Shown here: positions 1 through 64,000 of the stretch, piece by piece
Layout of the letters: the number at the start of each line of letters is the position of its first letter
How positions within the stretch are numbered: position 1 is the stretch's first letter
Assembly (NCBI GenBank): GCA_963664835.2
Contig: CAXXUG010000011.1
Location: forward strand, 69,434-133,433
Source of the DNA: Chloroflexota bacterium
Lineage (GTDB): Bacteria > Chloroflexota > UBA6077 > FW602-bin22 > JBCLEL01
Direction of reading: 5' to 3'
DNA length: 64,000 nucleotides
Notes under the pieces: model-generated
Databases searched by the model: none
What the model was told of the DNA's origin: nothing
Seen by the model: only the letters and a program-made list of their open reading frames with translations
Translations under genes and position numbers: made by a program

Positions 1-21
1 AAATAGCGAGGATGTAGCAGA

Positions 22-828
22 ATGCGACTGACCGAGCAACAGATCAACCATTTCAATACCTTCGGATTCCTGACCTTCCGGCAATTGCTTTCAGCCGAGG
101 AGCTGAAGCGCATCGACCCCGAATATAATGCCGCAGTTGATTCCGTGCTGCCGCCCGGCACTGAATTCGATGGCAAAGCCAGGATTGGCCGCCAGTTCAT
201 GGATGTGGACACGCCTTCGCTAGCTGCCTTGGGCGACGATCCGCGATTTGCAGACGTCGCCGAGCAGTTGTTGGGCAAGGAAGCTATCTGCATCGGCATC
301 GCCGGCAACTACTATGTTGGCGACACGCGCTGGCACTCCGATAGTCGTAGCCTGGACTACGCGGGCGTAAAGTTCACTATCTATTTGGAACCGTTAGGCG
401 CGACCAGTGGCGCATTGCGGGTGATACCTGGCTCGCATAAGGAACCATTGTGGAGCCAAAGTAAAATCACGGAGGATACGGAACCAGTCTTTGGTGTACA
501 GCCGAATGAAATGCCGGCCTATGCCTTCGATTCCCAGCCGGGAGATGCGCTAGTCTTCCTGCACCCTCTCTGGCATTCGTCATTCGGTGGTGGCTCCAAA
601 CGCCGCATGATAGAGGTGAACTATTACGCCGATCCGGACACGCCGGAGGCTGTGGAAGCCTGGCGCGCACAGATGGCGTTTAACCACAGTTCTTCGACCG
701 AGGAGGGCCGGCACATGTACACGAAGTATTGGCGATCGATCGATGGCCCTCGCCACCAGTGGGGAATCCGGCGCATGGCAGAGATAGGCGTCCTCGACAC
801 GCCAGGGGTTGCACCAATCGATAGTTGA
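22..828 (+). CDS. Phytanoyl-CoA dioxygenase (PhyH) family Fe(II)/2-oxoglutarate oxygenase
   Basis: 268-aa ORF. It has the His-x-Asp context GDTRWHSDS and the distal HPLWHSSFGG..KRR typical of PhyH-type oxygenases. The N-terminal LTEQQINHFNTFGF is shared with the two other PhyH paralogs in this window. Confidence 0.8.
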   Translation: MRLTEQQINHFNTFGFLTFRQLLSAEELKRIDPEYNAAVDSVLPPGTEFDGKARIGRQFMDVDTPSLAALGDDPRFADVAEQLLGKEAICIGIAGNYYVGDTRWHSDSRSLDYAGVKFTIYLEPLGATSGALRVIPGSHKEPLWSQSKITEDTEPVFGVQPNEMPAYAFDSQPGDALVFLHPLWHSSFGGGSKRRMIEVNYYADPDTPEAVEAWRAQMAFNHSSSTEEGRHMYTKYWRSIDGPRHQWGIRRMAEIGVLDTPGVAPIDS

Positions 829-1161
829 TCAAGGGAATCACCCGGGCAGCCTGCGTGTTGACGAAATAGCGATGAATCATTAACATAAGCCGCATGTTGC
901 ACGTAGAAAGGTTGATCGACGAAGAAAGGGGATGACGGCCGGATAGGGTACGTCGAGCCCGCAACCCAGCGTAAACATAATCTGCTCAGTCAAATAGGCT
1001 TGCCTGAGAAGCCTGATTTTGGACAATTGGTTCAGGAGCGAGTATCACAGCGACGATCAGAAAGGGGGATGCCATTCGGACCAGATAAGTTCTGGTTGGT
1101 CTTTCCTGTGTGGTCGTGCAGCGATTAGCGCTTTTCAATCGATAAAGAGGAGAGGTTCTGC

Positions 1162-2649
1162 ATGGAGGCCAAATTGTTGTCTGATAAGTTTACCCGCCGT
1201 TCGTTTCTTGCCGGCCTGAGCGCCGCTGCGGCGCTGCCTATCCTGGCGGCCTGTGAGCCGCAGGTTGTTGAAAAGGTCGTCGAGAAGCCCGTCGAGGTGG
1301 TGGTCACCCAAGTCGTCGAGAAGGTCGTCGAAAAAGAGGTGGTCGTTCAGGAGGTCGTCGAAGTAGAGAAGGAAGTAGTCGTAGAGGTCGAAAAGGAAGT
1401 AGTCGTAGAGAAGGAAACGATCGTCGAGGTCCCAGCCGCAAAGGATCCGATCACGATTTTCTGGCTAGGCGGCGGGGGCGACACGCCCGCAGCTATGATC
1501 AAAGAATGGCAGGAGATGGGGAACGAGCACATCTCGTTTGAGGTGTTAGATCTTCCAGCATCAGAACTGTACATCAGGATCGAGACTGGATGGACGGCGG
1601 GCGCCGGTCCTGATATCGCCTTTACCGGCGGTGCGACGAAGCGTTACGCGGCCGCTGGCTGGGCCGTCTGGGTCGAGCCGTTCATGCCGAAGGGTGACTA
1701 TCACGACTTCTACAAGGTTGCAAGAGACTGCGTCAGCTGGAACGATAGAATGTACGCTTTCCCCTTCAGCTCGCACGGTCAGCCGTTGATGTTCCGCAAG
1801 GACGTCCTCGAGGAGGCGGGGGTTGACTGGACGCAAGCGCCGGAGACCTACGACGACATTCTTCAAATTGCCAAGAAGGTGCAGAAGAAGTCGGGCGATA
1901 CGTGGGAGATCATCGGCTACTGGATAAACTCGGATCCTGGCAAGGTCCACATGAGCCAGGGCTACGTCTACGGCAACGGCGGAGGCTGGGTCGAGGATGA
2001 TGATTCGGTCCTTATCGATCACCCCGGAACCATTAAAACAGTCCAGATGTTCAGCGATTGGTTGCTTAAGGAAGAACTGGGCCCTGCAGGCGGCCACCAC
2101 GAGGACGTCTGGGGCTCGAACTTCGCCGACGGTAAATTGGCGATTGTTCACACAGCCGTTCAAGTCGTCCGCAAGGTCGTCGAAAAGCTCGGCAACGACG
2201 ACACGGTCGGCGCCTGGCACATTCCCCCGGGCGACGTGAAGCGGTCGGCTTTCTCTTACCACAACAACTTCATGCCGCACTCGCGAAGCAAGGTATGGGA
2301 GGAGGCGACCAAATTCACCCAGTGGATAACCAACACTGACAACATGATCAGATTTAACGAAGTGGGTAGGGCTCCTATGCCCCGCATTTCAGCCACCGAG
2401 AAGGCGGAGTATACGAAGGACCCCCGCTGGCAAATTGCCCTGGAGGCCGCCGGCGTCTACGGCGACAACGAGGGCAAGAGCCGCTTCTCGATTCCGATCC
2501 GCGACCATATAATAGAGCCGGCGATGACGAGGGCATTCTTCGGCCAAATGTCGGCGGAGGAAGCGATGACCGGGGCCGCCAACGAGGCGAGAGATTTGAT
2601 CGAGAACGAGCTCAAAGTCTGGGATCGAGACATAGAGCAGAAACGGTAA
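1162..2649 (+). CDS. ABC transporter extracellular solute-binding protein (family 1, sugar/CUT1-like), TAT-signal lipoprotein
   Basis: Twin-arginine motif FTRRSFLAG and lipobox ILAAC at aa 27-31. A ~64-aa V/E/K low-complexity tether follows, then an SBP_bac_1-like body. An AGAGGAGAGG Shine-Dalgarno lies upstream of the ATG. Confidence 0.88.
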   Translation: MEAKLLSDKFTRRSFLAGLSAAAALPILAACEPQVVEKVVEKPVEVVVTQVVEKVVEKEVVVQEVVEVEKEVVVEVEKEVVVEKETIVEVPAAKDPITIFWLGGGGDTPAAMIKEWQEMGNEHISFEVLDLPASELYIRIETGWTAGAGPDIAFTGGATKRYAAAGWAVWVEPFMPKGDYHDFYKVARDCVSWNDRMYAFPFSSHGQPLMFRKDVLEEAGVDWTQAPETYDDILQIAKKVQKKSGDTWEIIGYWINSDPGKVHMSQGYVYGNGGGWVEDDDSVLIDHPGTIKTVQMFSDWLLKEELGPAGGHHEDVWGSNFADGKLAIVHTAVQVVRKVVEKLGNDDTVGAWHIPPGDVKRSAFSYHNNFMPHSRSKVWEEATKFTQWITNTDNMIRFNEVGRAPMPRISATEKAEYTKDPRWQIALEAAGVYGDNEGKSRFSIPIRDHIIEPAMTRAFFGQMSAEEAMTGAANEARDLIENELKVWDRDIEQKR

Positions 2650-2671
2650 ACGTCGCGGCCCCGGTAGAATA

Positions 2672-2711
2672 GAAGCAGACCCTCTCAGTTCACGCTAAGA
2701 GGGTCTGCTTC
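2672..2711 (+). terminator. Perfect 14-bp stem-loop just downstream of the SBP gene (attenuator or mRNA-stabilising hairpin)
   Basis: GAAGCAGACCCTCT (2672-2685) pairs with AGAGGGTCTGCTTC (2698-2711) around a 12-nt loop. A GGTTTTGGGTTTT tract starts about 12 nt further downstream rather than abutting the stem. Confidence 0.4.
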
Positions 2712-3096
2712 AGATCAAACCGGTTTTGGGTTTTGACGCTTCGCGCTGAAGGTTGGGCCTGGAACAGGCGGCAGGATCGTATTTCCCTCACGTCTCCGCG
2801 CCGGCAAGGTTTCCAAGAGTCACCAGAGGATCGCCTGGGGAGATGCTGACCTCGCTTCGACGAGACTGAGGATCGGGTCAACAAGCGCGACACAGTGGTA
2901 CAGCTCTCGTGTTGGAGCTCGGGCGAGCTTCGCTGGCCCTGAAATCCGGTGGGCGTACCCCCGGGGAAGTGCGTCAACCGCATAGGGATTAGGGATGTCT
3001 TAATCGGACCACCCCTTTTCCTGTCGCAGTCGATTCATGTCTGGACGAACGCCTGGTTCATACATTCCTGGCGGCGCGTCCTTAAGAGGTGTCGGA

Positions 3097-4032
3097 ATGG
3101 CGATATCGGCGGCAGGGTATAGAAGCGCGCTGTCGCAGTGGCGTCGGCGCCACTGGAGTTACCGTCCCGCCGAGGTGCGGGTCGCGCTGTTGTGCTTGTC
3201 CATCACGTTCGTAGGCATTTTCTTCTTCTCGGTGATCCCGGTCCTGGCGTCCATTTACCTGGGCTTTACCGACTTCAATCCCCTGAGAGACTCCCGGCCG
3301 TACTGGACCGGCCTGGACAACTACGTGCGCCTGCTGGACGACAGCCGCTTCATCAAGGCGGTCGGCAATACCCTCTACTACTACGTCTTCGCGGCGCCCC
3401 TTACCCTCGGTCTGGGTTTGATCGCGGCGCTGGCCTTCAACCGCCAGATCCGGGGAATGGCCTTCTTCCGGATCACCTACTACACTCCCACCCTGGCCTC
3501 GATGGTAGCCGTGTCTCTGTTCTGGTTGTGGATATTCAACCCAGACTACGGGCTACTCAATGCCTTCATAGGTGTGTTCGGTTTCAAGCCAGTCCGCTGG
3601 CTCTTGAGCCCTGACTCGGCGATGCCAGCAATAATCATCCTATCGGTGTGGAAGGGCGCCGGGTTTGCGATGATTATCTTCTTGGCCGGCCTGCAGACCA
3701 TCCCCCAGCATCTCTATGAGTCCTCTGAGATTGATGGCGCGAACCGCTTTCAGCGTTTCATCCACGTCACCTGGCCGCTCCTGCGCCCAACCACGGCCTT
3801 TCTGTTCATAACCTTTACTCTGGGAGCGTTCCAGGTCTTCGAGCAGGTCTTCGTGCTTACCAGGGGTGGTCCGGCCGAGGCAACGACGACGATCGTCCAT
3901 CAGATCTACGCCCGGGCTTTCAGTTACCTGATGATGGGTTACGCGTCGTCTCAGGCGACTCTTCTGCTGCTGGCGTTGTTGGTGATAACCATAATCAACA
4001 TGCGCCTGTTGGTGCGCGACATTGAGTACTGA
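3097..4032 (+). CDS. ABC transporter permease (MalF/UgpA-like)
   Basis: Polytopic membrane ORF with EAA-loop-like SSEIDGANRFQRFIHVTWPLLRP. The start is set at ATG 3097 (AGAGG SD). The ORF is open from 3037. Confidence 0.85.
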   Translation: MAISAAGYRSALSQWRRRHWSYRPAEVRVALLCLSITFVGIFFFSVIPVLASIYLGFTDFNPLRDSRPYWTGLDNYVRLLDDSRFIKAVGNTLYYYVFAAPLTLGLGLIAALAFNRQIRGMAFFRITYYTPTLASMVAVSLFWLWIFNPDYGLLNAFIGVFGFKPVRWLLSPDSAMPAIIILSVWKGAGFAMIIFLAGLQTIPQHLYESSEIDGANRFQRFIHVTWPLLRPTTAFLFITFTLGAFQVFEQVFVLTRGGPAEATTTIVHQIYARAFSYLMMGYASSQATLLLLALLVITIINMRLLVRDIEY

Positions 4033-4064
4033 ATCCACGCGAGAGGTGACGAGAGCAGGCTGAT

Positions 4065-5006
4065 ATGGCACGGTCGACAGCACGAACCGAAGCGAGCGGC
4101 TACCTGACAGTACGGCTCCCCTGGTGGCGAAAGGTCAGTGCGGGATTTACCCTAGCCATGACAGCGGCCGTGCTCGGCGCGGCGATCATGATGGTGCCGT
4201 TTGTCTGGGGCGCCCTCACGTCGTTCAAACCCAGTGGTGAATATCTCAGTATCCCGCCAACCTGGCTTCCCGAACAGTGGACGCTCGATGGGTACGAGCT
4301 TGCCCTCTACCGGGGCGGTTTGCTAACCGGCCTCAAGAACTCCTTCATCGTCGCGGGAATCAGCACCGTTCTGATGGTTCTGAGCGCAGTGCTGGCTGGG
4401 TACGCCTTCGCCAGATTGCGTTTCCCCTTCAGCCGGGTGATCTTCCTGATCGTCTTGGCGACGATGATGATTCCCTGGCCGGTGACGCTGCTTCCCTTGT
4501 TCATCATGATGGTGAAGTTCCCGCTGGCCGGCGGCAACGACATCTTCGGCTCGGGCGGCCGAGGGTTAGTGGATACCTACGAGGGCCTAATCCTGCCAAG
4601 TCTGGGTTTCGCGTACGGGACCTACCTCATGCGTGAGTTCTTCAAGGCGCTGCCGGCGGAGTTGGAGGATGCGGCGCGTGTCGATGGGGCCGGGGAGCTG
4701 AGAATTCTGTTTCAGATCATGGTGCCTCTCAGCAAACCAGCGATGGCCGCCCTATCCATCATCGCGTTCCAGAACAACTGGAACAGCTTCATCTGGCCGC
4801 TAGTCATGACTAATAAGCCGAGTATGGCCGTCGTCCAGATCGTACTCCAGCAACTCCAGTTAATCTCGTCACCGGGGGAAAGGTTGTTCGTCCGCTGGGA
4901 TGCGGTGAATGCCGGTGGTATGATTTCGCTGATACCCCTGGCGATCTTCTTCCTATTCTTCCAGCGATACTTCATCAGAGGCATCGCCATGACCGGCTTC
5001 AAGTAG
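4065..5006 (+). CDS. ABC transporter permease (MalG/UgpE-like)
   Basis: Polytopic membrane ORF with EAA loop EDAARVDGAGELRILFQIMVPLSKP. It lies 32 nt after the preceding permease. Confidence 0.85.
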   Translation: MARSTARTEASGYLTVRLPWWRKVSAGFTLAMTAAVLGAAIMMVPFVWGALTSFKPSGEYLSIPPTWLPEQWTLDGYELALYRGGLLTGLKNSFIVAGISTVLMVLSAVLAGYAFARLRFPFSRVIFLIVLATMMIPWPVTLLPLFIMMVKFPLAGGNDIFGSGGRGLVDTYEGLILPSLGFAYGTYLMREFFKALPAELEDAARVDGAGELRILFQIMVPLSKPAMAALSIIAFQNNWNSFIWPLVMTNKPSMAVVQIVLQQLQLISSPGERLFVRWDAVNAGGMISLIPLAIFFLFFQRYFIRGIAMTGFK

Positions 5007-5051
5007 GAATCCTCGGTCTGTTCAATAGGACTTGCGCGGAGAGAGCAAGAT

Positions 5052-5270
5052 ATGGTCTTTGGACGGTTCGCCAGCACACATAAAGAGATGCGGCGACAGT
5101 GCGGCCATGCCTTTGCGAGCCTCTCGCTTCGACGTTTACAGGCGTTCGGCGCCTGGTCGCCGGAGACACCTGGCGGTTTGACTCTCAGGTCTGCAGGTTG
5201 GAATCGGCGCTGGAATTCGTCACCGGATTTTCGAAGTTGCCAACCGGAATTCGATGGCGTCTGAAATAGC
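5052..5270 (+). pseudogene. Remnant of a third C45 (acyltransferase-like Ntn hydrolase) paralog: N-terminal ~65 codons, frameshifted and truncated
   Basis: MVFGRFASTHKEMRRQCGHAFASL...AWSPETP aligns with the N-termini of the two intact C45 genes (MLFGRFSGTHFEMGRQHGQAFASL / MRFERFSGSHLSMGIQRGKAF...SWSPEAQ). A second frame continues the homology (DSQVCRLESALE versus DLLFTKFESALS). The remnant ends where the halogenase-like gene begins. Confidence 0.55.
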
Positions 5271-7134
5271 CGCAGCCAGGTCGAATGAGTACGACGTAGT
5301 GGTGATAGGCGGTGGGCCCGCCGGCTCTACCGCGGCCTCGTTGCTTTCACAGCGGGGACGCCGGGTCCTGCTTCTCGAAAAAGAGAGCTTCCCGCGCCAC
5401 CACGTTGGCGAGTCTCTCCTTCCAGGCACCATCGAGGTCATGAAGCAGCTTGGAGTGCTTGAGACAGTCAAGCAAGCCGGCTTCGTACCCAAGTACGGCG
5501 CTACTTACGTTTGGGGAAAATCACGACAACCTTGGTCGGTCCAGTTCCGTGAGGTCACTAATAAGTCGGGCCTTGACAGCGACAAGCCTGACCAGTCCTT
5601 CCAGGTAGATCGATCCAAGTTCGATAAGATTCTCCTGGACCACAGTCGGGAATCTGGCGTAAAGGTCCTGGAAGGGTGCCGTGCCACCAGCGTTGATCGA
5701 GACGAGCAAAGCGTAACCCGGGTCGGTTATGTGGACCAGTCGGACGTCCCACGAGTAGCCAACTGTCAATTCTGTGTAGACGCTTCTGGCCAAAGTAGTT
5801 TGCTCGGGAATAGCCTGGACCTTCGGGAATTCAACGAATCGCTTAGAAACATCGCGCTGTACGGCTACTACCAGGGCGGACGTCCGTTGAGTGACCTGGT
5901 CCCGAACCCGGATCCCAAGAGCAACGGAAACATCTTCATCGCCGCAACTGAAGCCGGCTGGATCTGGTACATACCACTTGGCGGCGGCCGGTACAGCGTG
6001 GGACTGGTCACCGACGGCTCATCTTCTGGGGAGATAAATCGCGTAGGTCGCTACAAGTTCTATCGGGACAGTTTGGATAGTACTCGTGAGATTGCGTTCC
6101 TGCTGGAAGACGCCCAGATTGAGTCCGAATCACTTCATACGTTGAGCGACTGGTCATACATCTGTCGAAAGTTTTACGGGCCGGGATATCTGTTGGCAGG
6201 TGATGCCGCCGCCTTCATAGACCCGATTCTTTCGACTGGGGTCCATTTAGCGATGGATGGTGGCCGTCAGGCAGCGCTCGCTATCAACACGTCCCTATGC
6301 GATGCCGATCTGACGGACCAGGCTATGCAATGGTACGAGGAAGGATACAGGTCTAACGCGTCCAATTATCTACAGATGGCTGAGCACTGGTACCTCGGTC
6401 ATCGGAGTCAGACAGGGTGGTTTTCCGCCGCCAGGAACCTGGTGGATCCAACCTCTAATTTGTCCATCAGACAGGCATTTGTTCACGTGGCCGGCGGCTA
6501 CAAGTCCGACCTGTTGCCGTTCGCTGGATATCCCACTGACCAGTTGAAGACCATGTACTCGAACTTCGATAGCGCGTTGCCGAAGAGTGTCGAAGAACCT
6601 GTCGCTGTACCTATAAGCGACGGGTCGGGCAAGGTGCTGTTCAAGCGACAAGGAGAGCTTGAAGAAAGCCGTCCACGATTCCAAAAAGGCGTCAGTTATC
6701 GCGCAACGTTGGGTGCCCGTAAGTCGACCGATACGACGCTAGCTCCGCTAGTCCAGGTCGAGCAAGAGGCGGAGGGCGTAACCTGGCGAAAACGTGTCCT
6801 TTCGGTTGAGTCGTTGGGTCTGCTGCAGAAAATCGATGGGACTCGCACGGTCCGGCAGATCGTGGACGAGCTAATGGGCGGGAACGGCGCCGGCGGGGAT
6901 CGCTTCTTCCGAGAAGTGAGACGACACTATCTGGTCGGGCTCACCAAGAAGCTCTACGACGGGGGCATCATTACTTCGACGATGCCTGGCCGGCGCCGGG
7001 CCAAGCGAAAGGGCATTGCCGTAAGTGCTGCCGGAAGTCCGGCGGCTAGACGTAGCATCGGTCGCAACGACCCTTGCCCTTGCGGTAGTGGAGAGAAGTA
7101 CAAGCGTTGCCACGGGCGCTCGAGATCACGTTGA
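5254..7134 (+). CDS. Flavin-dependent halogenase-like monooxygenase fused to a PqqD/RRE-like domain and a C-terminal SEC-C zinc motif
   Basis: GGGPAGS dinucleotide fold (aa 19-25) and Lys80 in FVPKYG. The halogenase signatures are GWIWYIP (WxWxIP, aa 235-241) and FIDPILSTG (aa 321-329). A PqqD-like segment LLQKIDGTRTVRQIVDEL...LYDGGII spans aa ~505-575. The basic tail ends in DPCPCGSGEKYKRCHG (nt 7069-7116). Confidence 0.78.
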   Translation: MASEIAAARSNEYDVVVIGGGPAGSTAASLLSQRGRRVLLLEKESFPRHHVGESLLPGTIEVMKQLGVLETVKQAGFVPKYGATYVWGKSRQPWSVQFREVTNKSGLDSDKPDQSFQVDRSKFDKILLDHSRESGVKVLEGCRATSVDRDEQSVTRVGYVDQSDVPRVANCQFCVDASGQSSLLGNSLDLREFNESLRNIALYGYYQGGRPLSDLVPNPDPKSNGNIFIAATEAGWIWYIPLGGGRYSVGLVTDGSSSGEINRVGRYKFYRDSLDSTREIAFLLEDAQIESESLHTLSDWSYICRKFYGPGYLLAGDAAAFIDPILSTGVHLAMDGGRQAALAINTSLCDADLTDQAMQWYEEGYRSNASNYLQMAEHWYLGHRSQTGWFSAARNLVDPTSNLSIRQAFVHVAGGYKSDLLPFAGYPTDQLKTMYSNFDSALPKSVEEPVAVPISDGSGKVLFKRQGELEESRPRFQKGVSYRATLGARKSTDTTLAPLVQVEQEAEGVTWRKRVLSVESLGLLQKIDGTRTVRQIVDELMGGNGAGGDRFFREVRRHYLVGLTKKLYDGGIITSTMPGRRRAKRKGIAVSAAGSPAARRSIGRNDPCPCGSGEKYKRCHGRSRSR

Positions 7135-7320
7135 TTCGTCCTATCGTCAGGTCCAATGCGGCAGGCTTGATCGTGATGCTAACGGTCGACGGTTTCGGTT
7201 GGCCGGCAGCTCACGTTGGCCTCAGTGCGTTCGAGGCTTGCCCCTAGATTTCAGACGAGCGCAATCGATAGAGGCGACGGTGGAATTCGATGTTACTATG
7301 CGATCAAGGAGGGGGAACAG

Positions 7321-8373
7321 ATGCTTTTCGGAAGGTTTTCGGGAACCCATTTCGAAATGGGACGACAACACGGCCAGGCCTTTGCTAGCCTGTTGAGCCA
7401 GAACCGGGATGCGTTGCACACGGTCTCGCCGGAGGTTCGTCAACAGCAGGACTTGCTTTTCACCAAGTTTGAATCGGCATTGAGTAGGACCGCTCCGGAG
7501 CTGATCGAGGAGATGCGGGGCATAGCCGAGGGAGCCGCACTTTCTTACGAGGACGTGGTACGGCTGAACTTTGCTGAGGAAGTAGGCGGAGGCAACCTCG
7601 GATGCTCCCAATTTGGCATAGTCGCGGCCGACGGCAGCGCGGTCATGGGTAAGAATGAGGACCACGGATTCGGTCTCCGCACATACGTTGTAACCGAGCT
7701 GCATCCTGACAACGGGTATGCCCAGGTGCACGTTGGCGCCGTGAACTGGGTAGTTAGCTCCGGAAGTGGGATCAACGAAGCGGGACTGTGTGTTGGCCAA
7801 TCCTCGCTTAACGTCACAAGTGAAGCCGATGGCGTGCCCCGGTTGACGATGCTGCGACTAGTCTTGGAGCGCTGCGAGACAGTATCGGAGGCCGGGGAGC
7901 TTCTCAGGACGAAGACCGGTGGGATACGAGGGTTGAACTTTTTGATGGTGGACGCGAACGGAGATATGGCCGTGGTAGAGAGTGCTCCGTCACTGTGCGC
8001 CGTGCGCCAGACCGAGGATTGCGCAATCTGGGCATCGAACCATCCTGTCGATCCCAAGATGCGGGCGGTGGAGAGGATAATCGTAGGTACCGAGACGGAC
8101 CTAGAGCGAACGCTTGCAATGGATGCGAATTCACGGCAACGTTTTGGCAGACTTAGCGCTCTCGCGCGTGATCACGCTGACCCGCCGGGGCACGATGAGG
8201 CCCGCCGGTCGGTGGAGAGCGTGATCCGGTCCCACGGGCCGGGTGGCATGTGTCAGCACGGGCTAATGCAGACTACCTGGTCGGTATTGATGGACGCTCG
8301 CAACCGGGAGCTACTGCTGGCGGATGGGTATCCTTGCACGACAGCCTGGGAACGCTTCAGCCTCGCAAACTGA
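7321..8373 (+). CDS. Peptidase C45 family (acyl-CoA:6-APA acyltransferase-like) Ntn hydrolase, paralog 1
   Basis: An AGGAGGG SD precedes ATG 7321; the ORF is open from 7216. The putative autoprocessing site and nucleophile is GNLG|CSQFG (Cys codon 7603-7605). It is about 60% identical by eye to the downstream paralog. Confidence 0.78.
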   Translation: MLFGRFSGTHFEMGRQHGQAFASLLSQNRDALHTVSPEVRQQQDLLFTKFESALSRTAPELIEEMRGIAEGAALSYEDVVRLNFAEEVGGGNLGCSQFGIVAADGSAVMGKNEDHGFGLRTYVVTELHPDNGYAQVHVGAVNWVVSSGSGINEAGLCVGQSSLNVTSEADGVPRLTMLRLVLERCETVSEAGELLRTKTGGIRGLNFLMVDANGDMAVVESAPSLCAVRQTEDCAIWASNHPVDPKMRAVERIIVGTETDLERTLAMDANSRQRFGRLSALARDHADPPGHDEARRSVESVIRSHGPGGMCQHGLMQTTWSVLMDARNRELLLADGYPCTTAWERFSLAN

Positions 8374-8641
8374 AGGTAGTCGTTGGGAGGGTCTGAGTTC
8401 TCCTGGGCTTCGACTTCCATCGAATTGAACTGGTCGGCTGTGACTTGGTCCGAGTGCCGGCCGGGGGCCGAGCAATCTAGGCCTAGGAGAATCGTCCTGA
8501 TCTCCCCTTCGCGGGGAGGGAAAACGATACCGTCCTCCGCAGCTCTGGTGGAGATAATGATGATGACGACTGAAGCTGGATCCAGCCTATTCAACAGTTC
8601 GCAATCGCCAAGGCACTGAAGTTAGTCGGAGGTAGAGTAGT

Positions 8642-9688
8642 ATGCGTTTCGAACGCTTTTCGGGTTCGCACCTGAGTATGGGGATTCAGCGCGGCAAGGC
8701 CTTTCGAGACCAGTTACAACAACGCAGCCATACCATCGATTCCTGGTCGCCTGAAGCCCAGGATCGAGTCGACTCTCTAGTCAGAAGGTTCGGGTCATCG
8801 CTGAGCGGTTTCGCTCCGGAACTGATTGAGGAGATGCAAGGCATCGCCCAAGGCGCCGGATTGAGCTACGAGGATGTCGCGCGCCTCAACTTCTCGGAGG
8901 AGATCGGAATACCCATCGGTTGTTCCCAGGTTGGACTCGTCAATCGCGATGGCGACGTGATGATGGGCAAGGCGGAAGACGCCGGATTCTCGCGAACGTA
9001 CGTGGTTACCGAACTCCATCCCGATCAAGGCTTCGCTCAGATTCACGTCGGTGCGATCAACTGGGTAGTCAGCTCCGGCAGTGGGATCAACGAGGCCGGC
9101 CTTTGTATCGGCCAATCCTCCCTTCGCATCTTTGACGAGGCGGAGGGAGTGCCCAGGTTGACGATGCTGCGCTTGGCACTTGAACGCTGCGCCACGGTAT
9201 CTGAGGCCTCAGAGCTTATTGAGACTGCGACCGGCGGCATCAGGGGTATGAACTTTCTGATGGTGGATGCAAAGGGCGAGATGAGGGTCATCGAGCGCTC
9301 CCCTTCGCTGTGCGCAGTCCGTCAGCCGGCGAATGGCGCGATCTGGGCTACCAACCATCCGGTTGATCCTCGAATGCGGGCAGTGGAGCACATAATCACC
9401 GGCGCTGAGCCGGATTTCGAGCGCGATCTTGCCTACGAGGCCAACTCGCGACAGAGGTTCGGCCGGCTTGATCATTTGACCCGCGACGAGGTGGATGGGC
9501 TCGGAGTGAAGGAATCACTGCAGAAGGTGATGACCTCACACGGGCCCGGTGGTGCCTGTCAGCACGGCGTTATGGAGACTACCTGGACGGTCATGATGGC
9601 CCCGCGCAGTCGCGAGTTGTGGCTGTCGGACGGACCGCCCTGTCGCAATCCGTTTGAGCTCTACTCTTTCAGCGGAAGACAACGGTAG
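8642..9688 (+). CDS. Peptidase C45 family Ntn hydrolase, paralog 2
   Basis: GGAGG SD. Nucleophile context IPIG|CSQVG (Cys codon 8921-8923). The stop TAG (9686-9688) abuts the ATG of the first GH2-like gene. Confidence 0.78.
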   Translation: MRFERFSGSHLSMGIQRGKAFRDQLQQRSHTIDSWSPEAQDRVDSLVRRFGSSLSGFAPELIEEMQGIAQGAGLSYEDVARLNFSEEIGIPIGCSQVGLVNRDGDVMMGKAEDAGFSRTYVVTELHPDQGFAQIHVGAINWVVSSGSGINEAGLCIGQSSLRIFDEAEGVPRLTMLRLALERCATVSEASELIETATGGIRGMNFLMVDAKGEMRVIERSPSLCAVRQPANGAIWATNHPVDPRMRAVEHIITGAEPDFERDLAYEANSRQRFGRLDHLTRDEVDGLGVKESLQKVMTSHGPGGACQHGVMETTWTVMMAPRSRELWLSDGPPCRNPFELYSFSGRQR

Positions 9689-12157
9689 ATGGGATCGCCG
9701 CCGCACTCGCTGTGGTCGCGCTCGTTTGAACTCGTCTACTACAATCCTTCGCCGAAATTTCGGGGGCGTACACCCTTCCGCGACCCCGAGGACGATCCGC
9801 TAACCACTGAACAGCGAATAGCCTACCTGGAAGCCTACGCCGATCTGCTGCGGCGAGAGAACGATCTGGGCGACGACTGGCTCTCCTCCGAGGTGGTCAG
9901 CGAAGAGGAAGGGCGCCAGCTGGCCTCGCAGATCAAGGCAAAGCCTCTGCCCCGCAACAGGGGGATAGTTCCGCTTCGCTTCTGGCGTTGGAAGCTGCAA
10001 GGGGCCGAGGAGGACGAGTGGGTGGCGTCCGACTTCGACGACAGCCTGTGGAACGAGCTAGAAGTGCCGACGGTGCTGGATATGGGAAGAGCGATGCTTC
10101 TAAGATGCACAGCCCATATCAGAGCGTCGGAACGAGTGGTGCTGGACATCGAATCTATCCACGACGAGTACGAGCTGTGGGTGAATGGCGAGCCGGTGGC
10201 CCACCACGAAGGCTACGAGCCGCACAGCGTGGATATCACGTCGTACGTAGAGGCAGGACAGGAGAACACATTTGCAATCTGCGTCGCCAAGAAGCCCGGC
10301 TATCAGATCGGAATCGCCGGCTGCATTCAGGTGGTGGGCACTCGCTCGGTCTACATAGAGGATCTGTTCGTGAAGCCGGTCGAGGCGATGGAAGGTCGGC
10401 CGGCACGAGTTCAGATCAACGTGACGGTAAGGAATGTCGGAGATCAGGCCTTCTCCGGGCGGTTGGAGGCCAGGTTCAACAAGTGGTACCCGGAGGAAGA
10501 CGGGGCAGTGGCGTACGAGATGGGGGCGATGGATGTAGAGGCAGGGCCAGGCGAGGCGGTGGAGCTAAGCGAGGAGTGTGTCTGGACGGGAGCGGAGCTG
10601 TGGTGGCCGGAGCGACCACGGTTGTACAGGGTGGAGGCGGTACTGAGATCGGAAGGCAGCGAGCAAATCGACGATTACGTAGACACGGTAGGAATCCGCA
10701 CTATACAGCAACGTGGAGGCAGGTTGTACCTGAACGGCCGGCGGTTCGTGGTGCGCGGTTTCTGCCACAATCTTGGTTTCGCGCCAGGGACAGACTCCCA
10801 CGGTTCGGTGTGTCCGCCGGACGCCTGGATCGTAAGGGACTTCCTGCTAGCGAAGCGCGCCAACGCGAACGGTATCCGGATACATCCATGGGGATTCGCC
10901 CAGCGGCCTGGGCAGTACAACGAATATGGATTCCCAGAATGGCACACCCACACCGATAGCACTAACTACGTTCGGATCGCCGAAATCGCCGACCAGATCG
11001 GCATTTGCCTGACTTGGGTGACCCGCCACTGGACGCTATGGCCATCTGAGTTCCGCAAGCATTACCGCGAAGACGATATGGAAAGGTTGCTGGCGCTTTC
11101 CATCAAGCGGGTGCGGAATCACCCGAGCATCATCTCTTACGAAGGCCTCAACGAGGTAGGATCCGGTATGGGGAGAGGGGTCTTAGGGGTAGAGTTGAGT
11201 CACGCCGAGCAACCCTGGGCGAGCAACTTGACCACACAGGAAATCGAGACGCTGAACCGCCGCTATGAGCAAATCTACAAGGATTTTTGCACCTGCTTTA
11301 TGCGATTAGTTGAGTCGGTAGACGACTCACGCCTAATGTGCCCGGACTCGAAGTGGGGACCCTCATACCAGGAGGACCCGAAGTTTCCTGACGCCCTCCA
11401 GCACCAGGACACTTCAATCTTCACCCTGACTGAGAGTGTTTACTGGGCTACTCACGATAAGCCCGGCTGGTATATGGAGTTCCACGATATTTACGCTAGG
11501 AAAGATCGCGTATTGCCGGACGATCGAGCGCGAGCGGTAATTTGGGATGAGTTTTCGGCGGAAGCGATGCCTGATTGGGAGCGCTATCGAGGCCTGCCGT
11601 GGCGAAGTACCTGGCTGAACAACCACATACCGGTCGGAGTGCACGAGAAGGCGAGGCTTGGGCGGCCGTTGCGGGCCTTGCGCGACTCTGAAGCCCACAT
11701 ATCGCAGGCTTATCAGGGCCTCCACTTCCAGCAGGTGGCTTACTTCGTGCGCGCCAACGGCGGCGACGGTATGCAATATGCGATCATAATCGATGGCTTG
11801 TCGCAGGGTATGTACCACAAGGGTGTATGCGACCTCTACCGGCGCGCCAAGCTGGGGTACTTCGCGGCACGTATGACCTACCAACCCACGTTGGTGACGG
11901 GGATGGACGGCGACTTTGTCCTCTCAGAGGATGATGCCCTGCGTCTGGTCCTGATCAACGATGCGGTCGAGCGCACAGGTAAGCGAGTGAAGGTGAGGAT
12001 TCAGGTCAAGCGCCCAGATGGCGGCCGGGTGGATACCGAGGAACTTGATGCCACCATCGATGCGTCGGGCGTCACTCCGGTAGGAAACTATCGGCCACAG
12101 TTTCCGGCCGCTGGCCTGTATCAGATTGAGTACGTGGTGACGCCCGTCGAGGACTAA
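9689..12157 (+). CDS. GH2-like glycoside hydrolase, tandem copy 1 (both catalytic Glu present)
   Basis: GH2 sugar-binding-domain pattern FDDSLWNELEVP...WVNGEPVAHHEGYEPHSVDIT. RVRNHPSIISYEGLNEVG matches LacZ RDRNHPSVIIWSLGNE (acid/base GAG at 11153-11155). The nucleophile context is IWDEFSAEAM. No signal peptide. Confidence 0.8.
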   Translation: MGSPPHSLWSRSFELVYYNPSPKFRGRTPFRDPEDDPLTTEQRIAYLEAYADLLRRENDLGDDWLSSEVVSEEEGRQLASQIKAKPLPRNRGIVPLRFWRWKLQGAEEDEWVASDFDDSLWNELEVPTVLDMGRAMLLRCTAHIRASERVVLDIESIHDEYELWVNGEPVAHHEGYEPHSVDITSYVEAGQENTFAICVAKKPGYQIGIAGCIQVVGTRSVYIEDLFVKPVEAMEGRPARVQINVTVRNVGDQAFSGRLEARFNKWYPEEDGAVAYEMGAMDVEAGPGEAVELSEECVWTGAELWWPERPRLYRVEAVLRSEGSEQIDDYVDTVGIRTIQQRGGRLYLNGRRFVVRGFCHNLGFAPGTDSHGSVCPPDAWIVRDFLLAKRANANGIRIHPWGFAQRPGQYNEYGFPEWHTHTDSTNYVRIAEIADQIGICLTWVTRHWTLWPSEFRKHYREDDMERLLALSIKRVRNHPSIISYEGLNEVGSGMGRGVLGVELSHAEQPWASNLTTQEIETLNRRYEQIYKDFCTCFMRLVESVDDSRLMCPDSKWGPSYQEDPKFPDALQHQDTSIFTLTESVYWATHDKPGWYMEFHDIYARKDRVLPDDRARAVIWDEFSAEAMPDWERYRGLPWRSTWLNNHIPVGVHEKARLGRPLRALRDSEAHISQAYQGLHFQQVAYFVRANGGDGMQYAIIIDGLSQGMYHKGVCDLYRRAKLGYFAARMTYQPTLVTGMDGDFVLSEDDALRLVLINDAVERTGKRVKVRIQVKRPDGGRVDTEELDATIDASGVTPVGNYRPQFPAAGLYQIEYVVTPVED

Positions 12158-12197
12158 AGGGTCGCTCAATGCGGAAGTTATTGGGGGAAGACAGACG

Positions 12198-14663
12198 ATG
12201 ACTGCTCCGGACGACTTGCTATGGTCACGTTCGTTCGAGCTGGTCTACTACAACCCTGCATCCAAGTTTCGCGGACGCACCCACTTTCGTGACCCCGAGA
12301 ACGATCCGCTAACCACCGAACAGCGAATTGCCTACCTGGATGCCTACGCCGACCTGCTGCGGCGAGAGAACGATCTGGGCGACGACTGGCTCTCCTCCGA
12401 GGTGGTCAGCGAAGAGGAAGGGCGTCAGCTGGCCTCGCAGATCAAGGCAAGGCCGCTGCCCCACAACAGGGAGATAGTTCCGCTTCGCTTCTGGCGGTGG
12501 AAGCTGCAAGGCGCCGAGGAGGACGAGTGGGCGGCGTCCGACTTCGACGACAGCCTCTGGAACGAGCTAGAAGTGCCGACGGTCCTGGATATGGGAAGAG
12601 CGATGCTTCTAAGATGCACAGCCCATATCAGAGCGTCGGAACGAGTGGTGCTGGACATCGAATCGATCCACGACGAGTACGAGCTGTGGGTAAATGGCGA
12701 GTCGGTCGCTCACCACGAAGGCTACGAGCCGCACCAGGTCGACATCACCTACGTAATCCGGCCAGGACAGGAGAATACGATTGCAATCAAGGTTGCCGAG
12801 AAGGAAGGCTACCAGATCGGCATCGCGGGCTGCATCCAGGTGGTGGGCACTCGCTCAGTCTACATAGAGGACCTGTTCGTGAAGCCGGTCGAGGCGATGG
12901 AAGGTCGGCCGGCACGAGTTCAGATTATCGTGACGGTAAGAAATGTCGGAGATCAGGCCTTCTCCGGGCAGTTGGAGGCCAGGTTCAACCGGTGGTTCCC
13001 GGAGGAAGACGGGGCAGTGGCCTACGAGATGGGGGCGATGGAGGTAGAGGTAGGGCCAGGCGAGGCTGTGGAGCTATGCGAAGAGTGCGTCTGGACGGGA
13101 GCGGAGCTGTGGTGGCCGGAGCGACCACGGTTGTACAGGGTGGAGGCGGTACTGAGATCGGAAGGTAGCGAGCAAATCGACGATTACGTAGACACGGTGG
13201 GGATCCGCACCATACAGCAACGTGGAGGCAGGTTGTACCTGAACGGCCGGCGGTTTGTGTGGCGCAGCTTCGGCGACAACCTCGGATTTGCGCCGGGTGC
13301 TGACTCCCACAGCGCTACCTGCCCTCCCGACGCCTGGATCGTAAGGGACTTCCTGCTGGCCAAGCGGGCCAACGCTAACGGCGTGCGTGTCCATCCCTGG
13401 GGTTACGGGGAGAGACCCGGAGAACGCAACGAATATGGATTCCCTGAGTTCAGCGTGCACTCGGATGGTACCAACTACGTTCGGATCGCCGAAATCGCCG
13501 ACCAGATAGGTCTTTGCCTGATCTGGGTGACACGTCACTGGACGCTAGGGGCCTCGGAATTTCGAAGTCACTATCGCGAGGAAGACCTTGAAAGGTTGTT
13601 AGTACCGTCGATCAAGCGGGTGCGGAATCATCCGAGCATCATCTCCTATGAAGGTATGAATGGCGTCGGGGTGAACGTTTTGCGCCGAGCTTTGTGGGTG
13701 CTATTCAGTGACGATCCGCAGCCCTGGCTGGGTCACCTGAATCCGCAGGAAGTAGAGTCTTTAACTCGGCTGCAAGAACGTCGATACATAGAGTATTGTG
13801 CGAGATACATACGGCTGGTCGACTCGGTGGATGATTCACGCCTAGTCTGTCCGGATTCGCATTGGGGGCCCGCTTATCAGGGTAAGACGAGCTGGAATGC
13901 GGTCCAACACAAGAACGAGTCTGTATTCACACTGACTGAGAACGTGTACTGGGACCTCCATGAGGCCCCGGGATGGTACGGTGACTTTGCAGACATGTAC
14001 GCGCATAAGGACCGACTCTTGCCGGATGATCGGACCCGAGCGGTGATTTGGAGCGAGTTCTCGGCCGAGGCGATGCCCGATTGGCAGCGCTACCGTGGGC
14101 TGCCTTGGCGAAACATGTGGATCAACCACGATAGACCTACTGCCGGCATCGAGAAGGCGCGGCTGGGCCGGCATCTGCGGAGACTGCGCGATCCGGAGGT
14201 CCATATATCGCAGGCCTACCAGGGCCTATTCTTCCAACAAGTCGCTAGCTTCATACGCGCGAGAGCGGCCGAGGGGATGAACTGCCAGTTGCTCACCGAC
14301 GGGCTTTCCCAGGGAATGTACCACAAGGGGGTATGCGACCTCTACCGACGCGCCAAGCTGGGATACTTCGCAGCACGTATGACCTACCAACCCACGTTGG
14401 TGACCGGGATGGACGGCGATTTTGTCCTCTCAGAGGATGATGCCCTGCGTCTGGTCCTGATCAACGATGCGGTCGAGCGCGCAGGTCAGCCAGTGAAGGT
14501 GAGGATTCAGGTCAAGCGCCCAGATGGCGGCCGGGTGGATACCAAGGATCTCAATGCTACCATCGATGCGTCGGGCGTCACGCCGGTAGGAAACTATCGG
14601 CCACAGTTTCCGGCCGCTGGCCTGTATCAGATTGAGTACGTGGTAACGCCGGTCGAGAACTAA
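12198..14663 (+). CDS. GH2-like protein, tandem copy 2 (acid/base Glu replaced by Gly)
   Basis: Same architecture as copy 1. The aligned motif reads ISYEGMNGVG (GGC at 13662-13664, the same codon index 489 as in copy 1). The nucleophile context IWSEFSAEAM is retained. Confidence 0.8.
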   Translation: MTAPDDLLWSRSFELVYYNPASKFRGRTHFRDPENDPLTTEQRIAYLDAYADLLRRENDLGDDWLSSEVVSEEEGRQLASQIKARPLPHNREIVPLRFWRWKLQGAEEDEWAASDFDDSLWNELEVPTVLDMGRAMLLRCTAHIRASERVVLDIESIHDEYELWVNGESVAHHEGYEPHQVDITYVIRPGQENTIAIKVAEKEGYQIGIAGCIQVVGTRSVYIEDLFVKPVEAMEGRPARVQIIVTVRNVGDQAFSGQLEARFNRWFPEEDGAVAYEMGAMEVEVGPGEAVELCEECVWTGAELWWPERPRLYRVEAVLRSEGSEQIDDYVDTVGIRTIQQRGGRLYLNGRRFVWRSFGDNLGFAPGADSHSATCPPDAWIVRDFLLAKRANANGVRVHPWGYGERPGERNEYGFPEFSVHSDGTNYVRIAEIADQIGLCLIWVTRHWTLGASEFRSHYREEDLERLLVPSIKRVRNHPSIISYEGMNGVGVNVLRRALWVLFSDDPQPWLGHLNPQEVESLTRLQERRYIEYCARYIRLVDSVDDSRLVCPDSHWGPAYQGKTSWNAVQHKNESVFTLTENVYWDLHEAPGWYGDFADMYAHKDRLLPDDRTRAVIWSEFSAEAMPDWQRYRGLPWRNMWINHDRPTAGIEKARLGRHLRRLRDPEVHISQAYQGLFFQQVASFIRARAAEGMNCQLLTDGLSQGMYHKGVCDLYRRAKLGYFAARMTYQPTLVTGMDGDFVLSEDDALRLVLINDAVERAGQPVKVRIQVKRPDGGRVDTKDLNATIDASGVTPVGNYRPQFPAAGLYQIEYVVTPVEN

Positions 14664-14704
14664 CGAGGGCGCTCAATGCGGAAGTTATTAGGAGAAGACA
14701 GACG

Positions 14705-17188
14705 ATGACTGCTCCGGACGACTTGCTGTGGTCGCGTTCGTTCGAATTGGTCTATTACGATCCTTCAACTAAGTTTCGCGGGCGCACGCACTTCCGTGAC
14801 CCCGAGAACGATCCGCTAACCACCGAACGGCGAATAGCCTACCTAGATGCCTACGCCAATCTGCTGCGGCGAGAGAACAATCTGGGCGACGACTGGCTCT
14901 CATCCGAGGTGGTCGGCGAAGACGAGGCTGAGCAGCTGGCCTCGCAGATCAAGGACAGGCCGCTGCCACGCCAGCGGCAAATCGTCCAGCTTCGCTTCTG
15001 GCGGTGGAAGCTGCAAGGCGCCGAGGAGGACGAGTGGGCGGCGACCGACTTCGACGACAGCCTCTGGAATGAACTGGAAACGCCGACAGTACTGGATATG
15101 GGAAGGGCGATGCTTCTGCGGAGCCGGGAGCACATTGAAACCTCGGAACGAGTGGTGCTCGACATCGAGTCGATCCACGACGAGTACGACCTATGGGTAA
15201 ATGGCGAGTCAGTAGTTCACCACAAAGGGTATGAGCCGCACTCGGTCGACATCACATCGTTCATACGGGCGGGGCAGGAGAATACGTTTGCAATCCGCGT
15301 CGCCAAGAAGCCCGGCTATCAGATTGGAATCGCCGGGCGCATCCAAGTGGTGGGCACTCGCTCGGTCTACATAGAGGATGTGTTTGTGAAGCCGGTCGAG
15401 GCGATGGAAGGTCGGCCGGCCCGAGTTCAGATCATCACGATCGTACGGAATGCCGGCGGTCAGGCTTTCAGTGGTCGACTGGCGGCCCGTTTCTACCGGT
15501 GGTTCCCGGAGGAAGATGGGGCGGTCGCCTATGAGGCGCCATCGATGGAGGTAGAGGTTGGGCCGGGCCAGGCGGTGGAACTGAGCCAGGACTGTGTCTG
15601 GGCGGGAGCGGAGCTGTGGTGGCCGGAGCGGCCCCACTTGTACAAGGTGGAAGCGGTCGTGAACTCAGAACATGGGGAGCAACTCGACGACTATGTAGAC
15701 ACTGTGGGTATCCGAACTATACAGCAACGAGGGGGCAGGATTTACCTGAATGGCAAGCGCTTCGTATTGCGCAGTTTCGGCGATAACCTGGGATTTGCGC
15801 CGAGCGCCGACTCTCATAGCTCGGTGTGTCCGCCTGATGGCTGGATTGTCAGGGACTTCCTGCTGGCCAAGCGGGCAAACGCAAACGGCGTGCGGATTCA
15901 TCCTTGGGGTTACGGTGAAAGACCTGGAGAGTACAACGAACTCGGATTCCCGGAGTGGGGCGATCACACAGACGGCACCAGCTACGTTCGGATTGCCGAG
16001 ATCGCGGACCAGATCGGCCTCTGCCTGATCTGGGTGACTCGACTATGGACGCTGGGAGCCTCGGAATTTCGCAAACATTACGACGAACAAGAGATGGAGC
16101 GATTGCTGCCGCCGTGCATCAAACAGGTGCGGAATCATCCAAGCATAATCTCCCACGAGGGGCTCAACGGAGTTGGGGCGACTATGACGAGCGGAGCCCT
16201 CGGAGTGCTGATGGGAAGTGCCGAGGAGACTTGGTTGAGGAATCTGTCTCCACAGGAAGTCAAGACGCTGAACCATCTTCACGAGCGTCGGTACGAGGAA
16301 TTCTGTGCCAAGTTCATCCAATTGGTCAACTCGGCTGACGGCTCACGGTTGGTCTGTCCAGACTCACATTGGAGCCCAGGGTATCAGGGAGAAGCCCATC
16401 AGGTCACGACGTTTGCGTTATGGGACACGGATGTGGAGGACGAGTCAGCGTTTACCCTGACAGAGAACCTCTACTGGGCCCTCCACGAGTACCCTGGCTG
16501 GTACAGGGATTTCCAGGAAATGTATGCCAGGAAAGACCGTATCATTCCGCACGATAGAGCGCGACCGGTGATATGGACTGAGTTTGCCGCCGAGGCTATG
16601 CCCGATTGGGAGCGCTACCGAGGACTTCCCTGGCGAAATATGTGGATAAACCACGACAGTCCTACGGCTGCGATTGAAAGGGCAAGGCTTGGGCGGCCGT
16701 TGCGGGCCCTGCGCGACTCCGAGGCCCACCTCTCGCAAGCTTACCAGGGCCTGTTCTTCCAGCAGGTAAGCACATTTGGCCGGGTGGTCGGCTGCGATGG
16801 GATGAACTTTCAGCTCATAACCGATGGCTTGTCGCAGGGTATGTATCACAAAGGGGTGTGCGACCTCTACCGGCGCGCCAAGTTGGGATACTTTGCCGCA
16901 CGCATGGCCTATCAACCCACGTTGGTGACCGGGATGGATGGAGACTTTGTCTTCTCAGAGGATGACGCCCTACATCTAGTCCTGGTTAATGATGCGGTGA
17001 AGCGTATAGGGGAACGCGTGAAGGTGCAGGTTAGGGTCAAGCATCCGGAGGGCGGCCTGGTGGATTCTACCGAATTAGATGCTTCCCTCGATGGATCGGG
17101 TATTGTCGAATTGGGAGATTATAGACCGCGTTTCCCGACCGCTGGTCTTTATCAAATCGAGTATACAGTCCTGCCAGGCCAGGGTTGA
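14705..17188 (+). CDS. GH2-like protein, tandem copy 3 (acid/base Glu replaced by Gly)
   Basis: The aligned motif reads ISHEGLNGVG (GGA at 16169-16171, codon 489). The nucleophile context IWTEFAAEAM is retained. Confidence 0.8.
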   Translation: MTAPDDLLWSRSFELVYYDPSTKFRGRTHFRDPENDPLTTERRIAYLDAYANLLRRENNLGDDWLSSEVVGEDEAEQLASQIKDRPLPRQRQIVQLRFWRWKLQGAEEDEWAATDFDDSLWNELETPTVLDMGRAMLLRSREHIETSERVVLDIESIHDEYDLWVNGESVVHHKGYEPHSVDITSFIRAGQENTFAIRVAKKPGYQIGIAGRIQVVGTRSVYIEDVFVKPVEAMEGRPARVQIITIVRNAGGQAFSGRLAARFYRWFPEEDGAVAYEAPSMEVEVGPGQAVELSQDCVWAGAELWWPERPHLYKVEAVVNSEHGEQLDDYVDTVGIRTIQQRGGRIYLNGKRFVLRSFGDNLGFAPSADSHSSVCPPDGWIVRDFLLAKRANANGVRIHPWGYGERPGEYNELGFPEWGDHTDGTSYVRIAEIADQIGLCLIWVTRLWTLGASEFRKHYDEQEMERLLPPCIKQVRNHPSIISHEGLNGVGATMTSGALGVLMGSAEETWLRNLSPQEVKTLNHLHERRYEEFCAKFIQLVNSADGSRLVCPDSHWSPGYQGEAHQVTTFALWDTDVEDESAFTLTENLYWALHEYPGWYRDFQEMYARKDRIIPHDRARPVIWTEFAAEAMPDWERYRGLPWRNMWINHDSPTAAIERARLGRPLRALRDSEAHLSQAYQGLFFQQVSTFGRVVGCDGMNFQLITDGLSQGMYHKGVCDLYRRAKLGYFAARMAYQPTLVTGMDGDFVFSEDDALHLVLVNDAVKRIGERVKVQVRVKHPEGGLVDSTELDASLDGSGIVELGDYRPRFPTAGLYQIEYTVLPGQG

Positions 17189-17232
17189 TGGCCGGGCGCC
17201 GCGACACGAAATCTGCTAACGGAGGATATTCG

Positions 17233-19698
17233 ATGACGATGCAGGAGAATTCGCTTTGGTCTCGCTCTTTCGAGTTGGTCTATTACGATCCTTCACCTGA
17301 TTTCCAGGGCCGCACACACTTCCGAGACCCCGAGAACGACGCCCTGACCACCGAGCAGCGAATTGCTTACGTCGAGGCATACACTGATCTGCTGCGCCGG
17401 GAAAACGACCTTGGGGAGCGCTACCTGTCGACTGAGGTGGTGAGCGATGAGGAGTCAGAGCAGCTCGCCTCTCAGATCAAGAACAGGCCGATGTCGAATC
17501 AGCGCAATACCGTCCCCCTCTGCTTCTGGCGCTGGAAGCTGCAGGGCGCCGAGAACGACGAGTGGGTTGCGCCCGACTTCGATGACAGCGTCTGGAACGA
17601 GCTGGAAGTTCCTACCGTCCTCGATATGGGCAGAGCCATGCTTCTGAGATCCAAAGCTCATATCGAACCTTCAGAACGAGTTGTGCTAGATATCGAATCT
17701 ATCCACGACGAGTACGAACTTTGGGTCAATGGCCAGTCAGTAGTTCACCACAAAGGGTATGAGCCGCACTCCGTCGACATCACATCGGTCATACGGGCGG
17801 GCCAGGAGAATACGTTTGCAATCAAGGTTGCCGAGAAGAAAGGCTACCAGATCGGCATCGCCGGCTCGATCCAGTTGGTGGGCACCCGTTCGGCCTACAT
17901 AGACGATGTGTTTGTGAAGCCGGTCGAGGCGATGGAAGATCGGCCGGCCCGAGTGCAGATCATCACGACCGTTCGGAATGCCGGCGGTCAGGCTTTCACT
18001 GGTCGACTGGCGGCCCGTTTCTACCGGTGGTTCCCGGAGGAAGATGCGGCAGTCGCCTATGAGGCGCCGTCAATGGAGGTGGAGGTTGGGCCAGGCCAAT
18101 CGGCGGAGCTAAACCAGGAATGCAACTGGTCCGGTGCGGAGCTGTGGTGGCCGGAGAGCCCTCGCATCTACAGGCTGGAGGCCACGCTGAGCTCAGATGA
18201 TGACGAGCGCATGGACGACTATGCGGATACTGTTGGCATTCGTACTATAGAGCAGCGTGGAGGCCGGTTCTACCTGAACGGCCGGCGATTCGTGATGCGC
18301 GGTTTCTGCGACAACCTCGGATTTGCGCCGGCTCCAGACTCCCACGGCGCGACCTGCCCACCAGACGCCTGGATCGCCAGGGACCTCATCCTGGCGAAGC
18401 GTGCCAACGCCAACACCGTTCGAATACACCCCTGGGGTTTCAGCGGTCAGCCGGGGCAATACGACGACCGGGGCTGGCCAGTCTGGGGCTTGCCTACCGA
18501 TGGCACCAACTACGGCCGCGTAGCCGAGATTGCTGATCAGATTGGTATCTGTCTCGTCTGGGTAACGCGCCATTGGACGCTGTGGGCCGATGGGTTCCGC
18601 GAACACTACAATAGCGACGAGATGGAAACGCTTCTGGCGCCTTCACTGAAGCAGGTGCGAAATCATCCCAGCATCATTTCCTACGAGGGGCTGAATGAGG
18701 TGGGAGTGGGCCTGGGACCACGCGTAATCTTGGGTCGGGAAGGTGCCGAGCCGGAGTGGACTAGCCATTTGCTGCCGGATGAAGTTGAGACGCTGACCGA
18801 ATTCCATGTGCGTCTTTACAGAGATTTCTGTGCCAGTTACATCCGGTTGGTCAACTCGGTTGACGATTCGCGAGTAGTCTGCCCAGACTCCCAATGGGGG
18901 CCTGGTTACCAAGACTTTGCCGAGAGGTCGGACGCGGTCCAATTCGATGACGAGTCCGTGTTTACCATGGCGGAGAACGTCTATTGGGACTTCCACCATT
19001 ACCCTGGCTGGTACACGGACATCAAGGATATGTATGCGCGGAAAGAGCGTTTTTGGCCGGATGACCGGGCCCGAGCGGTCATTTGTGGCGAATATTCGGC
19101 AGAGGCTATGCCCGACTGGAATCGCTACCGAGGGCTGCCCTGGCGAAACACCTGGCTGAACAATGGACGCCCCACCGGTGAAATCGAGCAGGCGCGCCTG
19201 GGTCGGCCGCTGCGCGTGCTGCGGGACTCGGAGGCGCATCTGTCACAGGCCTATCACGGGCTTTGTATCTATCATTCCGCCGTCTACTTGCGCGCCACTG
19301 GTTGCGACGGCATGATCAGCCCCATCTTGGCCGACGGGTTATCCGAGGGCCAGTACCACAAGGGTTTTTTGGACCTGCATCGCCGCGCTAAGTTGGGATA
19401 CTTTGCTGTGACTATGACTTATCAGCCCACCCTAGTAACCGGAATGGACGGCGACTTTGTCTTCTCCCGGGACGACTCTTTGCACCTAGTCCTGGTGAAT
19501 GATGCGCCGCAGCGAGTTAGCAGGCCGGCAACGGTGCTGGTGCAGGCCAAGAAGTTGGACGGTTCGGTTGTAGACTCCAGGGAGGTGAGGGTAACTATCG
19601 ATGATTCAGGCATCATGCCCCTTGGAGAGTTTCAGCCGCAGTTTCCAAGCTCAGGGTTGTACCAAATCGAATACACAGTTGTGGCCGATCCGGATTGA
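17233..19698 (+). CDS. GH2-like glycoside hydrolase, tandem copy 4 (both catalytic Glu present)
   Basis: The start is set at ATG 17233 (GGAGG SD; MTMQENSLWSRSF aligns with the other copies). The ORF is open from 17185. The acid/base motif is ISYEGLNEVG (GAG 18697-18699). ICGEYSAEAM closely resembles LacZ ILCEYAHAMGN. Confidence 0.8.
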   Translation: MTMQENSLWSRSFELVYYDPSPDFQGRTHFRDPENDALTTEQRIAYVEAYTDLLRRENDLGERYLSTEVVSDEESEQLASQIKNRPMSNQRNTVPLCFWRWKLQGAENDEWVAPDFDDSVWNELEVPTVLDMGRAMLLRSKAHIEPSERVVLDIESIHDEYELWVNGQSVVHHKGYEPHSVDITSVIRAGQENTFAIKVAEKKGYQIGIAGSIQLVGTRSAYIDDVFVKPVEAMEDRPARVQIITTVRNAGGQAFTGRLAARFYRWFPEEDAAVAYEAPSMEVEVGPGQSAELNQECNWSGAELWWPESPRIYRLEATLSSDDDERMDDYADTVGIRTIEQRGGRFYLNGRRFVMRGFCDNLGFAPAPDSHGATCPPDAWIARDLILAKRANANTVRIHPWGFSGQPGQYDDRGWPVWGLPTDGTNYGRVAEIADQIGICLVWVTRHWTLWADGFREHYNSDEMETLLAPSLKQVRNHPSIISYEGLNEVGVGLGPRVILGREGAEPEWTSHLLPDEVETLTEFHVRLYRDFCASYIRLVNSVDDSRVVCPDSQWGPGYQDFAERSDAVQFDDESVFTMAENVYWDFHHYPGWYTDIKDMYARKERFWPDDRARAVICGEYSAEAMPDWNRYRGLPWRNTWLNNGRPTGEIEQARLGRPLRVLRDSEAHLSQAYHGLCIYHSAVYLRATGCDGMISPILADGLSEGQYHKGFLDLHRRAKLGYFAVTMTYQPTLVTGMDGDFVFSRDDSLHLVLVNDAPQRVSRPATVLVQAKKLDGSVVDSREVRVTIDDSGIMPLGEFQPQFPSSGLYQIEYTVVADPD

Positions 19699-19727
19699 GC
19701 CGATCCAAATGTAGATGACCTCTCTCG

Positions 19728-21998
19728 TTGGGAAGGAAAAGGCACTTGGCCGAGGACGAGCGGACCAGCGATAATCGTCGGACAGCCGATCACGGTGACC
19801 GGCTCAGCCGTCTCGATGACACTCAGCGAGTGCGCGAACTGGTCCTTGCCGTTGCCTTTCTCGGTCTGCTAGTGGTCCAAAGTGCCCACCAGGCCGAGTA
19901 CGTCATCCGTTTATTGCAGCGCGACGTATTCAACAACCCAACCGCAAACGGACTGCTTGGTCAGTTCTTGGATCTCGAACCCCTTGATCTGGCCTACAAC
20001 CTCGCTTGCTTCTTGCTACTGCTTTTGGTGTACAGGTCAAGTAATGCTCATAATCCTGGGCGATGGACCCGCGGAATGCCAGCCTGGTGGTTGCTCACCT
20101 TGGCGCTCGCGATCGGGGGTTACCACCTTGTTGATCACCTCTTTAAGATCTGGCAATTCATCGACACCCGACGCGAAGGAATGCCCGGCATTCTAGGCGA
20201 CTCCTTGAACCTGACCTGGCTAGACTTCGCACTCAACACAACATCCTATTTGGCGGTTGTGGCGGCCTTTTGGCTGGGTGGCTACTACCGGCATCTGAAG
20301 GCTGACCTGGCAGCACTATGGGCTGAGATTGCCGGCAGCACATCTGTCGGGCGGACTGCTCACGGGTTGCCGACCCTTTCCCGCCGGGGGCTTTTCATAG
20401 GAGCGGTTGGCATTGCGGCGGCGCTAGGGGCGGCCCGAGTCGGCATTCGCGCCTGGCGCCCTCCGATCGAAATGCCAACTTTCGCTGATGCAACCCGGTC
20501 GGCTGGGATCGATTTCAGGCACCGTGAGCACTTTCTCCCGGAGCCAATTCAGGCTGGCGCCGCCTTCTTCGACTATGACGGTGACGGACGTCCTGACATC
20601 TTCCTGACCAACGGCAGCGGACCTAACGCCCTCTATCGCAACAACGGTGATGGCACGTTCGATGACGTAACCGCCAAAGCTGGCCTTGTCGATCCTGATG
20701 AAGTCGCAATCGGTGTAGCCTGCGCAGATTACAACAACAATGGTAACTGCGATCTACTCGTAACTACACTGGAAGGACCTAAGCTCTTCCGCAACAACGG
20801 CGATGGTACATTCACCGATGTCACCAAACCGGCTCGTCTCCATGGGTATCACGGACACCCGACTTCAGTGGCCTGGACCGATTTCGACGGCGACGGCTAT
20901 TTGGATCTCTACGTCGCATATTGGTTCAACTTGTTTCCAAAGCCGATCCACGATCCATCGCTGGCGGCTTTCAGGGATAGTAAGAGACCCGAGCATCGCT
21001 CCCATGTTTTGTTCAGGAACAATGGCGATGGCACTTTCACGGATGTGTCAGAGTACCTTGACCCGCGGCCCAGGCACGGTACTGGCCTTGCCGTCGGATT
21101 CTTCGACTATGATGACGATGGCCGCCCAGATCTATACGTCGTGAATGACTTCGGCCAATATAGGGGGCCTAACACCCTCTATCACAACTCTGGTCCTGTG
21201 GGAGGCGGTTGGGCGTTCACTGACGTCTCTAGGCAGGCCGGCGCTCGTGCTGAAATGGACGGAATGGGTTTGGCGGTCGGGGACTACGATGGAGATGGCC
21301 GGCTGGACATGTACATTACGAACAGGGGCAGCAACTTGCTATATCGCAACCGTGGTGACGGAACTTTCGAGGAATCGACAGGTAGTGCAGGGGTTGGCCG
21401 TGGAGAGGTTGGCGGTGAATACTCAGTCGGTTGGGGCAACGCCTTTTTGGACTTCGACAATGATGGCTTGCTCGACCTCTACTTCGTCGCGGGCAACATC
21501 TATCCTAAAACGAATGTCAACGGAGATTATGGTCCTGACCAGCCAAACGCGCTATTCCACAATCGAGGCGCCGGCAAGTTCCGCGATGTGTCAGCTATCA
21601 CCGGCACTGACCACACTGGAGTAGCCAGGGGATTGGCGGTGGCTGACTATGACGGCGACGGATTCCTGGACCTGCTGGTGGCCAACATCGATCAACCACC
21701 AGTATTGTTGCGAAACTCTGGCAATGATAACCATTGGCTAGCGGTTCAGCTAGTTGGCAAGCGCAGCAACCGTGATGGTGTCGGCGCCCGGCTAGCGTTA
21801 ACCGCCGGCGGACGGCGGCAGGTCCGGGAGATCCATAGCGGCACCAGCTTTCTGTCTCAGCATAGCCTGGTGGCTCACTTTGGCCTCGGTCGACTCGATC
21901 GTGCTGACGAGCTACAGATTCGCTGGCCCAGTGGCGTTGTACAAACGCTTACGAACCTGGTGGTCGATCGCGAGATTACAGTAACAGAAGCAGTCTGA
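19728..21998 (+). CDS. CRTAC1 / ASPIC-UnbV family protein (FG-GAP/VCBS-like repeats) with an N-terminal polytopic membrane region
   Basis: Repeated FRNNGDGTFTDV / DYDGDG motifs. The C-terminal RDGVGARLALTAGGRRQVREIHSGTSFLSQHSLVAHFGLG matches the ASPIC/UnbV domain. The first ~210 aa hold 4-5 hydrophobic segments. An internal TAT-like SRRGLFIGAVGIAAALGAA lies at aa ~218. The true start is uncertain (TTG at 19728). Confidence 0.78.
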   Translation: MGRKRHLAEDERTSDNRRTADHGDRLSRLDDTQRVRELVLAVAFLGLLVVQSAHQAEYVIRLLQRDVFNNPTANGLLGQFLDLEPLDLAYNLACFLLLLLVYRSSNAHNPGRWTRGMPAWWLLTLALAIGGYHLVDHLFKIWQFIDTRREGMPGILGDSLNLTWLDFALNTTSYLAVVAAFWLGGYYRHLKADLAALWAEIAGSTSVGRTAHGLPTLSRRGLFIGAVGIAAALGAARVGIRAWRPPIEMPTFADATRSAGIDFRHREHFLPEPIQAGAAFFDYDGDGRPDIFLTNGSGPNALYRNNGDGTFDDVTAKAGLVDPDEVAIGVACADYNNNGNCDLLVTTLEGPKLFRNNGDGTFTDVTKPARLHGYHGHPTSVAWTDFDGDGYLDLYVAYWFNLFPKPIHDPSLAAFRDSKRPEHRSHVLFRNNGDGTFTDVSEYLDPRPRHGTGLAVGFFDYDDDGRPDLYVVNDFGQYRGPNTLYHNSGPVGGGWAFTDVSRQAGARAEMDGMGLAVGDYDGDGRLDMYITNRGSNLLYRNRGDGTFEESTGSAGVGRGEVGGEYSVGWGNAFLDFDNDGLLDLYFVAGNIYPKTNVNGDYGPDQPNALFHNRGAGKFRDVSAITGTDHTGVARGLAVADYDGDGFLDLLVANIDQPPVLLRNSGNDNHWLAVQLVGKRSNRDGVGARLALTAGGRRQVREIHSGTSFLSQHSLVAHFGLGRLDRADELQIRWPSGVVQTLTNLVVDREITVTEAV

Positions 21999-22101
21999 AC
22001 GGGGGACCGTTGGTGAAATGCGGTCTGACCACTTCACCTTGTGAGGATAGTCGGCCGTGGCGTATGGTTAGACATCGCCGTCCACCGGGGCGTCGCATAT
22101 A

Positions 22102-22410
22102 TTGGAACGACGGACGTGGTCACGCCGGCGGATCAGCTCAACGGGATGGGCAGCCCAATCAACCGATTGGCGCGGTGCTAAGGGAAGTACGCTCAGCATT
22201 GGACTAAAGCTGCCAGAGAGCGGTCCATATGCGCTGTCTCTCCCGTTCACCGAGTCGAGCCACTACGGACTCGGACGCCATGGATGGGCTACTGTTCGCC
22301 CCGGACCCGACGATGACATATCGCTAGAGCTGCTAAAGGAGTGGATTCTAGAGAGCTACAGCACGGTCGCACCCAAGCGTCTGGTGAGGGAATTCGATGC
22401 CGGACCTTGA
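22102..22410 (+). CDS. MmcQ/YjbR family protein, probably N-terminally degraded
   Basis: The C-terminal ~70 aa (LSIGLKLPES...HYGLGRHGWATV...LLKEWILESYSTVAPKRL) fit the YjbR/MmcQ pattern. The N-terminal ~30 aa do not, and no convincing SD is present. Confidence 0.45.
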   Translation: MERRTWSRRRISSTGWAAQSTDWRGAKGSTLSIGLKLPESGPYALSLPFTESSHYGLGRHGWATVRPGPDDDISLELLKEWILESYSTVAPKRLVREFDAGP

Positions 22411-22494
22411 ATCATAGCCGCAGATCCATTGCGAGACTACGAAGGCGCGTGGCAACACTGACCGCATCGAACGGAGGTAGGAGGTAGCAAGACG

Positions 22495-22716
22495 ATGATC
22501 ACGGGCATGCACGGTATATTCTTCACACCTGAGGCGGAGGACGCCCGCAGCTTTGTCCAGGAGAAGCTGGGGTTTTCTCACGTCAACGTGGGAGGCGGAT
22601 GGCTGATCTTCGCCGCACCCAAGGCGGAGTTCGCTTTCAATCTTGGAGACGATACACACCACGAGATTTCTTTGGGGTTACTGGGATTTTCAACCTGTTC
22701 GCATAAGCCATACTAA
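22495..22716 (+). pseudogene. Truncated VOC/glyoxalase-fold gene fragment
   Basis: MITGMHGIFFTPEAEDARSFVQEKLGFSHVNVGGGWLIFAAPKAEFAF..HHEISL resembles the N-terminal half of ~115-aa VOC-family proteins. The expected C-terminal half was not found in any frame. Confidence 0.45.
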
Positions 22717-23083
22717 GGGGTTGAGTGGCTAACCTGGATAGCCGCGATCAGAGGATCGGTATGATGTTTGTCCTGACGATCTTCCTATCGGTGCCCTTAT
22801 TCGCGGTCTTCATGGGCTTATCGGCCTCTATTCTTGGAGGGGATCTTAAGGATTGGCCTGCCGTTCGGGTACCCTGCGCTGGGTTGCCGCCGACCAACTT
22901 GGCGGCGCTATCAGCGTACTGAACGGCACCTTCACCACTCTCTATGGTCCGCGTTACATACCCTACGGCGAGGACCGTGGGGCCGGACTAGACTGAACCC
23001 CGACCGCAAGCTCGCCTGCCAGAGCGAGGGCAAGGCAGCCCGCGTCTACGGGTACGCCTTGGGCAATCTCCCAACAACAGGGG

Positions 23084-23100
23084 CGCTCTGTTGAAGAGCG
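23084..23100. repeat. Left copy of a 17-bp direct repeat flanking the IS (putative target-site duplication)
   Basis: CGCTCTGTTGAAGAGCG is identical at 23084-23100 and 24764-24780. Confidence 0.6.
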
Positions 23101-24763
23101 TGTTTCATAATTCAGGCATGAGAGGAATTGGTAAAATTGAGGGAGGGAAGGTGATTGGAGGATAGGTAGATGCCACATAGACCGATGAGCCGAGAGCAGA
23201 TGTGGATAATGCCGCCGAGTCTTGAGGATTTGCTTCCAGCCGACCATCCAGCTCGATTCGTGGGGGAGTTCGTGGATGCCTTGGAGGAGGAGAACTGGGC
23301 GGAGTTGGGGGTGGACATAGAAGGAGGGCGACTGGGAGCGCCCGGATACCACCCACGAGGGCTGTTGAGCGTGTGGTTGTATGGGTTCATGACGGGGGTG
23401 CGGTCTAGTCGAAAGCTGGAGGCGGCGTGTGGGGAACAGATACCGTATCTGTGGCTGACGGGCTGTCAGCGCCCGGATCACGTGACTTTGTGGAGGTTCT
23501 ACAAGGCACATCGGCAGGGGATGAGAAAGCTGTTCGAACGGACAGTGAGGACAGCGGTGAGGATGAAGCTGGTGAGCTTGGCGGTGCAGGCGGTTGATGG
23601 TACGAGGGTGGGGGCGAACGCAGCGAGAGATAGGACCTACGATGCGGAGGGACTGCGCAGGCTGTTGAAGCGGTTGGAAGAGGCTATAAGGGAACTGGAG
23701 GCTCAGAATGAAGGTGGGGAAGATGCTGAACCGGCGCGGCTACCAAAGGAGTTGGCCCAGAAGAAAGGCCTGAGAGAACGGGTACGTGAGGCGATGGAGG
23801 AATTGGCAGGTGAAGGGGAGACGAAGCGGATCAACCTGACCGATGCAGAGGCTCAGTTCATGAAGACACGTCAGGGGATCATGCCGGCCTTCAACGCTCA
23901 AGCAATGGCCACGCCGGTGGAGTTAGAGGGGAAAGCGAGTGGCATGTTGGTCACAGCGGTTGAAGTGGTGGAAGAGACGAATGACTTCGCCCGATTGATC
24001 CCGATGCTGGAACAGGCCGAGGAAACCACGGATAGGAAAGCAGAAACGACGTTGGCGGATGCCGGTTATCATTCGGGGCGCAACTTGGAGGAATGCGCCA
24101 ATAGAGGTCAGGAGGTGGTGATGCCGGAGTCGCAGCACAAGGCGCTGAAGAGTCCGTATCACAAGGATCGATTCACATACGACGAGGATAGCGACAGCTA
24201 TATCTGTCCTCTAGGACAGAGACTTCGCTTCAGCACAATGAAGAAAACTCGTGGTGTACCGATGCGCCTGTATCGTGGCTCAGCGGCCTTGTGCCGTAAA
24301 TGTCCGGCCTTCGGGGTCTGTACCAAAGACCGGCGACATGGCCGTGCACTAGAGATAGGGCCACATGACCAAGTGCTGCGCAGTCATCGGGACTGGATGT
24401 GCACAGACGAAGCCCAGAAGAAATATAAGCAGAGAAAACAACTGGTGGAACCGGTATTCGGGATCATCAAAGAGCAGCAGGCGGGGCGAAGATTCCTGCT
24501 CCGCAGTAGGGCCAAGGTGGCAGCAGAGTGGACGATGTTGGCGACGGCCTTCAACCTGCGCACCCTCTGGCGGGCATGGCGATCTCGGACAGGCCCTCGA
24601 TGGCGCGTGGGTTGTGCAAATGGCGAAGTTTCGACCTATAGGTCGATCCTGGCGGGCATAATTGGTTCAGTTCTAAAGCTCTTGCCACTGCTCAGGACCG
24701 ATCTTCAGTCACTTTCACCCGGTGTACTTGCGTCGCGTCCACCACAATCCAATATCTGAAACA
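23101..24763 (+). mobile_element. IS1182-family insertion sequence (about 1.66 kb)
   Basis: A single transposase ORF fills the element. The termini are TGTTTCA...TGAAACA (7-bp perfect inverted repeat, about 11/16 when extended). It is flanked by the 17-bp direct repeat. The outer flanks rebuild a 15-bp-stem palindrome. Confidence 0.7.
23170..24759 (+). CDS. IS1182-family DDE transposase
   Basis: 529 aa. The N-terminal PPSLEDLLPADHPARFVGEFVDAL is an InsH-N-like domain. The C-terminal VEPVFGIIKEQQAGRRFLLRSRAKVAAEWTMLATAFNLRTL is typical of IS1182-family transposases. Confidence 0.9.
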   Translation: MPHRPMSREQMWIMPPSLEDLLPADHPARFVGEFVDALEEENWAELGVDIEGGRLGAPGYHPRGLLSVWLYGFMTGVRSSRKLEAACGEQIPYLWLTGCQRPDHVTLWRFYKAHRQGMRKLFERTVRTAVRMKLVSLAVQAVDGTRVGANAARDRTYDAEGLRRLLKRLEEAIRELEAQNEGGEDAEPARLPKELAQKKGLRERVREAMEELAGEGETKRINLTDAEAQFMKTRQGIMPAFNAQAMATPVELEGKASGMLVTAVEVVEETNDFARLIPMLEQAEETTDRKAETTLADAGYHSGRNLEECANRGQEVVMPESQHKALKSPYHKDRFTYDEDSDSYICPLGQRLRFSTMKKTRGVPMRLYRGSAALCRKCPAFGVCTKDRRHGRALEIGPHDQVLRSHRDWMCTDEAQKKYKQRKQLVEPVFGIIKEQQAGRRFLLRSRAKVAAEWTMLATAFNLRTLWRAWRSRTGPRWRVGCANGEVSTYRSILAGIIGSVLKLLPLLRTDLQSLSPGVLASRPPQSNI

Positions 24764-24780
24764 CGCTCTGTTGAAGAGCG
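24764..24780. repeat. Right copy of the 17-bp direct repeat flanking the IS
   Basis: Identical to 23084-23100. Confidence 0.6.
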
Positions 24781-24871
24781 CCCCTGTTGCAACGTCGCCG
24801 CGATCCCTCAAGCTTCTGGCGGTGTTGGATTGGGTTGGTTGCGTGCGCCGGAAGTGGGCATGCTCTAGGGC

Positions 24872-25078
24872 TCAGGCGGCGATGGACGGGTAGTCGATCT
24901 TGCCCTGCTGAGTCTGCTTCAGCATCAGGGCCTGCTCGACCCTCTGGCGAAGCTCCCACAGCCGGCGTGATTCGCGCCGGTCGTGCCGCAACAATGCAGT
25001 CTTATAGCGTTCTATCAGCTCGTCGCGGTGAGTCTTTAGCCGTGTTATTTCGTTCTTGTAGGCGGTGTAGTTCCTCAT
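24872..25078 (-). CDS. Small (68 aa) highly charged, probably coiled-coil protein of unknown function
   Basis: A GGAGAAGG SD lies 5-6 nt upstream of the ATG. A sigma70-like promoter is predicted upstream. The sequence is lysine/arginine/glutamate-rich with a heptad-like pattern. No family was recognised. Confidence 0.5.
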   Translation of the reverse strand: MRNYTAYKNEITRLKTHRDELIERYKTALLRHDRRESRRLWELRQRVEQALMLKQTQQGKIDYPSIAA

Positions 25079-25131
25079 CTTTTCCTTCTCCTGGCCCCCG
25101 ACCTTCTAAGTTAAAGTCCCAACTTGTACTT

Positions 25132-25160
25132 AGTCTAGACCATCAATTATTGCGTGTCAA
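25132..25160 (-). promoter_or_regulatory. Predicted sigma70-type promoter for the 68-aa ORF
   Basis: On the minus strand: TTGACA (25160-25155), a 17-nt spacer, then TAGACT (25137-25132). Confidence 0.3.
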
Positions 25161-25184
25161 GTACTAATTTGAACTTTTTTGAAG

Positions 25185-25964
25185 CTAGTCGGTTGTTGTT
25201 GAACCGCTCTCTTCACGCCGCCAGTGTGTTCCGCCCACCGCAATGAATGTGCGCGTCGACTCCACCGCCGGCAGGGTCTGGATCTTGTTCATTATCAGGT
25301 CGTCCAGATCGCCCTGATGATCCACCAGGACGTGGGCGACGATGTCCGTCTCACCGTAGATGACGCTTGTCTCAATGACACCGGCGAACTGCTTTAGCTC
25401 CTCGACAATCCCGTCGATCTGCTTGGCCGGAACTTTGATCAGTATGTAAGCGCGCAATCCCGCCCTCCGTCCTCTATCATTCACAGGTTGATCGACCGGG
25501 CCGAGTTCCATCTGTTTGATCCGCATGACCTGGGGAGGCGCTTCGACGACCTCCAGGCGCACCGCGCCGGCCAAGACCATGTATATGTCGCCCTCATCCG
25601 GCGCATGCATTCGCGCGATCAGGTCCACGTCCTCGCCGTACACCGCGGTCGACTCGACCACCCGATCAAAGCTGTGGAGTACCTCTTGAGCCTGGGCCAG
25701 CCGGCCGGCCGGAACTTTCGATAGCAGATACACTTGGTCTCGGTGCGCCCGCCGGAGCAACTCGACGGCGCTTTGCACCGAAAAGCCCCGCTCGTAATAC
25801 TCCCACGCCCCTTTGATCGTGTGAAGGTCATCCTCGGTGTAGTCGCGCCGAGAGATCCGCTCCTTCTTTACCTTGATCGGATGTATGTAGCCCTGCGACT
25901 CCAGGTAGTGAACGAATCGCTTGGGCAACCCCGGCACCTGGGCCCGAACTTCGCCCAGTTTCAT
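25185..25964 (-). CDS. MerR-type HTH regulator fused to two AsnC/Lrp-type (RAM-like) ligand-binding domains
   Basis: The start is set at MKLGEV (GGGGGAG SD). The MerR-like HTH is LPKRFVHYLESQGYIHPIKVKKERISRRDYTEDDLHTIK. Two internal repeats follow, each resembling the AsnC C-terminal domain: YLLSKVPAGRLAQAQEVLHSFDRVVESTAVYGEDVDLIARM and YILIKVPAKQIDGIVEELKQFAGVIETSVIYGETDIVAHV. Confidence 0.72.
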   Translation of the reverse strand: MKLGEVRAQVPGLPKRFVHYLESQGYIHPIKVKKERISRRDYTEDDLHTIKGAWEYYERGFSVQSAVELLRRAHRDQVYLLSKVPAGRLAQAQEVLHSFDRVVESTAVYGEDVDLIARMHAPDEGDIYMVLAGAVRLEVVEAPPQVMRIKQMELGPVDQPVNDRGRRAGLRAYILIKVPAKQIDGIVEELKQFAGVIETSVIYGETDIVAHVLVDHQGDLDDLIMNKIQTLPAVESTRTFIAVGGTHWRREESGSTTTD

Positions 25965-26312
25965 GAGAGTGTCTCCCCCGACAACCACCAGAATCGAGCC
26001 AAAGAAGGGACGCCGGCTGCAAATGCCATGTCATCTTCTAAGAGATTGCGATTATAGATCAAAGTTGTCCTCGGCTACGGCAGGGGATAGAGGCGACCGC
26101 CCCCTTACGTGGAGGTCGAGAGTCGCCGGCCCGGCCACACTCCTGATGACATCCAGCCGGTTCGCCCAGGAGGGTCCGCCACCGTGCGCGACGAGTCGCT
26201 AATCCGATGACCGCGCCCTCCTGATAGACTATTCTTATGTTAGCTAAGGCAAGGTGTTTCTTGCCGCTGGAATGGACGCACGCGGCATCAAGAGGTTATT
26301 GGCACGACAAGA

Positions 26313-28229
26313 ATGGTTACTGACTGGAAGCCTGGCGATCCGATTGGATACATCCGCCCTGACATTCCTGATTTTGAAATGCCGGCCTGCCAGGGCGAAC
26401 GCTACGAAGCGATGGTGCCGGACATCTTGGACCTTGCGGAACGAGCCGGTTTCGTCGTTCACGCCATGACCGAGAGCACAAACCCCCAGGCGGACTACGA
26501 GCCTTACTGGACTGTGTCCTGGACGCCAGTCCCGAGGATGGCGGCAGGCGGGTTTTCCAGTCCCAACAAGTTCCAAGAGGCTGTCTCTCTATGTCGTCTC
26601 ATGAGTGGCAGCGAGCAGAACCTCCACGTCGATCGGCGATGGATGGAGGCGACGTTGAAACAGCAGGGTCTGGACGGTCTCATATACGTTCCTTCAAAGG
26701 GACGGCCCTGGGTGGTCAGCGAGGAGCCGCGCCACATCCCCGGCTTGAGCGCGAGCGACTCCAATCCTGACCAGATCATCTCGCCGTTCGTCAACGGCCA
26801 GATCCTTCGCAACTTGTCACTGATCGTGGCGCAGGATGACCACCCGTCTTGGATCGAGACAATTCGCGGCGTTGTCGACGGGCTCGCCGCGTTAGCCGTC
26901 GACACCGGCAATTATGCCTACTACTGGCCGGGTCCTCTGTTCGCGGTCAAGGAGCGTCCAACCACCACCGGTCCCTCGTACCATTTCCACGATGTCGAAG
27001 AGAGCCTGGTTTACTGGGGACTGGTGTGCGCCTACAGATGGACCGGCTACGAACCGGCCCGTCAGCTTGCCGGCAAGCTGATCGCCTACTCCAGGGCGAC
27101 CTTTTTCACCCCTGAGGGCGAGTTCCTGACCACCCAGGAAAACTCGGTGAAAGGGCACGTCCATGCTCATGCACGGGGCCTGCTGGCAATGGCGGAGTAC
27201 GGGCTGCTGGTTGGTGACTCCGATCTGCTGCAGTTCGTCATCAAGTCATACGAGTGGGCCAGGGGCCAGATAGAGACGCTGACTGGGTACGTGCCCAATA
27301 TCCTTGATGGTCCTGAATGGCGGGGTCCCGTTATTCCCGGCGACTTGCATCCGGGCACCCACCGTTCGTTCACGTCCGCCGCCGGCGAGTTCAATGGATG
27401 CGAAATCATGGGATTGGCCGACATGCTGGCCGTCGCGCTTGTGCTGAGCGAAGCCGGCATTGCCGACTTCTGGGACGATGCCGACCGATGGACCCGCAAT
27501 ATGTTGGCCGAGGCCCAGTTGCTTCAGTCCGACTGGGTCTATCACCTACCCGGTTCGTCGAACGTGTCAATCGAAACTGCTCCGGGCGAAACAACCGAGA
27601 ACGTGCCGGAGCGATGCCTGGGAGGTTGGCCGACGGGCACTGCCCTCAATGACTGGTACGAAGCCGGCACGCCGGCCTGGTCCGAGGAAGGCGAGGGCAC
27701 CCGAGGGTTCCTCCACGGCGACACGGTGGGCGGCGGGCGGGCCATCTACTGGGTTTGGAGCCGAATACTCTCCTATAGAGATGGCTAACTGACGGTGAAC
27801 ATGCTCCTGAACCGAGCATCGCCGTGGGCGGACATCGATAGCTACATTCCGTATCAGGGCAGGGTCGAGATCAAGATGAAACAGTCCTTGGACCTTGCCA
27901 TACGCATTCCCGAATGGGTGACGCCGCAAGAAGTTCAGGTCAAAGTGAACGCGGGAGATAGAATCGTTGGTTGGGATGGACGTTACGTCAAGGTCGGCGC
28001 CGTCGGGCCGGGAGATGTGGTTGCTGTCTTCTTCCCGATAAATGAGCGGACGGACGTGGTTTACGTTCAGAAAAGAAAGTACACACTCGTGCGACGAGGC
28101 AACGAAGTAGTAGAAATCTATCCCCGCGGCAGCTACTATCCGTTCTACCGCCGCGATCACTATCGCAGCGCCGAGCCTCGCTGGCGCAAAGTCGAGCGGT
28201 TCGTCTCGTCCCAGCAGATTGACTGGTGA
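26313..28229 (+). pseudogene. DUF1680/GH127-like six-hairpin glycosidase-like gene interrupted by one in-frame TAA (27786-27788)
   Basis: ORFs 26313-27788 and 27795-28229 share one frame and are separated only by TAA. Read through, the sequence is ...ILSYRDG*LTVNMLLNRASPW...LAIRIPEWV...VKVNAG, which matches the usual linker into the C-terminal beta-sandwich of DUF1680 proteins. The family assignment is tentative. Confidence 0.5.
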
Positions 28230-28314
28230 GCCCGAATATAGTCTGGTAGCCGCGCCGTCAATCCGGCGCAATCGACAGGCCGTCGACACCCCGACCGGTA
28301 TCTCTTGAGCTCCG

Positions 28315-29484
28315 TTAACCGGTGGCTGTGCCGTCTCTGGTTGCGTCCTCTTCCGAGTTGCCAATAACATCAGCGGCCGGCGCCATCGGCAGTCCCTTTT
28401 GCCGGCGCAAGCTCTCAATCTGCCGCAGGGGTCGCTCGAGAGTACGCGTTCGTGTGCCGGTCAAATGATCGTAAGAGGTCTGGACCGATTTCAGACGTTT
28501 TCCGTGGGTATCCAGAGCTTCCTGGAACTTGCCCCACTCGTTGTTGAAACGGCCGAAGAGCGAAATGATCTCCTCCGAAGCCTGCTGAAGGGCGAAGTTG
28601 CTGGCCGCCTGCCTCACGACCGCCAACACGGCAAACAGCGTGAATGGGGAGCAACAGATGACCTTGCTCTTTAGAGCGGCGTCCAGAACTTCGGGGTCGC
28701 TCTCGTGAATGAACGAGTACACGCTCTCGTTGGGTATAAACAGTAGAACGTAGTCCACCGTTCCGCCCTCCGGATTGATGTACTCCCGAGTGGTAACTTC
28801 CTTGATCCGGGCGCGGACATCCTTGAGGAAGGCCACCTTGTACCGGTCGCGCTCCGACTCCGACTCCTCTCCCAGAAACCTGAGGTAGTTCTCGAACGGA
28901 AACTTGACGTCCATATTCATTTGCAGGCCATCGGTGAGAAGGAACACAAAATCGGGACGAGAGCCGTCCCCTTGGACCATTTCCTGCCGGCGATAGTTGA
29001 TCCCCTCGATGAATCCGAGCAGCCGGAGGATGTCGTCGGCCATGCGCTCGCCCCACTGGCCCCGGGCGCGGGTGCTGCTCAGCGCCTCGCGCAGGGTGGT
29101 CGTAGACTCTGTCAGGTCCCTGGTCTGCTGTCCTATGCCTTGCAGGTGGGTGGCCAGTTGACTGAAGCTGGCTTGGCGCTTGGTTTCGGTGTCGTTCACC
29201 AGCTTTGAGACCTGTTCCAGCCTGCTGTTCATTGCCGTCAGCTGCTGGTCGATGAGCTGCTTTTTCGTATCCAACTCACTGCTGCCGGCCTCGGTTTGGC
29301 GGGCGAACCGCTGCTCCGCCAACGACAGGAACTGCTCCGATGCCTTCGCCAGGGCGTCCTGAGAAAGCGCCTGGAACTCCGCCTTTGCCTGATCTCCGAC
29401 AATGCTCTGGTTATCTGGACTTCGCCGGGACGCTACAAACAACGCGATGACCACTGCCAGTATCGCCAATATAATCTCTGTCAA
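28315..29484 (-). CDS. rmuC: DNA recombination protein RmuC
   Basis: N-terminal TM anchor, a long coiled-coil, and the RmuC nuclease-like core (RGQWGERMADDILRLLGF...DFVFLL...VLLFIPNESVY). Confidence 0.88.
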   Translation of the reverse strand: MTEIILAILAVVIALFVASRRSPDNQSIVGDQAKAEFQALSQDALAKASEQFLSLAEQRFARQTEAGSSELDTKKQLIDQQLTAMNSRLEQVSKLVNDTETKRQASFSQLATHLQGIGQQTRDLTESTTTLREALSSTRARGQWGERMADDILRLLGFIEGINYRRQEMVQGDGSRPDFVFLLTDGLQMNMDVKFPFENYLRFLGEESESERDRYKVAFLKDVRARIKEVTTREYINPEGGTVDYVLLFIPNESVYSFIHESDPEVLDAALKSKVICCSPFTLFAVLAVVRQAASNFALQQASEEIISLFGRFNNEWGKFQEALDTHGKRLKSVQTSYDHLTGTRTRTLERPLRQIESLRRQKGLPMAPAADVIGNSEEDATRDGTATG

Positions 29485-29508
29485 ACTTTTGCCCTCACAA
29501 ATCTAAGT

Positions 29509-31263
29509 CTAGTCGAACCGGCGCGGCGTAGTCCCGCCTCGATACTTGACATCTAGCTCCACCCTCTCGATGCGAATATCGTCCACCGCCGGCTCCGTCA
29601 GCATCGGCGGCGGTGTCGATCCGGCGATTGTCGCGAGGTCGAAGCAGACTTGATCGACCGGCTCGTTGGCGACACGAACTGCCACCAGGTTCACGCCCCG
29701 AGCCATCTGGCTGGGATGAACAGCGAACACTAGCCACCCCTCTTGTACCTTTGCCGGCCCTAGCGCCACGTTGTTCAGTCGGACTTCGATTCTGGGTAGC
29801 AATTCCTTGGAGACCGGGGTCGTGTTGTAGTCAGGTTCGCCGTACCCGGACTTTCTGGCAATGCCTGGTTGGATTACCTGATCTCTGGGAAGCCCCGACG
29901 AGTTCGGATCGGACAGCAGAATACCAAGCTCGACCGACCGCACGTTTCCGGCCTCGGAATCCAGGTCGTCGCCGACGTATAGATGAAGCAGCGTAAGTCC
30001 TCGTCCGTGTTGGCCCAGACGAGCCGGCAGGGCCGACTCCATGTTTGCCAGGTGGTAGAACAGCCGCTGCGTATGGCCCTCTTCAGGAAACCCAATCATG
30101 AATGGTATCCCGCCGGCTCGTCTCTGGACCACGAATGTCTTGTCGAGTTGATGGAGGGAGTCCGCACCTCCGATCTGGCGGAACGCCTCGGCATTTCGTC
30201 GCCACTCCCAGTGGGTCTGGGTTGATTCTTGGCCCGTTGTCCAGAAACCCACTCTCTTCAACGATTCGGGCGTCGAACACGCAAAATTCATCAGGTGGAT
30301 TCCATCGGCGCCCTGTCTCAGCCAGTTGGAGGCGACTCCGCGCAAAACCTCGATCGGCGCAGCCTTGTACCCGTCCGAGGAATGATGGTCATCGTAGCTG
30401 GGATATAGCTTGATATGCCCGCCGGCGGTGAGCCGGCGGAAGGCCGGAATATCCACCTCCAGCGACCGGTCCCCCAGGACCAATATGTCGACTAAGCGTT
30501 CGTCAATCCAGGTCTCGACATCCATTCCGTCAAAATGGCAGCCCTGGACTGTCTCTGGAACCCTGGCCGCCACGATCAGCGGACGGCCTCGTTTAAGCGC
30601 CACCCCTTGAAGAGCTTGTCTAAGTAGTCGCATGCACTGGGTCAGACAGTCTCGCAACACCCACTGCTGACCGACCGGCAGATGAGGACATCCGCGCGAC
30701 CAATCGAGCAGGATGCCATCGATGTCGTAACTTTCGGCCAACTCGCACACTACTTGCTTTCTGTGCTCGTGCACCTCCGGCACCGCATAGTTCCACATGC
30801 AACCCGTCCTCTGCCAGGGAACGGTATAGATAGGATCGCCGGCCGGGTCCGGATTGAAGTTAATCAGCCGTTCAGGATGCGCCTCTTGCACCAGTGGAGG
30901 TCCATCGAGGAATTTGAGGTCCGGCGCCTGGTTCATTCGATGCGAGACGAAGACTTCTAGTCCACGCTTCCGGGACTCCCGAATGACCGATGCCACCGGG
31001 TCATTTCCCGCCGCGAGATACTCCCGGACGCTCGGGAAGGGTTCCGCAAACTGGCTCGGATGACAAACCCAGTTGCCATAGACATCCCACCAAACACTGT
31101 CTATCTGGTGGCCAGACCAGTCCGCGAACTCCATGATCGCCTCGGTCGTGGCCGCCAGCGGGGCGGCGCCGTAACGGTACAGGGCGGCATCGTAATGATT
31201 TATCAGCCGCCGCCGGCGGTTCACCGCCTCTACGTGCTCTTTGGGAAGCTGCATCCGTTCCAT
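29509..31263 (-). CDS. Hypothetical protein, possibly a TIM-barrel glycoside-hydrolase-like (GHL10-type) enzyme
   Basis: 584-aa ORF with good coding character. The motif YDIDGILLDWSRG resembles GHL-type barrels. No signal peptide. The function call is weak. Confidence 0.6.
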   Translation of the reverse strand: MERMQLPKEHVEAVNRRRRLINHYDAALYRYGAAPLAATTEAIMEFADWSGHQIDSVWWDVYGNWVCHPSQFAEPFPSVREYLAAGNDPVASVIRESRKRGLEVFVSHRMNQAPDLKFLDGPPLVQEAHPERLINFNPDPAGDPIYTVPWQRTGCMWNYAVPEVHEHRKQVVCELAESYDIDGILLDWSRGCPHLPVGQQWVLRDCLTQCMRLLRQALQGVALKRGRPLIVAARVPETVQGCHFDGMDVETWIDERLVDILVLGDRSLEVDIPAFRRLTAGGHIKLYPSYDDHHSSDGYKAAPIEVLRGVASNWLRQGADGIHLMNFACSTPESLKRVGFWTTGQESTQTHWEWRRNAEAFRQIGGADSLHQLDKTFVVQRRAGGIPFMIGFPEEGHTQRLFYHLANMESALPARLGQHGRGLTLLHLYVGDDLDSEAGNVRSVELGILLSDPNSSGLPRDQVIQPGIARKSGYGEPDYNTTPVSKELLPRIEVRLNNVALGPAKVQEGWLVFAVHPSQMARGVNLVAVRVANEPVDQVCFDLATIAGSTPPPMLTEPAVDDIRIERVELDVKYRGGTTPRRFD

Positions 31264-31640
31264 TCCCCTCCTGATTTCTCCCCTGCCAACACGATTCTCT
31301 CACGCCGGCGAGGGCAATCGCGATCGTGTAATGGTGAGACGAAGCGCTTCGAACGCCGTGCAGGAATCCCGCGAACGGGTCCGGCCGGGGGTAGAGGCGA
31401 CCAGACCAAAGATAAAGAGACCGGTACCGTTCGGAATAAGCTCACCGGCCGAGCGATCCTTGGACCGTTCATCGACAAGTCCCTCGGCAAGCGGCCATTC
31501 GCCACGGCATTCTTGTCCGGCTGGCAGGACAACTATCCAGACAAGCTCGTCTATGGCGTGCTGCGCTTACAGGCAACGCTCTTGGATCACGCGGTCTAAC
31601 CTGGGTCGAATGGCGGCTCCAACCTATTCACATATCCCAG

Positions 31641-32543
31641 TCAGGGGCCGCCTGTGATCTCCGCTGCGTCCTCAGTCCAATCCGGCCGCGGGAACCGCTC
31701 GCTCTCCGGCGTCAGCGGATAGCCGTAAGGCCTGTCCACAAACTTGGCATCCTTGTTTGTCAGTGGCCAGTTCTGACCGCCCATCGCGTAGTAGCGGTCA
31801 GACGGGCCGCTCAACCAAAACATCATTTCGGACCCAAAAACCGTGTCCCGCAACTGCCGTGTGAGCGGGTGGGACCAGTCGTTGCCATACTTGGCAGTGG
31901 CAAAGTCAAACCCCGGTTCTGTGATCCAATCTCGCTTTGGCGGCGCCGTGCGGTAATAGTTGTACTTCATCAGATTCCGCGCTCTTCCGCCGATCGTGCC
32001 GGCCGATTTGCGATGCCATACCGAATATATGGTGATGAATATGCTGCCGGCAGGCGCCGCCGTTGAGTAGGCGTTGCGGACCCTCTCATAGTGCCCCATG
32101 AAGGCGGATATCGAGTAGAGAAAATGCGAGCCAGGCAGCAACTCGGTCGGCCCCATCTCGCGAGTCACGTCCTGTGGATAGTAGAAGACCTGCAAATAGT
32201 TCAGTAGAGGGCTGCGTTCGTGATATCCGTCGGTGTGCCACTTCAGGGCCGGCGCCGGCTCGGTATGCCGGTGATTGCTCATGAGAATCGGCAGACCGAA
32301 ATCCTCGCCCAATAGAGAGCGAATCGCGCCGGCCGCCTCTGGGTTGAGGATGACATTCTCGACAAACCAAGGCTCATCGGTCAGGAGCTCACTCGGCTCT
32401 CTAATCGGATGCTCCTCGAGGTAATCGCATACACGGCGATTGATCTCGTCCGGCACAACCCCTTCAAGCCTCAGGATTCCTGATTTGCAGAACTCAAGTA
32501 CCTGGCTGTCCGTCAGAGTCGGTTCGCAATTGTGCGTCTTCAT
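31641..32543 (-). CDS. Phytanoyl-CoA dioxygenase family oxygenase (paralog 2)
   Basis: LKWHTDGYHE (HxD) and a distal WHRKSAG...R. The N-terminal LTDSQVLEFCKSGIL pattern is shared with the other paralogs. Confidence 0.78.
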   Translation of the reverse strand: MKTHNCEPTLTDSQVLEFCKSGILRLEGVVPDEINRRVCDYLEEHPIREPSELLTDEPWFVENVILNPEAAGAIRSLLGEDFGLPILMSNHRHTEPAPALKWHTDGYHERSPLLNYLQVFYYPQDVTREMGPTELLPGSHFLYSISAFMGHYERVRNAYSTAAPAGSIFITIYSVWHRKSAGTIGGRARNLMKYNYYRTAPPKRDWITEPGFDFATAKYGNDWSHPLTRQLRDTVFGSEMMFWLSGPSDRYYAMGGQNWPLTNKDAKFVDRPYGYPLTPESERFPRPDWTEDAAEITGGP

Positions 32544-32759
32544 CTCCGTCCATTCACCTCGTCTTAGATCTGCGATGGGGTGTTCAAACCGATCGTGTTT
32601 ACAAGCACCCGATTCGTCGCCATTCCCACAAGTCCGCTTGGCAGACCCCTTCGCTCGAATGCCTCAATCAAACATTCCGCAGTTTACGATAACACATTCT
32701 GCGAGCCCTGATCACTCTTACAAGGCGATGGAGCGCGTACGCCTCGCGGCAGCGGCTCG

Positions 32760-32789
32760 TTGACAGCCGGCTCGCGTTATCTCTATCAT
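32760..32789 (+). promoter_or_regulatory. Predicted sigma70-type promoter upstream of comM/yifB
   Basis: TTGACA (32760-32765), an 18-nt spacer, then TATCAT (32784-32789). A GAGGT SD precedes ATG 32821. Confidence 0.3.
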
Positions 32790-32820
32790 TTGTACTATAT
32801 TAGAGTCCGCGAGGTAACAA

Positions 32821-34344
32821 ATGACAGCTAAAGTCCTCACCGGCGCAATCCTGGGGTTGGAAGGCGAGATTATAGAGGTGGAGGCCGACGTGGGCGCTGG
32901 ACTGCCGGCGTTCCACGTGGTCGGTCTGCCCGACGCTGCCGTCCAAGAGGCTCGCGAGCGGGTACGATCGGCGATTCGAAACTCCGGCTGCGAGTTCCCC
33001 CTGCGACGCCTGACGGTGAACCTCGCGCCGGCCGACCTGCGCAAAGAGGGCCCCGGCTATGACCTGCCGATTGCGGTGGCAATCCTGGCCGCCTCAGGCC
33101 AGATTCCGCCGCCGGATGGCGATGCGTTCTTTCTGGGAGAACTCTCCTTGGACGGAAACGTCCGACATACGCAGAGCGTTTTCCCGCTGCTGAGCGTGGC
33201 GCGAGAGCACGAGCTGACAACCGCCTACGTGCCGTCCGAAGATACCCACGAAGCCGGGCTGGTGGAAGGCGTCACTGTCTATCCGGTCGAGTCATTGGCA
33301 CAGCTGGTGCAGCATCTGCGCGGAACTGAGCAGCTGTCTGCGGCGAAGGCTATCGAAGTCGACCAGGATGGCGATGTGCCAGACAGTGTGGTGGACTGGG
33401 GAGATATCGCCGGCCAGCAACACGCCAAGCGGGCGTTGGAGGTCGCCGCGGCCGGCTCCCACAACGTGCTGATGATGGGCCCTCCGGGCGCCGGCAAAAC
33501 GCTATTGGCACGAGCGGTCCCGTCGGTCATGCCGCGTATGTCGGTCGATGAGGCCTTGGACGTTACCAAGATATACAGCGTCGCCGGCATATTGCCCGTG
33601 GAGCAACCGATGATGCTCGAGCGGCCGTTTCGCGCTCCGCACCATACGATATCTCACGCCGGCCTGATCGGAGGAGGCAAATTCCCCCGGCCCGGTGAGA
33701 TCACCCTGGCCCACCGCGGCGTGCTCTTCCTGGACGAGTTGCCGGAGTTTGGGACCTACCTGCTGGAGACGCTTAGGCAGCCATTGGAGGACGGATTGCT
33801 CACTATCTCCCGGGCGAACGGATCGCTGACCTTCCCCGCCAAGGTGATGCTGGTGGGCGCGATGAACCCCTGTCCCTGCGGGTTCTACGGAGACAACCTT
33901 CAATCTTGCAGCTGTTCGTCAAGCTCGATCGTCAGGTACAGGAATCGCCTGTCCGGCCCTCTAATCGACAGGATCGACATCCACGTCGAAGTGCCTAGGG
34001 TCGAGTACGAGAAGCTCTCCGGACGTCAGCAGGCCGAGCCCTCGAAGTCGGTACGCGGACGAATTGAGGAAGCGCGAAAGCGACAGCGAGAAAGGTTCGC
34101 CGGCTCGACCAAGATCAAGAACAACGCCGAGATGGGGCCGGCTGATGTCAAGGAGCATTGCGAGCTGGACTCCGCGTCGGAAGGTCTGATGAAGTCGGCT
34201 ATGCAACAGCTGAAGCTCTCGGCGCGGGGTTTTCACCGAGTATTGAAGCTGGCGCGCACGATTGCCGACCTGACCGCCGCCGAGCGCATCGAGGTCGCCC
34301 ATCTGGCCGAGGCCCTGCAATACCGGCCGAAGCTGAACGCATAG
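32821..34344 (+). CDS. comM: YifB/ComM family Mg-chelatase-like AAA+ ATPase
   Basis: Characteristic N-terminus (LGLEGEIIEVEADVGAGLPAFHVVGLPDAAVQEARERVRSAI). Walker A is GPPGAGKT, followed by RGVLFLDELPEF and the C-terminal SARGFHRVLKLARTIADL. Confidence 0.92.
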   Translation: MTAKVLTGAILGLEGEIIEVEADVGAGLPAFHVVGLPDAAVQEARERVRSAIRNSGCEFPLRRLTVNLAPADLRKEGPGYDLPIAVAILAASGQIPPPDGDAFFLGELSLDGNVRHTQSVFPLLSVAREHELTTAYVPSEDTHEAGLVEGVTVYPVESLAQLVQHLRGTEQLSAAKAIEVDQDGDVPDSVVDWGDIAGQQHAKRALEVAAAGSHNVLMMGPPGAGKTLLARAVPSVMPRMSVDEALDVTKIYSVAGILPVEQPMMLERPFRAPHHTISHAGLIGGGKFPRPGEITLAHRGVLFLDELPEFGTYLLETLRQPLEDGLLTISRANGSLTFPAKVMLVGAMNPCPCGFYGDNLQSCSCSSSSIVRYRNRLSGPLIDRIDIHVEVPRVEYEKLSGRQQAEPSKSVRGRIEEARKRQRERFAGSTKIKNNAEMGPADVKEHCELDSASEGLMKSAMQQLKLSARGFHRVLKLARTIADLTAAERIEVAHLAEALQYRPKLNA

Positions 34345-34452
34345 CGATTAGACATTAGTACGAAAATGCGCCCTCCAATCGACCTTAATGCCGGCAGTCC
34401 GCGAACAAAACGCGTCGATTTGTAGCCCGATGGTCGATAGCGGAACGAAATA

Positions 34453-34600
34453 ATGTAGCGCGGTCGAAGACTACGCGAGGCGAGGGGCTTGTCCCCCGCT
34501 CGAAGCAGTCCGGCTACCACGCCTAGACCCGAGACACCGTGTAGAAGACCCTCCAACCGGCGCCCCGGTTTTCACAACTTGGTGTGCCGGCGCAAGCCGG
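34453..34600 (+). repeat. Intergenic structured repeat, copy A (candidate sRNA or MITE-like element)
   Basis: The 49-nt core at 34453-34501 matches the reverse complement of 56568-56616 at 46 of 49 positions. A second conserved block at 34540-34579 matches 56491-56529. The core folds into hairpins, and the differences fall in a loop or give G-U pairs. Confidence 0.6.
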
Positions 34601-34706
34601 CATGGGCGATTGCTAGGTCTTGCTTTGTAACTCCCTGACGACTCCTGACCGTTTGTCGCCGCGAATTCGGGAGATGATGACCGAAGGCCCCTCGCCGCTT
34701 TGCGCC

Positions 34707-34886
34707 TAGATGAAGAACAGTCTAATCAGTATGCCCACCATGCCGACTATTAGCGCTCCAAGCAAGACATAAACAGCGGTAAACCGGGCATTCATGTTGT
34801 TGTTCATGTCGCCGATACGCTTGTCGATCTTTTCGCAAATTCCCTCTAGCTTGCTCACTCGCGCTGCAAGTGATGTTGCGGCCATA
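34707..34886 (-). CDS. Unlisted 59-aa ORF: small protein with a coiled N-terminus and a C-terminal TM helix
   Basis: Hand translation gives MAATSLAARVSKLEGICEKIDKRIGDMNNNMNARFTAVYVLLGALIVGMVGILIRLFFI*. A GAGGA SD lies about 6 nt upstream. The ORF falls below the 60-aa cutoff of the supplied track. Confidence 0.4.
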
Positions 34887-35323
34887 TCATCCTCGTGTGT
34901 CTTGCTGATGATCCAATAGTCTAAAGGCGTCTAACAACCCCAGCCTGCGGTTCTCATTTAGGCATGTATATTTCCGAAACAGTCCCCCGAGAGCCGCTCC
35001 TACACCGCGCGATGGGTTTGCTTGGACTCTTGTTCCGCAAAAAAGGTCCTTTTGCCCTGGCACTGGCAAGCAGCTGAATCTTGTGTCTCGAATCGGCGTT
35101 GCCGGCTGATGGCGTACTAATAACCGAACAGGTGTTTGGTATTATACCATTGTTCAAATGAGCCTGCGCAAGTGGATATTGCCTGACAGAGCGCGCCGAT
35201 TGTGCTGTCAGGACTCCAACGCCAATCTCGCCATGTTGAACCAAAGTGCGCCGGCTGCTTTCCAGGCGCGATAAGTCGGCCCGGCTAGACTGGCGATCTC
35301 ACGCGCCGGCTGAAAGCCCCGCG

Positions 35324-36148
35324 CTACCTGAGGCCCAGCTCCACCAACCTAGACACCATTGGAGCGATTCGAGGGGTTTTGATCTCCAAGAAGGAATCGT
35401 CATATACCTGGGCGGTCTGCTTGTGCTGCGCCTGCTTTATGTAGTCGAGGTTGAACTGATGGATGGCTTCGAAATACGCCATTTGCTCCGGGCTGGTCGG
35501 GTTCTCGGCAAAATTGATAGTGAACGACCGCCGGCCGGCGCGCCCGCCGAACGATGAGTGCCATACGTTCTGGTCCATCACCAGGGCGTCGCCGGGATCG
35601 GTCTCGATGGGAAACGCCGGCACTTCCTCTGGTGACGCCCCAAAAGGGTCTACCGCCGGATCATTCTTCTGGGCTCGCAACGGCTTGACCGCATCGTAGA
35701 ATGGGTATCGATGTGAGCCCGGGATCACTCTCAAACAACCATTTTCCTTGTTGAGTGGATCCAGGTAGAACGAGATCTTGATTCGGTTCAACTCCATTTG
35801 CGATCCATCCGCGTGAATGTCCGGCCACCAGGCATCGGGATGCCACCCCGTGTCTCCGACGTACAGGTTCGCATCGGAACCCATCCAGACGCAGTCGGGT
35901 CCGAGGATCTGTTGGATAGGTTCGCAAATCCTCTGTTCGAGATGCTCGGTCAGTAGAGGGCGCTTTTCCACAAATCCCTGGACGGTATGCCGCTTCGCCC
36001 CATCGAACAGCCGGCCGTCCCGATCATTCACCAGGACTTCGTCGAACTCGCGATTCAGGCCGGCGACCTCGTCCTCGGAGAAGAAGCTCCGCACAACTAC
36101 GAAACCAAAGGCCCTGAAGTGGTTCACCTGTGAGTCATTAAGGCGCAT
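35324..36148 (-). CDS. Phytanoyl-CoA dioxygenase family oxygenase (paralog 3)
   Basis: The start is set at MRLNDSQVNHFRAFGF (AAGGAGG SD). Motifs are GDTGWHPDAWW (HxD) and the distal VWHSSFGGRAGRRS. Confidence 0.8.
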   Translation of the reverse strand: MRLNDSQVNHFRAFGFVVVRSFFSEDEVAGLNREFDEVLVNDRDGRLFDGAKRHTVQGFVEKRPLLTEHLEQRICEPIQQILGPDCVWMGSDANLYVGDTGWHPDAWWPDIHADGSQMELNRIKISFYLDPLNKENGCLRVIPGSHRYPFYDAVKPLRAQKNDPAVDPFGASPEEVPAFPIETDPGDALVMDQNVWHSSFGGRAGRRSFTINFAENPTSPEQMAYFEAIHQFNLDYIKQAQHKQTAQVYDDSFLEIKTPRIAPMVSRLVELGLR

Positions 36149-36281
36149 CGACCGTTCCTCCTTATTCGCTGGCGGCGTGCGAGCGGTATTCTCGGCCCGG
36201 AATTCTAACAAGTGGCGCGCAATTCGTGGGACGCTCGCGACTGTGTAGTCGCGTGTCCATCTCGAAAAATGCTCCAATTTT

Positions 36282-36752
36282 ATGGATGAAGATCTGCTCT
36301 ACGCTCCTCGTTACAACGTCACGCCGACGCAGCAGGTTCTCGCCTTAATCAATCAGGATGAAGTCCAGCCGGCCTTCCTGCGCTGGAGACTGATTCCACC
36401 CTGGGCAAAGGACCACATAATCGGAAACCGAATGATCAACGCCCGAGCCGGCAAGAAGATGCCGGTTCGCGTCGTTCTAAAATCAGGAGAGCCATTCGCC
36501 TTCGCCGGATTGTGGGAGACCTGGTGGCACCGCGCCGGTGAGGCAATTCGTTCCTGCACAATCGGATGCCGGTGACCCTGTCCGGAGACGCTGAGTCGCC
36601 CTGGCTGGATAGGGGTATAGAGGATGCCGATCTCCTGACCGGCCTACTCGCGCCGTATCCTTTCCGAGGAGATGGAGGCTTACGAAGTATCTCGGCTGGT
36701 CAACTCTCCGAGGAACGACCTGCCGGCATGTATCGCGCCGCTCGAAAGCTAG
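36282..36752 (+). pseudogene. Degraded SOS-response-associated peptidase (SRAP/YedK, DUF159) gene
   Basis: YAPRYNVTPTQQV...FLRWRLIPPWAKDHIIGNRMINARA fits the SRAP core. The N-terminal MCGRF with catalytic Cys2 is missing and there is an internal deletion. At least two frameshifts are needed to recover ...PVTLSGDAESPWLD...LLAPYP and SEEMEAYEVSRLVNSPRNDLPACIAPLES* (ending at 36752). Confidence 0.7.
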
Positions 36753-36807
36753 GAGGTAGAGTGGCGGTCAAGCTACGTCCCAAGCTCCCCTCGGATAGTC
36801 GGCACGA

Positions 36808-37972
36808 CTAGCCTTCCGGCCTGATCGTAGCCTTCACTACCTTCATCGCGTTTGCCTCCGCCACGGCCTGCGCCACGCCGGCCTCGGTCAGCGGAAACTC
36901 TTCCTGCATCAGGTCCCAGGGATACCGGTCCGCCGCTCGATGAAGCAGGTCGATCGCTATCTGAATATCGTTGGCCGTGAACGCCCAGCTTCCCACGATC
37001 GTCAGGTCCTTGGTGCAGATTCGGTGCCAGTTCGTCTCGATAGCGCCGGCGTCGGTGAACTGCCCCATCTCGACGTAAGTGCCCCCGTCACGCAGCATCT
37101 CTATACCCTCCGGCCCAGAGGACGGGTGACCGCTGCACTCCATCACCACGTCGGCGCCAAATCCGCCGACCGCCTCGCGTACCGCGCCTACGCGCTCCTC
37201 TGACGTCTCGTACTCTTCGATTGAAATCGTCTCGGCCGCACCGAATGATCTGCAGATCTCCAGTCGGGGCTTCTCCGGCGCGCCGACGACGATTACCCGG
37301 CCGGCGCCCATCTCCTGGGCCGCGACCAGCGCCAGCAGTCCGATCGGGCCGGAGCCCTGGACGACGACCGTGTCGCCCACTCGAAATCCGTCCGCGGCGC
37401 CGGGACTGCGGATCGCCCGATTGAGCCCCCCTCACACATGACGTCAGCGGCTCCGCCAGTGACGCCAGCTTCAGCGACATCTCGTCGGGCAGCCGGTAAG
37501 CCTTGGTCCCGGGAAGCATATCGAGGTCCACGTACACCATCTCGGCCCAACCTCCCCAGAGGTGGGGCGGCTTCGAATAGGGGATATAGCGGCCGTAGTA
37601 GGTCGGGTTCAGGCACTTGTTCGCCCGGACTGGGTAGTGAACGCAGTAGTAGCACTCGCCGCAGGGCATCAGCGGCGGCAACATCACCTTGGAGCCGACG
37701 CCCAGCGGTTGTCCCATGAAGTCGTATTTCAGGTCCGGCCCAATCTCCTCGATCACGCCGGCCAGCTCGTGGCCCAGGGTTATCGGCCATGGCAGCGGCT
37801 TCGGCCAGTGGCCTTTAAGGATGTGCAGGTCCGTCCCGCACACTCCACAGGAGTCGATGCGGATCAGCGCCGCCTTAGCCGGCACCGAGGGCCGCGGCAC
37901 CAGGTTCATCACCGGTGGCCGGCCCGGCCCTTCATAGCTGATTACCGCTATGTTATCGGCCGATTCTCTCAA
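36808..37972 (-). pseudogene. Zn-dependent medium-chain alcohol dehydrogenase/reductase, frameshifted in a C6/G6 homopolymer
   Basis: The N-terminal ORF carries CGVCGTDLH, GHELAG and the structural-Zn motif CGECYYCVHYPVRANKC. The C-terminal ORF carries GDTVVVQGSGPIGLL. Removing one G from the GGGGGG run (plus-strand C run 37426-37431) gives a continuous ...SCVRGLNRAIRSPGAADGFRVGDTVVVQG. Confidence 0.8.
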
Positions 37973-38036
37973 TCTTCCCCGCCGATCTATGTGTCTTTAA
38001 CTGCTTTGGTACGCCTTTGACCGCGCCTATGGCGAC

Positions 38037-39098
38037 CTAGCGCAAGCCGCCGTACCACTCGCTCTCACGCCGGCAAAAGAGGTCGTGGAAAATCACCGGG
38101 TACCAGTGCTCCGGCTCGCTGGTGCGCGTAAGCTCCGCCATCTCATCATCCGAGAGCCGGACGTCGAGGACGCCCATGTTGTTGTAGTAATGCTCCATAC
38201 TGGATGCGCCCAGGTGCACAACGTCGCACTTGCCCGATTGTAGGAGCCACCGCATCGAGACGCTTGCCACGTTCGAGCCCCGCTCCTTTGCGATCTTCGA
38301 GAGCAAGTCCAGTGTTTCCCAGTTCCGCTCGATAGCCAGGGCCTTCCAAGAGAACATCTCGTTGTCCTTCGCCTGCTCCAAACGCGCTCCCGCAGTTGGC
38401 TTCTCGTCCCCTCGCTTGTATTTTCCAGTCAGGAAACCGGTCGCCAAAGCTCCCCACGAGATTATGGACACGTTCTGGTCCTGGCAGGCCGGAATGATCG
38501 AGTTCTCGGCGCCCCGGTCGGCGATGTTGTACCAGATCTGGTTCGAGAGAATGGGCGACAGGTTGTTGAACGTGGCCTGCATGTTCGCCCTGATCATCTG
38601 CCATCCATCCCAGTTGCTGGCCCCGACGTAGCGTATCTTGCCGGCTCGCACGAAGTCGTCGACGACGCGCAGCGTCTCTTCGATCGGCGTGTAGTAGTCC
38701 CAGATGTGAAACTGATATAGATCGATGTAGTCTGTCTCCAGTCGGCGCAGGCTTCCCTCGATATTGGTCGCCAGGTAGGACCTAGACAGTCCGACATTAT
38801 TGGGACGGACCTCGTCCTCCATGAGACAGTAGCCCTTGGTCGCGATCACCAGTTGGTCCCGCTTGCCCTTGATGACTTTGGCGACTGTCCGTTCGGAGGT
38901 GCCGGCGGTGATGGCATTGCTGCCGCGCAGCCCGCCTCCATAGAAGTTTGCGGTGTCGACCAAATTCCCGCCAACGTCGTAATAGTGGTCGAACATTTTC
39001 TGGCTCGTATCTTCGTCGAGCTTGGAGCCGAACAATGCGGCGCCCAACCCGATCCGGGCGACCTCAAGTCCAGAGTTCCCAAGATTGCAATACTCCAT
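38037..39098 (-). CDS. Aldo/keto reductase
   Basis: MEYCNLGNSGLEVARIGLGAALFG, with a GGAGG SD before ATG 39098. The AKR motif GKIRYVGASNW is present. Confidence 0.85.
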   Translation of the reverse strand: MEYCNLGNSGLEVARIGLGAALFGSKLDEDTSQKMFDHYYDVGGNLVDTANFYGGGLRGSNAITAGTSERTVAKVIKGKRDQLVIATKGYCLMEDEVRPNNVGLSRSYLATNIEGSLRRLETDYIDLYQFHIWDYYTPIEETLRVVDDFVRAGKIRYVGASNWDGWQMIRANMQATFNNLSPILSNQIWYNIADRGAENSIIPACQDQNVSIISWGALATGFLTGKYKRGDEKPTAGARLEQAKDNEMFSWKALAIERNWETLDLLSKIAKERGSNVASVSMRWLLQSGKCDVVHLGASSMEHYYNNMGVLDVRLSDDEMAELTRTSEPEHWYPVIFHDLFCRRESEWYGGLR

Positions 39099-39203
39099 CG
39101 CGTTCCTCCAAATGTCGTTGATGCGCCACAGGGCCGGCGAAGCGTCGCTCACCCGGCCCAGAGGCATGGTAATCGAAGTCGGATTTCTAGCTGTTCTGGG
39201 CCC

Positions 39204-40211
39204 TCACCACCTGAACGGGTGAGGTCCGAAATCACCCTCATAGTACGGCGCGATCACGCCACCGGGAGGAGCGACCTCGTCCAGCGCGGCTCGATCTTCA
39301 TCGGTCACCGTGACGTCCAACGCTGCTAAATTGTCCTCTAGCTGCTCCATGGTGCGGGGTCCGATGATCGGACTGGTGATGCCCGGCTGCTCGGCGCACC
39401 AAGCAAGACCTAACTGGCTGGGCGTGCACTGTTTCTGGCCCGCTAGCTCTACCAGCTTTTCGACAACCGTAAAGCCGGCATCCGAGAACTTCTCCTTGAG
39501 GGCCCTGGCCTGGGTAACCGGGACACGTCCCTTTGCCGGCCTATCCTGGCCGCGGCGGTATCTTCCTGCAAGAAATCCGGCCGCCAGCGGTGACCACGGC
39601 AATACTGCCAATCCGTACGTTTGCGCCATCGGAATCAACTCTCGCTCGATCCGGCGGTCCAGCAAGTTGTATGGTGGTTGCTCGCTGACAAACCGATTCA
39701 AGCCCAGTTCCTTCGACGCCCATAGAGACTCAACAACCTGCCACGCCGCGAACGTGCTGGTGCCAATGTAGCGCACTTTGCCGGCCCGTACCAGGTCGTC
39801 CAGCGCTCGCAGGGTTTCGTCGATCGGAACCTCGGATTGAGGTCTGTGGATTTGATAAAGGTCGATCCAGTCCGTTTGCAGCCGTCTCAGAGAACCCTCG
39901 CACTGTTCGATAACGTGGCGGCGGTGATTGCCCCAGGCATTCGGGTCGTCATCGGACATTGGGGCGTACACCTTTGTAGCCAGAACGATGCGGTCCCGCT
40001 GGCCGTCCCGCTTCAACGCCTTCCCCACCAGGACTTCGTTAGAGCCTAGACCGTAGGAGTTGGCGGTGTCTACGAAGTTGAGTCCCAACTCTATCGCCCG
40101 GCTAATGATCTCGACGGATTCCTCTTCGCCGGTTCTGTTCCCAAAGTTGAAACAGCCAAGACAGAGCTTGCTTACCTTTACTCCGGTGCGGCCAAGATTG
40201 CGGTACTCCAT
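39204..40211 (-). CDS. Aldo/keto reductase
   Basis: MEYRNLGRTGVKVSKLCLGCFNFG, FVDTANSYG, GKVRYIGTSTF. Confidence 0.9.
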   Translation of the reverse strand: MEYRNLGRTGVKVSKLCLGCFNFGNRTGEEESVEIISRAIELGLNFVDTANSYGLGSNEVLVGKALKRDGQRDRIVLATKVYAPMSDDDPNAWGNHRRHVIEQCEGSLRRLQTDWIDLYQIHRPQSEVPIDETLRALDDLVRAGKVRYIGTSTFAAWQVVESLWASKELGLNRFVSEQPPYNLLDRRIERELIPMAQTYGLAVLPWSPLAAGFLAGRYRRGQDRPAKGRVPVTQARALKEKFSDAGFTVVEKLVELAGQKQCTPSQLGLAWCAEQPGITSPIIGPRTMEQLEDNLAALDVTVTDEDRAALDEVAPPGGVIAPYYEGDFGPHPFRW

Positions 40212-40283
40212 GGCTGTCGCTCCTCGAGGACGGTCGAGCGTCTTGGCCCGACAGTGAATAAGCGCTCCGAATGCCGGCTTGCT

Positions 40284-41360
40284 CTATCCTTCTACTCTCA
40301 CGCCTATCCGGTGGGCCGAGTTGTTCTTGTAACCCAGTTTATTCCAGCTCGCTTGTGCCGGCTGAGCGTTGCCCTTCGCGTCCGTCGCACGGACCACGAC
40401 TTCGTACGAGCCGGCGGTCTCTGGCGTCCAGTCGTACTCCCAGTGCCGCCACGCGTACCTGTGGTTCGGGCCCGTCAGTCTGGTCAGGTCCCATGTCGCG
40501 CCACCGTCCAGAGATAGCTCGACCTTCTCGACTGCGGCCAATCCCGACCAGGCCATGCCTGAGATGCGTGCGCGGTTGGCCTCCAACCGGGCCCCATCGA
40601 CCGGCGACGTGATCAATGCACGCGGCGCCATCCGGGTTACAGGTGTTGTCCGCGTGTGGCCAGATTCTGAGTCCCTGCCATCCGGAACCATGACGTATCG
40701 TTCTCGTTGATAGAAGCCTGTGAATGGCTCGGCCAACAGACTTATCCGAGTGAGCCATTTCACCGCACTCATACCGTACCAACCGGGCACTATCAGCCTG
40801 AGGGGATAGCCGTGTGCGGGGGACAGCGGCTCCCCGTTCATCGCCCATGCGAGCAACGTGTCGGGCGCCGTGGCGGTCTCTAGTGTCAGACTCCTCTCGA
40901 AGGCCCCTTCCGGCGTACCATCGGGTAGGGTGCCGCGGTCCGCGCCGACGCAAAGAACCTCCACTGCCGGTGGTTTGATCCCTGCAATTTCCAGGATCGT
41001 CCTCAGGGGAGTACCGGTCCATACCGCATTGCCAACAGCGCCGTAGCGCCACTGCTCTCCCTGGGCCTTCGGACTGAAATAGGATCTGCCGTTGCCGGCG
41101 CACTCGATTGTAACTGTCAAATCTCTCGCCGGCAGCGACACCAACTCCGAGTAGCTCAGGGCAAGGGGTCGTTCGACCTCGCCATCGACCACGAGGTGCC
41201 AAGAATCGGCCAGAATCCCTGGAACGGGAAAATTGCTCCTCATGTAAAAAAGAGGCGTTGGCGTGACGTAGTCATCTAGTAGCTCGAGTGGTGTTTCCGC
41301 ATTCAGGGGAGATTCACGCACAACCACCAGGCGCGGGTCATTGCCAGGATTTCGGGTCAC
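40284..41360 (-). CDS. Sulfite-oxidase-family molybdopterin oxidoreductase (Mo-binding plus dimerisation domains), apparently cytoplasmic
   Basis: TIECAGNGRS carries the Mo-ligand Cys. GYPLRLIVPGWYGMSAVKWL is also present, with a C-terminal Ig-like dimerisation-domain pattern. No signal peptide. Confidence 0.85.
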   Translation of the reverse strand: MTRNPGNDPRLVVVRESPLNAETPLELLDDYVTPTPLFYMRSNFPVPGILADSWHLVVDGEVERPLALSYSELVSLPARDLTVTIECAGNGRSYFSPKAQGEQWRYGAVGNAVWTGTPLRTILEIAGIKPPAVEVLCVGADRGTLPDGTPEGAFERSLTLETATAPDTLLAWAMNGEPLSPAHGYPLRLIVPGWYGMSAVKWLTRISLLAEPFTGFYQRERYVMVPDGRDSESGHTRTTPVTRMAPRALITSPVDGARLEANRARISGMAWSGLAAVEKVELSLDGGATWDLTRLTGPNHRYAWRHWEYDWTPETAGSYEVVVRATDAKGNAQPAQASWNKLGYKNNSAHRIGVRVEG

Positions 41361-41703
41361 CTTCGAGTCCTCCGCCGATTCCTAGCGCCCGTCATTCGAT
41401 CAAGGTGAGCGGCCGGCTAAAAGCCACCAGATTGCCGTGTGTTGTCTGGCGCCAGGCACTTGTCGCAGCGGAAATGGTAGCCGAGCGGGATGATTCGTTT
41501 CAACATCCGCCGGCGGCAGGTGCTATTGAGACTCGCCCGGTGTCACCTGGGAATCGCGGCTTACTGTCGTTACCAGCGACAGGTGATATGCGCCGTGAAT
41601 CTGGCGGACTTCGCTATGAAATGTGTCATTTCGCCTGCTTGCCGTTGAAGTATTCACCATGTAGAATTTTCGCAAATTTCCCAGGACCGGTGTCGAGGCA
41701 ACG

Positions 41704-42228
41704 ATGAACAACAGGCCTGTTTTGGTATTGAATCAGAACTTCGAGCCGCTGAACGTTTGCAATCCTATGCGCGCGATCGTTCTGGTCCTGAGCGGTAAGG
41801 CCGAGGTCCTGGAACACACCGACGGCGCCATGCGCTCGCCATCGGTTAGTTTCCAACTCCCCTCCGTGATCCGGCTCATCTACCTGATCCGGCGGCCGCG
41901 GCCGAAGGCCCGCCTGACTCGCAAGGAGATCTTCAACCGTGATCGACACACATGCCAGTACTGCGGAACCAAGGGAAGAGAGCTAACCATCGATCACGTG
42001 CTGCCTCGACATAGAGGCGGCAAGCACGTCTGGGAAAATGTCGTGAGCGCCTGCCGCCGGTGCAATCACCGCAAAGGCGGCAAGACGCTGGAGATGGCCA
42101 GGATGCATCTGCTTAGCAGACCCTTCCAGCCACGGGTTTCGCCATACTACGTAGTGCATCAGTATCTCAACACCTGCATAGAGTGGCGGAAGTTCATTCC
42201 TGAGTGGGAGTTGGCGGCGGTAGTCTAG
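41704..42228 (+). CDS. HNH endonuclease
   Basis: CQYCG...IDHVLPRHRGGKHVWENVVSACRRCNHRKG. Confidence 0.85.
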   Translation: MNNRPVLVLNQNFEPLNVCNPMRAIVLVLSGKAEVLEHTDGAMRSPSVSFQLPSVIRLIYLIRRPRPKARLTRKEIFNRDRHTCQYCGTKGRELTIDHVLPRHRGGKHVWENVVSACRRCNHRKGGKTLEMARMHLLSRPFQPRVSPYYVVHQYLNTCIEWRKFIPEWELAAVV

Positions 42229-42270
42229 GCGCTGGAGCGCGTCCCGTTTCGACGCCCCAAGACTGAGACC

Positions 42271-42927
42271 TCAGTCCAGGAGCAGTTGCCTCAGTTCCGA
42301 TTCCAGTTCGGCCTTAGTGACGGCCATCACGGAATCGAGTGCTTCGATCTCCGTCGAGCCGGTGGGCACGATTGCCTCCCGACCTCTCATCATCAATATG
42401 ATCTTGGTGTCTCCCGGCAAGGTGATGTCCTTGAGCGGCTTGCCAACCACCGGCGAGTTGATCGACACCACGCCTTCTACCAACTCTAATCCCACGTTCT
42501 GTAAGAGCAAGTGATGAATCAGCGCCTGAGACGGCAGTGCCTGTTCGATCTGCGCCAATATGAGATTGGTGCTGCTGACAGTTGCATCGATACCCAGGAG
42601 CTTGAATATCGTCTCATTCTTTGGGTTGTTGATTCTCGCGATTGTCCTGTCGACTCTGAATTTGTGTTTCGCGACCTGGCAGATCACGAGGTTATCCTCG
42701 TCGTCGCCTGTCACCGCTACCACAACGTCAGCACGGTTAGCGCCGGCCTCCTCCAGGATTCTCGCTTCGTCGGCGTTCCCGAGCATCACGACGCTGCCGA
42801 GTTCTTCCGATATAGAGGCAACCTTCCTCTTGTCTTTCTCGACGACTAGCACTTCGTGGTCTTCGTTCAATAGCGCCCTGGCCAAGTAGAAGCCTACTTT
42901 TCCGCCGCCGGCGACAATGACGTACAT
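42271..42927 (-). CDS. TrkA/KtrA-type potassium transport regulatory protein (RCK N and C domains)
   Basis: MYVIVAGGGKVGFYLARAL Rossmann motif and a C-terminal TrkA_C-like domain. Confidence 0.9.
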   Translation of the reverse strand: MYVIVAGGGKVGFYLARALLNEDHEVLVVEKDKRKVASISEELGSVVMLGNADEARILEEAGANRADVVVAVTGDDEDNLVICQVAKHKFRVDRTIARINNPKNETIFKLLGIDATVSSTNLILAQIEQALPSQALIHHLLLQNVGLELVEGVVSINSPVVGKPLKDITLPGDTKIILMMRGREAIVPTGSTEIEALDSVMAVTKAELESELRQLLLD

Positions 42928-43419
42928 CTAGTCGACGCCTCGCGATGCTGTTCCGGGGCGGGTGGTTGGTCGAGCGACATTATCGTGGAGTAGCCTCGCC
43001 GCGACGCGCGTCGGACACACTGTTGTATATCCCAGGTCCCGGAAAATCTCTTCGCGATCCGGATCATAGATGCGCGTAATCACCTTGTTCACCCTGTAAA
43101 TCAGCTTCGTGATCTGAGAGGCCATTATGTTGGTGCAGTCATTCTCCGTCACTGCCACAAACAGGTCCGCGTTCTTGATGCCTGCCGTTTCTAGAATCTC
43201 TTGATCTATGCCCGTACCCAGGATCGGCTCGCCGCCGAAATCTTCGTTGAGCCGGCGAAACGCGTCCTGAGACCTATCGACGATAGACACACGGTGGCCG
43301 CGGGCGTCCAGGTCATTCGCCAAGGAAGCGCCCACCCGACCGCAACCAAGGATTACTGCCCGCAATTTAACTCCCTGAAGCGGATAGGATCCGTACAGTT
43401 GGAACCGTGAAGTGAACAT
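42928..43419 (-). CDS. TrkA-N (RCK N-terminal NAD-binding) domain protein
   Basis: AVILGCGRVGASLANDL. The true start is probably the internal TTG at 43365 (AGGGAG SD). The stop TAG abuts the ATG of the downstream trkA-like gene. Confidence 0.8.
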   Translation of the reverse strand: MFTSRFQLYGSYPLQGVKLRAVILGCGRVGASLANDLDARGHRVSIVDRSQDAFRRLNEDFGGEPILGTGIDQEILETAGIKNADLFVAVTENDCTNIMASQITKLIYRVNKVITRIYDPDREEIFRDLGYTTVCPTRVAARLLHDNVARPTTRPGTASRGVD

Positions 43420-43524
43420 TCCTGCGCCGCAGATTCGTGCTTCGACGCACTCGGACTTAGCCTGTATCGCCGCGTAAGAGCGAGCGTCGAGTTTCCGGCG
43501 CGGTCATTCATATCTCACGGATGT

Positions 43525-43962
43525 CTAGGAGATACCTGCTCGACAGAGCCACACTTCGCAGGGAGCATTTCTCAAGACGTAGCTGGCGGTATCCCCGACG
43601 CTGAACCGTCCATATTTCCGTTCGTAAGGGAGCCCAAATATGATGGTGTCTACCGCCCGTCCGACCGCCTCCTCGACGATCGCCGGTCCTTCGTGGCGAG
43701 CCTGTAGCAGTTCGCTGCTGATCGCAACCTTGGCCAACCTCCCGACTTCCAACGCCTCTTCTAAGATCTCTTCGCCCCGGTCAGCCTGCGAGCCTATCTC
43801 TGCATCAATGGGCAAGGACCGTTTTACTTCCATGACATGGATGACAAAAACCTGCGACTTATTTGAGCGGGCGGTTTCACAAGCCAGTCTGAGAGCCACT
43901 CTGTCGGCTTCGACGCCGGCAAGCGGCACAAGGATTCGTTCGATTCTCTTTGCGTTAGCCAA
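43525..43962 (-). CDS. Universal stress protein (UspA family)
   Basis: 145 aa. ILVPLAG......VFVIHVMEV...IIFGLPYE....GDTASYVLRNAPCEVWL. Confidence 0.85.
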   Translation of the reverse strand: MANAKRIERILVPLAGVEADRVALRLACETARSNKSQVFVIHVMEVKRSLPIDAEIGSQADRGEEILEEALEVGRLAKVAISSELLQARHEGPAIVEEAVGRAVDTIIFGLPYERKYGRFSVGDTASYVLRNAPCEVWLCRAGIS

Positions 43963-44173
43963 CTGTACCCAATTCCGCAGTTGGACGGGTCTTTGTCTGC
44001 CATCGGAGCGTGGTCAGTATACACCCACGTCCGTAACTCATTCAATGAGTTCCAGACGTCGGGCGAGCGCCGGATATGTGTCGCCTCTCCTATTAGAGTT
44101 GCCATTGCGCCCTCGCACGGGGACGCTACCGGACGGGAAAAGGACATGCGTCAGACAATCTCTTGTCTATAAT

Positions 44174-44857
44174 ATGTTGCGCAAATCGACCGACATCGGA
44201 TGGGCGAGGGAAGACGTGTCCGGCGGAAATCTTCTGGCAGACGCCACGATTCGCGAGTACCTGGCCAAGTTGGCATCCTCGTCGCCGACTCCGGGCGGTG
44301 GCAGCTGCGCCGCGCTCTCCGCGGCATTGGGTGTCGGCTTGATAAACATGGTTTGTGCGCTTACGGTCGGACGCAAGCGGTTTGCCCAGTACGAGTCCCT
44401 ATTGACCGATACGATTCAGAGTCTACAGAGTGTCTCGAACCGTCTGACCGAACTGGTCGATGAAGACGCCGACGCTTATGACCGCGTCATGGCAGCGTAC
44501 CGTTTGCCGAGGTCAAGCAAGGACGAGAGGGAGAGTCGCCGGCGCAGCATCCAAGAGGCGCTGATTCCCGCCACGGAGACGCCGCTCGAAATCGTCGATT
44601 GCTGCCAGGAAGCGCTTCGACTGGCGGCGCCCCTACTCGGCAAGCTGAATCCAAACGTCTTGAGTGATCTTGCCGCCGGCATTGACTTGGTCGCCGCAGC
44701 CGCTCATGCCGCTTCTCACAATGCCGATGTCAACATCGCTATGATGTCCGACGACGAGACGATTGCTCGTTACACGGAACGGACGAGGTCGGCACTTGGC
44801 GAGGTAGATGAACTAGCGGCCCGGCTAAGGGAATGCTTGTCTGGCGATCAGGATTAG
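44174..44857 (+). CDS. Cyclodeaminase/cyclohydrolase family protein (FTCD C-terminal domain-like; putative methenyl-THF cyclohydrolase)
   Basis: YLAKLASSSPTPGGGSCAALSAALGVGLINMV is the hallmark of this family. The long upstream extension of the ORF (from 43640) is antisense to usp and was discarded. Confidence 0.78.
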   Translation: MLRKSTDIGWAREDVSGGNLLADATIREYLAKLASSSPTPGGGSCAALSAALGVGLINMVCALTVGRKRFAQYESLLTDTIQSLQSVSNRLTELVDEDADAYDRVMAAYRLPRSSKDERESRRRSIQEALIPATETPLEIVDCCQEALRLAAPLLGKLNPNVLSDLAAGIDLVAAAAHAASHNADVNIAMMSDDETIARYTERTRSALGEVDELAARLRECLSGDQD

Positions 44858-45049
44858 AGCACGACGGTTTGGCCGCGTCCTGATCCGCTCGTTTCCGCGC
44901 TGCTAAGGACCACCAATTCCTTAAGACGGCACCGTGTGTCCCTCCATCGCCAGAGCGCAAGATGGTGGGTCAGGTTGCTTGGCCCCTGCGTCAAGCGCTC
45001 GCCTGAGACTACATTCTAATACCTAGATTTGAACGGGAGGACCAAGGTT

Positions 45050-45910
45050 ATGCCGGCCATTCGCATCGACGGACGAAAATTGGCGTCCGCTCATCTGGAC
45101 AGACTGCAAGCAGAGATTACGGAGTTCGCCGAGCAGTTCGGCGCCGGCCCCAAGTTGGCAGTTGTGCGGGTGGGCGCTGACCAAGCGTCCGCCAGCTACG
45201 CCAGGCAGATTCGTCGGACATTCGAACGGCGGGGCGCCTCCTCGGTCGAGATCGAGCTGCCCGGCGACGCTGACACCGAGCGGGCTCTGGCCAAAATAAG
45301 GCGGTTGAACACCGACCCAGAGGTACACGGAATTATGCTCCAAGCTCCTCTGCCCGCCGGCATTCCCTGGCGTCAGGTAGCGGATGCGGTTGCCCCGGAA
45401 AAAGACGTGGACGGTGTCACCTCCACAAATCTTGGTCTCTTGGCGGCTGGCGACGGCTCGGCGATGCCGCCGGCCACCCCGGCTGGCGGCATGGAGATAC
45501 TGCGCGATAGCGGTGTGAGAATCGTTGGTTCTCTTGCGACCGTGGTCGGCCGGTCCAACGTCGTAGGACTTCCGATGGCGCTAATGCTCGTCCGTGCGCA
45601 TAGCACGGTCACTGTCTGCCACACCAGAACGCCGGACATGGCGGCAGCGTGCCGGTCCGCCGACATCCTCTGCGTTGCGGCCGGTCGCTCTCATCTGGTC
45701 ACGGCTGACATGGTGAAGCCAGGCGCTGTGGTGCTGGATTTCGGCGTGAATTTCGCCAATGGCAAGATGGTCGGCGATGTAGCGTTCGAAGAGGTGGCTC
45801 GCGTCGCCGGCGCTATCACGCCTGTGCCTGGGGGAACCGGCCCGATGACGAACGTATGCCTGTTGGCCAACACACTGTTGGCGGCTCGACGCGCGATGGA
45901 TAAGGGATAA
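45050..45910 (+). CDS. folD: Bifunctional methylene-THF dehydrogenase / methenyl-THF cyclohydrolase
   Basis: GGGAGG SD. Motifs: LAVVRVGADQASASYARQ, HGIMLQAPLP, VVGRSNVVGLPMALML, TPVPGGTGPMT. Confidence 0.92.
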   Translation: MPAIRIDGRKLASAHLDRLQAEITEFAEQFGAGPKLAVVRVGADQASASYARQIRRTFERRGASSVEIELPGDADTERALAKIRRLNTDPEVHGIMLQAPLPAGIPWRQVADAVAPEKDVDGVTSTNLGLLAAGDGSAMPPATPAGGMEILRDSGVRIVGSLATVVGRSNVVGLPMALMLVRAHSTVTVCHTRTPDMAAACRSADILCVAAGRSHLVTADMVKPGAVVLDFGVNFANGKMVGDVAFEEVARVAGAITPVPGGTGPMTNVCLLANTLLAARRAMDKG

Positions 45911-45964
45911 GGCCTAGGATCTGCGTCCCCACCGAAAAAGACTTGGTCGTAGACCTAGATTAGC

Positions 45965-47308
45965 TCAGGGCAGGCTGCCGGCCCGCGCCCCCGCGAACGC
46001 TTCAGCCCGACGGTCGTAACGTCTCAGGGCGATTACCGTCACGCCGGCGACAAGAATCAGGGCCACCGTACCGAAAATCAGGCCATCCATGTGCCACCTA
46101 TCGGCGAGCGGGCCACCTATTCCCGCGCCAACTAGCTGGCCTACACCCAGCAGCATTGAATAGGCGCCCATTACTGGACCCCGATGAACGGGATTTTCGT
46201 CCGATATGTCGGCGAGATAGGCCAGCGCCGCGGGAGTGAATCCTGCCAACACAAATACGGACACGCCCACAATCGCGGCCAGCACGATTATCTGCACAGT
46301 TGCGTGACTCGGGCTGTGATTGAGCGCGAAGAGGAACACGCCTTCGAACACGCCTCCACCGGTTGCTATCAGCATGATCGTAGTCTTCTTGATCCGCTCG
46401 AGCTGCAGGCTCCAGAAGAGCATTCCCGCTCCGAAAACCAGGCCGAAGAGTGCCATGCCATTGCCGATTTGATCGCCGGTAAAACCGCCGGCCAAGAGCT
46501 GCCCGGTCGCATCGTCCTCGGCCGCCTGCAGCACCGCGTGGGTCAACCACAGTCCGAGCACGCCATTCACCGCCAACCAGGCCGGCGCGAACCTAAGCAA
46601 ATGGACATTCTTCAATATGGACAAGGATTCGAGTATCCGGTGCCTGCTGCCGGAGCGACTCGAGACTTCTCGAACGGTCCAGAAGGCCACTGCGGCGAGA
46701 ATATATGATGCCAGGCTGACAAACAGCGCGTCGGGACCGAACTGGTCCCAGAGCTTGGCTCCCAGGACCGCACCTCCCAGCAACCCCCCTGCCGTGGCGA
46801 TCTCGTACACGCCGACGATTCGACCGCGTAGTCCGACATCTTCAACGCTGGTTTCCGCTATGTATCCGAGAGTAGCCGGTGCCGAGCTGGCGGTTGAGAA
46901 TCCCTTGAGAAAAAAGATTGTCAGGAGGATCAATATAGTGACGGTAGCCGGCAGTCTCACGTTTGACTCCAGCGAGACGCCGACGATGAGCAGTGTGATC
47001 GCCACCGCACCGCAGGCGACGCCCAGCTCCATGTAGCGCCGCCGGCCCGATCTGTCCGATAGCGCTCCGAATATCGGCGCCGTACTCAACTCCGCCAGAT
47101 AGAACGCGATCGTGAACAGGCTCAAGAGCGAGGCGCTGCCCAACGTGATGAGGCCAGCTACTCTGATGTCGCCTGAAACGCTGGGCAGATATGGACCCGC
47201 AAGAATCAACGCTGTGAGCGAGGCGGACGCCGCCGAAGCGATTCTCAGCAGCAAGGAGCCGACCAGGCATCCCCACATGGGCAGCGGAATCGAGAAGAGC
47301 CTAGTCAT
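45965..47308 (-). CDS. MFS transporter
   Basis: 447 aa with about 12 hydrophobic segments and the MFS loop motif GALSDRSGRRR. Confidence 0.85.
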   Translation of the reverse strand: MTRLFSIPLPMWGCLVGSLLLRIASAASASLTALILAGPYLPSVSGDIRVAGLITLGSASLLSLFTIAFYLAELSTAPIFGALSDRSGRRRYMELGVACGAVAITLLIVGVSLESNVRLPATVTILILLTIFFLKGFSTASSAPATLGYIAETSVEDVGLRGRIVGVYEIATAGGLLGGAVLGAKLWDQFGPDALFVSLASYILAAVAFWTVREVSSRSGSRHRILESLSILKNVHLLRFAPAWLAVNGVLGLWLTHAVLQAAEDDATGQLLAGGFTGDQIGNGMALFGLVFGAGMLFWSLQLERIKKTTIMLIATGGGVFEGVFLFALNHSPSHATVQIIVLAAIVGVSVFVLAGFTPAALAYLADISDENPVHRGPVMGAYSMLLGVGQLVGAGIGGPLADRWHMDGLIFGTVALILVAGVTVIALRRYDRRAEAFAGARAGSLP

Positions 47309-47421
47309 CAGCGGTCGACGTGGGTCACTAGCGCGAAGGCGCCGCGATCACGGGCAGCGGACAGCGGGCAGGGGATCCTGTTGGCGAACCTGGGACGATT
47401 CTAGGCTGTCGGTTTTCGCGG

Positions 47422-47889
47422 CTATCCAATTTCGTCAAGATCAGCGAGAACCGCCGCCGAGTGCCCACTCGGCGAAACCTGCGGATACGTCTTCTTGATC
47501 AGGCCATCCTCGCCAATAATGAACGTGCTGCGCAGCAACCCCGTGAACTTCCTTCCATCGCGCTCCTGCTCCCCCCACGCGCCGTAGGCTTCAATCGCCT
47601 CGCGGTTGGGGTCCGCAAGAAGAGGGAACTGCAGCGAAAACTTCTTGGCAAATGCCAGGTGTGAGTCCAAGTCGTCCGGGCTGACGCCGAGAACCTCGGC
47701 GTTACGTTCCGTGTACTTATCGTAGTCGTCACGAAACGCTGTCGACTCGACCGTTCAACCAGGTGTGTCATCCCTCCCGTAGAAATAGAGGACAACAGTC
47801 TTCTTACCGGCAAAATCGTCCAGGGATATGCTCCCGCCGGTCGAGGACGGTAGAGTGAACTTAGGTGCGGCCTCGCCGGCTTGGGGCAT
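47422..47889 (-). CDS. Bcp/PrxQ-type peroxiredoxin with in-frame TGA at the peroxidatic Cys position (candidate selenoprotein, or a nonsense pseudogene)
   Basis: Hand translation from ATG 47889 gives MPQAGEAAPKFTLPSSTGGSISLDDFAGKKTVVLYFYGRDDTPG-TGA-TVESTAFRDDYDKY...LGVSPDDLDSHLAFAKKF.... It aligns with E. coli Bcp FYPKAMTPGCTVQACGLRD. The TGA is at 47757-47755. The supplied ORF track shows only the C-terminal 82 aa. Confidence 0.65.
47725..47746 (-). promoter_or_regulatory. Possible bacterial SECIS-like hairpin downstream of the in-frame UGA
   Basis: GUCGACAGCGUUUCGUGACGAC starts 11 nt after the U of UGA. It forms a GUCG/CGAC stem plus CA/UG pairs, and the apical region contains GU about 20 nt from the UGA. 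Hand-folded only. Confidence 0.3.
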
Positions 47890-47942
47890 CCTGTTTCGAG
47901 TCAATCGTTACCTCGCTTTCGCACTGTTTGTCGCGGGCACAC

Positions 47943-48485
47943 TCAGCTAGTGGGCTTCCACTTGATGATGCATCCGATAGGCTTGGTCTCGGCCACCGGA
48001 ACCTCCCGGCCGGCCAGGATCGATTCTACCGCATCTCGGAAGTAGCTAACTGTGACGTCCTCGGGACGCTCGTAATTGTCGTCAAAAGCGCCGTGATACC
48101 GCATCCGCCTATCCTGATCGAACAGGAATATCTCCGGCGTACGCTCGGCGCCGTATGCCCGGGCGACCTCCTGGGACTCGTCGTAAAGATACGGGAACGG
48201 ATATCCCTTCGCATCGGCTCGCATCTTCATACGCTCGAAACCGTCGGCAGGCATGGCATTGGCGTCGTTCGAGCTGATTATGACCATTGAAAGGCCCTGA
48301 TCTGCGTAGTCACGTTGTGCATCGATCAACCGACCCTCCCAAGCCTGGGCGAACGGACAGTGGTTGCAGTTGAACACGATGGCAACCGCCTTTCTGTCGG
48401 CGAGAGCGCTCAGGCTGTGGTGATTGCCGTCGACGCCGGGCAGATCATAGCTGATCGCCTCGTCGCCTAAATTCAAGTTTGCCAA
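47943..48485 (-). CDS. Thioredoxin-fold (AhpC/TSA-redoxin-like) protein with a CNHCP motif
   Basis: AVAIVFNCNHCPFAQAW (CxxC) and the C-terminal PIGCIIKWKP typical of this redoxin subfamily. Confidence 0.8.
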   Translation of the reverse strand: MANLNLGDEAISYDLPGVDGNHHSLSALADRKAVAIVFNCNHCPFAQAWEGRLIDAQRDYADQGLSMVIISSNDANAMPADGFERMKMRADAKGYPFPYLYDESQEVARAYGAERTPEIFLFDQDRRMRYHGAFDDNYERPEDVTVSYFRDAVESILAGREVPVAETKPIGCIIKWKPTS

Positions 48486-48514
48486 TTCGTATCAAACCTC
48501 CATTCGGATCATAT

Positions 48515-48841
48515 TCAGTCCTTGGCGGCGAGTAGCCCACGCCGGATCGTGTCCTTCGAGGGCAAGGGGGAGATGCGGCCATCTTCGTGGCGGTAGGTTC
48601 TGCAGGTTAGTCCATAGTAAACGTCACCGACCGGCGGATCGATGTCACGTCCATCTACCAGGATGGTCGGTGATCCGGGAAACCCTATCTCGCGGGCCTT
48701 TTCGTCGGTTGTGATCTCGGTTCGGACAATCGTAGCTTCGATCCCTTCCTCCCGCATAGTGTCCTCCAACCGCTCTAAGCATTGGTGGTGCGAGGGGCAC
48801 TCTTCCCAGAAGAGGAAGTCGATTCTCTTCGGTCCTTCCAT
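48515..48841 (-). CDS. Small thioredoxin-fold protein of unknown function
   Basis: 108 aa. IDFLFWEECPSHHQC followed by GFPGSPTILVDG (cis-Pro-loop-like). It is first in the three-gene minus-strand redox cluster. Confidence 0.6.
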   Translation of the reverse strand: MEGPKRIDFLFWEECPSHHQCLERLEDTMREEGIEATIVRTEITTDEKAREIGFPGSPTILVDGRDIDPPVGDVYYGLTCRTYRHEDGRISPLPSKDTIRRGLLAAKD

Positions 48842-49163
48842 TGGATAAATCCTCGTTTCGTTGTCGATCGCTCGAAGTGATTATAAGTTAGCGTGAAACG
48901 GCCGTACAATGTGCGCCGCGCTCGGCAATCAGGCGGCTAACCGTCGAAAACCGGCCCTCCCGGGAATGGCGTAGTCGCGGATTCATCTCTGATTTCGGAC
49001 TGGAGCAAAAGAGCGCAGGCGCCCTCCAGAGATCAAGCGGAGATCGATATGCTTAAGAATTGATGGTCTGCCATCCATTTTTAGATGATCATGTCACTCT
49101 CACGATGCAACTTCGCATCACGCCTACGAGGGACCAAGTGTATAAGGAACAGGGCGGCCTGAC

Positions 49164-51308
49164 TTGGCAATAGAAACTTCGACGGTGCCGGGCGTAAGTA
49201 CCAAGCTTCATGTGACCGGAATGGATTGCTCCGATTGCGCTGCGTCCATCGGCCGAAACGTCGGCAAAATGGAGGGCGTAATCTCGGCCGAAGTCAGCTT
49301 CGCAACATCCAGAATGATCGTAGCCCACGACGAAACCCTGCCCGTCTCCAAGATCATTGCGACAGTAGAACAAAGTGGCTACGGCGCAACAGTCGCATTC
49401 GACGCTCAAGAGTCGGACACAAAAACGGAGGGCATGTGGATACCTGAGAGCCGAGTGGTGGAGACTTGTGCCTCAGGACTGGCGACGGCGGCAGGCTTCG
49501 TCGCAATCGCGGTCAACGCACCTGTGGTTGCCCAGGGACTTTTCGGGATAGCAATCGTGTTCGGCGGCTATCGCTTTGCCCGCCGTGGCGCTTATTCATT
49601 GGTTCGCTCCCGCGCGCTGGACATGAACGTGTTGATGTCGCTTGCTGTAGTTGGCGCCATCATTCTCGGGCATTGGGAAGAAGCGGCCGTAGTATCGTTT
49701 CTTTTCGCCCTCGGGAACTTGCTCGAGTCCCATACCATCGGGCGTGCGCGTGGCGCGATCAACGACCTGATTAAGCTAACGCCGGCGGAGGCGCGGGTTC
49801 GGCGGGGCGACCGGCGAGTCTCGCTGCCATCGAGCGAAATCAAAGTGGACGACGTGATTGTCCTGGCCGCCGGCGAGCGTATCCCTCTCGATGGACAGGT
49901 AATTGCCGGCGGCTCGTCGGTGGACCAGGCTCCCATCACCGGTGAATCGATGCCTGTCGATAAGAGCATCGGCGACGAAGTCTTCGCCGGTTCTATCAAT
50001 GGCGAAGGATATCTCGAGGTTAAAGTAAGCCGGCCATATCACGAGAATACGATCAATCGCATAGTCCGGTCGGTAGAGGAGGCCCAGGCAAGGAAAGCGC
50101 CAATCGAACGCTTGGTTGACAGCTTCGCCCGGCGTTACACGCCGGCAGTTGTCGCCATCGCGATCTTGATGATGTTGGTTCCCTGGCTCGGCTTCGGCCA
50201 GACATTCGAATCGGGATTCTACCGGGCGTTGGTTCTCCTGGTAATCGCTTGCCCATGCGCTTTGGTGATCTCGACGCCGGTTGCGACTGTCGCGGGCATC
50301 GCCCGAGCGGCGCGGGCCGGCCTGCTGATAAAGGGTGGGGCATACCTGGAGGCCGCTCGCTCGATTCGGGCGGTCGCCTTCGACAAGACCGGTACGCTTA
50401 CACACGGACGGCCGGCGGTCGTGGATATTGTGCCGGTAGATGGCACGCCAGTAGACGACGTGCTTAGAATCGCGGCAGCTATCGAGTCTCAATCGAGCCA
50501 TCCATTTGCTCTGGCGATACAGTGGCACCACCGGCACACCGGCGCATCGATGGCGCCGGCATCAGACTTCGCCGTGTTGACCGGAAGGGGAGCGCGAGCA
50601 AGGATTGACGGCCGGCTCTGCCACATAGGCAGCGGTCGGCTCTTCGACGAGCTGCGCGTAGACTACAGCGAGCTGAGCGAGGCGATGACGCACCACGAGT
50701 CGACGGGCCGGACTACGCTACTGGTGGCTGCAGATGGCAGGTGCTTGGGACTTGTCGCCGTCGAAGACACGATCAGACCGGAGGCGCGTGGGGTGGTGGA
50801 AGCCTTGCATCGGGCCGGGGTAAGACCGGTCGTGATACTCTCCGGCGACCATGAACGAACGGCCCGAGTGGTAGCTGACCGCGTTGGCTCCGACGAGGTG
50901 AGAGCGGGGTTGCTGCCGGAGCAGAAGTCAGGCGCTATCGCCGGACTGATCGCTCAACACGGGCCGGTGGCAATGATCGGTGATGGCGTCAATGACGCGC
51001 CGGCGCTGGCCAGCGCCTCCGTTGGCATGGCCATGGGCGTCGTTGGGTCGGATGTCGCGCTCGAGACCGCCGACATCGCGCTGATGTCCGACGATCTGAG
51101 CAAGATCCCGGCCGTCATCCGGTTCAGTGGCACGGCAGTTGAGACTATCCGGCAGAACATTGCGATTTCACTGGCCGCGAAAGTGGTCTTCGTTGCGCTC
51201 GGCGGTTTGGGGTTCGTCGGACTATGGATAGCAGTCTTCGCCGACATGGGAATTTCGCTGTTGGTGACCGCCAATGCCATGCGGCTCCTGCGTTCACGGG
51301 ACCTCTGA
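49164..51308 (+). CDS. Heavy-metal translocating P1B-type ATPase (Zn/Cd/Pb-type by motif)
   Basis: HMA domain GMDCSDCAASI, CPC in CPCALVISTP, DKTGTLT, GDGVNDAPAL, and a TM8-like FADMGISLLVTANAMRLL. TTG start at 49164. Confidence 0.92.
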   Translation: MAIETSTVPGVSTKLHVTGMDCSDCAASIGRNVGKMEGVISAEVSFATSRMIVAHDETLPVSKIIATVEQSGYGATVAFDAQESDTKTEGMWIPESRVVETCASGLATAAGFVAIAVNAPVVAQGLFGIAIVFGGYRFARRGAYSLVRSRALDMNVLMSLAVVGAIILGHWEEAAVVSFLFALGNLLESHTIGRARGAINDLIKLTPAEARVRRGDRRVSLPSSEIKVDDVIVLAAGERIPLDGQVIAGGSSVDQAPITGESMPVDKSIGDEVFAGSINGEGYLEVKVSRPYHENTINRIVRSVEEAQARKAPIERLVDSFARRYTPAVVAIAILMMLVPWLGFGQTFESGFYRALVLLVIACPCALVISTPVATVAGIARAARAGLLIKGGAYLEAARSIRAVAFDKTGTLTHGRPAVVDIVPVDGTPVDDVLRIAAAIESQSSHPFALAIQWHHRHTGASMAPASDFAVLTGRGARARIDGRLCHIGSGRLFDELRVDYSELSEAMTHHESTGRTTLLVAADGRCLGLVAVEDTIRPEARGVVEALHRAGVRPVVILSGDHERTARVVADRVGSDEVRAGLLPEQKSGAIAGLIAQHGPVAMIGDGVNDAPALASASVGMAMGVVGSDVALETADIALMSDDLSKIPAVIRFSGTAVETIRQNIAISLAAKVVFVALGGLGFVGLWIAVFADMGISLLVTANAMRLLRSRDL

Positions 51309-51483
51309 CGCGGGCGCGCTCTTAGAACGCATCGTTTTCTCGTTTACGATAGCGATTTCGCCCAACGCAATGCCTTCAACGGCGAAGAGATAGGCTCATA
51401 GTCCGGTCGGAGGCAAATTATCAACGATTGATTATCATTAGGCTTACGCCGCTTGGCGAATATCTCACATGGGAGGGTGTCGA

Positions 51484-52266
51484 ATGAGAGTCGAGAGGTA
51501 TGGAAACACATCTTTGCAAGTATCGAAGATATGCTATGGCACGGGATTGACGGGACCCCTTCGATTCAAGCGGACACCCGCCGAGGGCGGCCGGCTGTTC
51601 CGCTACGCCCACGAGCGCGGCATCAACTTCTGGGATACAGCTGATGGGTACAGGACCCACCCCCACGTTGCCGAGGGTCTGCAAGGTCTGGAACGTGAAT
51701 CGGTGGTGGTCAATACGAAGACGGGTTCTAAGGGCTACTCTTCGGCCCTCGCCGACGTCGAACGGTTTCTTCGCGAGCTCCGGACAGAATACGTTGACAT
51801 CGTGCTGCTGCACGGCGTCGAAACCTTGGAGGATTTCAGGTCGCGCCGTGGCGCGCTCGATGGGCTCCTCGAAGCGAAGTCACGTGGTTGGGTGCGCGCA
51901 GTGGGCCTGTCCAGTCACCTCGCTACCGGTCGAATCATCGAAGAGGTGGCCAGATCGACCGAGATCAAGGTCCTGTTGACTCTTTACAACCAGAGCGGGC
52001 TAATGCTGCACAGTGGAACTATTGCCGAGCATAGCCGGCTACTCGAAGACGTGTACAGGGCCGGCAAGGGAATTTGCTTGATGAAGGTGCTCGCCGATGG
52101 CGCTCTGGCCGGCTCGGCCGAGGAAGCGATACGGCAGGCGGTGGAATATCCTTACGCCCATTCGGCCACGATCGGGTTCCGGGACGAGCATCAGATCGAC
52201 ATGGCCGTTCGAATCGCGGAAGGCAAGTCGGTGGCGCCGGATCTTGTCGAGCAGGCGGTAGGCTGA
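51484..52266 (+). CDS. Aldo/keto reductase
   Basis: GGGAGGG SD before ATG 51484. Motifs: MRVERYGNTSLQVSKICYGT, INFWDTADGY, GWVRAVGLSSH. Confidence 0.85.
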   Translation: MRVERYGNTSLQVSKICYGTGLTGPLRFKRTPAEGGRLFRYAHERGINFWDTADGYRTHPHVAEGLQGLERESVVVNTKTGSKGYSSALADVERFLRELRTEYVDIVLLHGVETLEDFRSRRGALDGLLEAKSRGWVRAVGLSSHLATGRIIEEVARSTEIKVLLTLYNQSGLMLHSGTIAEHSRLLEDVYRAGKGICLMKVLADGALAGSAEEAIRQAVEYPYAHSATIGFRDEHQIDMAVRIAEGKSVAPDLVEQAVG

Positions 52267-52365
52267 TCCTTTACCTGAAGGTCTTCGCCACCGTCCCAGT
52301 CCGGCCGCGCAACCGGCGACAGGTTACCGAGTAGGGGCACGATCACCATCGGGAGGGTCAGTACT

Positions 52366-53502
52366 ATGGGCAACGTCAGAGTCAAGGATCGGCGGGATGT
52401 AACTATATATCGCGATGAGTTCGCCTATGTATCGCATCCGACCGTGGCCAAGCTGCAAAACGGCGACTACCTGGTCGCCTTCAACGAGAGCCTGGTCCGC
52501 CAGCCGTACACTCATCCGCCATCGGATCCCCGCTATGTGAACCTGATCTCGCGAAGTCGGGACGGGGGATTTACCTGGGAGCTTCCACGAGTCGCACCAG
52601 GCTATGAGTGGACCGGCGTCGAGTGCCCGGGCATTATCCAGATATCCAGCGGTGAGGTCCTGCTCAATCAGTGGCAGTTCAAGTGGTACCCTCTCGAGAC
52701 AGGGCGCAAGCTGGCAGCCGAAGCCTCGGATTCAGAGGAGATCCAGGCGTTCGACCCTACACAGCGGAAATGGCTAGCGTTCGAAGATGTCGTTGATTGG
52801 GAACAATCACCTTTCCCTTGGGCGCGGGGAGACTCCGGATGCTTCGTCAGCGTAAGCCGGGACGACGGAGCGACATGGGACACCTCCGTCAAGGTCGATA
52901 TTTCGCCTCACAGGCGCGGCTATAGCCCGCGTCCTCCCACCGAGCTCGAAGACGGCACTCTGCTGATGTCGCTCGGAGGCCATGATGCGTACAGAGTGAT
53001 CTACGTGGTTAGATCGACCGATCGGGGAAAGAGCTGGGGCCGGCAGGTTGCGGTCGCTGCCAGCAGTTCCGGATTCAGCTTCAGCGAGCCGGCGATTCTG
53101 GCCTTGGCCGATGGCAAGGTAACCGTGGTCTGGAGAGAGAACAACCATGGCCGGCTGTGCCAGTCCGACTCCTACGATGGCGGTCTTACGTGGACGGCGA
53201 TGCGGCAGACCGAAATGTGGGGATATCCCTGTCACCTGGTAGGTCTGTCAGACGGCAGGATCTTGTGCATCTACGGCCACCGCCGGCCGCCCTACGGAAT
53301 CAGGGCCTGCCTCAGTGCAGACCAGGGAGAAACCTGGGACATGGCGCACGAGCTGATCATCCGCGATGACATGAAGAACTCGAACCTAGGCTATCCCACG
53401 GCCATAGAGCAAGATGACGGTACTGTATTCGCGGCGTACTACGGCGAGAACAAAGAGGGCGTCACCTACGTGATGGGGTCCCACTTCGAGCTTCCATTCT
53501 GA
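52366..53502 (+). CDS. BNR/Asp-box repeat sialidase-like (GH33-like) beta-propeller protein
   Basis: Five Asp-boxes: SRDGGFTW, SRDDGATW, STDRGKSW, SYDGGLTW, SADQGETW. GGGAGGG SD. No signal peptide. Confidence 0.8.
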   Translation: MGNVRVKDRRDVTIYRDEFAYVSHPTVAKLQNGDYLVAFNESLVRQPYTHPPSDPRYVNLISRSRDGGFTWELPRVAPGYEWTGVECPGIIQISSGEVLLNQWQFKWYPLETGRKLAAEASDSEEIQAFDPTQRKWLAFEDVVDWEQSPFPWARGDSGCFVSVSRDDGATWDTSVKVDISPHRRGYSPRPPTELEDGTLLMSLGGHDAYRVIYVVRSTDRGKSWGRQVAVAASSSGFSFSEPAILALADGKVTVVWRENNHGRLCQSDSYDGGLTWTAMRQTEMWGYPCHLVGLSDGRILCIYGHRRPPYGIRACLSADQGETWDMAHELIIRDDMKNSNLGYPTAIEQDDGTVFAAYYGENKEGVTYVMGSHFELPF

Positions 53503-53541
53503 ACGATCCAAGCGCGAACTGCAATACGCTGCTGGGGGGAT

Positions 53542-53561
53542 CCCACCCGGTTGTGGGTGGG
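53542..53561. terminator. GC-rich hairpin between convergent genes
   Basis: CCCACCC-GGTTGT-GGGTGGG. No clear U-tract on either strand. Confidence 0.3.
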
Positions 53562-53618
53562 AAAGATCTTGGCCGGCGGTTAAGACTCGGTCTCCTGCCG
53601 GCCGTTCGAACGATCTCT

Positions 53619-54236
53619 CTAGTGATGCATCAAGAACTCGGCAAACTCGTCTATCTCCGAGGGTGACAGACTGAAGTTCGGCATCGCAGTTCCTGGCTTC
53701 ATGCTTGGTGGGTTCGCAAGCCACCTTTTCAAGTTATCGCCTGTCAACTCTATAGTGCCGGCGATCTGGGTACGTATAGACAGCCCCTCGAGCTGAGGTC
53801 CTGGACCGACCTGGCTGCCCTCTTCGCCAAACGCGTGGCATACCAGGCAACCCCGCGATCGTAGCCTTTCTATGCCCTCATTCCGGGACATGCCCCCACT
53901 CTCATGGGAATCCGCGGCGTGGAGCAGTTCGAACTCCGGCGTGGGTGTGGCCGTCAGGTATTGAGTTACCATCGTGGCTTCTGCACGGGAGACGCCGTAC
54001 AGGTCGAAAGGCTGGGAGAGAGCGACTATGCCGAGCACCAAGATCATGGCGCCGGCGGCAGCGACGCCGGTCGGGAGCAGATAGGCGGAGGCGACCTCCT
54101 CGACCGGCTTGTAGGTGCCGCCCGTCAGATGGTGCCAAATGCGCTTCGGGTAGTCGATTACAAGAGCAACGACTACAAGTGCCGCAAATGAAGCCAGGAT
54201 GGCGACAATTGTGACCAGAATGTTTTCGCTAGTCAT
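53619..54236 (-). CDS. Membrane-anchored c-type cytochrome
   Basis: Two N-terminal TM helices, heme-binding CLVCH (CxxCH) and a distal PGTAMPNF Met ligand context. Confidence 0.75.
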   Translation of the reverse strand: MTSENILVTIVAILASFAALVVVALVIDYPKRIWHHLTGGTYKPVEEVASAYLLPTGVAAAGAMILVLGIVALSQPFDLYGVSRAEATMVTQYLTATPTPEFELLHAADSHESGGMSRNEGIERLRSRGCLVCHAFGEEGSQVGPGPQLEGLSIRTQIAGTIELTGDNLKRWLANPPSMKPGTAMPNFSLSPSEIDEFAEFLMHH

Positions 54237-54851
54237 GCGGTATTACCTCGGTTCGGCCATCAACAGCCGAAAGCCCACCGCCGACATTAGGTGACAGTGG
54301 GCATTGAATTCAATCGTGGGCGCGTTCTTTATGGCCGCCATTTACCTAAATATTACAACTCATTCGATCAAAGTACCGCGCCACCCTAGAGTTTATCCTT
54401 GAACAGGCCTCAATTTCAAATGAGTTGCACGTCGAGTCGCGGAAACCTCGGTTCCGGCCACCTCAAATCGCCCACCTGCGTCCACGATTGGTCGGTTCGT
54501 GGGTTCTGGCGGACATTTGTTTTGCAAAAACTACCCTTTTTGAAACTGCCTTGCCCGAACTCATCGAGGCAGGTCGGAGTCTTGACCGGAGCTCAGTACC
54601 GGACGGCGTTGAGAGCCGGCTTCACAAATTTGTTTTGCATTTTTCATGTACGTTTTGCGATCCGCCAAATCTGGATGCGGAGCGCCTTTTCAAATCGGCG
54701 GTGTCCCATGTCCGGACCACCAATCAAGAACGTTTGTTTCTATTATACCACTGTTGGAATCGATTCCGCACCATCTTGTGTACCGCCAGCCGGACCGCTT
54801 GGCTTCTAGACCGAAGGGTGATGCGTTTCCGCACTATGTGCAGGTTTCGGA

Positions 54852-55757
54852 CTAGCGTTCGCTGCCCTGGAGGGTGATGCCGGCCAGTTTCTCCAGGACC
54901 TGTATCTGGGCCTGGGTGCTCATCTGGCCGAGGCCGGCATCTCGCGCCTCCTGGAGGCATTGAGCGGCCAACGCGGTGCTCAGCAGCCGCACCCCGACGC
55001 TGTCTCCCAGATCCAGGGCGAGCCGGACATCCTTCAGCATGAGATCAATCATGAAACCGGGGTCGAAATCGCGCTCGAGAATCGACGGGCCGTGGGCCAT
55101 CAAAGTTCGGCTGGAGCCGGAGCTGTTCGCGACCACCTCGTAGAGGATGGCGGGATCGACGCCGGCTTTTGCGCCCATGACCAATCCCTCGAATACGCCC
55201 TGGGCGTTGATTGCGACCATCAGATTGTTCGCCAGCTTGACCACCGCTCCAGCGCCGAGAGGGCCGCAATGGTAGATGTTCTCGCCCATCGCGTCCAGCA
55301 CCGGCCGGACACGCTCCAATACCTGCGACTCGCCGCCGATCATTATCGACAGAGTCCCCGACTCGGCGCCGGCGGTCCCTCCGCTGATGGGGGCGTCCAG
55401 GTAGCCGACGCCGCGCTCGGCGGCCGCGGCCGCTATCTCTTTGTGAGTCTCGACGTCGATCGTGCTCATTTCAATCAGGACCGAGCCGGACGTTGACTCC
55501 TCCAGAACCCCACCTTCGTCCATACATACAGACCGGACGTCTGCCGGCCCGGGCAGGCAGGTAATTATCACGTCGGAGTTTCGCGCGACTTCGGCCGGGC
55601 CGGACGCCGGCGTTGCGCCGGCGCGCGCCAACTCATCGACCTTGGCCCGACTGCGATTGTGCACCGTGAGAGGGAAGCCGGCCTTGAGGATATTGTGCGC
55701 CATCGGCTTGCCCATGAGGCCTAGTCCGATGAATCCTACCCGTTGTGGCGTTGTCAT
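54852..55757 (-). CDS. NAD(P)-dependent 3-hydroxyisobutyrate-dehydrogenase-family oxidoreductase
   Basis: VGFIGLGLMGKPMAHNIL, DAPISGG, VKLANNLM. Confidence 0.9.
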   Translation of the reverse strand: MTTPQRVGFIGLGLMGKPMAHNILKAGFPLTVHNRSRAKVDELARAGATPASGPAEVARNSDVIITCLPGPADVRSVCMDEGGVLEESTSGSVLIEMSTIDVETHKEIAAAAAERGVGYLDAPISGGTAGAESGTLSIMIGGESQVLERVRPVLDAMGENIYHCGPLGAGAVVKLANNLMVAINAQGVFEGLVMGAKAGVDPAILYEVVANSSGSSRTLMAHGPSILERDFDPGFMIDLMLKDVRLALDLGDSVGVRLLSTALAAQCLQEARDAGLGQMSTQAQIQVLEKLAGITLQGSER

Positions 55758-55810
55758 TTGGTGGAGCCTCCGGTCGATAAGATGCGACGATTATATCAAC
55801 GCAAGTGGCG

Positions 55811-56404
55811 CTATCGCCTCCGTTTGCTTGACGATCCGTGGGCAATCTCGGCCAGCCTTCGCGTGACCTTTATATTACGGGTGGTGGCCTCCACTTTCAG
55901 TTGTTTCTCAAGGAAGTTGTTCGAAAACTGGACCCTTCCTTTGAATGCCCTATCGACTGATATGAATGCCTGCTCGCCAGCTACTAAGAATGACTCGTGT
56001 TGAGAGGAGCGGGAGGTCAACGCGGCGATAGCCGGCTCTTGCGGAGGTTGCGCAAGGAATGCGACGTATATCTTGTATGCGTCTTCATCGAGATTGCTGA
56101 ACGGGTTGCTTTCGACTATCCGGGACAATTGCTCGGGGGTTCTCAGGATCACGGTGACGTCGAATCCGAATTCGTCTCGTATGGCACGCCGAACGGTCTC
56201 TTCGAGTTTCTGAGTATCGGATATGTCAGAGTTGAAGAATACGTTGCCTGATTGAATGTGGGTAACCACGTCACGGAACCCGAGAGACTCCATGGTCTGC
56301 CGGAGATCGGCCATCCTTATGACCCTATGACCTCCGACGTTGATTGCTCTCAACAGTGCCAGGTGTCTACGCATTGACGCTATCCATAGTCTCGGGTGCT
56401 CCAT
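55811..56404 (-). CDS. DUF1697 family protein
   Basis: LALLRAINVGGHRVIRMADLR is the signature of this family. The start is uncertain (possibly ATG 56374). Confidence 0.8.
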   Translation of the reverse strand: MEHPRLWIASMRRHLALLRAINVGGHRVIRMADLRQTMESLGFRDVVTHIQSGNVFFNSDISDTQKLEETVRRAIRDEFGFDVTVILRTPEQLSRIVESNPFSNLDEDAYKIYVAFLAQPPQEPAIAALTSRSSQHESFLVAGEQAFISVDRAFKGRVQFSNNFLEKQLKVEATTRNIKVTRRLAEIAHGSSSKRRR

Positions 56405-56469
56405 GATTAGTCGCGTTTGGCGTACTTCGCCCGGTAACTAGCTACTATCTCATATCTTTCGGTCATCCG

Positions 56470-56616
56470 GGCTGGGGCCGGCGCACGAAGGTGTGAGAAA
56501 AGGTGCTCCGGTTGGCGGGTCTTCTATACAGTGGATCGGGACCAGGATTGGTTGGCGATCCGCCGGCAGCGGGGGACTAGCCCCTCGCCTCGCATAGTGT
56601 TCGACCGCGCTACATT
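56470..56616 (-). repeat. Intergenic structured repeat, copy B (inverted relative to copy A)
   Basis: See copy A. The core is at 56568-56616 and the second block at 56491-56529. Confidence 0.6.
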
Positions 56617-56749
56617 CCCCGTCCCGACCACTCGGAATTAGATCGATGGACGATGCTGCGAATACCGTTGTCGTAACATTACCGGCGCGGGTTTGGAACC
56701 GCACATTTTCGAAAGAAACACAGAGGTTTGGGCGAGTAGGAGAAAACCG

Positions 56750-57412
56750 ATGACTAGAGCGGACCTGTCCCTGGTCCACGAGATTCAGGAACCCGAGGGC
56801 GAAGCCGGCAGCGGCAAGCCGGCCCTTATTATGCTTCACGGCCGCGGCGCGGACGAGCGCGATCTGCTTGGGCTGGCCGGGCACTTCGATCGGCGATTAC
56901 TGGCGATCAGCGCCCGGGCGCCTTACGTGCTGGGGCCAGGCTATCACTGGTACGAGCTGCGCCAGATCGCCGAGCCGGAACCTCGGAGCTTTGCGCGGAG
57001 CGTGCAGACGCTTCTGAAGTTCATCGACGAGGTGCCCGATGCGTATGGGGTCGATCGCGACCAGGTTTATCTGCTTGGGTTCAGCCAGGGCGCCACTATG
57101 ACCGGCGCGGTTGGGCTGACGGAGCCGACCCGCATTGCCGGCGCGGTAATGCTGAGCGGATACCTGCCGCTGGATTCGGGGTTCGAGATAGACCGCTCCG
57201 CGTTGGCCGGCCGCTCGTTCTTCATCGGCCACGGGAGTATGGACGAGATTATACCGGTTTCGTTGGGCCGGTTGGCGAACGACTATCTGACCGGCGTCGA
57301 GGCAGACCTGACCTACAATGAGTACGCGATGGGCCACCAGATCGCCTGGCCGGAGATCGAGCAGATTGGCGCGTGGCTGACGGAACGCTTGGATAGAGCG
57401 GAGCGGGAGTGA
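56750..57412 (+). CDS. Alpha/beta hydrolase (phospholipase/carboxylesterase family)
   Basis: AGGAG SD before ATG 56750. Nucleophile elbow GFSQGA, with a late catalytic His context GHGSMDEI...H. Confidence 0.85.
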   Translation: MTRADLSLVHEIQEPEGEAGSGKPALIMLHGRGADERDLLGLAGHFDRRLLAISARAPYVLGPGYHWYELRQIAEPEPRSFARSVQTLLKFIDEVPDAYGVDRDQVYLLGFSQGATMTGAVGLTEPTRIAGAVMLSGYLPLDSGFEIDRSALAGRSFFIGHGSMDEIIPVSLGRLANDYLTGVEADLTYNEYAMGHQIAWPEIEQIGAWLTERLDRAERE

Positions 57413-57503
57413 CGGCGGCAAGGGACGACTAGTTTAGGGGCTGGTGCGGGGCCTTCTACAGGGTCGTCTCGCGGGTTGTCTTATATAGTACACTGAGGAC
57501 GAT

Positions 57504-60131
57504 ATGCCACGACGCAAGAAGGCACAAACCAAGCGGCCGATAGAGTCGTACGACCACCGGGACAAGGAGCGCCTCAATAACCCGCCGGTGGGTCTCGTTA
57601 CGCCGGATACCGACAAAGACGCCGGCAAGAAGGCCTACGCCTACGATCCACATCTGGACCCACAGTTGCAATGGGCGGGCAAGGGGGAGCACACCTCTTT
57701 TGAAGTGCCGACCGTGTCGTTACACGTGCACGAGCGCATAGACCCACGCACGATCATCGAGGCCGTGCGCAAGCGGAACGGCGACGCGGGACTTCTGCAG
57801 GGAAGTCTTTGGGAGCTACCTGAGGAGAACCCACCGGTCCGAGAAGCCATCGAGTTCTACCGGCACCGGCACAACTGGACTAACCGTCTCGTCGCCGGCG
57901 ACAGCCTGCTGGTTATGAACAGCCTTCTAGAGAAGGAGGGCATGACCGGCAAGGTGCAGATGGTGTATATCGACCCGCCCTATGGCATCCGCTACGGCTC
58001 CAACTTCCAGCCGTTCGTCAACAAACGCGGCGTGACAGACGGCCGCGACGACGACTTAACCAATGAGCCGGAACAAATACGTGCATTCCGCGACACCTGG
58101 GAGTTGGGCATCCACTCCTACCTCAGCTACCTGCGGGACCGCCTACTGCTCGCGAGAGGATTGCTGGTGAATAGTGGTTCGTGTTTTGTCCAGATTAGCG
58201 ACGAGAACCTCCACCGTGTGCGGATGTTAATGGATGAAGTATTTGGGGTTGACAACTTCGTCGGCGTGATTTCTTTTACTAAAGCATCTGCTCAAAGCTC
58301 GAACTACCTCTCCACGTCATCCGACTATTTGATTTGGTATAGCCGCGAGAAATCTCAGTTGAAGTATCGTCCTCTTTTCCTCGACAAAATATCCGGGCAG
58401 GCTGGTGCAACAAACTATACGAACATAGAATCCAGTAGCGGTGAGACGTGGCGTCGAATGAGCCGCCAAGAACAAGATACTCCGTCGGTCATCCCCCAAG
58501 GCTGGAAAGTCTTCTCTTTGGACAACCTCTACGGGACACGGCCACCGAATCCTTCCGATTTGGGGCCATACGTTTTTAACGGTAAAACTTATAACGGCGA
58601 CAAGCGACGCTGCTGGAAAACTGATAAGAAGGGATTAGACCATCTTGCTATTGCCGGGAGATTGAGGCAATCTGGCAGAGGTTTGTATTACAAGAGATAC
58701 TTTAAAGACTTTCCTGTCTATCCTATGACAACCAATTGGACGGATACCGCTAGCAGTTTTATGGCAGATAAAGTGTATGCTGTTCAGACCACGACTAAAG
58801 TAATCCAGCGATGTGTTCTGATGACCACGGACCCTGGGGACCTCGTATTCGACCCTACCTGTGGCTCTGGCACAACAGCATTCGTAGCCGAACAGTGGGG
58901 CCGGCGCTGGATTACATGTGACACGTCAAGGGTGGCCATTGCCATCGCCCAGCAGCGGCTCATGACCGCAACCTACGACTACTACGAGCTAGCTCACGCG
59001 GACGAGGGAGTTGGCAGCGGCTTTAGCTACAAGACAGTGCCCCACGTCACTCTGGGTTCAATCGCGAACAACCCGGAGATCAAGGAGGGCATGACCCAAA
59101 CGGAGATCGATACTGCTATCGCTCGGCACGCGCCCCAGGAGACATTGTACGACCAGCCTTTGGTAGACAACAGCAAGAAGCGGGTAAGCGGTCCATTCAG
59201 CGTGGAGGCAGTGCCCGCCCCCGTCGTAAAGCCTCTTGACGAGATTGCAGACGGAGTACCGCCCGCCGACGACACAGTGGCGCGCGCCGGGGAGACGCTG
59301 CGGCAGTCGGACTGGCGGGACGAACTACTCAGGACCGGCATCCGGGGCAAGGCGGATCAGTTCATCCAATTTGCGCGGCTGGAGCCATTGCCGGGCTGCC
59401 GGCACCTGCACGCCGACGGACAGACGCGTCCAAACGACCGCGGCACCAACTACATCCGGGAAGGAGGCGCGGCTGCCGCAACCCAGCGGCTCGTCGTATC
59501 GTTCGGCCCCGATCATGCGCCGTTAGAGCAGCGCCAAGTGGAACTCGCCATCATGGATGCGCAGACGTTAGTGCCCAAGCCGAAGGTAATAGTATTTGCC
59601 GCCTTCCAGTTCGATCCCGAGGCGGCCAAGGACATCGACGAGACCAACTGGCCGGGCGTGACGCTGTTGAAGGCTCAGATGAACGCTGATCTGCTCACCG
59701 ACGACTTAAAGAAAAAACGTGCCAGCAACGAGAGCTTTTGGCTTATCGGACAGCCGGATGTCGTGCTGCATCAGATTAGCAAAGGCTATAGTATCGGCAA
59801 ATGGCAAGTGTACGTGCGCGGGTTCGATTATTACAACACCAAGACCGGCGACGTCGAATCGGGAGGGGAGGACAAGATAGCGATGTGGCTCCTGGATCCG
59901 GACTATGACGGTCGGAGCCTATTTCCGCGTCAGGTGTTCTTTCCCATGGCCGGTGCTAACGATGGGTGGGCGCGATTGGCCCGCAATCTGAAAGCGGAAA
60001 TCGACGACGACCTTATCGACGCCTACCGAGGCACAGTCTCTTTGCCGTTTGAGGCCGGCGATCATAGGCGAATCGCCGTCAAGATCGTAGACGACCGTGG
60101 CATCGAGAGCCTCCGCATCCTGACGATCTGA
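57504..60131 (+). CDS. mod: Type III-like R-M DNA methyltransferase (beta-class N6A/N4C, Mod)
   Basis: Motif IV VYIDPPYG (nt 57972-57983) precedes motif I FDPTCGSGTTAF (nt 58788-58811). An AT-richer putative target-recognition segment lies between them. 875 aa. Confidence 0.88.
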   Translation: MPRRKKAQTKRPIESYDHRDKERLNNPPVGLVTPDTDKDAGKKAYAYDPHLDPQLQWAGKGEHTSFEVPTVSLHVHERIDPRTIIEAVRKRNGDAGLLQGSLWELPEENPPVREAIEFYRHRHNWTNRLVAGDSLLVMNSLLEKEGMTGKVQMVYIDPPYGIRYGSNFQPFVNKRGVTDGRDDDLTNEPEQIRAFRDTWELGIHSYLSYLRDRLLLARGLLVNSGSCFVQISDENLHRVRMLMDEVFGVDNFVGVISFTKASAQSSNYLSTSSDYLIWYSREKSQLKYRPLFLDKISGQAGATNYTNIESSSGETWRRMSRQEQDTPSVIPQGWKVFSLDNLYGTRPPNPSDLGPYVFNGKTYNGDKRRCWKTDKKGLDHLAIAGRLRQSGRGLYYKRYFKDFPVYPMTTNWTDTASSFMADKVYAVQTTTKVIQRCVLMTTDPGDLVFDPTCGSGTTAFVAEQWGRRWITCDTSRVAIAIAQQRLMTATYDYYELAHADEGVGSGFSYKTVPHVTLGSIANNPEIKEGMTQTEIDTAIARHAPQETLYDQPLVDNSKKRVSGPFSVEAVPAPVVKPLDEIADGVPPADDTVARAGETLRQSDWRDELLRTGIRGKADQFIQFARLEPLPGCRHLHADGQTRPNDRGTNYIREGGAAAATQRLVVSFGPDHAPLEQRQVELAIMDAQTLVPKPKVIVFAAFQFDPEAAKDIDETNWPGVTLLKAQMNADLLTDDLKKKRASNESFWLIGQPDVVLHQISKGYSIGKWQVYVRGFDYYNTKTGDVESGGEDKIAMWLLDPDYDGRSLFPRQVFFPMAGANDGWARLARNLKAEIDDDLIDAYRGTVSLPFEAGDHRRIAVKIVDDRGIESLRILTI

Positions 60132-60142
60132 GAACGGGATTC

Positions 60143-61417
60143 ATGCTGACAGAATTGAAGCTCTCGAATTTCAGAATCTTCGACGACGAAGTCACTGTCC
60201 GATTCAGGCCGATTACTGTTCTCATTGGTCGAAATAGTTCGGGAAAGTCGTCGATCATAAAATTTCTTCTGATGCTGCAACAGTCACTTGGCCCCGGCAT
60301 GCCTCAGTTCCTCTCTCCCGAGGGAGATAGGGTTAAATTGGGCGTTTTCTCAGAACTTAAGAACTCGCTGACTCGCAAGAAAAACCTCAAGTTTGAACTA
60401 ACTGCAAAGAGTCCAACAACTCATCCTGGCGTTGTCATATTTCGAACCTTGCGCCTACGCGAAAATGTAGACTTCAGCAAACTGCTATTCAAGACCAATG
60501 CCACGGTGTCCTACGGCAAGAAAACTAGGAGAGGGCATGCCCGTCACTGGTTAGCCCATGAAAGCGAAGGCGCCAACTTCCTAAAAGTAGCTACCGAGAT
60601 TCTTGATGACTCTACTTTTTTGGATCAGGCAACCGATGTTTGGGACCAAGGTGATAAGTCACTCGAACGCCTTAAGGAATCGTTCGCTCGTTCTTTTGCG
60701 GAGCATCAACTCCTAGACACGTTGCGCTATCAGCTCAACTCAATTCGTCATCTCTCACCGGTTAGAGATGAGTCCCAAAGAGTCATCATTGCATCCCCTC
60801 CTCCGATCGATTACGTGGGGCAGAGAGGACAGTATGTCTTACCCCATCTCCAGCAGATGACAACCGAATACAAGGATAGATACGATTTCATTTTGCCGCA
60901 CCTAGATACCGTAGCGGGTATCGGGGATATTGAGTTCAAGAAATCAACAGGATACGTGAGTCAGGCCTTCGCACGAAACAAAGCGACTGGGGCAGACGTG
61001 CTCATAGCGGACTATGGATTCGGAGTGAGTCAGTGCCTGCCAATTTTCGTTCAGGGCGCCGTGATGCCTCGATATACTGCGTTGATGGTCGAGCAACCCG
61101 AAGCCCAGCTTCACCCCACGGCTCAACTTGAAATGGGAAGTTTTTTTGCCGATCTGTGGAGAAAACGAAGAGTCGAGTCCATCATCGAGACCCATAGCGA
61201 TAACATACTTCTCAGACTACGACGACTGATCGCGAATGGGCAACTTTCTCACGAAGATGTTTCAGTGGCGTTCTTTACGTTCGATCCGGAATACGAAAAT
61301 ATGCCGATTGTCAAGAACCTAGACATCAACGAAGACGGCTCCATGCAGCCTGGCCTGCCAATGGAATTCTTTGGCGCCGATGTCATAGAAGGACTGAGCC
61401 TCGGAGCGCGGGTTTGA
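60143..61417 (+). CDS. ABC-type/AAA ATPase with a DUF3696-like C-terminus
   Basis: Walker A GRNSSGKSS (nt 60227-60253), Walker-B-like ALMVEQPEAQLHP, and H-loop region IETHSDNILLRLRRLI. It starts 11 nt after mod. Confidence 0.85.
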   Translation: MLTELKLSNFRIFDDEVTVRFRPITVLIGRNSSGKSSIIKFLLMLQQSLGPGMPQFLSPEGDRVKLGVFSELKNSLTRKKNLKFELTAKSPTTHPGVVIFRTLRLRENVDFSKLLFKTNATVSYGKKTRRGHARHWLAHESEGANFLKVATEILDDSTFLDQATDVWDQGDKSLERLKESFARSFAEHQLLDTLRYQLNSIRHLSPVRDESQRVIIASPPPIDYVGQRGQYVLPHLQQMTTEYKDRYDFILPHLDTVAGIGDIEFKKSTGYVSQAFARNKATGADVLIADYGFGVSQCLPIFVQGAVMPRYTALMVEQPEAQLHPTAQLEMGSFFADLWRKRRVESIIETHSDNILLRLRRLIANGQLSHEDVSVAFFTFDPEYENMPIVKNLDINEDGSMQPGLPMEFFGADVIEGLSLGARV

Positions 61418-61983
61418 CCAGCGCGTTTTTTGAAGAATGCGTGGCAATTGACACTAACGTGTTTGAGCACCTATTGAATCCTCAAGTTAATACTGAATCG
61501 CACATAAGCGGTTTGCTCCAAGATCTTCAAAGACAAGAAATCGCCCTTATTCTCGATGATAAGAAACGTGTCTCGGGCGAGTATGAGAACCGCATCACGC
61601 CTGCCATCCGCAATGCTGATGTTATGCGCGCAGAATTGCCCATTCTGCGTTATTGGTTTTTGGATGCACCACGACTCGAAGTCCCCCTAGACTTGCGTGA
61701 CCAGCTTATGCAAACGATCAAAGCAGTGATTAATGAATCTTCTGAGAGCGTGGATAGGATTCTTGTCTATGTGGCCTTCAAGAAGGGAAAAACTCTCATT
61801 ACCAATGATGAGACTCATATAGTAATGGGACCACCTACGGAGCAAGCGCAAGCTCCGCGACGGGCCAGACTGCTGCGTCGCACGAAGAAAATACGAGCGG
61901 CAGGATCTTGCATTTTGACCTCTAAAGAAGCGTACACAGAGATTAATCGATGTCCCACACCACCATCGATCGACTCATCGTAA
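61414..61983 (+). CDS. PIN-like domain protein (putative nuclease)
   Basis: The N-terminal VAIDTNVFEHL carries the first PIN acidic residue (D13, nt 61450-61452). A late LITNDETH motif is also present. The TTG start overlaps the ATPase stop (TTGA). The 3' end overlaps the res start by 34 nt. Confidence 0.6.
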   Translation: MTSAFFEECVAIDTNVFEHLLNPQVNTESHISGLLQDLQRQEIALILDDKKRVSGEYENRITPAIRNADVMRAELPILRYWFLDAPRLEVPLDLRDQLMQTIKAVINESSESVDRILVYVAFKKGKTLITNDETHIVMGPPTEQAQAPRRARLLRRTKKIRAAGSCILTSKEAYTEINRCPTPPSIDSS

Positions 61984-64000
61984 ACTCACCGTATGCAGAG
62001 CCGAAACGGCACTGGGTATATGAGCGTGAGACACGGCTATTCGATCTCGCAACGGGCCGGCGTCCCGCCGGGTACCTGATAGCGTCGGGTGACTCCAAGA
62101 GCTTCGACGACCCTGGTGTGTTCGTGGAGATTCCTCTGGTAAACCGGATTCGGCAGCGGGTGCGGGCATGGCGTGAGGCCGGATATCCAGGCGTGACCAG
62201 TATCACAAAGCGCCTGCTGGAATTTTGGACGGACACAGAGGAGTTCGACGCGCGCCGCTTCTTCTTCTGCCAACTGGAAGCGGCGGAGACACTGATATGG
62301 CTCACCGAAGCGCCGGTTGCTGAGAGGGTGGGCATCTACGTACCCTCGGACGGTGGCGACTTTGAGCGTCTCTGTTCCAAGATGGCGACCGGATCGGGAA
62401 AGACGGTCGTCATGGCCATGATCATCGCTTGGCACTTACTGAACAAGGTCACCTATCCCCAGGACACTCGATTCTCCAAGAATGTTCTGGTGGTCGCGCC
62501 CGGCCTGACGGTCAAGAGCCGCCTCGCCGTCCTGGAGCCGTCACATCCTGAGAACTATTACGAGGCGTTCCGTGTGGTGCCATCACCTCTACTAGATCAG
62601 CTCCGGCAAGGTAAGGTCATCATTCGTAACTGGCATGCGCTCAACTGGGAGACGGACGAGCAGATCAACAAGAAGCGCAGCGTCGACAAACGCGGAGCCA
62701 AGAGTGATGAAGCATACGTTAGAGACGTTCTAGGTGAGATGGCTAACGCGAACAACTTGTTGGTCGTCAACGATGAGGCACACCACGCTTGGCGCGTTCC
62801 GGCTGAGTCCAAGGTCAAGGGTGTTGCCAAGTCCGACATCGAGGAAGCGACCAAGTGGGTCGGCGGTCTTGATCGGATTCACCGAGCACGCGGGATTCTA
62901 ACGTGTTACGATTTCTCAGCTACGCCGTTCGCTCCATCCGGCAGGAGAAGCTCGGAGGAGGCGTTGTTCAACTGGATAGTGAGCGACTTTGGGTTGAACG
63001 ATGCCATAGAGTCCGGGTTGGTCAAGACACCACGGGTCGTAGTCCGCGACGATGGGCAACTGGATGCTACGACCTTCAAATCACGCCTATACCACATCTA
63101 CAACGATCCGGAAGTTAAGGACGACCTGAACCGCAAGGCTGAACCCCACGAGCCTCTACCTGACCTCGTAAATAACGGATATTACCTGCTCGGGTACGAC
63201 TGGAGGGAAACGGCGAGGAGTTGGCAAAACGCTGGATTCAAGACGCCACCGGTTATGATCACGGTCGCGAACCGCACCGAAACAGCAGCAAGAGTTAAAT
63301 TCGCTTTTGACCGCAAAAGGGTTTTGATCGACGAACTGTGTGAACGTGAACGCACACTGCACATCGATTCCAAGGTGCTGAAGCGTGCCGAGGAATCCGA
63401 AGAGCCAATTGCCAGGGTAGTTGCGAACACCGACGCCGCGAGTAATGGCGCAGCCGTTCAGAAGCTGACCGCAGACCAGAGGGCCGAGCAACTGCGCCGG
63501 ATGGTGGATACGGTGGGCCGGCCGGGGCAGCCCGGTGAGGAGATACAGAACGTCATTTCCGTGGGAATGCTGTCCGAAGGATGGGACGCAAAGACTGTCA
63601 CGCACATTATGGGCTTGCGTGCGTTTACGAGTCAGCTTCTGTGCGAGCAGGTGGTGGGACGAGGTCTGCGCCGCACGGCCTACGACGTGAACCCTGAGAC
63701 GGACCTATTCGAACCTGAGTATGTCAACATATTCGGTGTCCCGTTCACGTTTCTTCCGCACGAGTCTGATGATAGTGTCGTACCGAAGCCTCCGACACCC
63801 AAGACCGCGATCGAGCCGGTGCCGGATAGGGCCGAGCTCGAGATTACGTGGCCCAACATCTTGCGAGTCGAGCACGTCTACCGGCCACGACTCCTTCTCG
63901 ATTGGGAGAAGGTTAGTCCCTTGGAGCTAAACGCCAACCAGACCGCGGAGTTCGCCGAACTCGCGCCAATTGTCGCTGGGAAGCCCGACATCTCAAGAAT
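61950..64000 (+). CDS. res: Type III-like restriction enzyme Res subunit (SF2 helicase), 3'-partial at the window edge
   Basis: The frame is open from ATG 61950 to the end of the window, so it is not in the supplied track. N-terminus MSHTTIDRLIVNSPYAEPKRHW. Walker A is KMATGSGKT, motif II is VVNDEAHHAW, and motif VI is EQVVGRGLRR. Confidence 0.85.
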   Translation, partial: MSHTTIDRLIVNSPYAEPKRHWVYERETRLFDLATGRRPAGYLIASGDSKSFDDPGVFVEIPLVNRIRQRVRAWREAGYPGVTSITKRLLEFWTDTEEFDARRFFFCQLEAAETLIWLTEAPVAERVGIYVPSDGGDFERLCSKMATGSGKTVVMAMIIAWHLLNKVTYPQDTRFSKNVLVVAPGLTVKSRLAVLEPSHPENYYEAFRVVPSPLLDQLRQGKVIIRNWHALNWETDEQINKKRSVDKRGAKSDEAYVRDVLGEMANANNLLVVNDEAHHAWRVPAESKVKGVAKSDIEEATKWVGGLDRIHRARGILTCYDFSATPFAPSGRRSSEEALFNWIVSDFGLNDAIESGLVKTPRVVVRDDGQLDATTFKSRLYHIYNDPEVKDDLNRKAEPHEPLPDLVNNGYYLLGYDWRETARSWQNAGFKTPPVMITVANRTETAARVKFAFDRKRVLIDELCERERTLHIDSKVLKRAEESEEPIARVVANTDAASNGAAVQKLTADQRAEQLRRMVDTVGRPGQPGEEIQNVISVGMLSEGWDAKTVTHIMGLRAFTSQLLCEQVVGRGLRRTAYDVNPETDLFEPEYVNIFGVPFTFLPHESDDSVVPKPPTPKTAIEPVPDRAELEITWPNILRVEHVYRPRLLLDWEKVSPLELNANQTAEFAELAPIVAGKPDISR

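Follow-up and report, generated by a model that had tools for sequence, protein, structure and literature searches.

A composite Chloroflexota locus that pairs C45 Ntn-hydrolases with divergent GH2-like glycosidases and probably gained its halogenase later

Introduction

Gram-positive-type CUT1 carbohydrate loci, in which cytoplasmic glycoside hydrolases are combined with a shared MsiK-type ATPase, are among the closest described counterparts of a ~21-kb block of genes on one strand in the genome of an uncultured member of the Chloroflexota, located in the window (the whole stretch of 64,000 nt that was analysed). Like them, the block carries a lipoprotein solute-binding protein (SBP) and two MalF/MalG-type permeases upstream of signal-peptide-less glycosidase genes, and it has no ATPase gene. 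Unlike them, it has neither a LacI/GntR/ROK regulator nor downstream sugar-catabolic genes, its SBP is distant from characterised SBPs, its hydrolases belong to a rare GH2-like clade present in four tandem copies and paired with C45 Ntn hydrolases, and it contains a CRTAC1-like membrane propeller and an apparently inserted halogenase.

The CAZy family GH2 includes beta-glucuronidases (e.g. BuGUS-2 of B. uniformis, 5uj6/6d50) and beta-mannosidases (e.g. BtMan2A, 2je8). The block proteins share their multi-domain fold over ~800 aligned columns in Foldseek, the NHPS...NE acid/base motif falls on its glucuronidase counterpart in the alignment, and a Glu ends the predicted strand 617-622. However, they show 14-18% identity to solved GH2 structures, have no Pfam Glyco_hydro_2_C match, have no PDB sequence match in the C-terminal half of the barrel, carry a family-specific N-terminal domain of ~110 aa, and have naturally lost the acid/base in GH2b, GH2c and a solo paralogue. 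The C45 family (isopenicillin N/acyl-CoA:6-APA acyltransferase, PDB 2x1c-2x1e; NCBIfam NF040521) is represented by proteins that score far over the NCBIfam cutoff and whose Gly-Cys, with an invariant Cys, aligns with the family processing site; however, they are remote from the fungal enzyme (E ~1e-5), have a glycosidase rather than beta-lactam genes as genomic partner, and form a subfamily of ~11 detectable members.

The halogenase of the block resembles the variant-B flavin-dependent enzymes CndH (3e1t) and CmlS (3i3l) in its conserved GxGxxG, catalytic Lys and WxWxIP, and its C-terminal domain has the topology found in RRE-dependent RiPP enzymes such as TbiB1, the best fold match. In contrast to both groups, halogenase and RRE-like domain form one fused protein here, with a SEC-C zinc motif after the domain, and genes for a precursor peptide, a carrier protein and a flavin reductase are absent near the block.

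Gene content and layout of the block

The gene content was established from the ORF list together with Pfam and NCBIfam profile searches, which confirmed the run of + strand genes from 1162 to 21998, with the genes and domains that an earlier note had described from the letters alone (Table 1). The block comprises 12 genes, or 13 counting the PhyH-family gene directly upstream. The latter, missed by the earlier note, is kept alongside the block in the closest genome (L011; 93% aa); it flanks the block and may be a member. The PhyH-family genes near C45 or GH2 genes in L016 and L002 are not orthologous to it. The IS transposase is a downstream boundary marker and no part of the system, and the DNA 3' of the CRTAC1-like gene was not alike among the window and the contigs L001 and L005.

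Table 1. Coordinates of the block, its flanking genes and the evidence for each assignment
Feature	Position	Strand	Evidence
PhyH-family Fe/2OG dioxygenase gene	22..828	+	Pfam PhyH E 6.6e-16
SBP, CUT1-type solute-binding lipoprotein	1162..2649	+	Pfam SBP_bac_8
ABC permease 1 (perm1), UgpA/MalF-like	3037..4032	+	Pfam BPD_transp_1; NCBIfam UgpA E 3e-35, under cutoff
ABC permease 2 (perm2), UgpE/MalG-like	4065..5006	+	Pfam BPD_transp_1; NCBIfam UgpE E 1.7e-35, under cutoff
Remnant of C45 gene 5' end with leader	5019..5165	+	tblastn, blastp vs C45a
Halogenase (Hal), flavin-dependent, CndH/CmlS type	5254..7134	+	Pfam Trp_halogenase E 1.7e-38, FAD_binding_3, SEC-C E 5e-10
C45a, C45 Ntn hydrolase/acyltransferase	7321..8373	+	NCBIfam C45_proenzyme 188.6 bits, cutoff 85
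C45b, C45 Ntn hydrolase/acyltransferase	8642..9688	+	NCBIfam C45_proenzyme 181 bits; 63% identity to C45a
GH2a, GH2-like glycosidase	9689..12157	+	Pfam Glyco_hydro_2; NE acid/base present
GH2b, GH2-like paralogue	12198..14663	+	Alignment A1; acid/base Glu to Gly (NG)
GH2c, GH2-like paralogue	14705..17188	+	Motif alignment; acid/base Glu to Gly (NG)
GH2d, GH2-like paralogue	17233..19698	+	Pfam and motif alignment; NE acid/base present
CRTAC1-like FG-GAP/UnbV_ASPIC beta-propeller, membrane-anchored	19728..21998	+	Pfam FG-GAP_3 E 8e-58, UnbV_ASPIC E 1e-20
IS transposase	23170..24759	+	Pfam DDE_Tnp_1_6 and DUF772; outside the system

The start of C45a was placed at the ATG that corresponds by homology to the start of C45b (longest ORF from 7216) and that of GH2d, by homology, at ATG 17233 (longest ORF from 17185), the equivalent of which begins the L001 gene call for GH2d. 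With this start, the apparent 4-nt overlap of GH2c and GH2d is gone. The TAGATG at 9686-9691 and the gaps of 0-45 nt reported earlier were found in the C45b-GH2-CRTAC1-like stretch, where the C45b stop abuts the GH2a start (a zero-nt junction) and the genes from the GH2 copies to the CRTAC1-like gene are ~30-45 nt apart. Wider gaps separate SBP and perm1 (387 nt), perm2 and Hal (247 nt), Hal and C45a (186 nt, counted from 7321), and C45a and C45b (268 nt). Promoter and terminator scans of the block were uninformative.

No ABC ATPase signature was found in any real ORF across the whole window, and the view of the earlier note that the enzymes have no signal peptides and that the SBP and the CRTAC1-like protein alone are of membrane-bound or exported type was borne out by hydropathy, with hydrophobic N-termini only in these two among the block genes. 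The SBP begins with a TAT-like signal, an RRxFLAG...C lipobox Cys and a V/E/K-rich linker of ~65 aa, and its gene contains a 24-nt tandem repeat at 1354-1417; the best PDB match was 5ci5 (E 4e-21), with sugar SBPs next. The dN/dS against L011 was 0.53 for SBP and ~1.1 for perm2, a noisy estimate at low dS, and these high transporter values may reflect either relaxed constraint or low-dS noise. The CRTAC1-like protein, whose exact gene start is uncertain, has TM segments and an RRGLF motif in its N-terminal ~250 aa and matched human CRTAC1 (9etn, E 4e-28).

The GH2-like glycosidases

Identity among the four GH2 paralogues is 68-81%. In GH2a, both the canonical NE acid/base (E489) and a candidate nucleophile (E621) are present, and the NE aligned on the glucuronidase NE in the PDB sequence alignment. 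The AF2 model of GH2a (pLDDT 79, pTM 0.87) gave GH2 beta-glucuronidases and beta-mannosidases as the best Foldseek matches (E ~1e-34 to 1e-30). The replacement of the acid/base Glu by Gly in GH2b and GH2c is common to four assemblies, the GH2b Gly being found also in L011, L001 and L005, and purifying selection was kept (dN/dS against the L011 orthologue 0.17 for GH2b and 0.23 for GH2c). Every GH2 and C45 gene of the block is under purifying selection, with dN/dS of 0.17-0.30 for orthologue pairs and 0.11-0.20 for paralogue pairs.

The GH2-like family is rare, with ~17 close relatives (at least 37% identity) among 5.8e9 proteins, occurrence in 3 of 185,579 species genomes, and ~10 full-length clusters among 1.84e9 representatives. 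More distant homologues have sugar-catabolic clusters as their context, where CUT1 or MFS transporters occur together with LacI/GntR regulators and PfkB kinases; KduI/IolB, AP_endonuc_2, GD_AH and URO-D-like genes are also among their neighbours. The only hints at uronates or inositol-type sugars as substrate are these neighbours and a non-significant motif alignment (domain 2).

Recurrence of the C45-GH2 pair

The Gly-Cys-Ser-Gln autoprocessing site, Cys included, was invariant in the C45 alignment (A4), and a search for the subfamily returned 11 matches. The C45-GH2 pair was also found at five further loci. L006 has a GH2 gene (44%) followed by an overlapping C45 gene (42%); L015 has C45 (76%) and GH2 (72%) genes with an FG-GAP/UnbV_ASPIC gene (1069 aa) 4 kb from the pair; L016, a Latescibacteria MAG, has the order PhyH, C45 (59%), GH116, ..., GH2 (71%); and in L002 and L012 a solo GH2 gene (70%) is immediately preceded by decayed C45 fragments. 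The full gene order, including the ABC genes and the halogenase, was found only in the near-identical genome L011 (proteins 91-97% aa), and the near-identical contigs L001 and L005, which start inside GH2a, confirmed the order from GH2a to the CRTAC1-like gene. In L001, L005 and L011 alike, the latter follows GH2d. The synteny that the earlier note had proposed as a check was thus found for C45 and GH2, with or without a CRTAC-like gene, whereas the halogenase and this ABC system are scattered.

The conserved core of the block is a C45 Ntn-hydrolase and a rare, very divergent GH2-like glycosidase. Because both families are rare, chance adjacency of the two is unlikely. This bears on the explanation that the genes of the block share a strand by chance and have no common function, in a genome with many CUT1 transporters and glycosidases and with C45 and GH2 genes partly decaying. 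The gaps of 186-387 nt that split the block into four parts, the perm2 dN/dS of about 1, the missing acid/base in GH2b and GH2c, and the decayed copies (a frameshifted GH2 in L015, a degraded C45 in L002/L012) would fit it. However, the pairing recurs across phyla, C45b and GH2a meet without a gap and the GH2 to CRTAC1-like gaps are short, dN/dS is low in all enzyme genes, and the state without acid/base is conserved in four assemblies; we therefore regard a chance run as unlikely.

The halogenase and the C45 remnant

Flavin-dependent halogenases are biosynthetic enzymes. The halogenase of the block matched 8zop (E 9e-84), CndH and CmlS in the PDB, K80 and W236/W238/P241 of the WxWxIP motif were invariant in alignment A2, and the dN/dS of 0.29 against L011 indicated purifying selection. 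Its C-terminus consists of an RRE-like domain (~6664-6984) and a SEC-C zinc-ribbon tail (7063-7119). The RRE label, given in the earlier note, is moderately supported: the domain matched Pfam PaaA-like_N at E 0.048, the AF2 model of aa 471-626 (pLDDT 84.6) has the order strand-strand-strand(-strand)-helix-helix-helix, and the best PDB fold match was the lasso-peptide RRE of TbiB1 (5v1u_B, E 0.011, TM 0.68 on target). The domain points to a peptide rather than a sugar as the substrate of the halogenase.

Directly upstream, in the perm2-Hal gap, lies a C45 remnant of ~150 nt that the earlier note had missed and that is also present in L011. It was detected by tblastn with C45a aa 26-73 (49% over 49 aa, E 1e-10), and the 70-aa ORF at 5052-5264, which overlaps the halogenase start, matched C45a by blastp (54% over 39 aa, E 7e-9; nucleotide identity 70% over 71 nt). 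This ORF is intact in L011, with 4 nonsynonymous and 2 synonymous changes and no sign of constraint. The remnant may mark the spot at which the permease was formerly followed by a C45 gene; it could equally be a C45a 5' end duplicated during insertion and not a destroyed third copy.

The halogenase family is very large in Chloroflexota (>4000 matches, several paralogues per genome, varied contexts). The 69% homologue (L008), to which homology ends at the CDS ends, is surrounded by 2-oxoacid dehydrogenase, glyoxalase and Rce1-like genes, and the 54% homologue (L097) lies beside an unrelated CUT1 system. Across 80 metagenomic loci that carry distant halogenase homologues, no C45, GH2-like or CRTAC-like gene and no gene for a similar SBP was found. 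Because the C45 remnant adjoins it (also in L011), homology stops at the CDS ends and contexts elsewhere are unrelated, we interpret the halogenase as a probable secondary insertion, later than and unrelated to the sugar locus.

These results argue against the proposal in the earlier note that a halogenated substrate or a tailoring role is involved, and against the explanation built on it, namely that all twelve genes, halogenase included, catabolise or tailor a peptide- or acyl-linked, possibly halogenated glycoside. All genes are co-directional, L011 keeps the whole order, the halogenase is under purifying selection and its 54% homologue also adjoins a CUT1 importer, all of which would fit such a pathway. 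However, this conservation is between near-identical genomes only, the remnant indicates rearrangement at the halogenase, the L097 SBP is not similar to the block SBP, and the C45-GH2 pair occurs without a halogenase in four other lineages; with the biosynthetic nature of halogenases and the peptide-directed domain also against it, this explanation is quite improbable. A RiPP-type cluster, comprising the block or its Hal-C45 part, in which the RRE-halogenase would modify a precursor, the C45 proteins would be leader peptidases or acyltransferases (an activity possible for C45 enzymes according to the NCBIfam family description) and the GH2-like proteins would be non-hydrolytic, would suit the RRE-like domain, the intact halogenase hallmarks and the intact 70-aa ORF, but is very improbable, as that ORF is an unconstrained C45 N-terminal fragment, neither the L008 nor the L097 halogenase homologue is immediately preceded by a called small ORF, the transporter is of importer type with an SBP, and the C45-GH2 pairs at other loci have sugar-catabolic genes around them and no halogenase.

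Discussion

The block is composite rather than one pathway. We consider it somewhat more probable than its opposite that it is a catabolic locus for import and breakdown of a sugar conjugate, into which the halogenase was inserted later. Several observations sit against this reading: the full order with ABC genes and halogenase is confined to L011, the block has no regulator or downstream sugar-catabolic genes, dN/dS is high in perm2 and SBP, the module decays in L015 and L002/L012, two of the four GH2 copies are without acid/base, and the L097 halogenase homologue also adjoins a CUT1 importer, though a different one. The earlier proposal is thus partly supported: glycoconjugate uptake and cytoplasmic processing gained from the C45-GH2 linkage and from the GH2 homologues in sugar clusters, and the halogenase as a part of the pathway found no support.

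The synteny and the C45 remnant indicate an ancestral unit with the order CUT1 ABC importer, C45 Ntn-hydrolase, divergent GH2-like glycosidase and membrane-anchored CRTAC1-like propeller. Tandem amplification in this lineage produced the two C45 and four GH2 copies, with catalytic cores that diverged long ago and flanking domains that were homogenised. The halogenase would have been inserted later into, or beside, a third C45 copy, and its most likely substrate is a peptide or protein that has nothing to do with the sugar pathway.

In the composite catabolic locus, the tethered lipoprotein SBP would capture a small glycoconjugate, which the surface propeller may bind or release first, and the two permeases would import it with the help of a shared MsiK-type ATPase whose gene lies elsewhere. 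The C45 proteins, in the cytoplasm, would process themselves at Gly-Cys and use the newly exposed N-terminal Cys to remove an acyl or aminoacyl group held by an amide or ester bond. The GH2-like enzymes would then cleave glycosidic bonds, GH2a and GH2d as ordinary retaining enzymes, and GH2b and GH2c, without the acid/base, either on bonds with a good leaving group or as non-catalytic partners. For the substrate, our best guess is a glycoside that is taken up by the importer and bears an amide- or ester-linked group.

Gene content and boundaries of the block

An ORF map together with Pfam and NCBIfam scans bore out the gene content and order that an earlier note had read from the sequence of the co-directional block at 1162-21998, and the TAGATG junction described there was present at 9686-9691. 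The coordinates of the importer genes (SBP, perm1 and perm2), the halogenase gene, the C45 paralogues (C45a and C45b), the GH2-like paralogues (GH2a to GH2d) and the CRTAC1-like gene are listed in the table together with those of neighboring and related features. The GH2-like paralogues share 68-81% identity and the two C45 paralogues 63%. Hydrophobic N-termini were confined to the SBP and the CRTAC1-like protein, in agreement with the proposal that only these two are exported or membrane-bound; the enzymes are located in the cytoplasm.

Features of the block, its surroundings and related loci (positions in the window unless a locus is named)
Feature	Positions	Strand	Assigned by
PhyH-family gene, upstream of block	22-828	+	
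CUT1-type SBP	1162-2649	+	Pfam/NCBIfam
perm1, MalF/MalG-type permease	3037-4032	+	Pfam/NCBIfam
perm2, MalF/MalG-type permease	4065-5006	+	Pfam/NCBIfam
Remnant of C45 5' end	5019-5165		
70-aa ORF	5052-5264		
Flavin-dependent halogenase, 626 aa, SEC-C tail	5254-7134	+	Pfam/NCBIfam
C45a, Ntn protein	7321-8373	+	Pfam/NCBIfam
C45b, Ntn protein	8642-9688	+	Pfam/NCBIfam
GH2a, GH2-like protein, ~820 aa	9689-12157	+	
GH2b, GH2-like protein, ~820 aa	12198-14663	+	
GH2c, GH2-like protein, ~820 aa	14705-17188	+	
GH2d, GH2-like protein, ~820 aa	17233-19698	+	
FG-GAP/UnbV_ASPIC (CRTAC1-like) protein	19728-21998	+	Pfam
IS transposase (DDE_Tnp_1_6/DUF772), just downstream of block	23170-24759		
Second PhyH-family paralogue	35324-36277	-	
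Likely restriction-modification or other defence island	57504-61983		
URO-D-family gene, locus L003	6043-7095		
URO-D-family gene, locus L013	5957-7054		
URO-D-family gene, locus L014	2574-3677		
URO-D-family gene, locus L014	9076-10167		

No regulator or downstream sugar-catabolic gene was found in the block, and the genes in the rest of the 64-kb window were unrelated to it. A promoter and terminator scan yielded fewer matches than shuffled sequences and none in the key gaps, and set no operon boundaries. Rfam gave no match within positions 1-26000, and no tRNAs were found. The sequence 3' of the CRTAC1-like gene (21999-23169 and the transposase gene) varied among the window and two near-identical contigs, L001 and L005, indicating that the downstream boundary of the block is a variable spot.

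The PhyH-family gene upstream of the block is a possible member of it. As a conserved member of the module it was rejected, because the PhyH-family genes near C45 or GH2-like genes in two other loci (L016 and L002) are not detectably related to that of the window. The second PhyH-family paralogue, 33% identical to the first, adjoins genes for an aldo/keto reductase, an ADH and a molybdopterin oxidoreductase. Farther along, a low-GC segment (0.49 at 60-62 kb) contains a 189-aa ORF and genes for an N6_N4 DNA methylase (875 aa) and an ATPase of the AAA_15/AAA_21 type (424 aa); it is probably a defence island, of the restriction-modification or another kind.

Importer and surface protein

The importer comprises an SBP_bac_8 protein and two BPD_transp_1 domains, as in CUT1-type systems, and sugar SBPs were its neighbors in the PDB. 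The best NCBIfam matches were UgpA/UgpE, MalF/MalG and GlcT/GlcU, none of which reached its equivalog cutoff. Neither an ABC_tran gene nor an LSGGQ signature was detected among the real ORFs of the whole 64-kb window, which is compatible with a shared MsiK-type ATPase encoded elsewhere. The N-terminus of the SBP carries a TAT-like signal and a lipobox Cys, followed by a low-complexity linker of ~65 aa rich in V, E and K (aa 33-95, 1258-1446), which presumably serves as a long tether from the membrane and is partly encoded by a 24-nt tandem repeat at 1354-1417. Compared with L011, the 96%-identical locus of a related genome, dN/dS was ~1.1 for perm2 and 0.53 for the SBP, as against 0.17-0.30 for the enzyme genes; the high values could mean that the transporter is less constrained, or that low dS makes the estimates noisy. 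The CRTAC1-like protein matched FG-GAP_3 in 6 stretches (193 bits) and UnbV_ASPIC at its C-terminus (73 bits), was similar to human CRTAC1 (9etn; E 4e-28), and has TM segments in its first ~250 aa.

A recurrent pairing of C45 and GH2-like genes

Both enzyme families of the block are rare. Only ~17 close relatives of GH2a at >=37% identity were found among 5.8 billion proteins, GH2-like relatives occurred in 3 of 185,579 species-representative genomes, and a search with C45b returned 11 relatives. When 1.84 billion cluster representatives were searched with a profile, ~10 full-length GH2-like clusters emerged, along with a sister clade of ~100 clusters, whose members (900-1040 aa) lack the N-terminal ~110 aa.

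The two families were nevertheless found together repeatedly. In L006, a 44%-identical GH2-like gene overlaps at its end a 42%-identical C45 gene, and the neighbors are sugar-acid and glycosidase genes. In L015, a C45 gene (76%) is followed by a frameshifted GH2-like gene (72%), and 4 kb farther downstream comes an FG-GAP/UnbV_ASPIC gene. The order in L016, from a Latescibacteria MAG, is epimerase, PhyH, C45 (59%), GH116, two small genes and GH2 (71%). A second locus of the same Chloroflexota genomes (L002 and L012) contains a solo GH2-like gene (70%), directly preceded by decayed fragments of the N- and C-terminal parts of a C45 gene, so that the module has decayed there as well as in L015. 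Judged by gene neighborhoods, the conserved core of the locus is thus a C45 protein plus a GH2-like protein, a pairing that is repeated even though both families are rare.

The block as a whole is conserved more narrowly. The closest genome, a Chloroflexota MAG chromosome (OZ244845.1), has the full order from PhyH to the CRTAC1-like gene at 91-97% protein and 96% nucleotide identity; L001 and L005 begin within GH2a and confirm GH2a to GH2d followed by the CRTAC1-like gene. These three represent one lineage and are therefore not independent evidence that all parts of the block belong together. Near-identical contigs are present in the ENA samples ERZ25067264 and ERZ25069191. Of the linkage that the earlier note expected in related genomes, the C45-GH2 pairing recurs, whereas the whole order including the halogenase gene was confined to this near-identical lineage. 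On OZ244845.1, the four-copy block (L011) and the solo GH2-like gene with decayed C45 (L012) are ~23 kb from each other and point in opposite directions.

Distant GH2-like homologues, at 30-45% identity, lack C45 and are accompanied by CUT1-type importer genes (SBPs and permeases) or by an MFS transporter. Their further neighbors include LacI/GntR regulators, PfkB kinases, KduI/IolB, AP_endonuc_2, GFO_IDH_MocA, GH38 and URO-D-like genes. These contexts fit a glycosidase of imported sugars that is cytoplasmic or, in some homologues, secreted. URO-D-family (uroporphyrinogen decarboxylase/MtaA-like) genes adjoin such homologues in three unrelated contigs, and this association may hint at sugar chemistry, for example demethylation or decarboxylation.

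Properties of the C45 and GH2-like proteins

C45a and C45b scored 188.6 and 181.1 bits, respectively, against NCBIfam NF040521 (cutoff 85), and 75.6 and 68.6 bits against Pfam AAT (cutoff 23.2). Both contain the Gly-Cys processing site GCSQ, and C94, the predicted nucleophile, was invariant in 12 sequences.

The GH2-like proteins matched Pfam Glyco_hydro_2 at 38-42 bits (cutoff 23) and Glyco_hydro_2_N at 25-30 bits (around the cutoff of 28), and gave no match to Glyco_hydro_2_C. The AF2 model of GH2a (pTM 0.87) was in line with the GH2 architecture of jelly-roll, Ig-like domain and (beta/alpha)8 barrel. In Foldseek, its top 50 matches were all GH2 proteins (E 1e-34 to 1e-27, over ~800 columns), led by Bacteroides beta-glucuronidases and then beta-mannosidases, with an identity of just 14-18%. 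The motif NHPSIISYEGLNE of GH2a, at the end of predicted strand 481-487, aligns with the acid/base NE of glucuronidases. The Glu of this NE motif, expected after strand 4 as the acid/base, is kept in GH2a and GH2d (LNEVG); GH2b and GH2c have NG in its place and the solo paralogue has NS, and the states were identical in four assemblies. E621 and E625 are invariant, in a stretch that has no significant sequence alignment to solved GH2 structures; E621 ends predicted strand 617-622 and is a candidate for the nucleophile Glu after strand 7. The C-terminal half of the GH2a barrel alone gave chance matches only against the PDB, and the sole alignment of YHKG (709-712) to NNKG of 6ncw came from a second HMMER domain that was not significant (i-Evalue 470). 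An argument for a glucuronidase from the carboxylate-binding N-x-K motif was accordingly cut back to a hint.

The dN/dS values of the GH2-like genes were 0.17-0.24 between orthologues and 0.15-0.20 between paralogues, which indicates that the copies lacking the acid/base are maintained and not decaying. Between GH2a and GH2b, dS was 0.2-0.4 in the beta-domains (aa 1-400 and 701-830) and saturated in the catalytic core (aa 401-700), and the most divergent stretch lies just past the acid/base. The paralogues are mosaics, and the pattern suggests that gene conversion acted on the flanking domains and old, distinct catalytic cores were kept; homogenised flanks with distinct cores argue for different specificities or roles.

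The halogenase gene and its probable insertion

The halogenase protein has the motif GxGxxG (G19-G24), the catalytic Lys (K80) and WxWxIP (W236/W238/P241), which are invariant in 17 homologues. It matched PDB entries at E 9e-84 to 1e-48, with CndH and CmlS close, and NCBIfam CmlS at 278 bits, below the equivalog cutoff of 900. By these motifs and matches it is a bona fide flavin-dependent halogenase. The RRE-like C-terminal domain was modelled at pLDDT 84.6, with an AF2 strand and helix order that fits a three-stranded sheet plus three helices. Its top Foldseek match was the lasso-peptide RRE TbiB1 with leader peptide, at E 0.011 only (TM 0.68 on the target); the match to Pfam PaaA-like_N was sub-threshold (E 0.048), and PqqD was not matched. 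Proteins combining halogenase and RRE-like domains (565-640 aa) form a very large family, with >4000 matches, several paralogues per genome and varied neighbors, that is apparently centred on Chloroflexota, given few named matches; a SEC-C tail was present in ~20 among the matches listed. An exact look-up of the window halogenase and of P0064 gave no match.

perm2 and the halogenase gene are 247 nt apart, and this gap contains a copy of the 5' end of C45a with its leader. This scar matches C45a with 49% identity over 49 aa (E 1e-10), 54% over the first 39 codons and 70% at the nucleotide level. It starts ~12 nt past the perm2 stop, and the ATG equivalent to the C45a start is at 5052, 45 nt past that stop, as would suit a C45 gene placed directly after the importer. 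L011 carries the remnant as well. A 69%-identical halogenase paralogue (L008) has homology confined to the coding sequence and adjoins 2-oxoacid dehydrogenase, glyoxalase and Rce1-like genes. A 54%-identical homologue (L097) is flanked on one side by a pterin dehydratase gene and on the other by another CUT1 system, with a dissimilar SBP. A metagenome scan with the halogenase alignment, which retrieved distant relatives only (31-42% identity), served as a negative control for synteny; none of the 80 loci contained a C45, GH2-like or CRTAC1-like gene or a similar SBP gene. From the scar and the varied contexts we concluded that the halogenase gene probably entered the locus within or next to a C45 copy, and that the most likely substrate of its product is a peptide or protein with no relation to the sugar module. 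The single pathway for a possibly halogenated glycoside that the earlier note had proposed is not supported, given the C45 scar, the unrelated contexts and the 80 loci without block genes. The counterpoint to an independent halogenase is that one homologue, in L097, also adjoins a CUT1 system.

The first 39 residues of the 70-aa ORF downstream of perm2 come from the N-terminal part of a C45 protein, and its end shares 11 nt with the start of the halogenase gene. In L011 the ORF is unbroken, with 4 nonsynonymous and 2 synonymous changes and no sign of constraint, and it is probably a pseudogene scar. It is also the only small ORF beside the halogenase gene, and none was called in L008 or L097. 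A RiPP cluster, which the RRE-like domain could bring to mind, was rejected as the main explanation because no constrained precursor was found, the transporter is of the importer type, and the C45-GH2 pair occurs without the halogenase.

Proposed function

As we picture the working of the locus, a small glycoconjugate, perhaps first bound or released by the surface propeller, would be captured by the SBP and imported by the permeases via a shared ATPase encoded elsewhere. The C45 enzymes would then take off the amide- or ester-linked group, and the GH2-like enzymes would cut the glycosidic bonds. For GH2b and GH2c, the role would be either hydrolysis at activated leaving groups or that of a non-catalytic partner. 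In a more novel reading, to which we give a low probability, the C45 and divergent GH2-like proteins would constitute an undescribed two-enzyme system for glycosides with an amide- or ester-linked substituent. In it, GH2b, GH2c and the solo copy, which lack the acid/base, would not be in decay but either specialised for activated leaving groups (e.g., acyl-glycosides) or obligate, non-catalytic subunits of hetero-oligomers with GH2a and GH2d. The import and hydrolysis of a glycoconjugate suggested in the earlier note is supported in part by the C45-GH2 pairing, the importer and the sugar contexts of the homologues; its halogenated part is not. In a bolder variant of the two-enzyme reading, the RRE-halogenase would have been co-opted with the C45-derived ORF as its peptide substrate. 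A uronate or inositol-glycoside substrate was not adopted, since KduI/IolB, AP_endonuc_2, GFO_IDH_MocA, GD_AH, PfkB and URO-D-like genes neighbor only distant homologues, with none in the block, and the motif alignment is non-significant.

In outline, the block is like a Gram-positive-type sugar utilisation locus, and each of its proteins belongs to a known superfamily. The novelty lies in four features: the partnership of C45 and GH2-like genes, which is conserved; a GH2-like clade that is deeply divergent and has an N-terminal domain of its own; the amplification of GH2 to four copies, among them conserved ones without the acid/base; and the fusion of halogenase, RRE-like domain and SEC-C tail in a protein whose gene ended up in the locus. 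Nothing on this gene set, on these features or on an RRE-fused Chloroflexota halogenase was found in the literature searched, and the halogenase-RRE-like family is undescribed there.

The locus offers a clear natural example of tandem amplification in which flanking domains stayed conserved and catalytic cores diverged long ago, and of module decay in paralogous loci. It is also an example of an unrelated biosynthetic-type gene, an RRE-fused halogenase of a large and uncharacterised Chloroflexota family, that landed inside an operon, which advises caution against taking co-directional blocks for single pathways. The deeply divergent GH2-like clade is a target for biochemical characterisation; it has its own N-terminal domain, and some of its members lack the general acid/base yet are under selection. 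If the C45-GH2 pairing is functional, it would represent a new enzyme partnership for the breakdown of glycoconjugates, in which a sugar carries an amide- or ester-linked group, outside current models of carbohydrate utilisation.

Follow-up and report, generated by a model that had tools for sequence, protein, structure and literature searches.

Analysis of the window (the whole stretch of DNA under study, 64,000 nucleotides from an uncultivated Chloroflexota bacterium) established that the gene at 5254..7134 on the + strand is genuine and that it encodes a flavin-dependent halogenase fused to a PqqD-like domain and a SEC-C tail, all three of which hold up. The ORF list and translation give an ATG-to-stop reading frame of 626 amino acids with its stop codon at 7132-7134. 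Flavin-dependent halogenases are wanted as selective C-H functionalisation catalysts, and for each of them substrate selection is the central question. As a working model, in which we place middling confidence, the protein would be a two-component FADH2-dependent halogenase that uses the PqqD-like domain as its substrate selector and carries a metal-binding docking tail.

The three-part fusion had gone unrecognised when this DNA was read from its sequence alone. We likewise found no description of the combination, since neither a halogenase-RRE fusion nor a halogenase carrying SEC-C was found in the searchable literature; the halogenase plus PqqD-like architecture is not a one-off, however, and marks a large unannotated family, mostly from Chloroflexota. 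The PqqD-like domain is shared by more than 100 sequence clusters, many of whose members come from sponge MAGs, with several paralogs per genome. The SEC-C tail is a rarer addition, and most members keep the winged-helix domain and lack the tail. An identical protein is present in public collections in a cluster of 27 members, one of which bears the JGI name 'halogenation protein CepH'; because no contig encoding the exact 626-aa protein was on record, a cluster-mate's contig was used in its place. A related strain, 97.6% identical, is represented by an 8.3-kb contig.

Catalytic core

The catalytic FAD/halogenase module comprises residues 1-415 (5254..6498, + strand), as delimited by Pfam, PDB sequence matches, AlphaFold2 and Foldseek, and to judge from its sequence it is a CmlS/CndH-type ('variant B') flavin-dependent halogenase. 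Pfam matched the core to Trp_halogenase (E=1.7e-38) and FAD_binding_3 (E=2.4e-27), with a PF04820 score of 133.1 bits, above the curated cut-off of 21. The nearest solved relatives by sequence were FasV (8zop, 8.8e-84), CndH (3e1t, 2.2e-67) and CmlS (3i3l, 8.6e-62), the matches to which spanned aa 8-416. AlphaFold2 predicted the core with a pLDDT of mostly 85-98, and Foldseek of the model returned FasV at 1.8e-35 and CmlS at 2.3e-35, with identities to the core of 37% for FasV and 32% for CndH.

The motifs quoted in the sequence-only reading sit at the residues given there: the GGGPAGS dinucleotide-binding motif (GxGxxG; aa 19-25, 5308..5328, +), K80 within FVPKYG (5491..5493, +), the WxWxIP motif WIWYIP (aa 236-241, 5959..5976, +) and FIDPILSTG (Fx.Px.Sx.G; aa 321-329, 6214..6240, +). 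Across 118 homologs of 39-97% identity, G19, G21 and G24 of the first motif, W236, W238 and P241 of the WxWxIP motif, and F321, D323, P324 and G329 of the last were present in every sequence; I240 was found in 115, and position 327 was Ser or Ala. By alignment to CmlS, K80 corresponds to K71, the catalytic (chloramine/HOX-directing) lysine, and by HMM alignment to 3i3l, E53 (5410..5412, +) corresponds to CmlS E44, the conserved Glu beside the flavin. Both were retained in 117 of the 118 homologs, the sole exception at either position being a gap. D299 (6148..6150, +), counted from the 3i3l alignment as the equivalent of CmlS D277, was retained in all 118. The CmlS residue numbers derived in this way match those reported for the CmlS structure. 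D277 is reportedly an Asp covalently bound to FAD, the catalytic lysine of flavin-dependent halogenases is PrnA K79 or CmlS K71, and the WxWxIP motif keeps the substrate off the flavin in these enzymes. The retention of K80, E53 and D299 over such a range of identity argues for selection on halogenation chemistry. If the protein follows the mechanism of its family, a separate flavin reductase would supply FADH2, the resulting FAD-OOH would oxidise chloride or bromide to hypohalous acid, and this would travel approximately 10 A along a tunnel to K80, which would offer it to the substrate.

CmlS belongs to the same halogenase branch and is similar in total length to the window protein before its tail. 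The window protein is nevertheless not its ortholog: the NCBIfam model NF033113, whose cut-off is 900 bits, gave 278.6 and was matched over positions 4-357 of 570 only. CmlS also differs in having no SEC-C tail and in being encoded within an antibiotic cluster, unlike the window gene.

The next-best NCBIfam matches were to enzymes with homologous FAD cores that are monooxygenases rather than halogenases, namely QhpG (1.4e-51), LodB (2.5e-40) and GoxB (1.9e-25). These good scores, the retention by QhpG of both the WxW tryptophans and a winged-helix domain, and the position of family members beside luciferase-like monooxygenase and PhyH genes could be taken to mean that the protein acts in vivo as a QhpG/LodB-like flavin monooxygenase, which hydroxylates a partner-protein residue or a small molecule and carries its halogenase motifs as inherited baggage. 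We regard this as very unlikely, because the QhpG (NF049967) and LodB models scored 175.7 and 138.7 bits, under their curated cut-offs of 240 and 400, respectively, the scores of CmlS and of the solved halogenases are much higher, and the catalytic Lys, E53 and D299 are conserved as described above. All sequence signatures agree with the earlier assignment to the halogenase-type flavoenzymes rather than the plain monooxygenases, and the Lys/Glu positions, whose geometry, if lacking in a structural model, had been named as grounds for the opposite assignment, are kept at the level of sequence.

PqqD-like domain and its counterparts

A linker (aa 416-476, 6499..6681, +) joins the core to the winged helix; it contains a conserved helix, GGF.P.QL...Y (aa 424-438), in which G425 and Y435 are invariant, and a disordered segment at aa 442-460 (pLDDT <50). 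The PqqD-like winged-helix domain that follows (aa 477-575, 6682..6978, +) was recognised from profile matches to PqqD structures and, as sequence profiles show, is homologous to PqqD. A profile of aa ~477-582 built from 29 sequences gave as its top three PDB matches PqqD 5sxy (1.9e-4), the PKMT/Rv2067c structure 8hkr (3.7e-4) and PqqD 3g2b (7.8e-4), and 17 of its 29 members touched PF05402. An independent profile from the sister clade had PqqD 3g2b as its first PDB match (E=0.0033), and hhalign aligned the two clade profiles to each other at 97% probability. A search of 1.84 billion proteins pointed the same way: among ten non-family matches tested, seven were PF05402 proteins over the Pfam threshold. 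The sequence-only reading had proposed a PqqD-related region here while allowing that profile searches might place it in a non-RRE family; with PqqD structures ranked first by both clade profiles, they put it in the PqqD family instead.

Single-sequence Pfam missed PqqD, with PaaA-like_N (E=0.14) as its sole and weak match in this region, and standard Pfam annotation detected the domain in none of the 120 homologs listed, so that what we propose to be the family's substrate selector is missed by routine annotation in all 120.

The predicted structure agrees with the winged-helix expectation, consisting of three strands followed by three helices in both the full AlphaFold2 model (strands 480-487, 497-506 and 509-517; helices 518-526, 533-540 and 550-569) and, in the same order, the model of the isolated piece (E2-10, E18-28, E31-39, H42-48, H55-63, H72-91). 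In the full model (pTM 0.80) the pLDDT over most of the domain was 82-93, dipping locally. When the isolated C-terminal model was compared with the PDB by Foldseek, nothing reached E <= 1e-3, with STING and SNX11 on top as noise, and the best and only true RRE, TbiB1, at rank 29 (TMt 0.56), a weak match for a short domain; the RRE paper gives a false-positive rate of ~75% for Foldseek on RRE domains this short. The domain resembles PqqD and RREs (PF05402; 5SXY, 3G2B; PaaA 5FF5; TbiB1 5V1U) in profile-level homology and in the 'DG' motif after helix 1, seen here as LLxxIDGxRSV with G529 invariant and D528 either D or N. It differs from them in its unusually long strands of 8-10 residues and in its fusion to a halogenase outside any RiPP context.

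Comparison with solved relatives suggests that a winged-helix domain after the core is not peculiar to this protein. FasV (PDB 8ZOP; 412 aa) stops straight after the core, the alignment to CndH (PDB 3E1T) stops at approximately residue 400-415, and neither has a PqqD-like domain or SEC-C. Foldseek of the model against the CmlS crystal structure 3i3l, by contrast, covered 582 columns (TMq 0.63, TMt 0.71), with the other matches listed at 488 or fewer, and an alignment of this length must include the CmlS C-terminal domain, reportedly a winged helix by which the substrate tunnel is shaped. To judge from this alignment, the PqqD-like domain appears to sit where CmlS has its C-terminal winged-helix domain. 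QhpG, a peptidyl-Trp dihydroxylase (PDB 7CTQ), also consists of a core followed by a winged helix, and its substrate pocket lies between the two. Neither clade profile (E <= 10) nor the full-length profile picked up any sequence similarity to the winged-helix domains of CmlS or QhpG, and homology with them is thus unproven. The window protein raises the possibility that these 'winged-helix' domains share a peptide-binding-type fold class.

In our working model the PqqD-like winged-helix domain would be the substrate-selecting module in each paralog. To our knowledge, PqqD-family domains of known role all bind peptide or protein; like the PDB matches, which were PqqD, the PaaA RRE and Rv2067c, a protein methyltransferase, this speaks for a substrate that is a peptide or protein. 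In its fullest form, that argument makes the domain a working RRE that captures the leader or another recognition segment of a ribosomal peptide or protein encoded elsewhere in the genome and brings Trp, Tyr or His to K80, so that the enzyme would be an RRE-dependent peptide halogenase, which we consider possible but doubtful. It gains from the next-best NCBIfam matches, as QhpG dihydroxylates peptidyl Trp and LodB and GoxB, which NCBIfam names protein 'maturases', act on residues of partner proteins. CmlS weighs against it, since that enzyme is not known to act on ribosomal peptides and yet appears to carry a winged helix at this position; the many paralogs in each genome weigh against it too. 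Approximately 40% of high-confidence RREs lie away from known RiPP genes (PMC12710340), and RiPP halogenases have been characterised in SrpI and MibH, though without an RRE (PMC10858898). SrpI and MibH are flavin-dependent and act on peptides as proposed here; they are of the Trp-halogenase type with no embedded RRE (PMC10858898), and their genes lie inside RiPP clusters, unlike the window gene. If the domain does bind peptides, no earlier halogenase would have an RRE built into it, and genome mining would gain a new handle; if it gates small molecules, an RRE-type fold would have been recruited to non-RiPP chemistry, which would urge caution in RRE-based mining.

SEC-C tail

The C-terminal part of the protein consists of a basic disordered tether (aa 576-603, 6979..7062, +), whose 28 residues include 6 Arg and 2 Lys and whose pLDDT is <50 at 578-600, and a SEC-C / SecA-type metal-binding motif, RNDPCPCGSGEKYKRCHGR (aa 604-622, 7063..7119, +; PF02810). 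The motif quoted earlier, CPCGSGEKYKRCHG, was located near the C-terminal end as claimed, and its assignment proved bona fide: PF02810 matched CPCGSGEKYKRCH at E=5.3e-10, its 39.4 bits lying well over the cut-off of 20.4. The pattern C-x-C-x-S-G-x8-C-[HC] is present at the extreme C-terminus with the conserved Ser retained (CPCGSG), and SecA C-terminal peptides matched the tail in the PDB at 5.5e-8, among them the MBD peptides 1sx0, 1tm6 and 1ozb (5e-8 to 3e-7), as did 9l6b, a C-terminal peptide from YchJ. As in the SecA C-terminal tail, YecA and YchJ, a flexible basic linker precedes C-x-C-x-S-G-x8-C-H at the extreme C-terminus; the tail of the window protein is on a cytosolic tailoring-type enzyme instead of a translocase or chaperone. 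About 19 homolog clusters keep the tail, as does a second subclade that is distant from them, apparently through two acquisitions on the halogenase scaffold, and the length and sequence of the tether differ between homologs.

We know of no demonstrated function for a SEC-C tail on an enzyme, and this protein is a cheap test case for the role of a widespread motif outside SecA. In the working model the SEC-C motif at the end of the long basic tether would be a Zn/Fe-binding accessory and, by analogy with the SecA tail, may dock the enzyme on an acidic partner such as membrane phospholipid, the ribosome or another protein. According to one report, SEC-C-type domains bind redox-active iron, the conserved Ser is implicated in iron preference, and metal binding along with SecB, ribosome or phospholipid binding is known for SecA and YecA only (bioRxiv 10.1101/613315).

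The same iron chemistry lends something to the idea that the C-terminal parts are regulatory, with the Cys3His knuckle or tail plugging or sensing the active site (redox state, hypohalous acid) or the winged helix binding nucleic acid, and the apparent double gain of the tail on one scaffold fits that idea as well. The C-terminal tail of CmlS is said to block its active site or tunnel, which would be a precedent. YchJ, whose metal-binding domains resemble that of SecA, is a reported ROS sensor, although its switch is a Cys149 disulfide and not SEC-C (PMC13377102). Most family members, however, lack the tail yet have the winged-helix domain, so that the tail cannot be essential to the core mechanism, and DNA binding is not known for PqqD-type domains; autoinhibition would be a proposal only, and we judge a regulatory role decidedly unlikely. 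Little more probable is a functional peptide-recognition element acting with tail docking at the ribosome or membrane, as the motif does in SecA, by which the enzyme would halogenate specific ribosomal peptides, or proteins that are nascent or exported, whose genes lie elsewhere in the genome. Were this true, the protein would be the first RRE-guided halogenase, and possibly a co-translational or membrane-localised one, it would reveal that sponge-associated Chloroflexota have a hidden way of making halogenated peptides or proteins, and the apparent double gain of the tail would reflect selection for localisation.

Gene neighbourhoods and candidate substrates

In the window the halogenase gene lies among genes for PhyH, a sugar-type solute-binding protein, two permeases, two AAT/C45 proteins, four GH2-like proteins and an FG-GAP protein, and the 97.6%-identical strain has the same order as far as its 8.3-kb contig reaches, which begins with the solute-binding protein and ends with the second of the AAT genes. 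Other SEC-C relatives adjoin BCKDH/glyoxalase, DUF3604/pterin-4a/ABC or sulfatase/PhyH/ABC/GH4 genes. Sugar ABC transporters, PhyH dioxygenases and glycosidases are neighbour types in the family, and the neighbours recurring across loci included solute-binding proteins (11 loci), PhyH (8) and Gfo/Idh/MocA (18). Because neighbourhoods are variable and ABC transporter and PhyH genes are abundant in these genomes, such recurrent adjacency may be background only. Adjacency to PhyH was rejected as an orthologous link, the window PhyH being 21% identical to the PhyH that recurs in another subclade.

As the sequence-only reading had noted, no precursor-peptide gene lies nearby, and none was found in the window or in related loci. 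Neither flavin reductase nor RiPP genes were found in the 64-kb window, and the 87 related loci contained no conserved small ORF or precursor gene, nor any protease, transporter of RiPP type or further RiPP enzyme; the accompanying claim that the fusion implies a peptide substrate was not borne out by these loci. All ORFs of at least 30 aa within 6 kb were clustered for 85 loci, which gave no small-ORF families for the window's clade, and the flanks of the nearest relatives had no coding sequence in common. Each of the genes for QhpG and LodB/GoxB adjoins that of its protein substrate, in contrast to the window gene, which has no such conserved partner and for which no qhp-like neighbours were found. 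These results, and the location of the sister clade within a monooxygenase/hydrolase operon, count against an RRE-dependent peptide halogenase.

The one local candidate for a precursor peptide, a 70-aa ORF at 5052-5264, was rejected: it matches no Pfam family and is not conserved upstream of relatives below ~97% identity. It overlaps the start of the halogenase gene and has the Arg/Ser/Gly/Trp-rich composition and look of non-coding sequence. Its conservation in the 97.6%-identical strain (5 nucleotide and 3 amino-acid differences) is uninformative, as the strains are near-identical.

Our view, evenly poised, is that the substrate is something other than a cis-encoded RiPP precursor. Our best guess is a small aromatic or enolisable, or carrier-tethered, metabolite tied to the recurrent genes for uptake and oxidation of organic matter; variant B halogenases are described as working on thioester-bound substrates (PMC4859513). 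A peptide or protein substrate encoded elsewhere is a serious alternative, if a less probable one. Organobromines abound in sponges, mostly from producers yet to be named, and the origin of many family members in sponge-symbiont MAGs makes a circumstantial link, and only that, to these compounds.

The sister clade is found immediately downstream of genes for a luciferase-like monooxygenase (33 loci) and for an alpha/beta-hydrolase (26 loci), and in Entotheonella and a proteobacterium it adjoins an HpcH aldolase or a SnoaL protein. The small-ORF clusters of this clade resemble shadow frames of the monooxygenase and hydrolase genes conserved there.

Halogenase signatures of the catalytic core

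The ORF at 5254-7134 (+ strand) runs from ATG to stop and encodes 626 aa, and each motif quoted in the sequence-only reading was found at the residue given: GGGPAGS (aa 19-25), K80 within FVPKYG, WIWYIP (aa 236-241), FIDPILSTG (aa 321-329), 'LLQKIDGTRTVRQIVDEL' (around aa 520-540) and the SEC-C sequence RNDPCPCGSGEKYKRCHGR (aa 604-622). Halogenase signatures, a PqqD-type fold order and a SEC-C motif are all present, and the three-part fusion described there is confirmed. An identical protein occurs in public collections in a cluster of 27 members, one of which carries the JGI name 'halogenation protein CepH'.

Pfam assigned the core to Trp_halogenase (E=1.7e-38) and FAD_binding_3 (E=2.4e-27). 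The top NCBIfam model was the chloramphenicol halogenase CmlS (9.2e-83), with a score far below the equivalog cut-off and a match covering only model positions 4-357 of 570. The best solved relatives were all halogenases, led by FasV (8zop, 8.8e-84), CndH (3e1t, 2.2e-67) and CmlS (3i3l, 8.6e-62) and followed by ChlB4, Mpy16, PltA and RadH. Profile alignment to 3i3l equated K80, E53 and D299 with CmlS K71, E44 and D277, respectively, a numbering that agrees with the one reported for the CmlS structure. Across 118 aligned homologs (38-97% identity) the GxGxxG glycines, W236, W238, P241, D299, F321, D323, P324 and G329 were unchanged, and K80 and E53 were kept in 117. Judged by these signatures and their conservation, the protein is, as had been proposed from the motifs, a halogenase and not a plain monooxygenase; it belongs to the CmlS/CndH 'variant B' branch, whose members have been reported to act on thioester-bound substrates (PMC4859513). 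By analogy with the family mechanism, FADH2 would be supplied by a separate reductase, FAD-OOH would react with halide to give hypohalous acid, and K80 would offer the hypohalous acid to the substrate.

A PqqD-family winged helix and a SecA-type tail

The region following the core is conserved across the family and contains an 'LLxxIDGxRSV' motif, in which G529 is invariant and position 528 is D or N. Scanned singly against Pfam, the window sequence gave a weak PaaA-like_N match (E=0.14), and none of 120 homologs had a precomputed PF05402 annotation among the matches listed; when the 29 C-terminal segments of the window clade were scanned one by one, PF05402 was touched by 17 and PaaA-like_N by 16. 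The profile built from these segments returned as its top three PDB matches PqqD 5sxy (1.9e-4), the winged helix of the protein methyltransferase Rv2067c (8hkr, 3.7e-4) and PqqD 3g2b (7.8e-4), with PqqCD 5vrd and then the PaaA RRE next. A second profile, built independently from the sister clade of ~540-550-aa halogenase-PqqD relatives (~35-43% core identity), ranked PqqD 3g2b first (E=0.0033), and hhalign matched the two profiles to each other with 97% probability. Searched against 1.84 billion representative proteins, the window-clade profile recovered its own family and then small proteins at library-wide E-values of 8e-6 to 6e-4; ten of these were tested, of which seven were PF05402 PqqD proteins above the Pfam threshold, two were repeat artefacts and one had no family. 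Fold prediction with AlphaFold2, a check proposed in the sequence-only reading, gave three strands and then three helices, both for the segment alone (pLDDT 85) and within the whole protein (pLDDT 81, pTM 0.80). Foldseek with the isolated domain gave no match at E <= 1e-3 and placed the true RRE TbiB1 at rank 29 (TMt 0.56). The C-terminal domain is a PqqD-family winged helix, the two clade profiles and the large-scale search having borne out its description as PqqD-like; family membership is kept apart here from the separate question of RRE function.

With the full-length model, Foldseek matched FasV at 1.8e-35 over 423 columns and CmlS at 2.3e-35 over 582 columns (TMq 0.63, TMt 0.71). Because no other match listed extended beyond 488 columns, the long CmlS alignment suggests that the modelled winged helix occupies the position of the CmlS C-terminal domain. 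Reportedly, this CmlS domain is of winged-helix type and gives the tunnel its shape, and its tail obstructs the tunnel. QhpG, a peptidyl-Trp dihydroxylase, is likewise homologous to the window protein, and comparison with CmlS and QhpG indicates that cores of this kind followed by a winged helix are already established. In the literature searched we found no description of the PqqD-family identity of such a winged helix, of the SEC-C tail, or of how large the family is and where it sits phylogenetically. The window protein is a CmlS-type halogenase with a PqqD-like winged helix and a SecA-type tail, from an uncharacterised Chloroflexota family. On the precedent of CmlS and QhpG, the PqqD-like domain may lie over the tunnel mouth and select or gate the substrate, which would explain its retention in every paralog despite varying surface residues.

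The terminal SecA-type motif recognized earlier was upheld by PF02810, which scored it at 39.4 bits (cut-off 20.4; E=5.3e-10). PDB matches of the tail were C-terminal zinc-binding peptides of SecA (5e-8 to 3e-7) and also the YchJ C-terminal peptide. As in the SecA tail, a linker precedes a metal-binding domain; here the tether comprises 28 Arg/Lys/Ala-rich residues that are disordered in the AlphaFold model. The Ser of CxCxSG, which the preprint of Cranford-Smith et al. (bioRxiv 10.1101/613315) links to iron preference, is retained. Within ~1.4 Mb of flanking sequence the SEC-C motif occurred only in family halogenases. On the simplest view, the tail would dock the enzyme onto an acidic surface in a metal-dependent manner.

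Gene context and the putative substrate

The halogenase gene sits within a same-strand array (all +) that comprises PhyH (22-828), a sugar-type solute-binding protein (1162-2649), two permeases (to 5006), the halogenase itself and, directly downstream, two tandem AAT/peptidase-C45-like (Ntn-hydrolase) genes (7216-8373 and 8642-9688). Four tandem paralogs of 821-837 aa with weak matches to glycoside hydrolase family 2 domains follow (9689-12157, 12198-14663, 14705-17188 and 17185-19698), an unusual local gene amplification, and then an FG-GAP/ASPIC-UnbV protein (19728-21998). Just after the glycosidase array, a DDE transposase (DDE_Tnp_1_6/DUF772, 23170-24759, +) marks the end of this gene block. 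Local gene order was the same in a 97.6%-identical strain (L086), and the succession of halogenase and two AAT/peptidase-C45-like genes was found in no relative more distant. A 70-aa ORF (5052-5264, +) overlaps the halogenase start codon and was called by the gene caller in the near-identical strain; it is rich in Arg, Ser, Gly and Trp, has no family, is not conserved in relatives beyond that strain and is probably non-coding. The remainder of the window carries housekeeping and redox genes. At its end (57504-64000, +), a large N6/N4 DNA methylase, an AAA_15/AAA_21 ATPase and two unassigned ORFs, with a GC content of 0.49 at 60-62 kb against ~0.58 elsewhere, probably form a horizontally acquired restriction/defence island.

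The contexts of the closest relatives were mutually unrelated (BCKDH/glyoxalase/Rce1-like; DUF3604/pterin-4a/ABC; sulfatase/PhyH/ABC/GH4), and their flanks shared no coding sequence. Clustering of every ORF of at least 30 aa within 6 kb at 85 loci yielded no conserved small ORF, in agreement with the earlier remark that no obvious precursor-peptide gene is visible nearby; the recurrent neighbours were Gfo/Idh/MocA oxidoreductases (18 loci), solute-binding proteins (11) and PhyH (8). Entotheonella and proteobacterial members adjoin an HpcH aldolase, a luciferase-like monooxygenase and a SnoaL protein. Family contexts are those of small-molecule oxidation and uptake rather than RiPP clusters, with the reservation that adjacency is weak evidence, since these gene types are abundant in the genomes concerned. 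PhyH-family dioxygenases recur near family members (window 22-828, +, and 35324-36277, -; two to three at the relative's locus L085); at 21% identity these genes are not orthologous and may simply reflect PhyH expansion in these genomes.

The RiPP substrate implied by the sequence-only reading finds partial support at most: it keeps the PqqD-family domain in its favour, but the 64-kb window contained no radical SAM, YcaO, lanthipeptide or protease/transporter genes, and the absence of a conserved small ORF among the 85 loci also counts against it. Nor did the window contain a flavin reductase gene. The characterised RiPP halogenases SrpI and MibH lack an embedded RRE (PMC10858898). Given the gene context, the example of CmlS and the expansion of paralogs, we consider it about an even prospect that the substrate is a non-RiPP small or tethered molecule. 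A less likely but serious alternative, based on the known functions of PqqD-family proteins and on the example of QhpG/LodB, would be a peptide or protein that is encoded elsewhere; peptide binding, if true, would make the family of much greater interest.

Distribution of the family and its SEC-C tail

Full-length searches recovered ~19 SEC-C-bearing clusters (612-640 aa) and >100 clusters of shorter proteins (~560-590 aa) in which the chain ends immediately behind the PqqD-like domain. Among GTDB species representatives, relatives were nearly all Chloroflexota/Dehalococcoidia MAGs, some labelled SAR202 and many from sponge metagenome bins, with a few in Pseudomonadales, Entotheonella and others; several genomes held two or three paralogs. 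A neighbour-joining tree of the catalytic core resolved two large clades. The PqqD-like domain is present in both, and within each clade a single subclade has the SEC-C tail, a pattern suggestive of either two gains or repeated losses. The apparent double acquisition suggests that the tail is useful to this scaffold, and since most members do without the tail, the core mechanism does not involve it.

In the sister clade, a luciferase-like (FMN) monooxygenase gene lies immediately upstream of the halogenase-PqqD gene at 33 loci and an alpha/beta-hydrolase gene nearby at 26. Together these look like a conserved three-gene unit of Dehalococcoidia MAGs, one labelled SAR202 (loci L026-L083; for example, L029 5525-7691 and L063 879-2219). 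The second, distant SEC-C subclade (35% identity, 563-582 aa) is represented at loci L041, L047, L050 and L065 (gene ends ~9677-9689), whose proteins carry the PqqD-like domain and then VGRNDxCPCGSGKKYKRCHG at the C-terminus. Three different SEC-C-tailed paralogs, P0003, P0015 and P0154, which share about 97%, 68% and 52% identity, respectively, with the window protein, seem, from the equal length of their longest contigs, to lie on one contig of 4,087,599 bp, and the complete Chloroflexota chromosome OZ253568.1 carries two SEC-C-tailed paralogs.

Follow-up and report, generated by a model that had tools for sequence, protein, structure and literature searches.

Tandem GH2-like genes of a Chloroflexota bacterium include natural copies that lack the acid/base glutamate and are kept under purifying selection

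The GH2 enzymes used for comparison here, namely E. coli UidA (GUS) and LacZ, B. uniformis GUS-2 (5uj6/6d50) and the beta-mannosidases (2je8, 2vr4), share a multi-domain architecture, an NHPS...NE motif ending strand beta-4 of the barrel and a nucleophile Glu ending beta-7. We take GUS E413 and LacZ E461 to be the acid/base residues, GUS E504 and LacZ E537 to be the equivalent nucleophiles, GUS Y468 and LacZ Y503 to be the conserved GH2 active-site Tyr after beta-6, and the N-x-K motif of GUS (N566/K568) to bind the uronate carboxylate. Dimers and tetramers are common among GH2 enzymes. Natural loss of the acid/base is rare among retaining glycosidases, and the studied case, plant myrosinase (GH1, clan GH-A), revealed new chemistry: it lacks the acid/base Glu and acts on a thioglucoside by means of a good leaving group, with ascorbate as an external base. 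Acid/base mutants of retaining glycosidases act as thioglycoligases and can be chemically rescued by azide or formate. The GH18 chi-lectins and the KL domains of Klotho, for their part, are catalytically inactive glycosidase homologues that keep the binding residues. Our literature search found no natural GH2 protein without the acid/base.

The window, by which we mean the whole 64,000-nt stretch of Chloroflexota DNA analysed, contains four GH2-like genes arranged head-to-tail on the + strand and spaced by ~40 nt. A fifth paralogue, missed by the initial annotation, stands alone ~33 kb upstream, beyond the limits of the window and without partner copies, bringing the total in the genome to five. 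The genes and residues discussed below are as follows:

1162-5006, + strand: ABC sugar-type importer (solute-binding protein and two permeases), upstream of the array
7216-8373 and 8642-9688, + strand: two C45 Ntn-hydrolase (AAT family) genes, directly upstream of the array
9689-12157, + strand: GH2-like copy 1 (c1), 822 aa; N488-E489, GAG at 11153-11155; nucleophile E621 at 11549-11551
12198-14663, + strand: GH2-like copy 2 (c2), 821 aa; Gly489, GGC at 13662-13664; nucleophile E620 at 14055-14057
14127-14132, + strand: His-Asp of the WINHD segment in c2
14705-17188, + strand: GH2-like copy 3 (c3), 827 aa; Gly489, GGA at 16169-16171; nucleophile E626 at 16580-16582
16652-16657, + strand: WINHD in c3
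17233-19698, + strand: GH2-like copy 4 (c4), 821 aa; N488-E489, GAG at 18697-18699; nucleophile E620 at 19090-19092
19728-21998, + strand: FG-GAP/ASPIC-UnbV protein, downstream of the array
G000:C11:44081-46534, - strand: fifth paralogue (c5), with NS (AGC) at the acid/base position

The start of c4 was placed at ATG 17233, which has a GGAGGA site just upstream and is preferred over the unlikely TTG at 17185. Scanning the array for promoters and terminators recovered no signal exceeding the shuffled expectation. The pairing of C45 and GH2-like genes is seen again beside the single-copy homologues P0013 and P0011, the latter of which also has an FG-GAP/ASPIC-UnbV-type gene nearby. Inspection of the N-termini showed that the GH2-like proteins are without a signal peptide; thus, they presumably act on an imported substrate. 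An IS element is also present within the window.

Profile searches and structure predictions identify the family comprising c1-c5 as a divergent GH2-like one, with a predicted jelly roll, Ig-like sandwich, (beta/alpha)8 barrel and C-terminal sandwiches, as in GH2. All copies match PF00703 at 38-42 bits (cutoff 23) and score 25-30 bits against PF02837 (cutoff 28). Unlike in the known GH2 enzymes, the Pfam model of the TIM barrel, PF02836, is sub-threshold in c1 (14.9 bits) and c4 (12.8 bits; cutoff 21) and gave no match in searches of c2 and c3, so that the barrel is recognised solely via profile-profile and fold comparison. In the latter, the top 50 Foldseek matches in the PDB were all GH2 (E ~1e-36). 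The identity to known GH2 enzymes is just 14-18%, and the family has an N-terminal extension of ~95 aa that those enzymes lack, as well as invariant residues of its own (E485, E625 and a YHKG motif). The motif Y709-H710-K711-G aligns with N566-K567-K568-G of GUS, with the Lys kept and the Asn replaced by Tyr. Among the members of this ~800-aa family that we found, none has a name implying a function or an experimentally determined structure.

The initial annotation had reported that the acid/base Glu of c1 and c4 is replaced by Gly in c2 and c3, and direct reading of the codons bears this out. The motif in c1 and c4 is NHPSIISYEGLNEVG, with GAG at codon 489 in both, whereas c2 reads YEGMNGVG (AAT GGC at 13659-13664) and c3 reads HEGLNGVG (AAC GGA at 16166-16171). 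The same annotation correctly stated that a nucleophile-type Glu is kept throughout: the motif VI[WC]xE[FY]xAEAM was located in each of the four copies (Glu codons from 11549, 14055, 16580 and 19090). Its assignment of residue 489 as the acid/base equivalent is supported by several lines of evidence. Alignment of the family profile with hhalign matched E489 to E413 and E621 to E504 of E. coli GUS (probability 98.6), and E489 to E461 of LacZ (probability 99.1); a phmmer comparison with the PDB GUS 5c70 gave an identical register. In the AlphaFold2 models of c1 and c2 (pLDDT 86-87, pTM 0.90), residue 489 directly follows beta-4 (481-488) and E621 lies at the end of beta-7 (strand 617-622), which is the "4/7" signature of clan GH-A; this strand placement provides the proposed structure-based check at the level of the fold. 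E621, which aligns with GUS E504, is invariant in 25 family members. Together, these observations establish, at the level of sequence profiles and predicted fold, the equivalence of E489 with the GH2 acid/base and of E621 with the nucleophile. An N-E dipeptide ending beta-4, as is typical of the clan, is thus found in c1 and c4 and is absent from c2, c3 and c5, where, unlike in known GH2 enzymes, the position is occupied by Gly or Ser.

This state is rare in the family. Position 489 is Glu in 20 of 20 other close members, and among 101 wider representatives it is either Glu or His, with Gly or Ser in none of the 101. Recent tandem duplicates often begin their decay into pseudogenes by losing a catalytic residue, and the window carries the IS element mentioned above; hence, one could view the Gly/Ser copies as functionless, decaying duplicates or sequence errors. 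We consider this extremely improbable. A sister species (OZ244845.1) and a third lineage (L002/L001) have the same residues and codons, thereby confirming the recurrence among orthologues that had been proposed as a check, and the frames are open in these three independent assemblies. The orthologue omega values for c1 to c5 are 0.23, 0.16, 0.22, 0.22 and 0.31, respectively, and the core-only value for c2 is 0.12; every copy is under purifying selection. With omega spanning 0.12-0.31 and identical codons in three lineages, pseudogenes and assembly errors were rejected as explanations.

The age of the change points the same way. Synonymous divergence (dS) among the Glu-less copies is ~1.0-1.7 over the whole gene and ~2.2 (saturated) between the cores of c2 and c3, compared to only 0.04-0.08 between species in the core. 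Thus, the Glu-less state is much older than the species split, and the loss came before duplications that are now saturated for synonymous changes in the catalytic core. The flanks behave differently from the core: c1 and c2 have diverged by a dS of 0.05-0.22 in both terminal domains (N and C) versus 1.5-1.9 in the core. Gene conversion homogenises the terminal domains, with lineage-specific conversion tracts present, and the catalytic cores are excluded from the conversion active in the flanks. Hence, the division of labour suggested by the initial annotation holds in general terms, in that all copies are under purifying selection and their cores stay distinct despite ongoing conversion in the flanks.

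In the IQ-TREE tree of the catalytic core, c2 and c3 group together (support 92), c5 joins them (89), and c1 is the sister of this clade (100); c4 branches earliest, outside with the single-copy homologue P0011. The ultrafast bootstrap of 89 for the Glu-less clade is good, not decisive. The union of the Gly, Gly and Ser copies in one clade suggests a single acid/base loss in the common ancestor of c2, c3 and c5, followed by expansion, and the codons GGA, GGC and AGC are consistent with a path from Glu to Gly to Ser. The "2+2 pattern" that the initial annotation had read from the array therefore does not stand: the genome has two Glu and three non-Glu copies, the latter form one clade with no paired arrangement, and a conserved Tyr is additionally lost in c1 and c2.

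This Tyr, Y591 of the family, matches GUS Y468 by hhalign, with a separate global alignment giving GUS another register at that point. It is kept in c3 (16490-16492), c4 (Tyr590, 19000-19002), c5 and 15 of 15 distant homologues; unlike in known GH2 enzymes, it is replaced by Lys in c1 (AAG, 11459-11461) and by Ala in c2 (GCC, 13965-13967). Hence, c4 is the sole copy with the full canonical set of NE, Tyr and nucleophile. Fifteen distant NE homologues share 92 invariant positions, of which c1 to c5 retain 86, 85, 85, 86 and 88, respectively; on this count, the Glu-less copies are as complete as those with Glu. The nucleophile E621, N488, E625, H399 and the YHKG motif are present throughout. The Glu-less copies are under selection, and their nucleophile and nearly all other invariant residues are intact; the sequence evidence thus indicates functional proteins with a specialised role.

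Conservation by itself does not tell catalysis from binding: non-catalytic glycosidase relatives also keep the nucleophile and binding residues. Accordingly, purifying selection is equally compatible with the Glu-less copies being non-catalytic pseudoenzymes, either ligand binders or structural or regulatory subunits of hetero-oligomers with c1 and c4. Like the chi-lectins and Klotho, they have lost a catalytic carboxylate while the fold and sugar pocket are kept under purifying selection. The acid/base is gone from three paralogues, and in c2 the conserved Tyr is gone as well; with both missing, canonical turnover by c2 is very unlikely, and a non-enzymatic role is favoured at least for this copy. 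The common oligomerisation of GH2 enzymes fits a subunit role, and so do the ~40-nt spacing and shared strand of the four genes, from which co-expression seems likely, and the converted N-terminal extension, beta-sandwich and C-terminal domains, which are near-identical between neighbours and would keep interfaces compatible. On the other hand, flank homogenisation is the expected product of gene conversion wherever it is tolerated, the Ser-bearing c5 lacks any partner copy in its vicinity, and the nucleophile and family-invariant pocket residues are kept as fully as in c1 and c4. Moreover, unlike chi-lectins and Klotho, which are eukaryotic, secreted or receptor proteins of other families, these are bacterial, cytoplasmic proteins from a catabolic-looking gene cluster, and their location on the same strand as an ABC importer fits enzymes better than lectins. 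We give the pseudoenzyme explanation clearly less than even chances, with non-canonical catalysts the most likely and binding subunits a less likely identity for the Glu-less copies.

The explanation that we prefer, to which we give roughly even chances, is that of an ancestral acid/base loss, followed by duplication, retention by selection and catalysis on the kept nucleophile. In this account, the common ancestor of c2, c3 and c5 lost the Glu at the end of beta-4, which changed first to Gly and later, in c5, from Gly to Ser; the sub-lineage then duplicated and was maintained by selection. Since the acid/base is missing, these proteins cannot perform the standard Koshland double displacement with enzyme-borne acid/base catalysis. 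We infer that catalysis most likely persists, with a glycosyl-enzyme forming on the nucleophile that they keep, and likewise infer the source of the acid/base and the substrate. First, the acid/base may be unnecessary if the substrate has a good leaving group. Second, it may come from the substrate itself or from a small anion in the cavity left by the change of Glu to Gly or Ser, akin to myrosinase with ascorbate or the chemical rescue of engineered mutants. Third, its role may have passed to a new residue, for which the clade-specific His645-Asp646 is one candidate. In each case, the Glu-less copies would divide work with the canonical c4 on an imported glycoconjugate, which the adjacent C45 amidohydrolases may also process. 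Glycoconjugates that contain uronate or are N-acylated are the foremost candidate ligands for the C45 enzymes and the solute-binding protein.

The parallel with myrosinase lies in the shared clan, the hit at the beta-4 position, the retained nucleophile and the replacement of the acid/base by a non-ionisable residue. The differences are that myrosinase belongs to another family and has Gln as the replacement, compared to Gly or Ser in c2, c3 and c5, and that no cofactor or activated substrate is indicated for the Glu-less copies. The engineered counterpart is 6byi, the E477A mutant of a Xanthomonas GH2 exo-beta-mannanase, which was among the Foldseek matches and has the same residue removed from the same fold. 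As in such mutants, replacement of Glu by Gly, Ala or Ser opens a cavity able to hold an anion; unlike these mutants with their crippled hydrolysis, the Glu-less copies are natural, ancient and selected, with further substitutions on the active-site face. A further reading, which we judge improbable, is that they are natural "chemical-rescue" enzymes, in which a cytoplasmic anion (e.g., phosphate) or a substrate carboxylate fills the Glu cavity and acts as acid/base or acceptor. If so, they would be the first GH2-fold retaining glycoside phosphorylases or ligases, or substrate-assisted GH2 hydrolases, and a natural counterpart of the engineered thioglycoligases.

Most of the clade-specific changes, among them G372S, F403Y, N645H and G646D, along with W451G in c2 and c3, map in the AlphaFold2 models to beta-to-alpha loops or barrel strands, in keeping with a remodelled active-site face. 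These elements hold 13 of 17 such changes versus ~59% expected, too weak an excess to claim enrichment on the catalytic face. With N645H and G646D, WINHD stands in place of the family consensus WLNNG; every Glu-less copy from the two species compared has it, and the close relatives that bear Glu do not. This raises the alternative of ordinary hydrolases with a moved acid/base, His645-Asp646 of the beta-7 to alpha-7 loop, that would show near-normal kinetics on normal glycosides. The loop is on the catalytic face of the barrel, and the pair adjoins W642 and N644, both invariant; through F403Y, the clade has gained one more polar group of its own, and the Asp-His dyad used by the GH3 NagZ enzymes offers an analogy. 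However, the global profile alignment maps the segment to the start of alpha-7 in GUS (W521-E524), where we know of no catalytic residue, and P0024 and P0025 have VNHHH with an intact NE, indicating that a His there does not require Glu loss. Acid/base relocation is, to our knowledge, without precedent in clan GH-A. We doubt this alternative strongly.

Other candidate acids were also considered. E485, the Glu of "YEG", does not vary among NE members or within the NH sister clade either, and lies four residues deeper inside beta-4 than residue 489; it was rejected as a replacement acid/base. So was G405E as a compensating acid, since Glu occurs there in the NE-bearing copy 1 of the sister species (G002) and in P0011. 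In the hypervariable beta-4 to alpha-4 loop, no acidic residue is common to c2, c3 and c5.

Thus, a single genome carries one canonical copy, one without the Tyr and three without the acid/base, all from one GH2-like family, under selection and with cores shielded from otherwise active gene conversion, making for a clean, testable case. Should the Glu-less copies prove to turn over a substrate, they would reveal how the GH2 fold replaces an enzyme-borne acid/base and might serve as ready-made scaffolds for glycoligases or transglycosidases; should they prove inactive, they would provide a case from bacteria of pseudoenzyme subunits derived from glycosidases. A "GH2" label in this family is no proof of a hydrolase; a large gut-bacterial sister clade has His at position 489. 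As a separate observation, sugar-acid genes are found near some homologues of the GH2-like family.

Four GH2-like genes lie head-to-tail on the + strand of the window (9689-19698), each of 821-827 codons and separated by spacers of 40-44 nt. The longest open reading frame of copy 4 begins at a TTG and overlaps copy 3 (17185-17235); an alternative ATG at 17233, following GGAGGA, yields 821 aa, gives the 40-44 nt spacing of the other copies and matches the length of copy 4 as called in related contigs. Judged by these sequence features, this ATG is most likely the start, and with it every array copy has the acid/base motif at codon 489. The initial annotation had reported Gly for the acid/base Glu in copies 2 and 3 with the nucleophile-type Glu kept throughout; on re-reading, its coordinates, codons and motifs were exact, and the nucleophile motif VI[WC]xE[FY]xAEAM is present in 4/4 array copies. 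A fifth paralogue lies outside the window, elsewhere in the same 3.84-Mb Chloroflexota MAG.

Acid/base motifs of the array copies (window coordinates) and location of the fifth paralogue
11153-11155, + strand: GAG in copy 1, motif RNHPSIISYEGLNEVG
13659-13664, + strand: AAT GGC in copy 2, motif YEGMNGVG
16166-16171, + strand: AAC GGA in copy 3, motif HEGLNGVG
18697-18699, + strand: GAG in copy 4, motif RNHPSIISYEGLNEVG
G000:C11:44081-46534, - strand: fifth paralogue, ~33 kb upstream of copy 1; also at loci L006 and L001

This fifth copy had been overlooked; its motif is YEGFNSIG, and its codon 489, AGC, encodes Ser. Thus, the "2+2 pattern" earlier taken to suggest hetero-oligomers or a division of labour is in fact 2 + 3: two copies with Glu and three Glu-less copies (Gly, Gly, Ser) forming one clade. 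The A-B-B-A order of the genes is no sign of pairing. The identical 4 + 1 set occurs in a sister species of the same genus (OZ244845.1), with the codons GAG, GGC, GGA, GAG and AGC at position 489 common to both species, and a third lineage (L002 and L001, from one ENA sample) repeats the pattern of Glu, Gly, Gly and Glu, with Ser as the fifth. The gene set is absent from a third genome of the genus and 38 further relatives.

Elsewhere in the family, the pair at 488-489 is NE in 20/20 other family members at 33-70% identity. Searching all of 1.84 billion cluster representatives with a profile recovered only 123 proteins at E <= 1e-30; among the 101 matches without gaps across the β4 motif, 54 read NE, 12 DE and 35 NH, and none had Gly or Ser at position 489. 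The NH group is a sister clade of ~950-1010 aa proteins from gut Firmicutes and Bacteroidota MAGs (P0027-P0038, P0135, P0140 and others; loci L027-L031, outside the window), which reads NHPSIVMWEASNHP with its His aligned to LacZ E461, and has no named member and no close solved structure. Given 35/101 NH and no Gly or Ser, the position is labile in this corner of GH2, with Gly/Ser restricted to this Chloroflexota genus.

Several lines of evidence bear on the identity of residue 489. First, Pfam detects the GH2 sugar-binding and Ig-like domains and barely sees the barrel (PF02836, 14.9 bits vs a cutoff of 21), while phmmer against PDB sequences aligned SYEGLNEVGS of copy 1 to MWSIANEPAS of the fungal β-glucuronidase 5c70. 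Second, hhalign of a 25-member family profile against UidA (GUS) and LacZ of E. coli K-12 paired E489 with GUS E413 and E621 with GUS E504 (probability 98.6), and E489 with LacZ E461 (99.1), in agreement with the equivalence proposed initially. Third, AlphaFold2 models of copy 1 (pLDDT 86.2, pTM 0.90) and copy 2 (pLDDT 86.7, pTM 0.90) have the same secondary structure, with barrel strands at 355-360, 395-398, 440-444, 481-488, 549-553, 586-589, 617-622 and 694-701; residue 489 immediately follows β4 and E621 ends β7, which in these models is the '4/7' arrangement of clan GH-A. All Foldseek matches to the copy 1 model were GH2 enzymes, the best being BuGUS-2 (5uj6/6d50, E about 1e-36) and β-mannosidases, and they included an engineered acid/base mutant, 6byi. 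Sequence profiles and strand topology, rather than superposition, thus show residue 489 to be equivalent to the GH2 acid/base.

The history of the copies is complicated by a mosaic of nucleotide identity. Identity between copies 1 and 2 is 92-99% at codons ~30-145, 200-320 and 700 to the end but falls to 50-80% in the barrel, and tracts of 92-97% link copies 3 and 4 at ~150-170 and 210-260. Between copies 1 and 2, the flanking domains (N-terminal extension, sandwich domains and C-terminal domain) have a dS of 0.05-0.22, as low as between the two species, against 1.5-1.9 in the core, the low values stopping at the barrel. Together with species-specific tracts (for example, copies 2 and 3 of the sister species, codons 30-145, dS 0.025), this shows that gene conversion is ongoing between neighbouring copies, homogenising the flanks and sparing the catalytic core. 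Copies 2 and 3 of the sister species also have identical upstream leaders. Copies 1 and 5 share about 90% nucleotide identity over codons 459-486 (window 11060-11160 vs L006), which collapses from codon 487; at codon 489, GAG vs AGC, all three bases differ.

An IQ-TREE tree (LG+G4) built from core residues 341-700 groups copies 2 and 3 together (92) and joins the fifth copy to them (89); this Glu-less clade is sister to copy 1 (100), with copy 4 and the single-copy homologue P0011 outside (100). FastTree agrees with this topology. The simplest history is that the ancestor of copies 2, 3 and 5 lost its Glu once, to Gly (clade support 89), and that copy 5 later went from GGC to AGC (Ser). Among the Glu-less copies, whole-gene dS is roughly 1.0-1.7, and in the core it is saturated (about 2.2 between copies 2 and 3). 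Core values between species are 0.04-0.08, so the Glu-less state has been maintained for far longer than the two species have been apart.

Compared between the two species, the orthologues of copies 1 to 5 have dN/dS values of 0.23, 0.16, 0.22, 0.22 and 0.31 (core only: 0.23, 0.12, 0.31, 0.33 and 0.26). These copies keep 86, 85, 85, 86 and 88, respectively, of the 92 positions that do not vary among 15 distant NE homologues. The nucleophile, N488, E485, E625, H399, W638, W642, N644, D702 and Y709-H710-K711 are retained. At the sequence level, these data show an ancient and apparently single loss, kept in three lineages under purifying selection with the pocket intact. The dN/dS values, the kept invariant residues and the depth of dS reject a pseudogene reading, and decay or artefact is accordingly a very remote prospect.

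Other active-site differences accompany the loss. The family-invariant Tyr591 after β6 (GUS Y468 by hhalign; the probable counterpart of LacZ Y503) is, in both species, Lys in copy 1 (window 11459-11461) and Ala in copy 2 (13965-13967), such that only copy 4 combines NE, Tyr and the nucleophile. Copy 2 therefore lacks two of three catalytic residues, which strengthens the main rival, that the Glu-less copies are non-catalytic binding or hetero-oligomer subunits, which we consider possible though rather unlikely. Clade-specific substitutions include G372S, F403Y, L643I, N645H, G646D ('WINHD' vs 'WLNNG'), C679F and N698Q, with W451G in copies 2 and 3 only; in the AlphaFold2 models they fall mostly in barrel strands or β-to-α loops, i.e., on the catalytic face, an enrichment that is not significant. 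Relocation of the acid/base to His645/Asp646 is a separate sub-case with a slim chance. Just beyond residue 489 (~490-560) lies the stretch that diverges most in all copies (44-60% nucleotide identity; low-confidence model), which fits differing aglycone or +1 subsites.

We infer that the Glu-less copies are unable to use enzyme-borne general acid/base catalysis, and give about an even chance to their being non-canonical catalysts. A glycosyl-enzyme would form on the retained nucleophile, and either no acid would be needed or the substrate, or a bound anion or cofactor, would supply the acid/base, as in myrosinase or chemical rescue. In the literature searched, we found no natural GH2 without an acid/base; analogues are known in other families (myrosinase, Klotho and chi-lectins). 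The evolutionary side of the case is strong.

Genes flanking the array
Upstream, same strand: PhyH dioxygenase; ABC importer (solute-binding protein and two permeases); FAD halogenase-like gene
7216-9688, same strand, directly upstream: two C45 Ntn-hydrolase (AAT family) genes
Downstream: FG-GAP/ASPIC protein

A C45 gene directly precedes the single-copy NE homologues P0013 and P0011 (L035 6927-7949; L037 8519-9604), which argues for an ancestral cassette of one C45 and one canonical GH2-like gene, the latter expanded in this genus. C45 and GH2-like genes form an apparent conserved two-gene cassette, and an ASPIC gene is also near P0011. The fifth copy is isolated, without C45 or ASPIC neighbours, amid GMC oxidoreductase, PhyH, epimerase and PcRGLX-like genes. 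Sugar-acid genes near other, distant NE homologues, namely KduI, an HpcH/HpaI aldolase with a DHDPS-family gene, and Ldh_2 with an RraA-like gene (L038 10504-11367; L037 6425-8303; L036 13393-17504), and a retained Lys aligned to GUS K568 weakly hint at a uronate-type sugar. None of the GH2-like proteins of the array carries a signal peptide.

Follow-up and report, generated by a model that had tools for sequence, protein, structure and literature searches.

The 64-kb window analysed here (the whole stretch of DNA under study) carries on its minus strand a reading frame for a Bcp/PrxQ-type peroxiredoxin with one in-frame TGA. Translation, matches to Pfam, NCBIfam and PDB, and syntenic orthologs place this putative selenocysteine (Sec)-containing peroxiredoxin gene at 47422-47904. 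Read from ATG 47889, the frame runs through 44 codons to the TGA at 47757-47755 and then through 110 codons to a TAG at 47424-47422; the 155 codons, Sec codon included, that the initial annotation had reported can be read directly off the translation. Its choice of start codon is less secure. The frame is indeed open from ATG 47889, but a GAGG Shine-Dalgarno-like box (47911-47914, minus strand) lies 6 nt upstream of a TTG at 47904, five codons 5′ of the ATG, and the sequence around the box, GAGGTAACGATTGACTCGA, is common to all five lineage members whose upstream regions were compared. Because this box is conserved, TTG 47904 may be the true start, which gives a gene of 160 codons, Sec codon included. 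Other TGA-interrupted genes were sought in the window, and no convincing case was found.

The gene belongs to a same-strand cluster. The first gene of the cluster (48515-48841, minus strand) encodes a DF family (seleno)protein in its Cys form, which scores 94.1 bits against NCBIfam NF049942 (cut-off 70). Next comes a gene (47943-48485, minus strand) for a thioredoxin-fold AhpC/TSA-like protein with a C-N-H-C motif, recognised by the Pfam models AhpC-TSA, Redoxin and Thioredoxin_8. The peroxiredoxin gene lies 53 nt downstream of this CxxC gene (38 nt if counted from the TTG start) in the same orientation, and is itself followed by a gene for an MFS transporter. The order DF protein, CxxC protein, peroxiredoxin, MFS transporter is conserved in three related loci (L001-L003), where the peroxiredoxin orthologs are 85-87% identical. 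The window is colinear with these loci over at least 20 kb (in L002, over the whole 4.2 kb) at about 80% nucleotide identity, which marks them as members of one lineage that have diverged, as opposed to copies.

On sequence grounds the product is a peroxiredoxin of the BCP/PrxQ subfamily. The Pfam AhpC-TSA model (PF00578) matches residues 5-133 with 130.7 bits, covering model positions 2-123 of 124 and running straight across the TGA. The closest PDB chains are all Bcp/PrxQ proteins, with E-values down to 7e-30, and the best NCBIfam matches are to NF053650 PrxQ (135.2 against a cut-off of 260) and NF006960 thioredoxin-dependent thiol peroxidase (128.3 against 140). When the protein is aligned with 29 of its nearest Cys-type homologs, the TGA falls on the invariant column of the peroxidatic Cys, C45. 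This agrees with the earlier assignment of the UGA to the peroxidatic Cys of Bcp/PrxQ, and both the alignment and the conservation described below point to the codon as the Sec codon at the peroxidatic (Cp) position of a TxxU motif, here T-P-G-U. T42, U45 and R120 all lie on invariant columns, so that the catalytic Thr, Cp and the conserved Arg are all present. Cys-type Bcp/PrxQ proteins such as E. coli Bcp, Xanthomonas campestris Bcp (3gkk, 5iiz) and Sulfolobus Bcp1 (3drn) belong by sequence to the same subfamily and share the length and the conserved Thr and Arg of the window protein, whereas the latter would carry Sec in place of Cp, lacks a resolving Cys (CR) at +5 and does not reach the equivalog cut-offs of NCBIfam. 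PrxU of Eubacterium acidaminophilum (NF040737), which had been cited as a precedent, is likewise a Sec-containing peroxiredoxin but is of a different Prx subfamily; with 37.7 bits against a cut-off of 270 the window protein is not a PrxU ortholog, and we rejected this assignment.

The context of the active site departs from the usual pattern. Where the PxxxTxxC motif has Pro, the window protein has Gly, and the lineage as a whole has G, A or I. Among the matches listed, this Pro is kept in 96 and absent in 25 of 121 Sec-type genes, and it is present in at least 90% of the aligned Cys-type homologs; its replacement by Gly might have an effect on catalysis. Where the initial annotation had seen a Ser at the usual resolving-Cys position, the alignment puts Thr in that column (+5) and Ser one column before it. 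A Cys at +5 is also missing in 66 of the 121 Sec-type genes among the matches listed. Bcp variants without a resolving Cys (the 1-Cys type) are known, and a missing CR is compatible with membership of the subfamily. The window protein has no Cys residue at all, and the predicted Sec would be its sole redox-active residue. In the catalytic cycle that we propose, the selenolate at position 45 would attack the peroxide and be converted to a selenenic acid, which would in turn be reduced by an external thiol, since a protein without Cys must be recycled from outside. The best candidate for this role is the CxxC thioredoxin-like protein encoded immediately upstream (47943-48485), which is probably the reductant.

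We then looked for relatives of the gene. A protein database search with the full-length query returned nothing above 58% identity, and every match was a Cys-type Bcp; a database of 5.8 billion protein sequences held no full-length member of the lineage, only one 78-residue fragment. At the DNA level, an unbiased scan of one genome per species, using peptide patterns that leave out the Sec site, identified four relatives (L001-L004) that are 87, 86, 85 and 42% identical. Those at 86% and 87% are two complete Chloroflexota MAG chromosomes (complete genomes of the lineage include OZ244845.1 and OZ253568.1), L002, at 85%, is a 4.2-kb contig, and the 42%-identical relative is an alphaproteobacterial contig. 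In all four the TGA is at exactly the same codon and the frame is open after it. A further relative, the read-assembly contig L134, was found with the post-TGA protein as query through a single truncated gene call of 78 residues, and it too has the TGA. Thus the close homologs do not carry TGC or TGT in its place: TGA is kept in five of five relatives sampled without selecting for TGA (the four genomes and L134, 42-87% identical), the nearest Cys-type proteins being those at 58%.

The Sec-type family extends well beyond this lineage. Scanning metagenomes with a degenerate, TGA-containing pattern, F-Y-x-x-D-x-T-x-G-TGA-T-x-[EQ], gave at least 120 stretches; as this set is selected for TGA by design, it shows the size of the Sec-type family and not the frequency of TGA. 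Each of the matches listed is a Bcp homolog with 30-56% identity to the window protein, and at least 92 open codons follow the TGA in 109 of the 110 listed matches that are not cut by a contig end.

Selection on the protein is the same on both sides of the TGA. By the Nei-Gojobori method, dN/dS is 0.07 for codons 1-44 and 0.075-0.13 for codons 73-155, with dS at about 1 in both. The codons after the TGA are as constrained as those before it and are therefore translated, with purifying selection of equal strength. The codons in between behave differently at synonymous sites: dS is 0.057 in codons 46-72 compared with about 1.1 in the flanks. A comparison of the window with L001 shows synonymous differences at 1 of 27 conserved codons in this segment and at 44 of 108 elsewhere (p = 1.5e-4). 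For the window and L134 the counts are 1 of 20 in the corresponding RNA block and 48 of 104 elsewhere (p = 3e-4). At the nucleotide level this near-invariant block spans nt 19-75 after the UGA (47683-47739, minus strand), where the window and L134 agree at 56 of 57 positions, compared with 78% over the gene as a whole. There is, then, a conserved RNA structure just 3′ of the UGA, under selection beyond the needs of protein coding.

Two hairpins fill the block. The first, H2 (47704-47739, minus strand; nt 19-54 after the U of the UGA), is a 10-bp hairpin, GCGUUUCGUG/CACGGAACGU, with a loop of 11-16 nt, a folding energy of -13.5 to -16.5 kcal/mol and a pairing probability of about 1.0. In L002 a compensatory change replaces the U27-A46 pair by C27-G46, and in L134 a single loop change, U39C, is seen despite the 78% overall identity. 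The spacer that holds H2 is more stable than its synonymous shuffles (z = -2.4). The second, H3 (47684-47702, minus strand; nt 56-74), is an 8-bp hairpin, ACGCCGAG-GUU-CUCGGCGU, with an energy of -13.0 kcal/mol, again a pairing probability of about 1.0, and a G-U-U apical loop 60 nt from the UGA. All five lineage members carry H3 without a change; for the window gene taken by itself, 7% of synonymous shuffles yield an 8-bp GU hairpin. Rfam searches of the window had no match at gathering thresholds, and on 47600-47800 nothing relevant came up even at E-values of up to 10. RNAalifold gave a poor consensus for five sequences, whose hairpins are not positionally homologous and among which L004 had been entered 3 nt out of register.

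A different hairpin, H1 (47725-47746, minus strand; nt 12-33 after the U of the UGA), had been put forward as a possible SECIS element in the initial annotation. Neither folding nor the relatives support it. H1 is possible on paper, but it does no better than expected by chance and is not the structure that is conserved: its energy is -4.3 kcal/mol in isolation and its pairing probability in the ensemble is 0.00, its energy falls to -0.9 kcal/mol in L002 with the lower stem broken, and in L134 the mismatches A12.C33 and A15.C30 break two of the lower-stem pairs. On these grounds H1 was rejected.

We also compared the RNA downstream of the UGA across the family of Sec-type Bcp genes (116 genes among the matches listed). 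The most stable 40-nt windows start at -6 to +12 relative to the UGA in these genes. Two broad tests speak against an RNA signal or are of little help: family-wide, the total minimum free energy for the 81 nt that follow the UGA does not drop below that of synonymous shuffles (z = -0.35, with controls at -0.25 to -0.39), a negative result, and a loose scan in the style of the bacterial SECIS model passes 67% of real sites and 16-58% of control sites and is thus weakly discriminating. A more specific criterion was an uninterrupted hairpin of at least 7 bp, with a loop of 3-6 nt and GU at loop position 1 or 2. Such a GU-loop hairpin follows the UGA within 93 nt in 47% of genes (54 of the 116 listed). 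Synonymous shuffles of this region have it in 9% of cases, and in no more than 15% in any of 200 replicates. Native and shuffled frequencies are alike in the upstream control region (6% and 5%) and in the downstream one (1% and 1%). None of 12 Cys-type Bcp genes has one after the Cys codon (p = 0.0012). Viral contigs were a source of Cys-type controls, where a DNA pattern gave 8 loci, 3 of them usable, and a profile one partial locus. Base composition is not the reason for the difference in hairpins, since of the two sets it is the Cys-type one that has the higher GC content.

The loops of these hairpins lie at preferred distances from the UGA. Three groups were distinguished among the 116 listed genes: one with a median of 17 nt, within the canonical range (n = 30), one at exactly 38 nt (n = 17) and one with a median of 60 nt (n = 20, a few of which are really canonical hairpins with a bulge that the criterion missed). 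Across the family, selection thus favours GU-loop hairpins about 17, 38 or 60 nt downstream of the UGA. Hairpins of at least 6 pairs within nt 50-80 sit only at a few discrete centres, namely 65.0 (ten genes, including the lineage of the window), 61.5 (seven) and 72 (five). All ten loops at centre 65 begin with GG or GU, which the selection of the set did not require. A hairpin at the position of H3, with different stem sequences, is present in six distant homologs; four of the eight pairs have changed on both sides, and the observed covariation score was reached in none of 500 shuffles, a figure inflated by ascertainment since the set was chosen for a hairpin at that centre. In the centre-65 set 93.8% of cells are paired; sliding the partner lowers this to 22-50%. 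The spacers preceding the distal hairpins appear to be structured as well: over nt 4-54 of 14 distal-hairpin genes the mean z is -1.79 relative to synonymous shuffles, with 11 of 14 below -1.64, and in two control regions none of the 14 falls below this value. The "effective distance" across folded spacers converges on 17-19 nt, although this test is weak because GC-rich spacers fold anyway.

No gene for the Sec machinery was seen in the regions scanned. Pfam searches with 44 long ORFs of the window gave no match to a selA-, selB- or selD-type domain, and no tRNA of any kind was identified in its 64 kb, in agreement with the earlier statement that the window has no selA, selB, selC or selD; none of these four genes, and no tRNA, was found in the 20-kb loci of the relatives. 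Two Dehalococcoidia (Chloroflexota) MAGs have been reported with 46 and 49 selenoproteins (PMC13326102). Sec decoding in Chloroflexota is therefore well documented, which provides context and not proof for the source genome.

These observations bear on whether the TGA marks a living selenoprotein gene. The one in-frame stop, together with a window that is empty of Sec machinery, is what a nonsense pseudogene would look like, in which a Cys codon had mutated to TGA and the gene was dead or dying. Such a gene would hardly have kept its TGA in five lineage members that have diverged to a dS near 1, and also in an alphaproteobacterial gene of 42% identity, no relative has frameshifts or extra stops, dN/dS downstream of the TGA is about 0.1, and a conserved RNA element follows the TGA directly. 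Nor are the relatives copies of one contaminant, given their nucleotide divergence of about 20%. We give the pseudogene reading practically no credence. The UGA might instead be read through without selenium, by a near-cognate Trp or Cys tRNA or in a reassigned code, or the two halves might be made separately, and the fact that the genome's Sec machinery was seen in no locus scanned agrees with this. However, TGA is the commonest stop in the window, ending 20 of its 39 long ORFs, including both upstream neighbours; it works here as a normal stop codon under the standard code, and reassignment was rejected on this basis. Leaky read-through would leave unexplained both the preference for TGA over TGC or TGT across phyla and the selection of GU-loop hairpins in TGA forms only, and a Prx fold split at its active site would not function as separate halves. 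Decoding without selenium, in any of these forms, is very unlikely. The conserved TGA, the constrained downstream frame and the constraint on the RNA 3′ of the TGA argue strongly for what the initial annotation had suspected, a Sec-containing Bcp/PrxQ split by ORF calling and not a pseudogene; judged from these comparisons the gene very probably encodes a true selenoprotein of the known "Prx, TxxU" family.

If the gene is a selenoprotein gene, UGA 47757-47755 would be decoded as Sec by Sec-tRNA(Sec) delivered by SelB, and SelB would be recruited by the conserved RNA element within the next 75 nt of coding sequence. Which part of the element SelB would bind is less clear-cut. The published model of the bacterial SECIS has an apical loop of 3-9 nt with a G in the first two loop positions, on a stem of 4-16 bp located 16-37 nt from the UGA, with an energy of -7.5 kcal/mol or lower (PMC13188914). 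None of H1, H2 and H3 agrees with it fully. H3 fits in loop, stem and energy but lies outside the 16-37 nt at a distance of 60 nt. It resembles the E. coli fdhF-type SECIS and the bSECISearch consensus in its short G-C-rich stem, its small loop starting with G-U and its location in the coding sequence 3′ of the UGA. In contrast to the canonical element, its loop is 60 nt away (16-37 in the model) and a second selected hairpin stands in between; about a quarter of the listed Sec-Bcp genes (30 of 116) have such a hairpin at some 17 nt, the canonical distance. The arrangement that we favour has H3 as the SelB-binding hairpin and the folded H2 as its spacer, which would shorten the path from the UGA to the H3 loop to about 15-24 nt instead of 60. 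That H3 with its H2 spacer forms the working SECIS is a tentative model, to which we would give slightly less than an even chance. Alternatively, the protein could be a selenoprotein for which H2 itself is the SECIS, H3 being accessory (for example a ribosome-pausing element) or unrelated. The H2 loop begins with G, its distance of 27 nt to the UGA falls within the 16-37 nt of the model, its energy of -13.5 to -16.5 kcal/mol is ample, it shows the compensatory change in L002, and its sequence is as conserved as that of H3. Its loop of 11-16 nt nevertheless exceeds the 3-9 nt allowed (PMC13188914), and no G[G/U] motif is common to the H2-type loops of distant two-hairpin genes, whereas the H3-type loops start with GG or GU in ten of ten cases where this was not required. 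We consider a SECIS at H2 rather unlikely.

Returning to H3 as the binding site, the arrangement may have a wider distribution. A G-U or G-G loop 56-60 nt from the UGA is found in about 10-15% of the listed Sec-Bcp genes, including that of the window. This raises the possibility, which we put forward with some reserve and as short of probable, of a distinct distal class of bacterial SECIS, in which a hairpin with a G-U or G-G loop would lie beyond 16-37 nt and a selected spacer hairpin would restore the working distance. About 13% of bacterial selenoprotein genes have been found to be without a canonical SECIS, and no structural model for them is offered in these reports (PMC13188914, PMC13326102, PMC12013277).

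The gene itself belongs to an already known selenoprotein family: "Prx (PF00578, TxxU)" has been an established prokaryotic family since the mid-2000s (PMC13188914, PMC2398784, PMC5029168), with 253 Sec and 7,348 Cys forms in the GOS data (PMC2398784) and 91 genes in 78 organisms in a 2016 survey (PMC5029168). Like the members of that family, the window protein has the AhpC/TSA fold with a predicted Sec for the peroxidatic Cys in T-x-x-U (here T-P-G-U), and the family likewise has many Cys homologs and members in uncultured bacteria, often missed by gene callers. This lineage differs from the family in lacking the Pro of PxxxTxxU (with Gly, Ala or Ile in its place), the resolving Cys or indeed any Cys, and in a conserved downstream RNA that departs from the canonical bacterial SECIS model. 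Its less ordinary features are an active-site context free of Cys and without the motif Pro and, first and foremost, an RNA element of two hairpins in a distal position. Should this arrangement prove to be a working SECIS, it would relax the distance rule of bacterial SECIS predictors, and a distal class, if real, would provide a structural model for part of the approximately 13% of genes that these predictors miss. A Sec-only peroxiredoxin next to a CxxC partner would offer a clean system in which to study the recycling of a one-Sec peroxidase. Standard gene calling splits this gene in two and routinely cuts members of the family, with the consequence that the redox capacity of these Chloroflexota is under-annotated.

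The very probable selenoprotein gene Sec-Bcp, a Bcp/PrxQ-type peroxiredoxin gene on the minus strand (47422-47904) with UGA as its probable Sec codon, lies within a conserved cluster of redox and metal genes at 45965-51308. On the minus strand the order of genes in this cluster is DF-family protein, CxxC thioredoxin-like protein, Sec-Bcp and MFS transporter, with a P1B-type heavy-metal ATPase carrying an HMA domain (49164-51308) transcribed divergently from them. For several of the families represented here, Sec-containing members are known in other organisms (PMC5029168). The DF-family protein (108 aa; 48515-48841, minus strand) matches the NCBIfam model for DF family (seleno)proteins, NF049942, with 94 bits against a cut-off of 70, and is the Cys form of the family, with the motif CPSHHQC. 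The earliest report of the family as a selenoprotein, under the name "hypothetical protein DF", dates from 2025 (PMC12013277).

Elsewhere in the window, 9689-21998 holds a tandem array of four plus-strand ORFs, paralogues of 821-837 aa arranged head to tail, which is followed on the same strand by an FG-GAP/ASPIC repeat protein of 756 aa. Weak glycosyl hydrolase family 2 domains were found in both of the two tandem ORFs that were scanned. An ORF-poor stretch (21999-23169) adjoins a plus-strand DDE transposase with DDE_Tnp_1_6 and DUF772 domains (23170-24759), which is probably an insertion sequence. Although the window is densely coding, about 1 kb at 34345-35323 is nearly devoid of open reading frame and could represent one of those decayed genes to which the initial annotation alluded. 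At the end of the window (57504-64000) a DNA methylase (875 aa), an AAA_15/AbiEii-like ATPase (424 aa) and an ORF of 189 aa stand consecutively, and at 60-64 kb GC drops to 0.53, down from about 0.58. The region may be a horizontally acquired restriction-modification or defence islet.

Among relatives' loci with TGA at the same codon, L002 is a 4.2-kb contig (JAAXGO010000474.1) labelled as part of a Rhodothermales MAG. Since the Chloroflexota window and the relatives' loci L001 and L003 are colinear with it along its whole length, and its nucleotide sequence is about 83% identical to that of the window, the contig is probably mis-binned. The 405-aa protein encoded at 43640-44857 (plus strand), with a formiminotransferase-cyclodeaminase domain at its C-terminus, aligns with L001 and L003 at residues 1-118 and 192-405 only; its middle is either lineage-specific or disrupted in these relatives.

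In some Sec-Bcp homologs (L117, L057, L005, L012 and others) the open frame reaches far beyond the Prx domain, upstream or downstream, with 630 codons 3' of the TGA in L117; such extended frames could reflect fusion to other domains, or they could be artefacts that arise from open frames upstream. Among the metagenome matches listed, 17 Sec-Bcp genes, including those of L005, L009, L010, L019, L044, L049 and L056, have in common a GU-loop hairpin exactly 38 nt from the UGA (for example UCCCUCG-GUU-CGAGGGA), before which stands another hairpin without a GU loop. This 38-nt arrangement is an intermediate form of the two-hairpin layout seen in the window.
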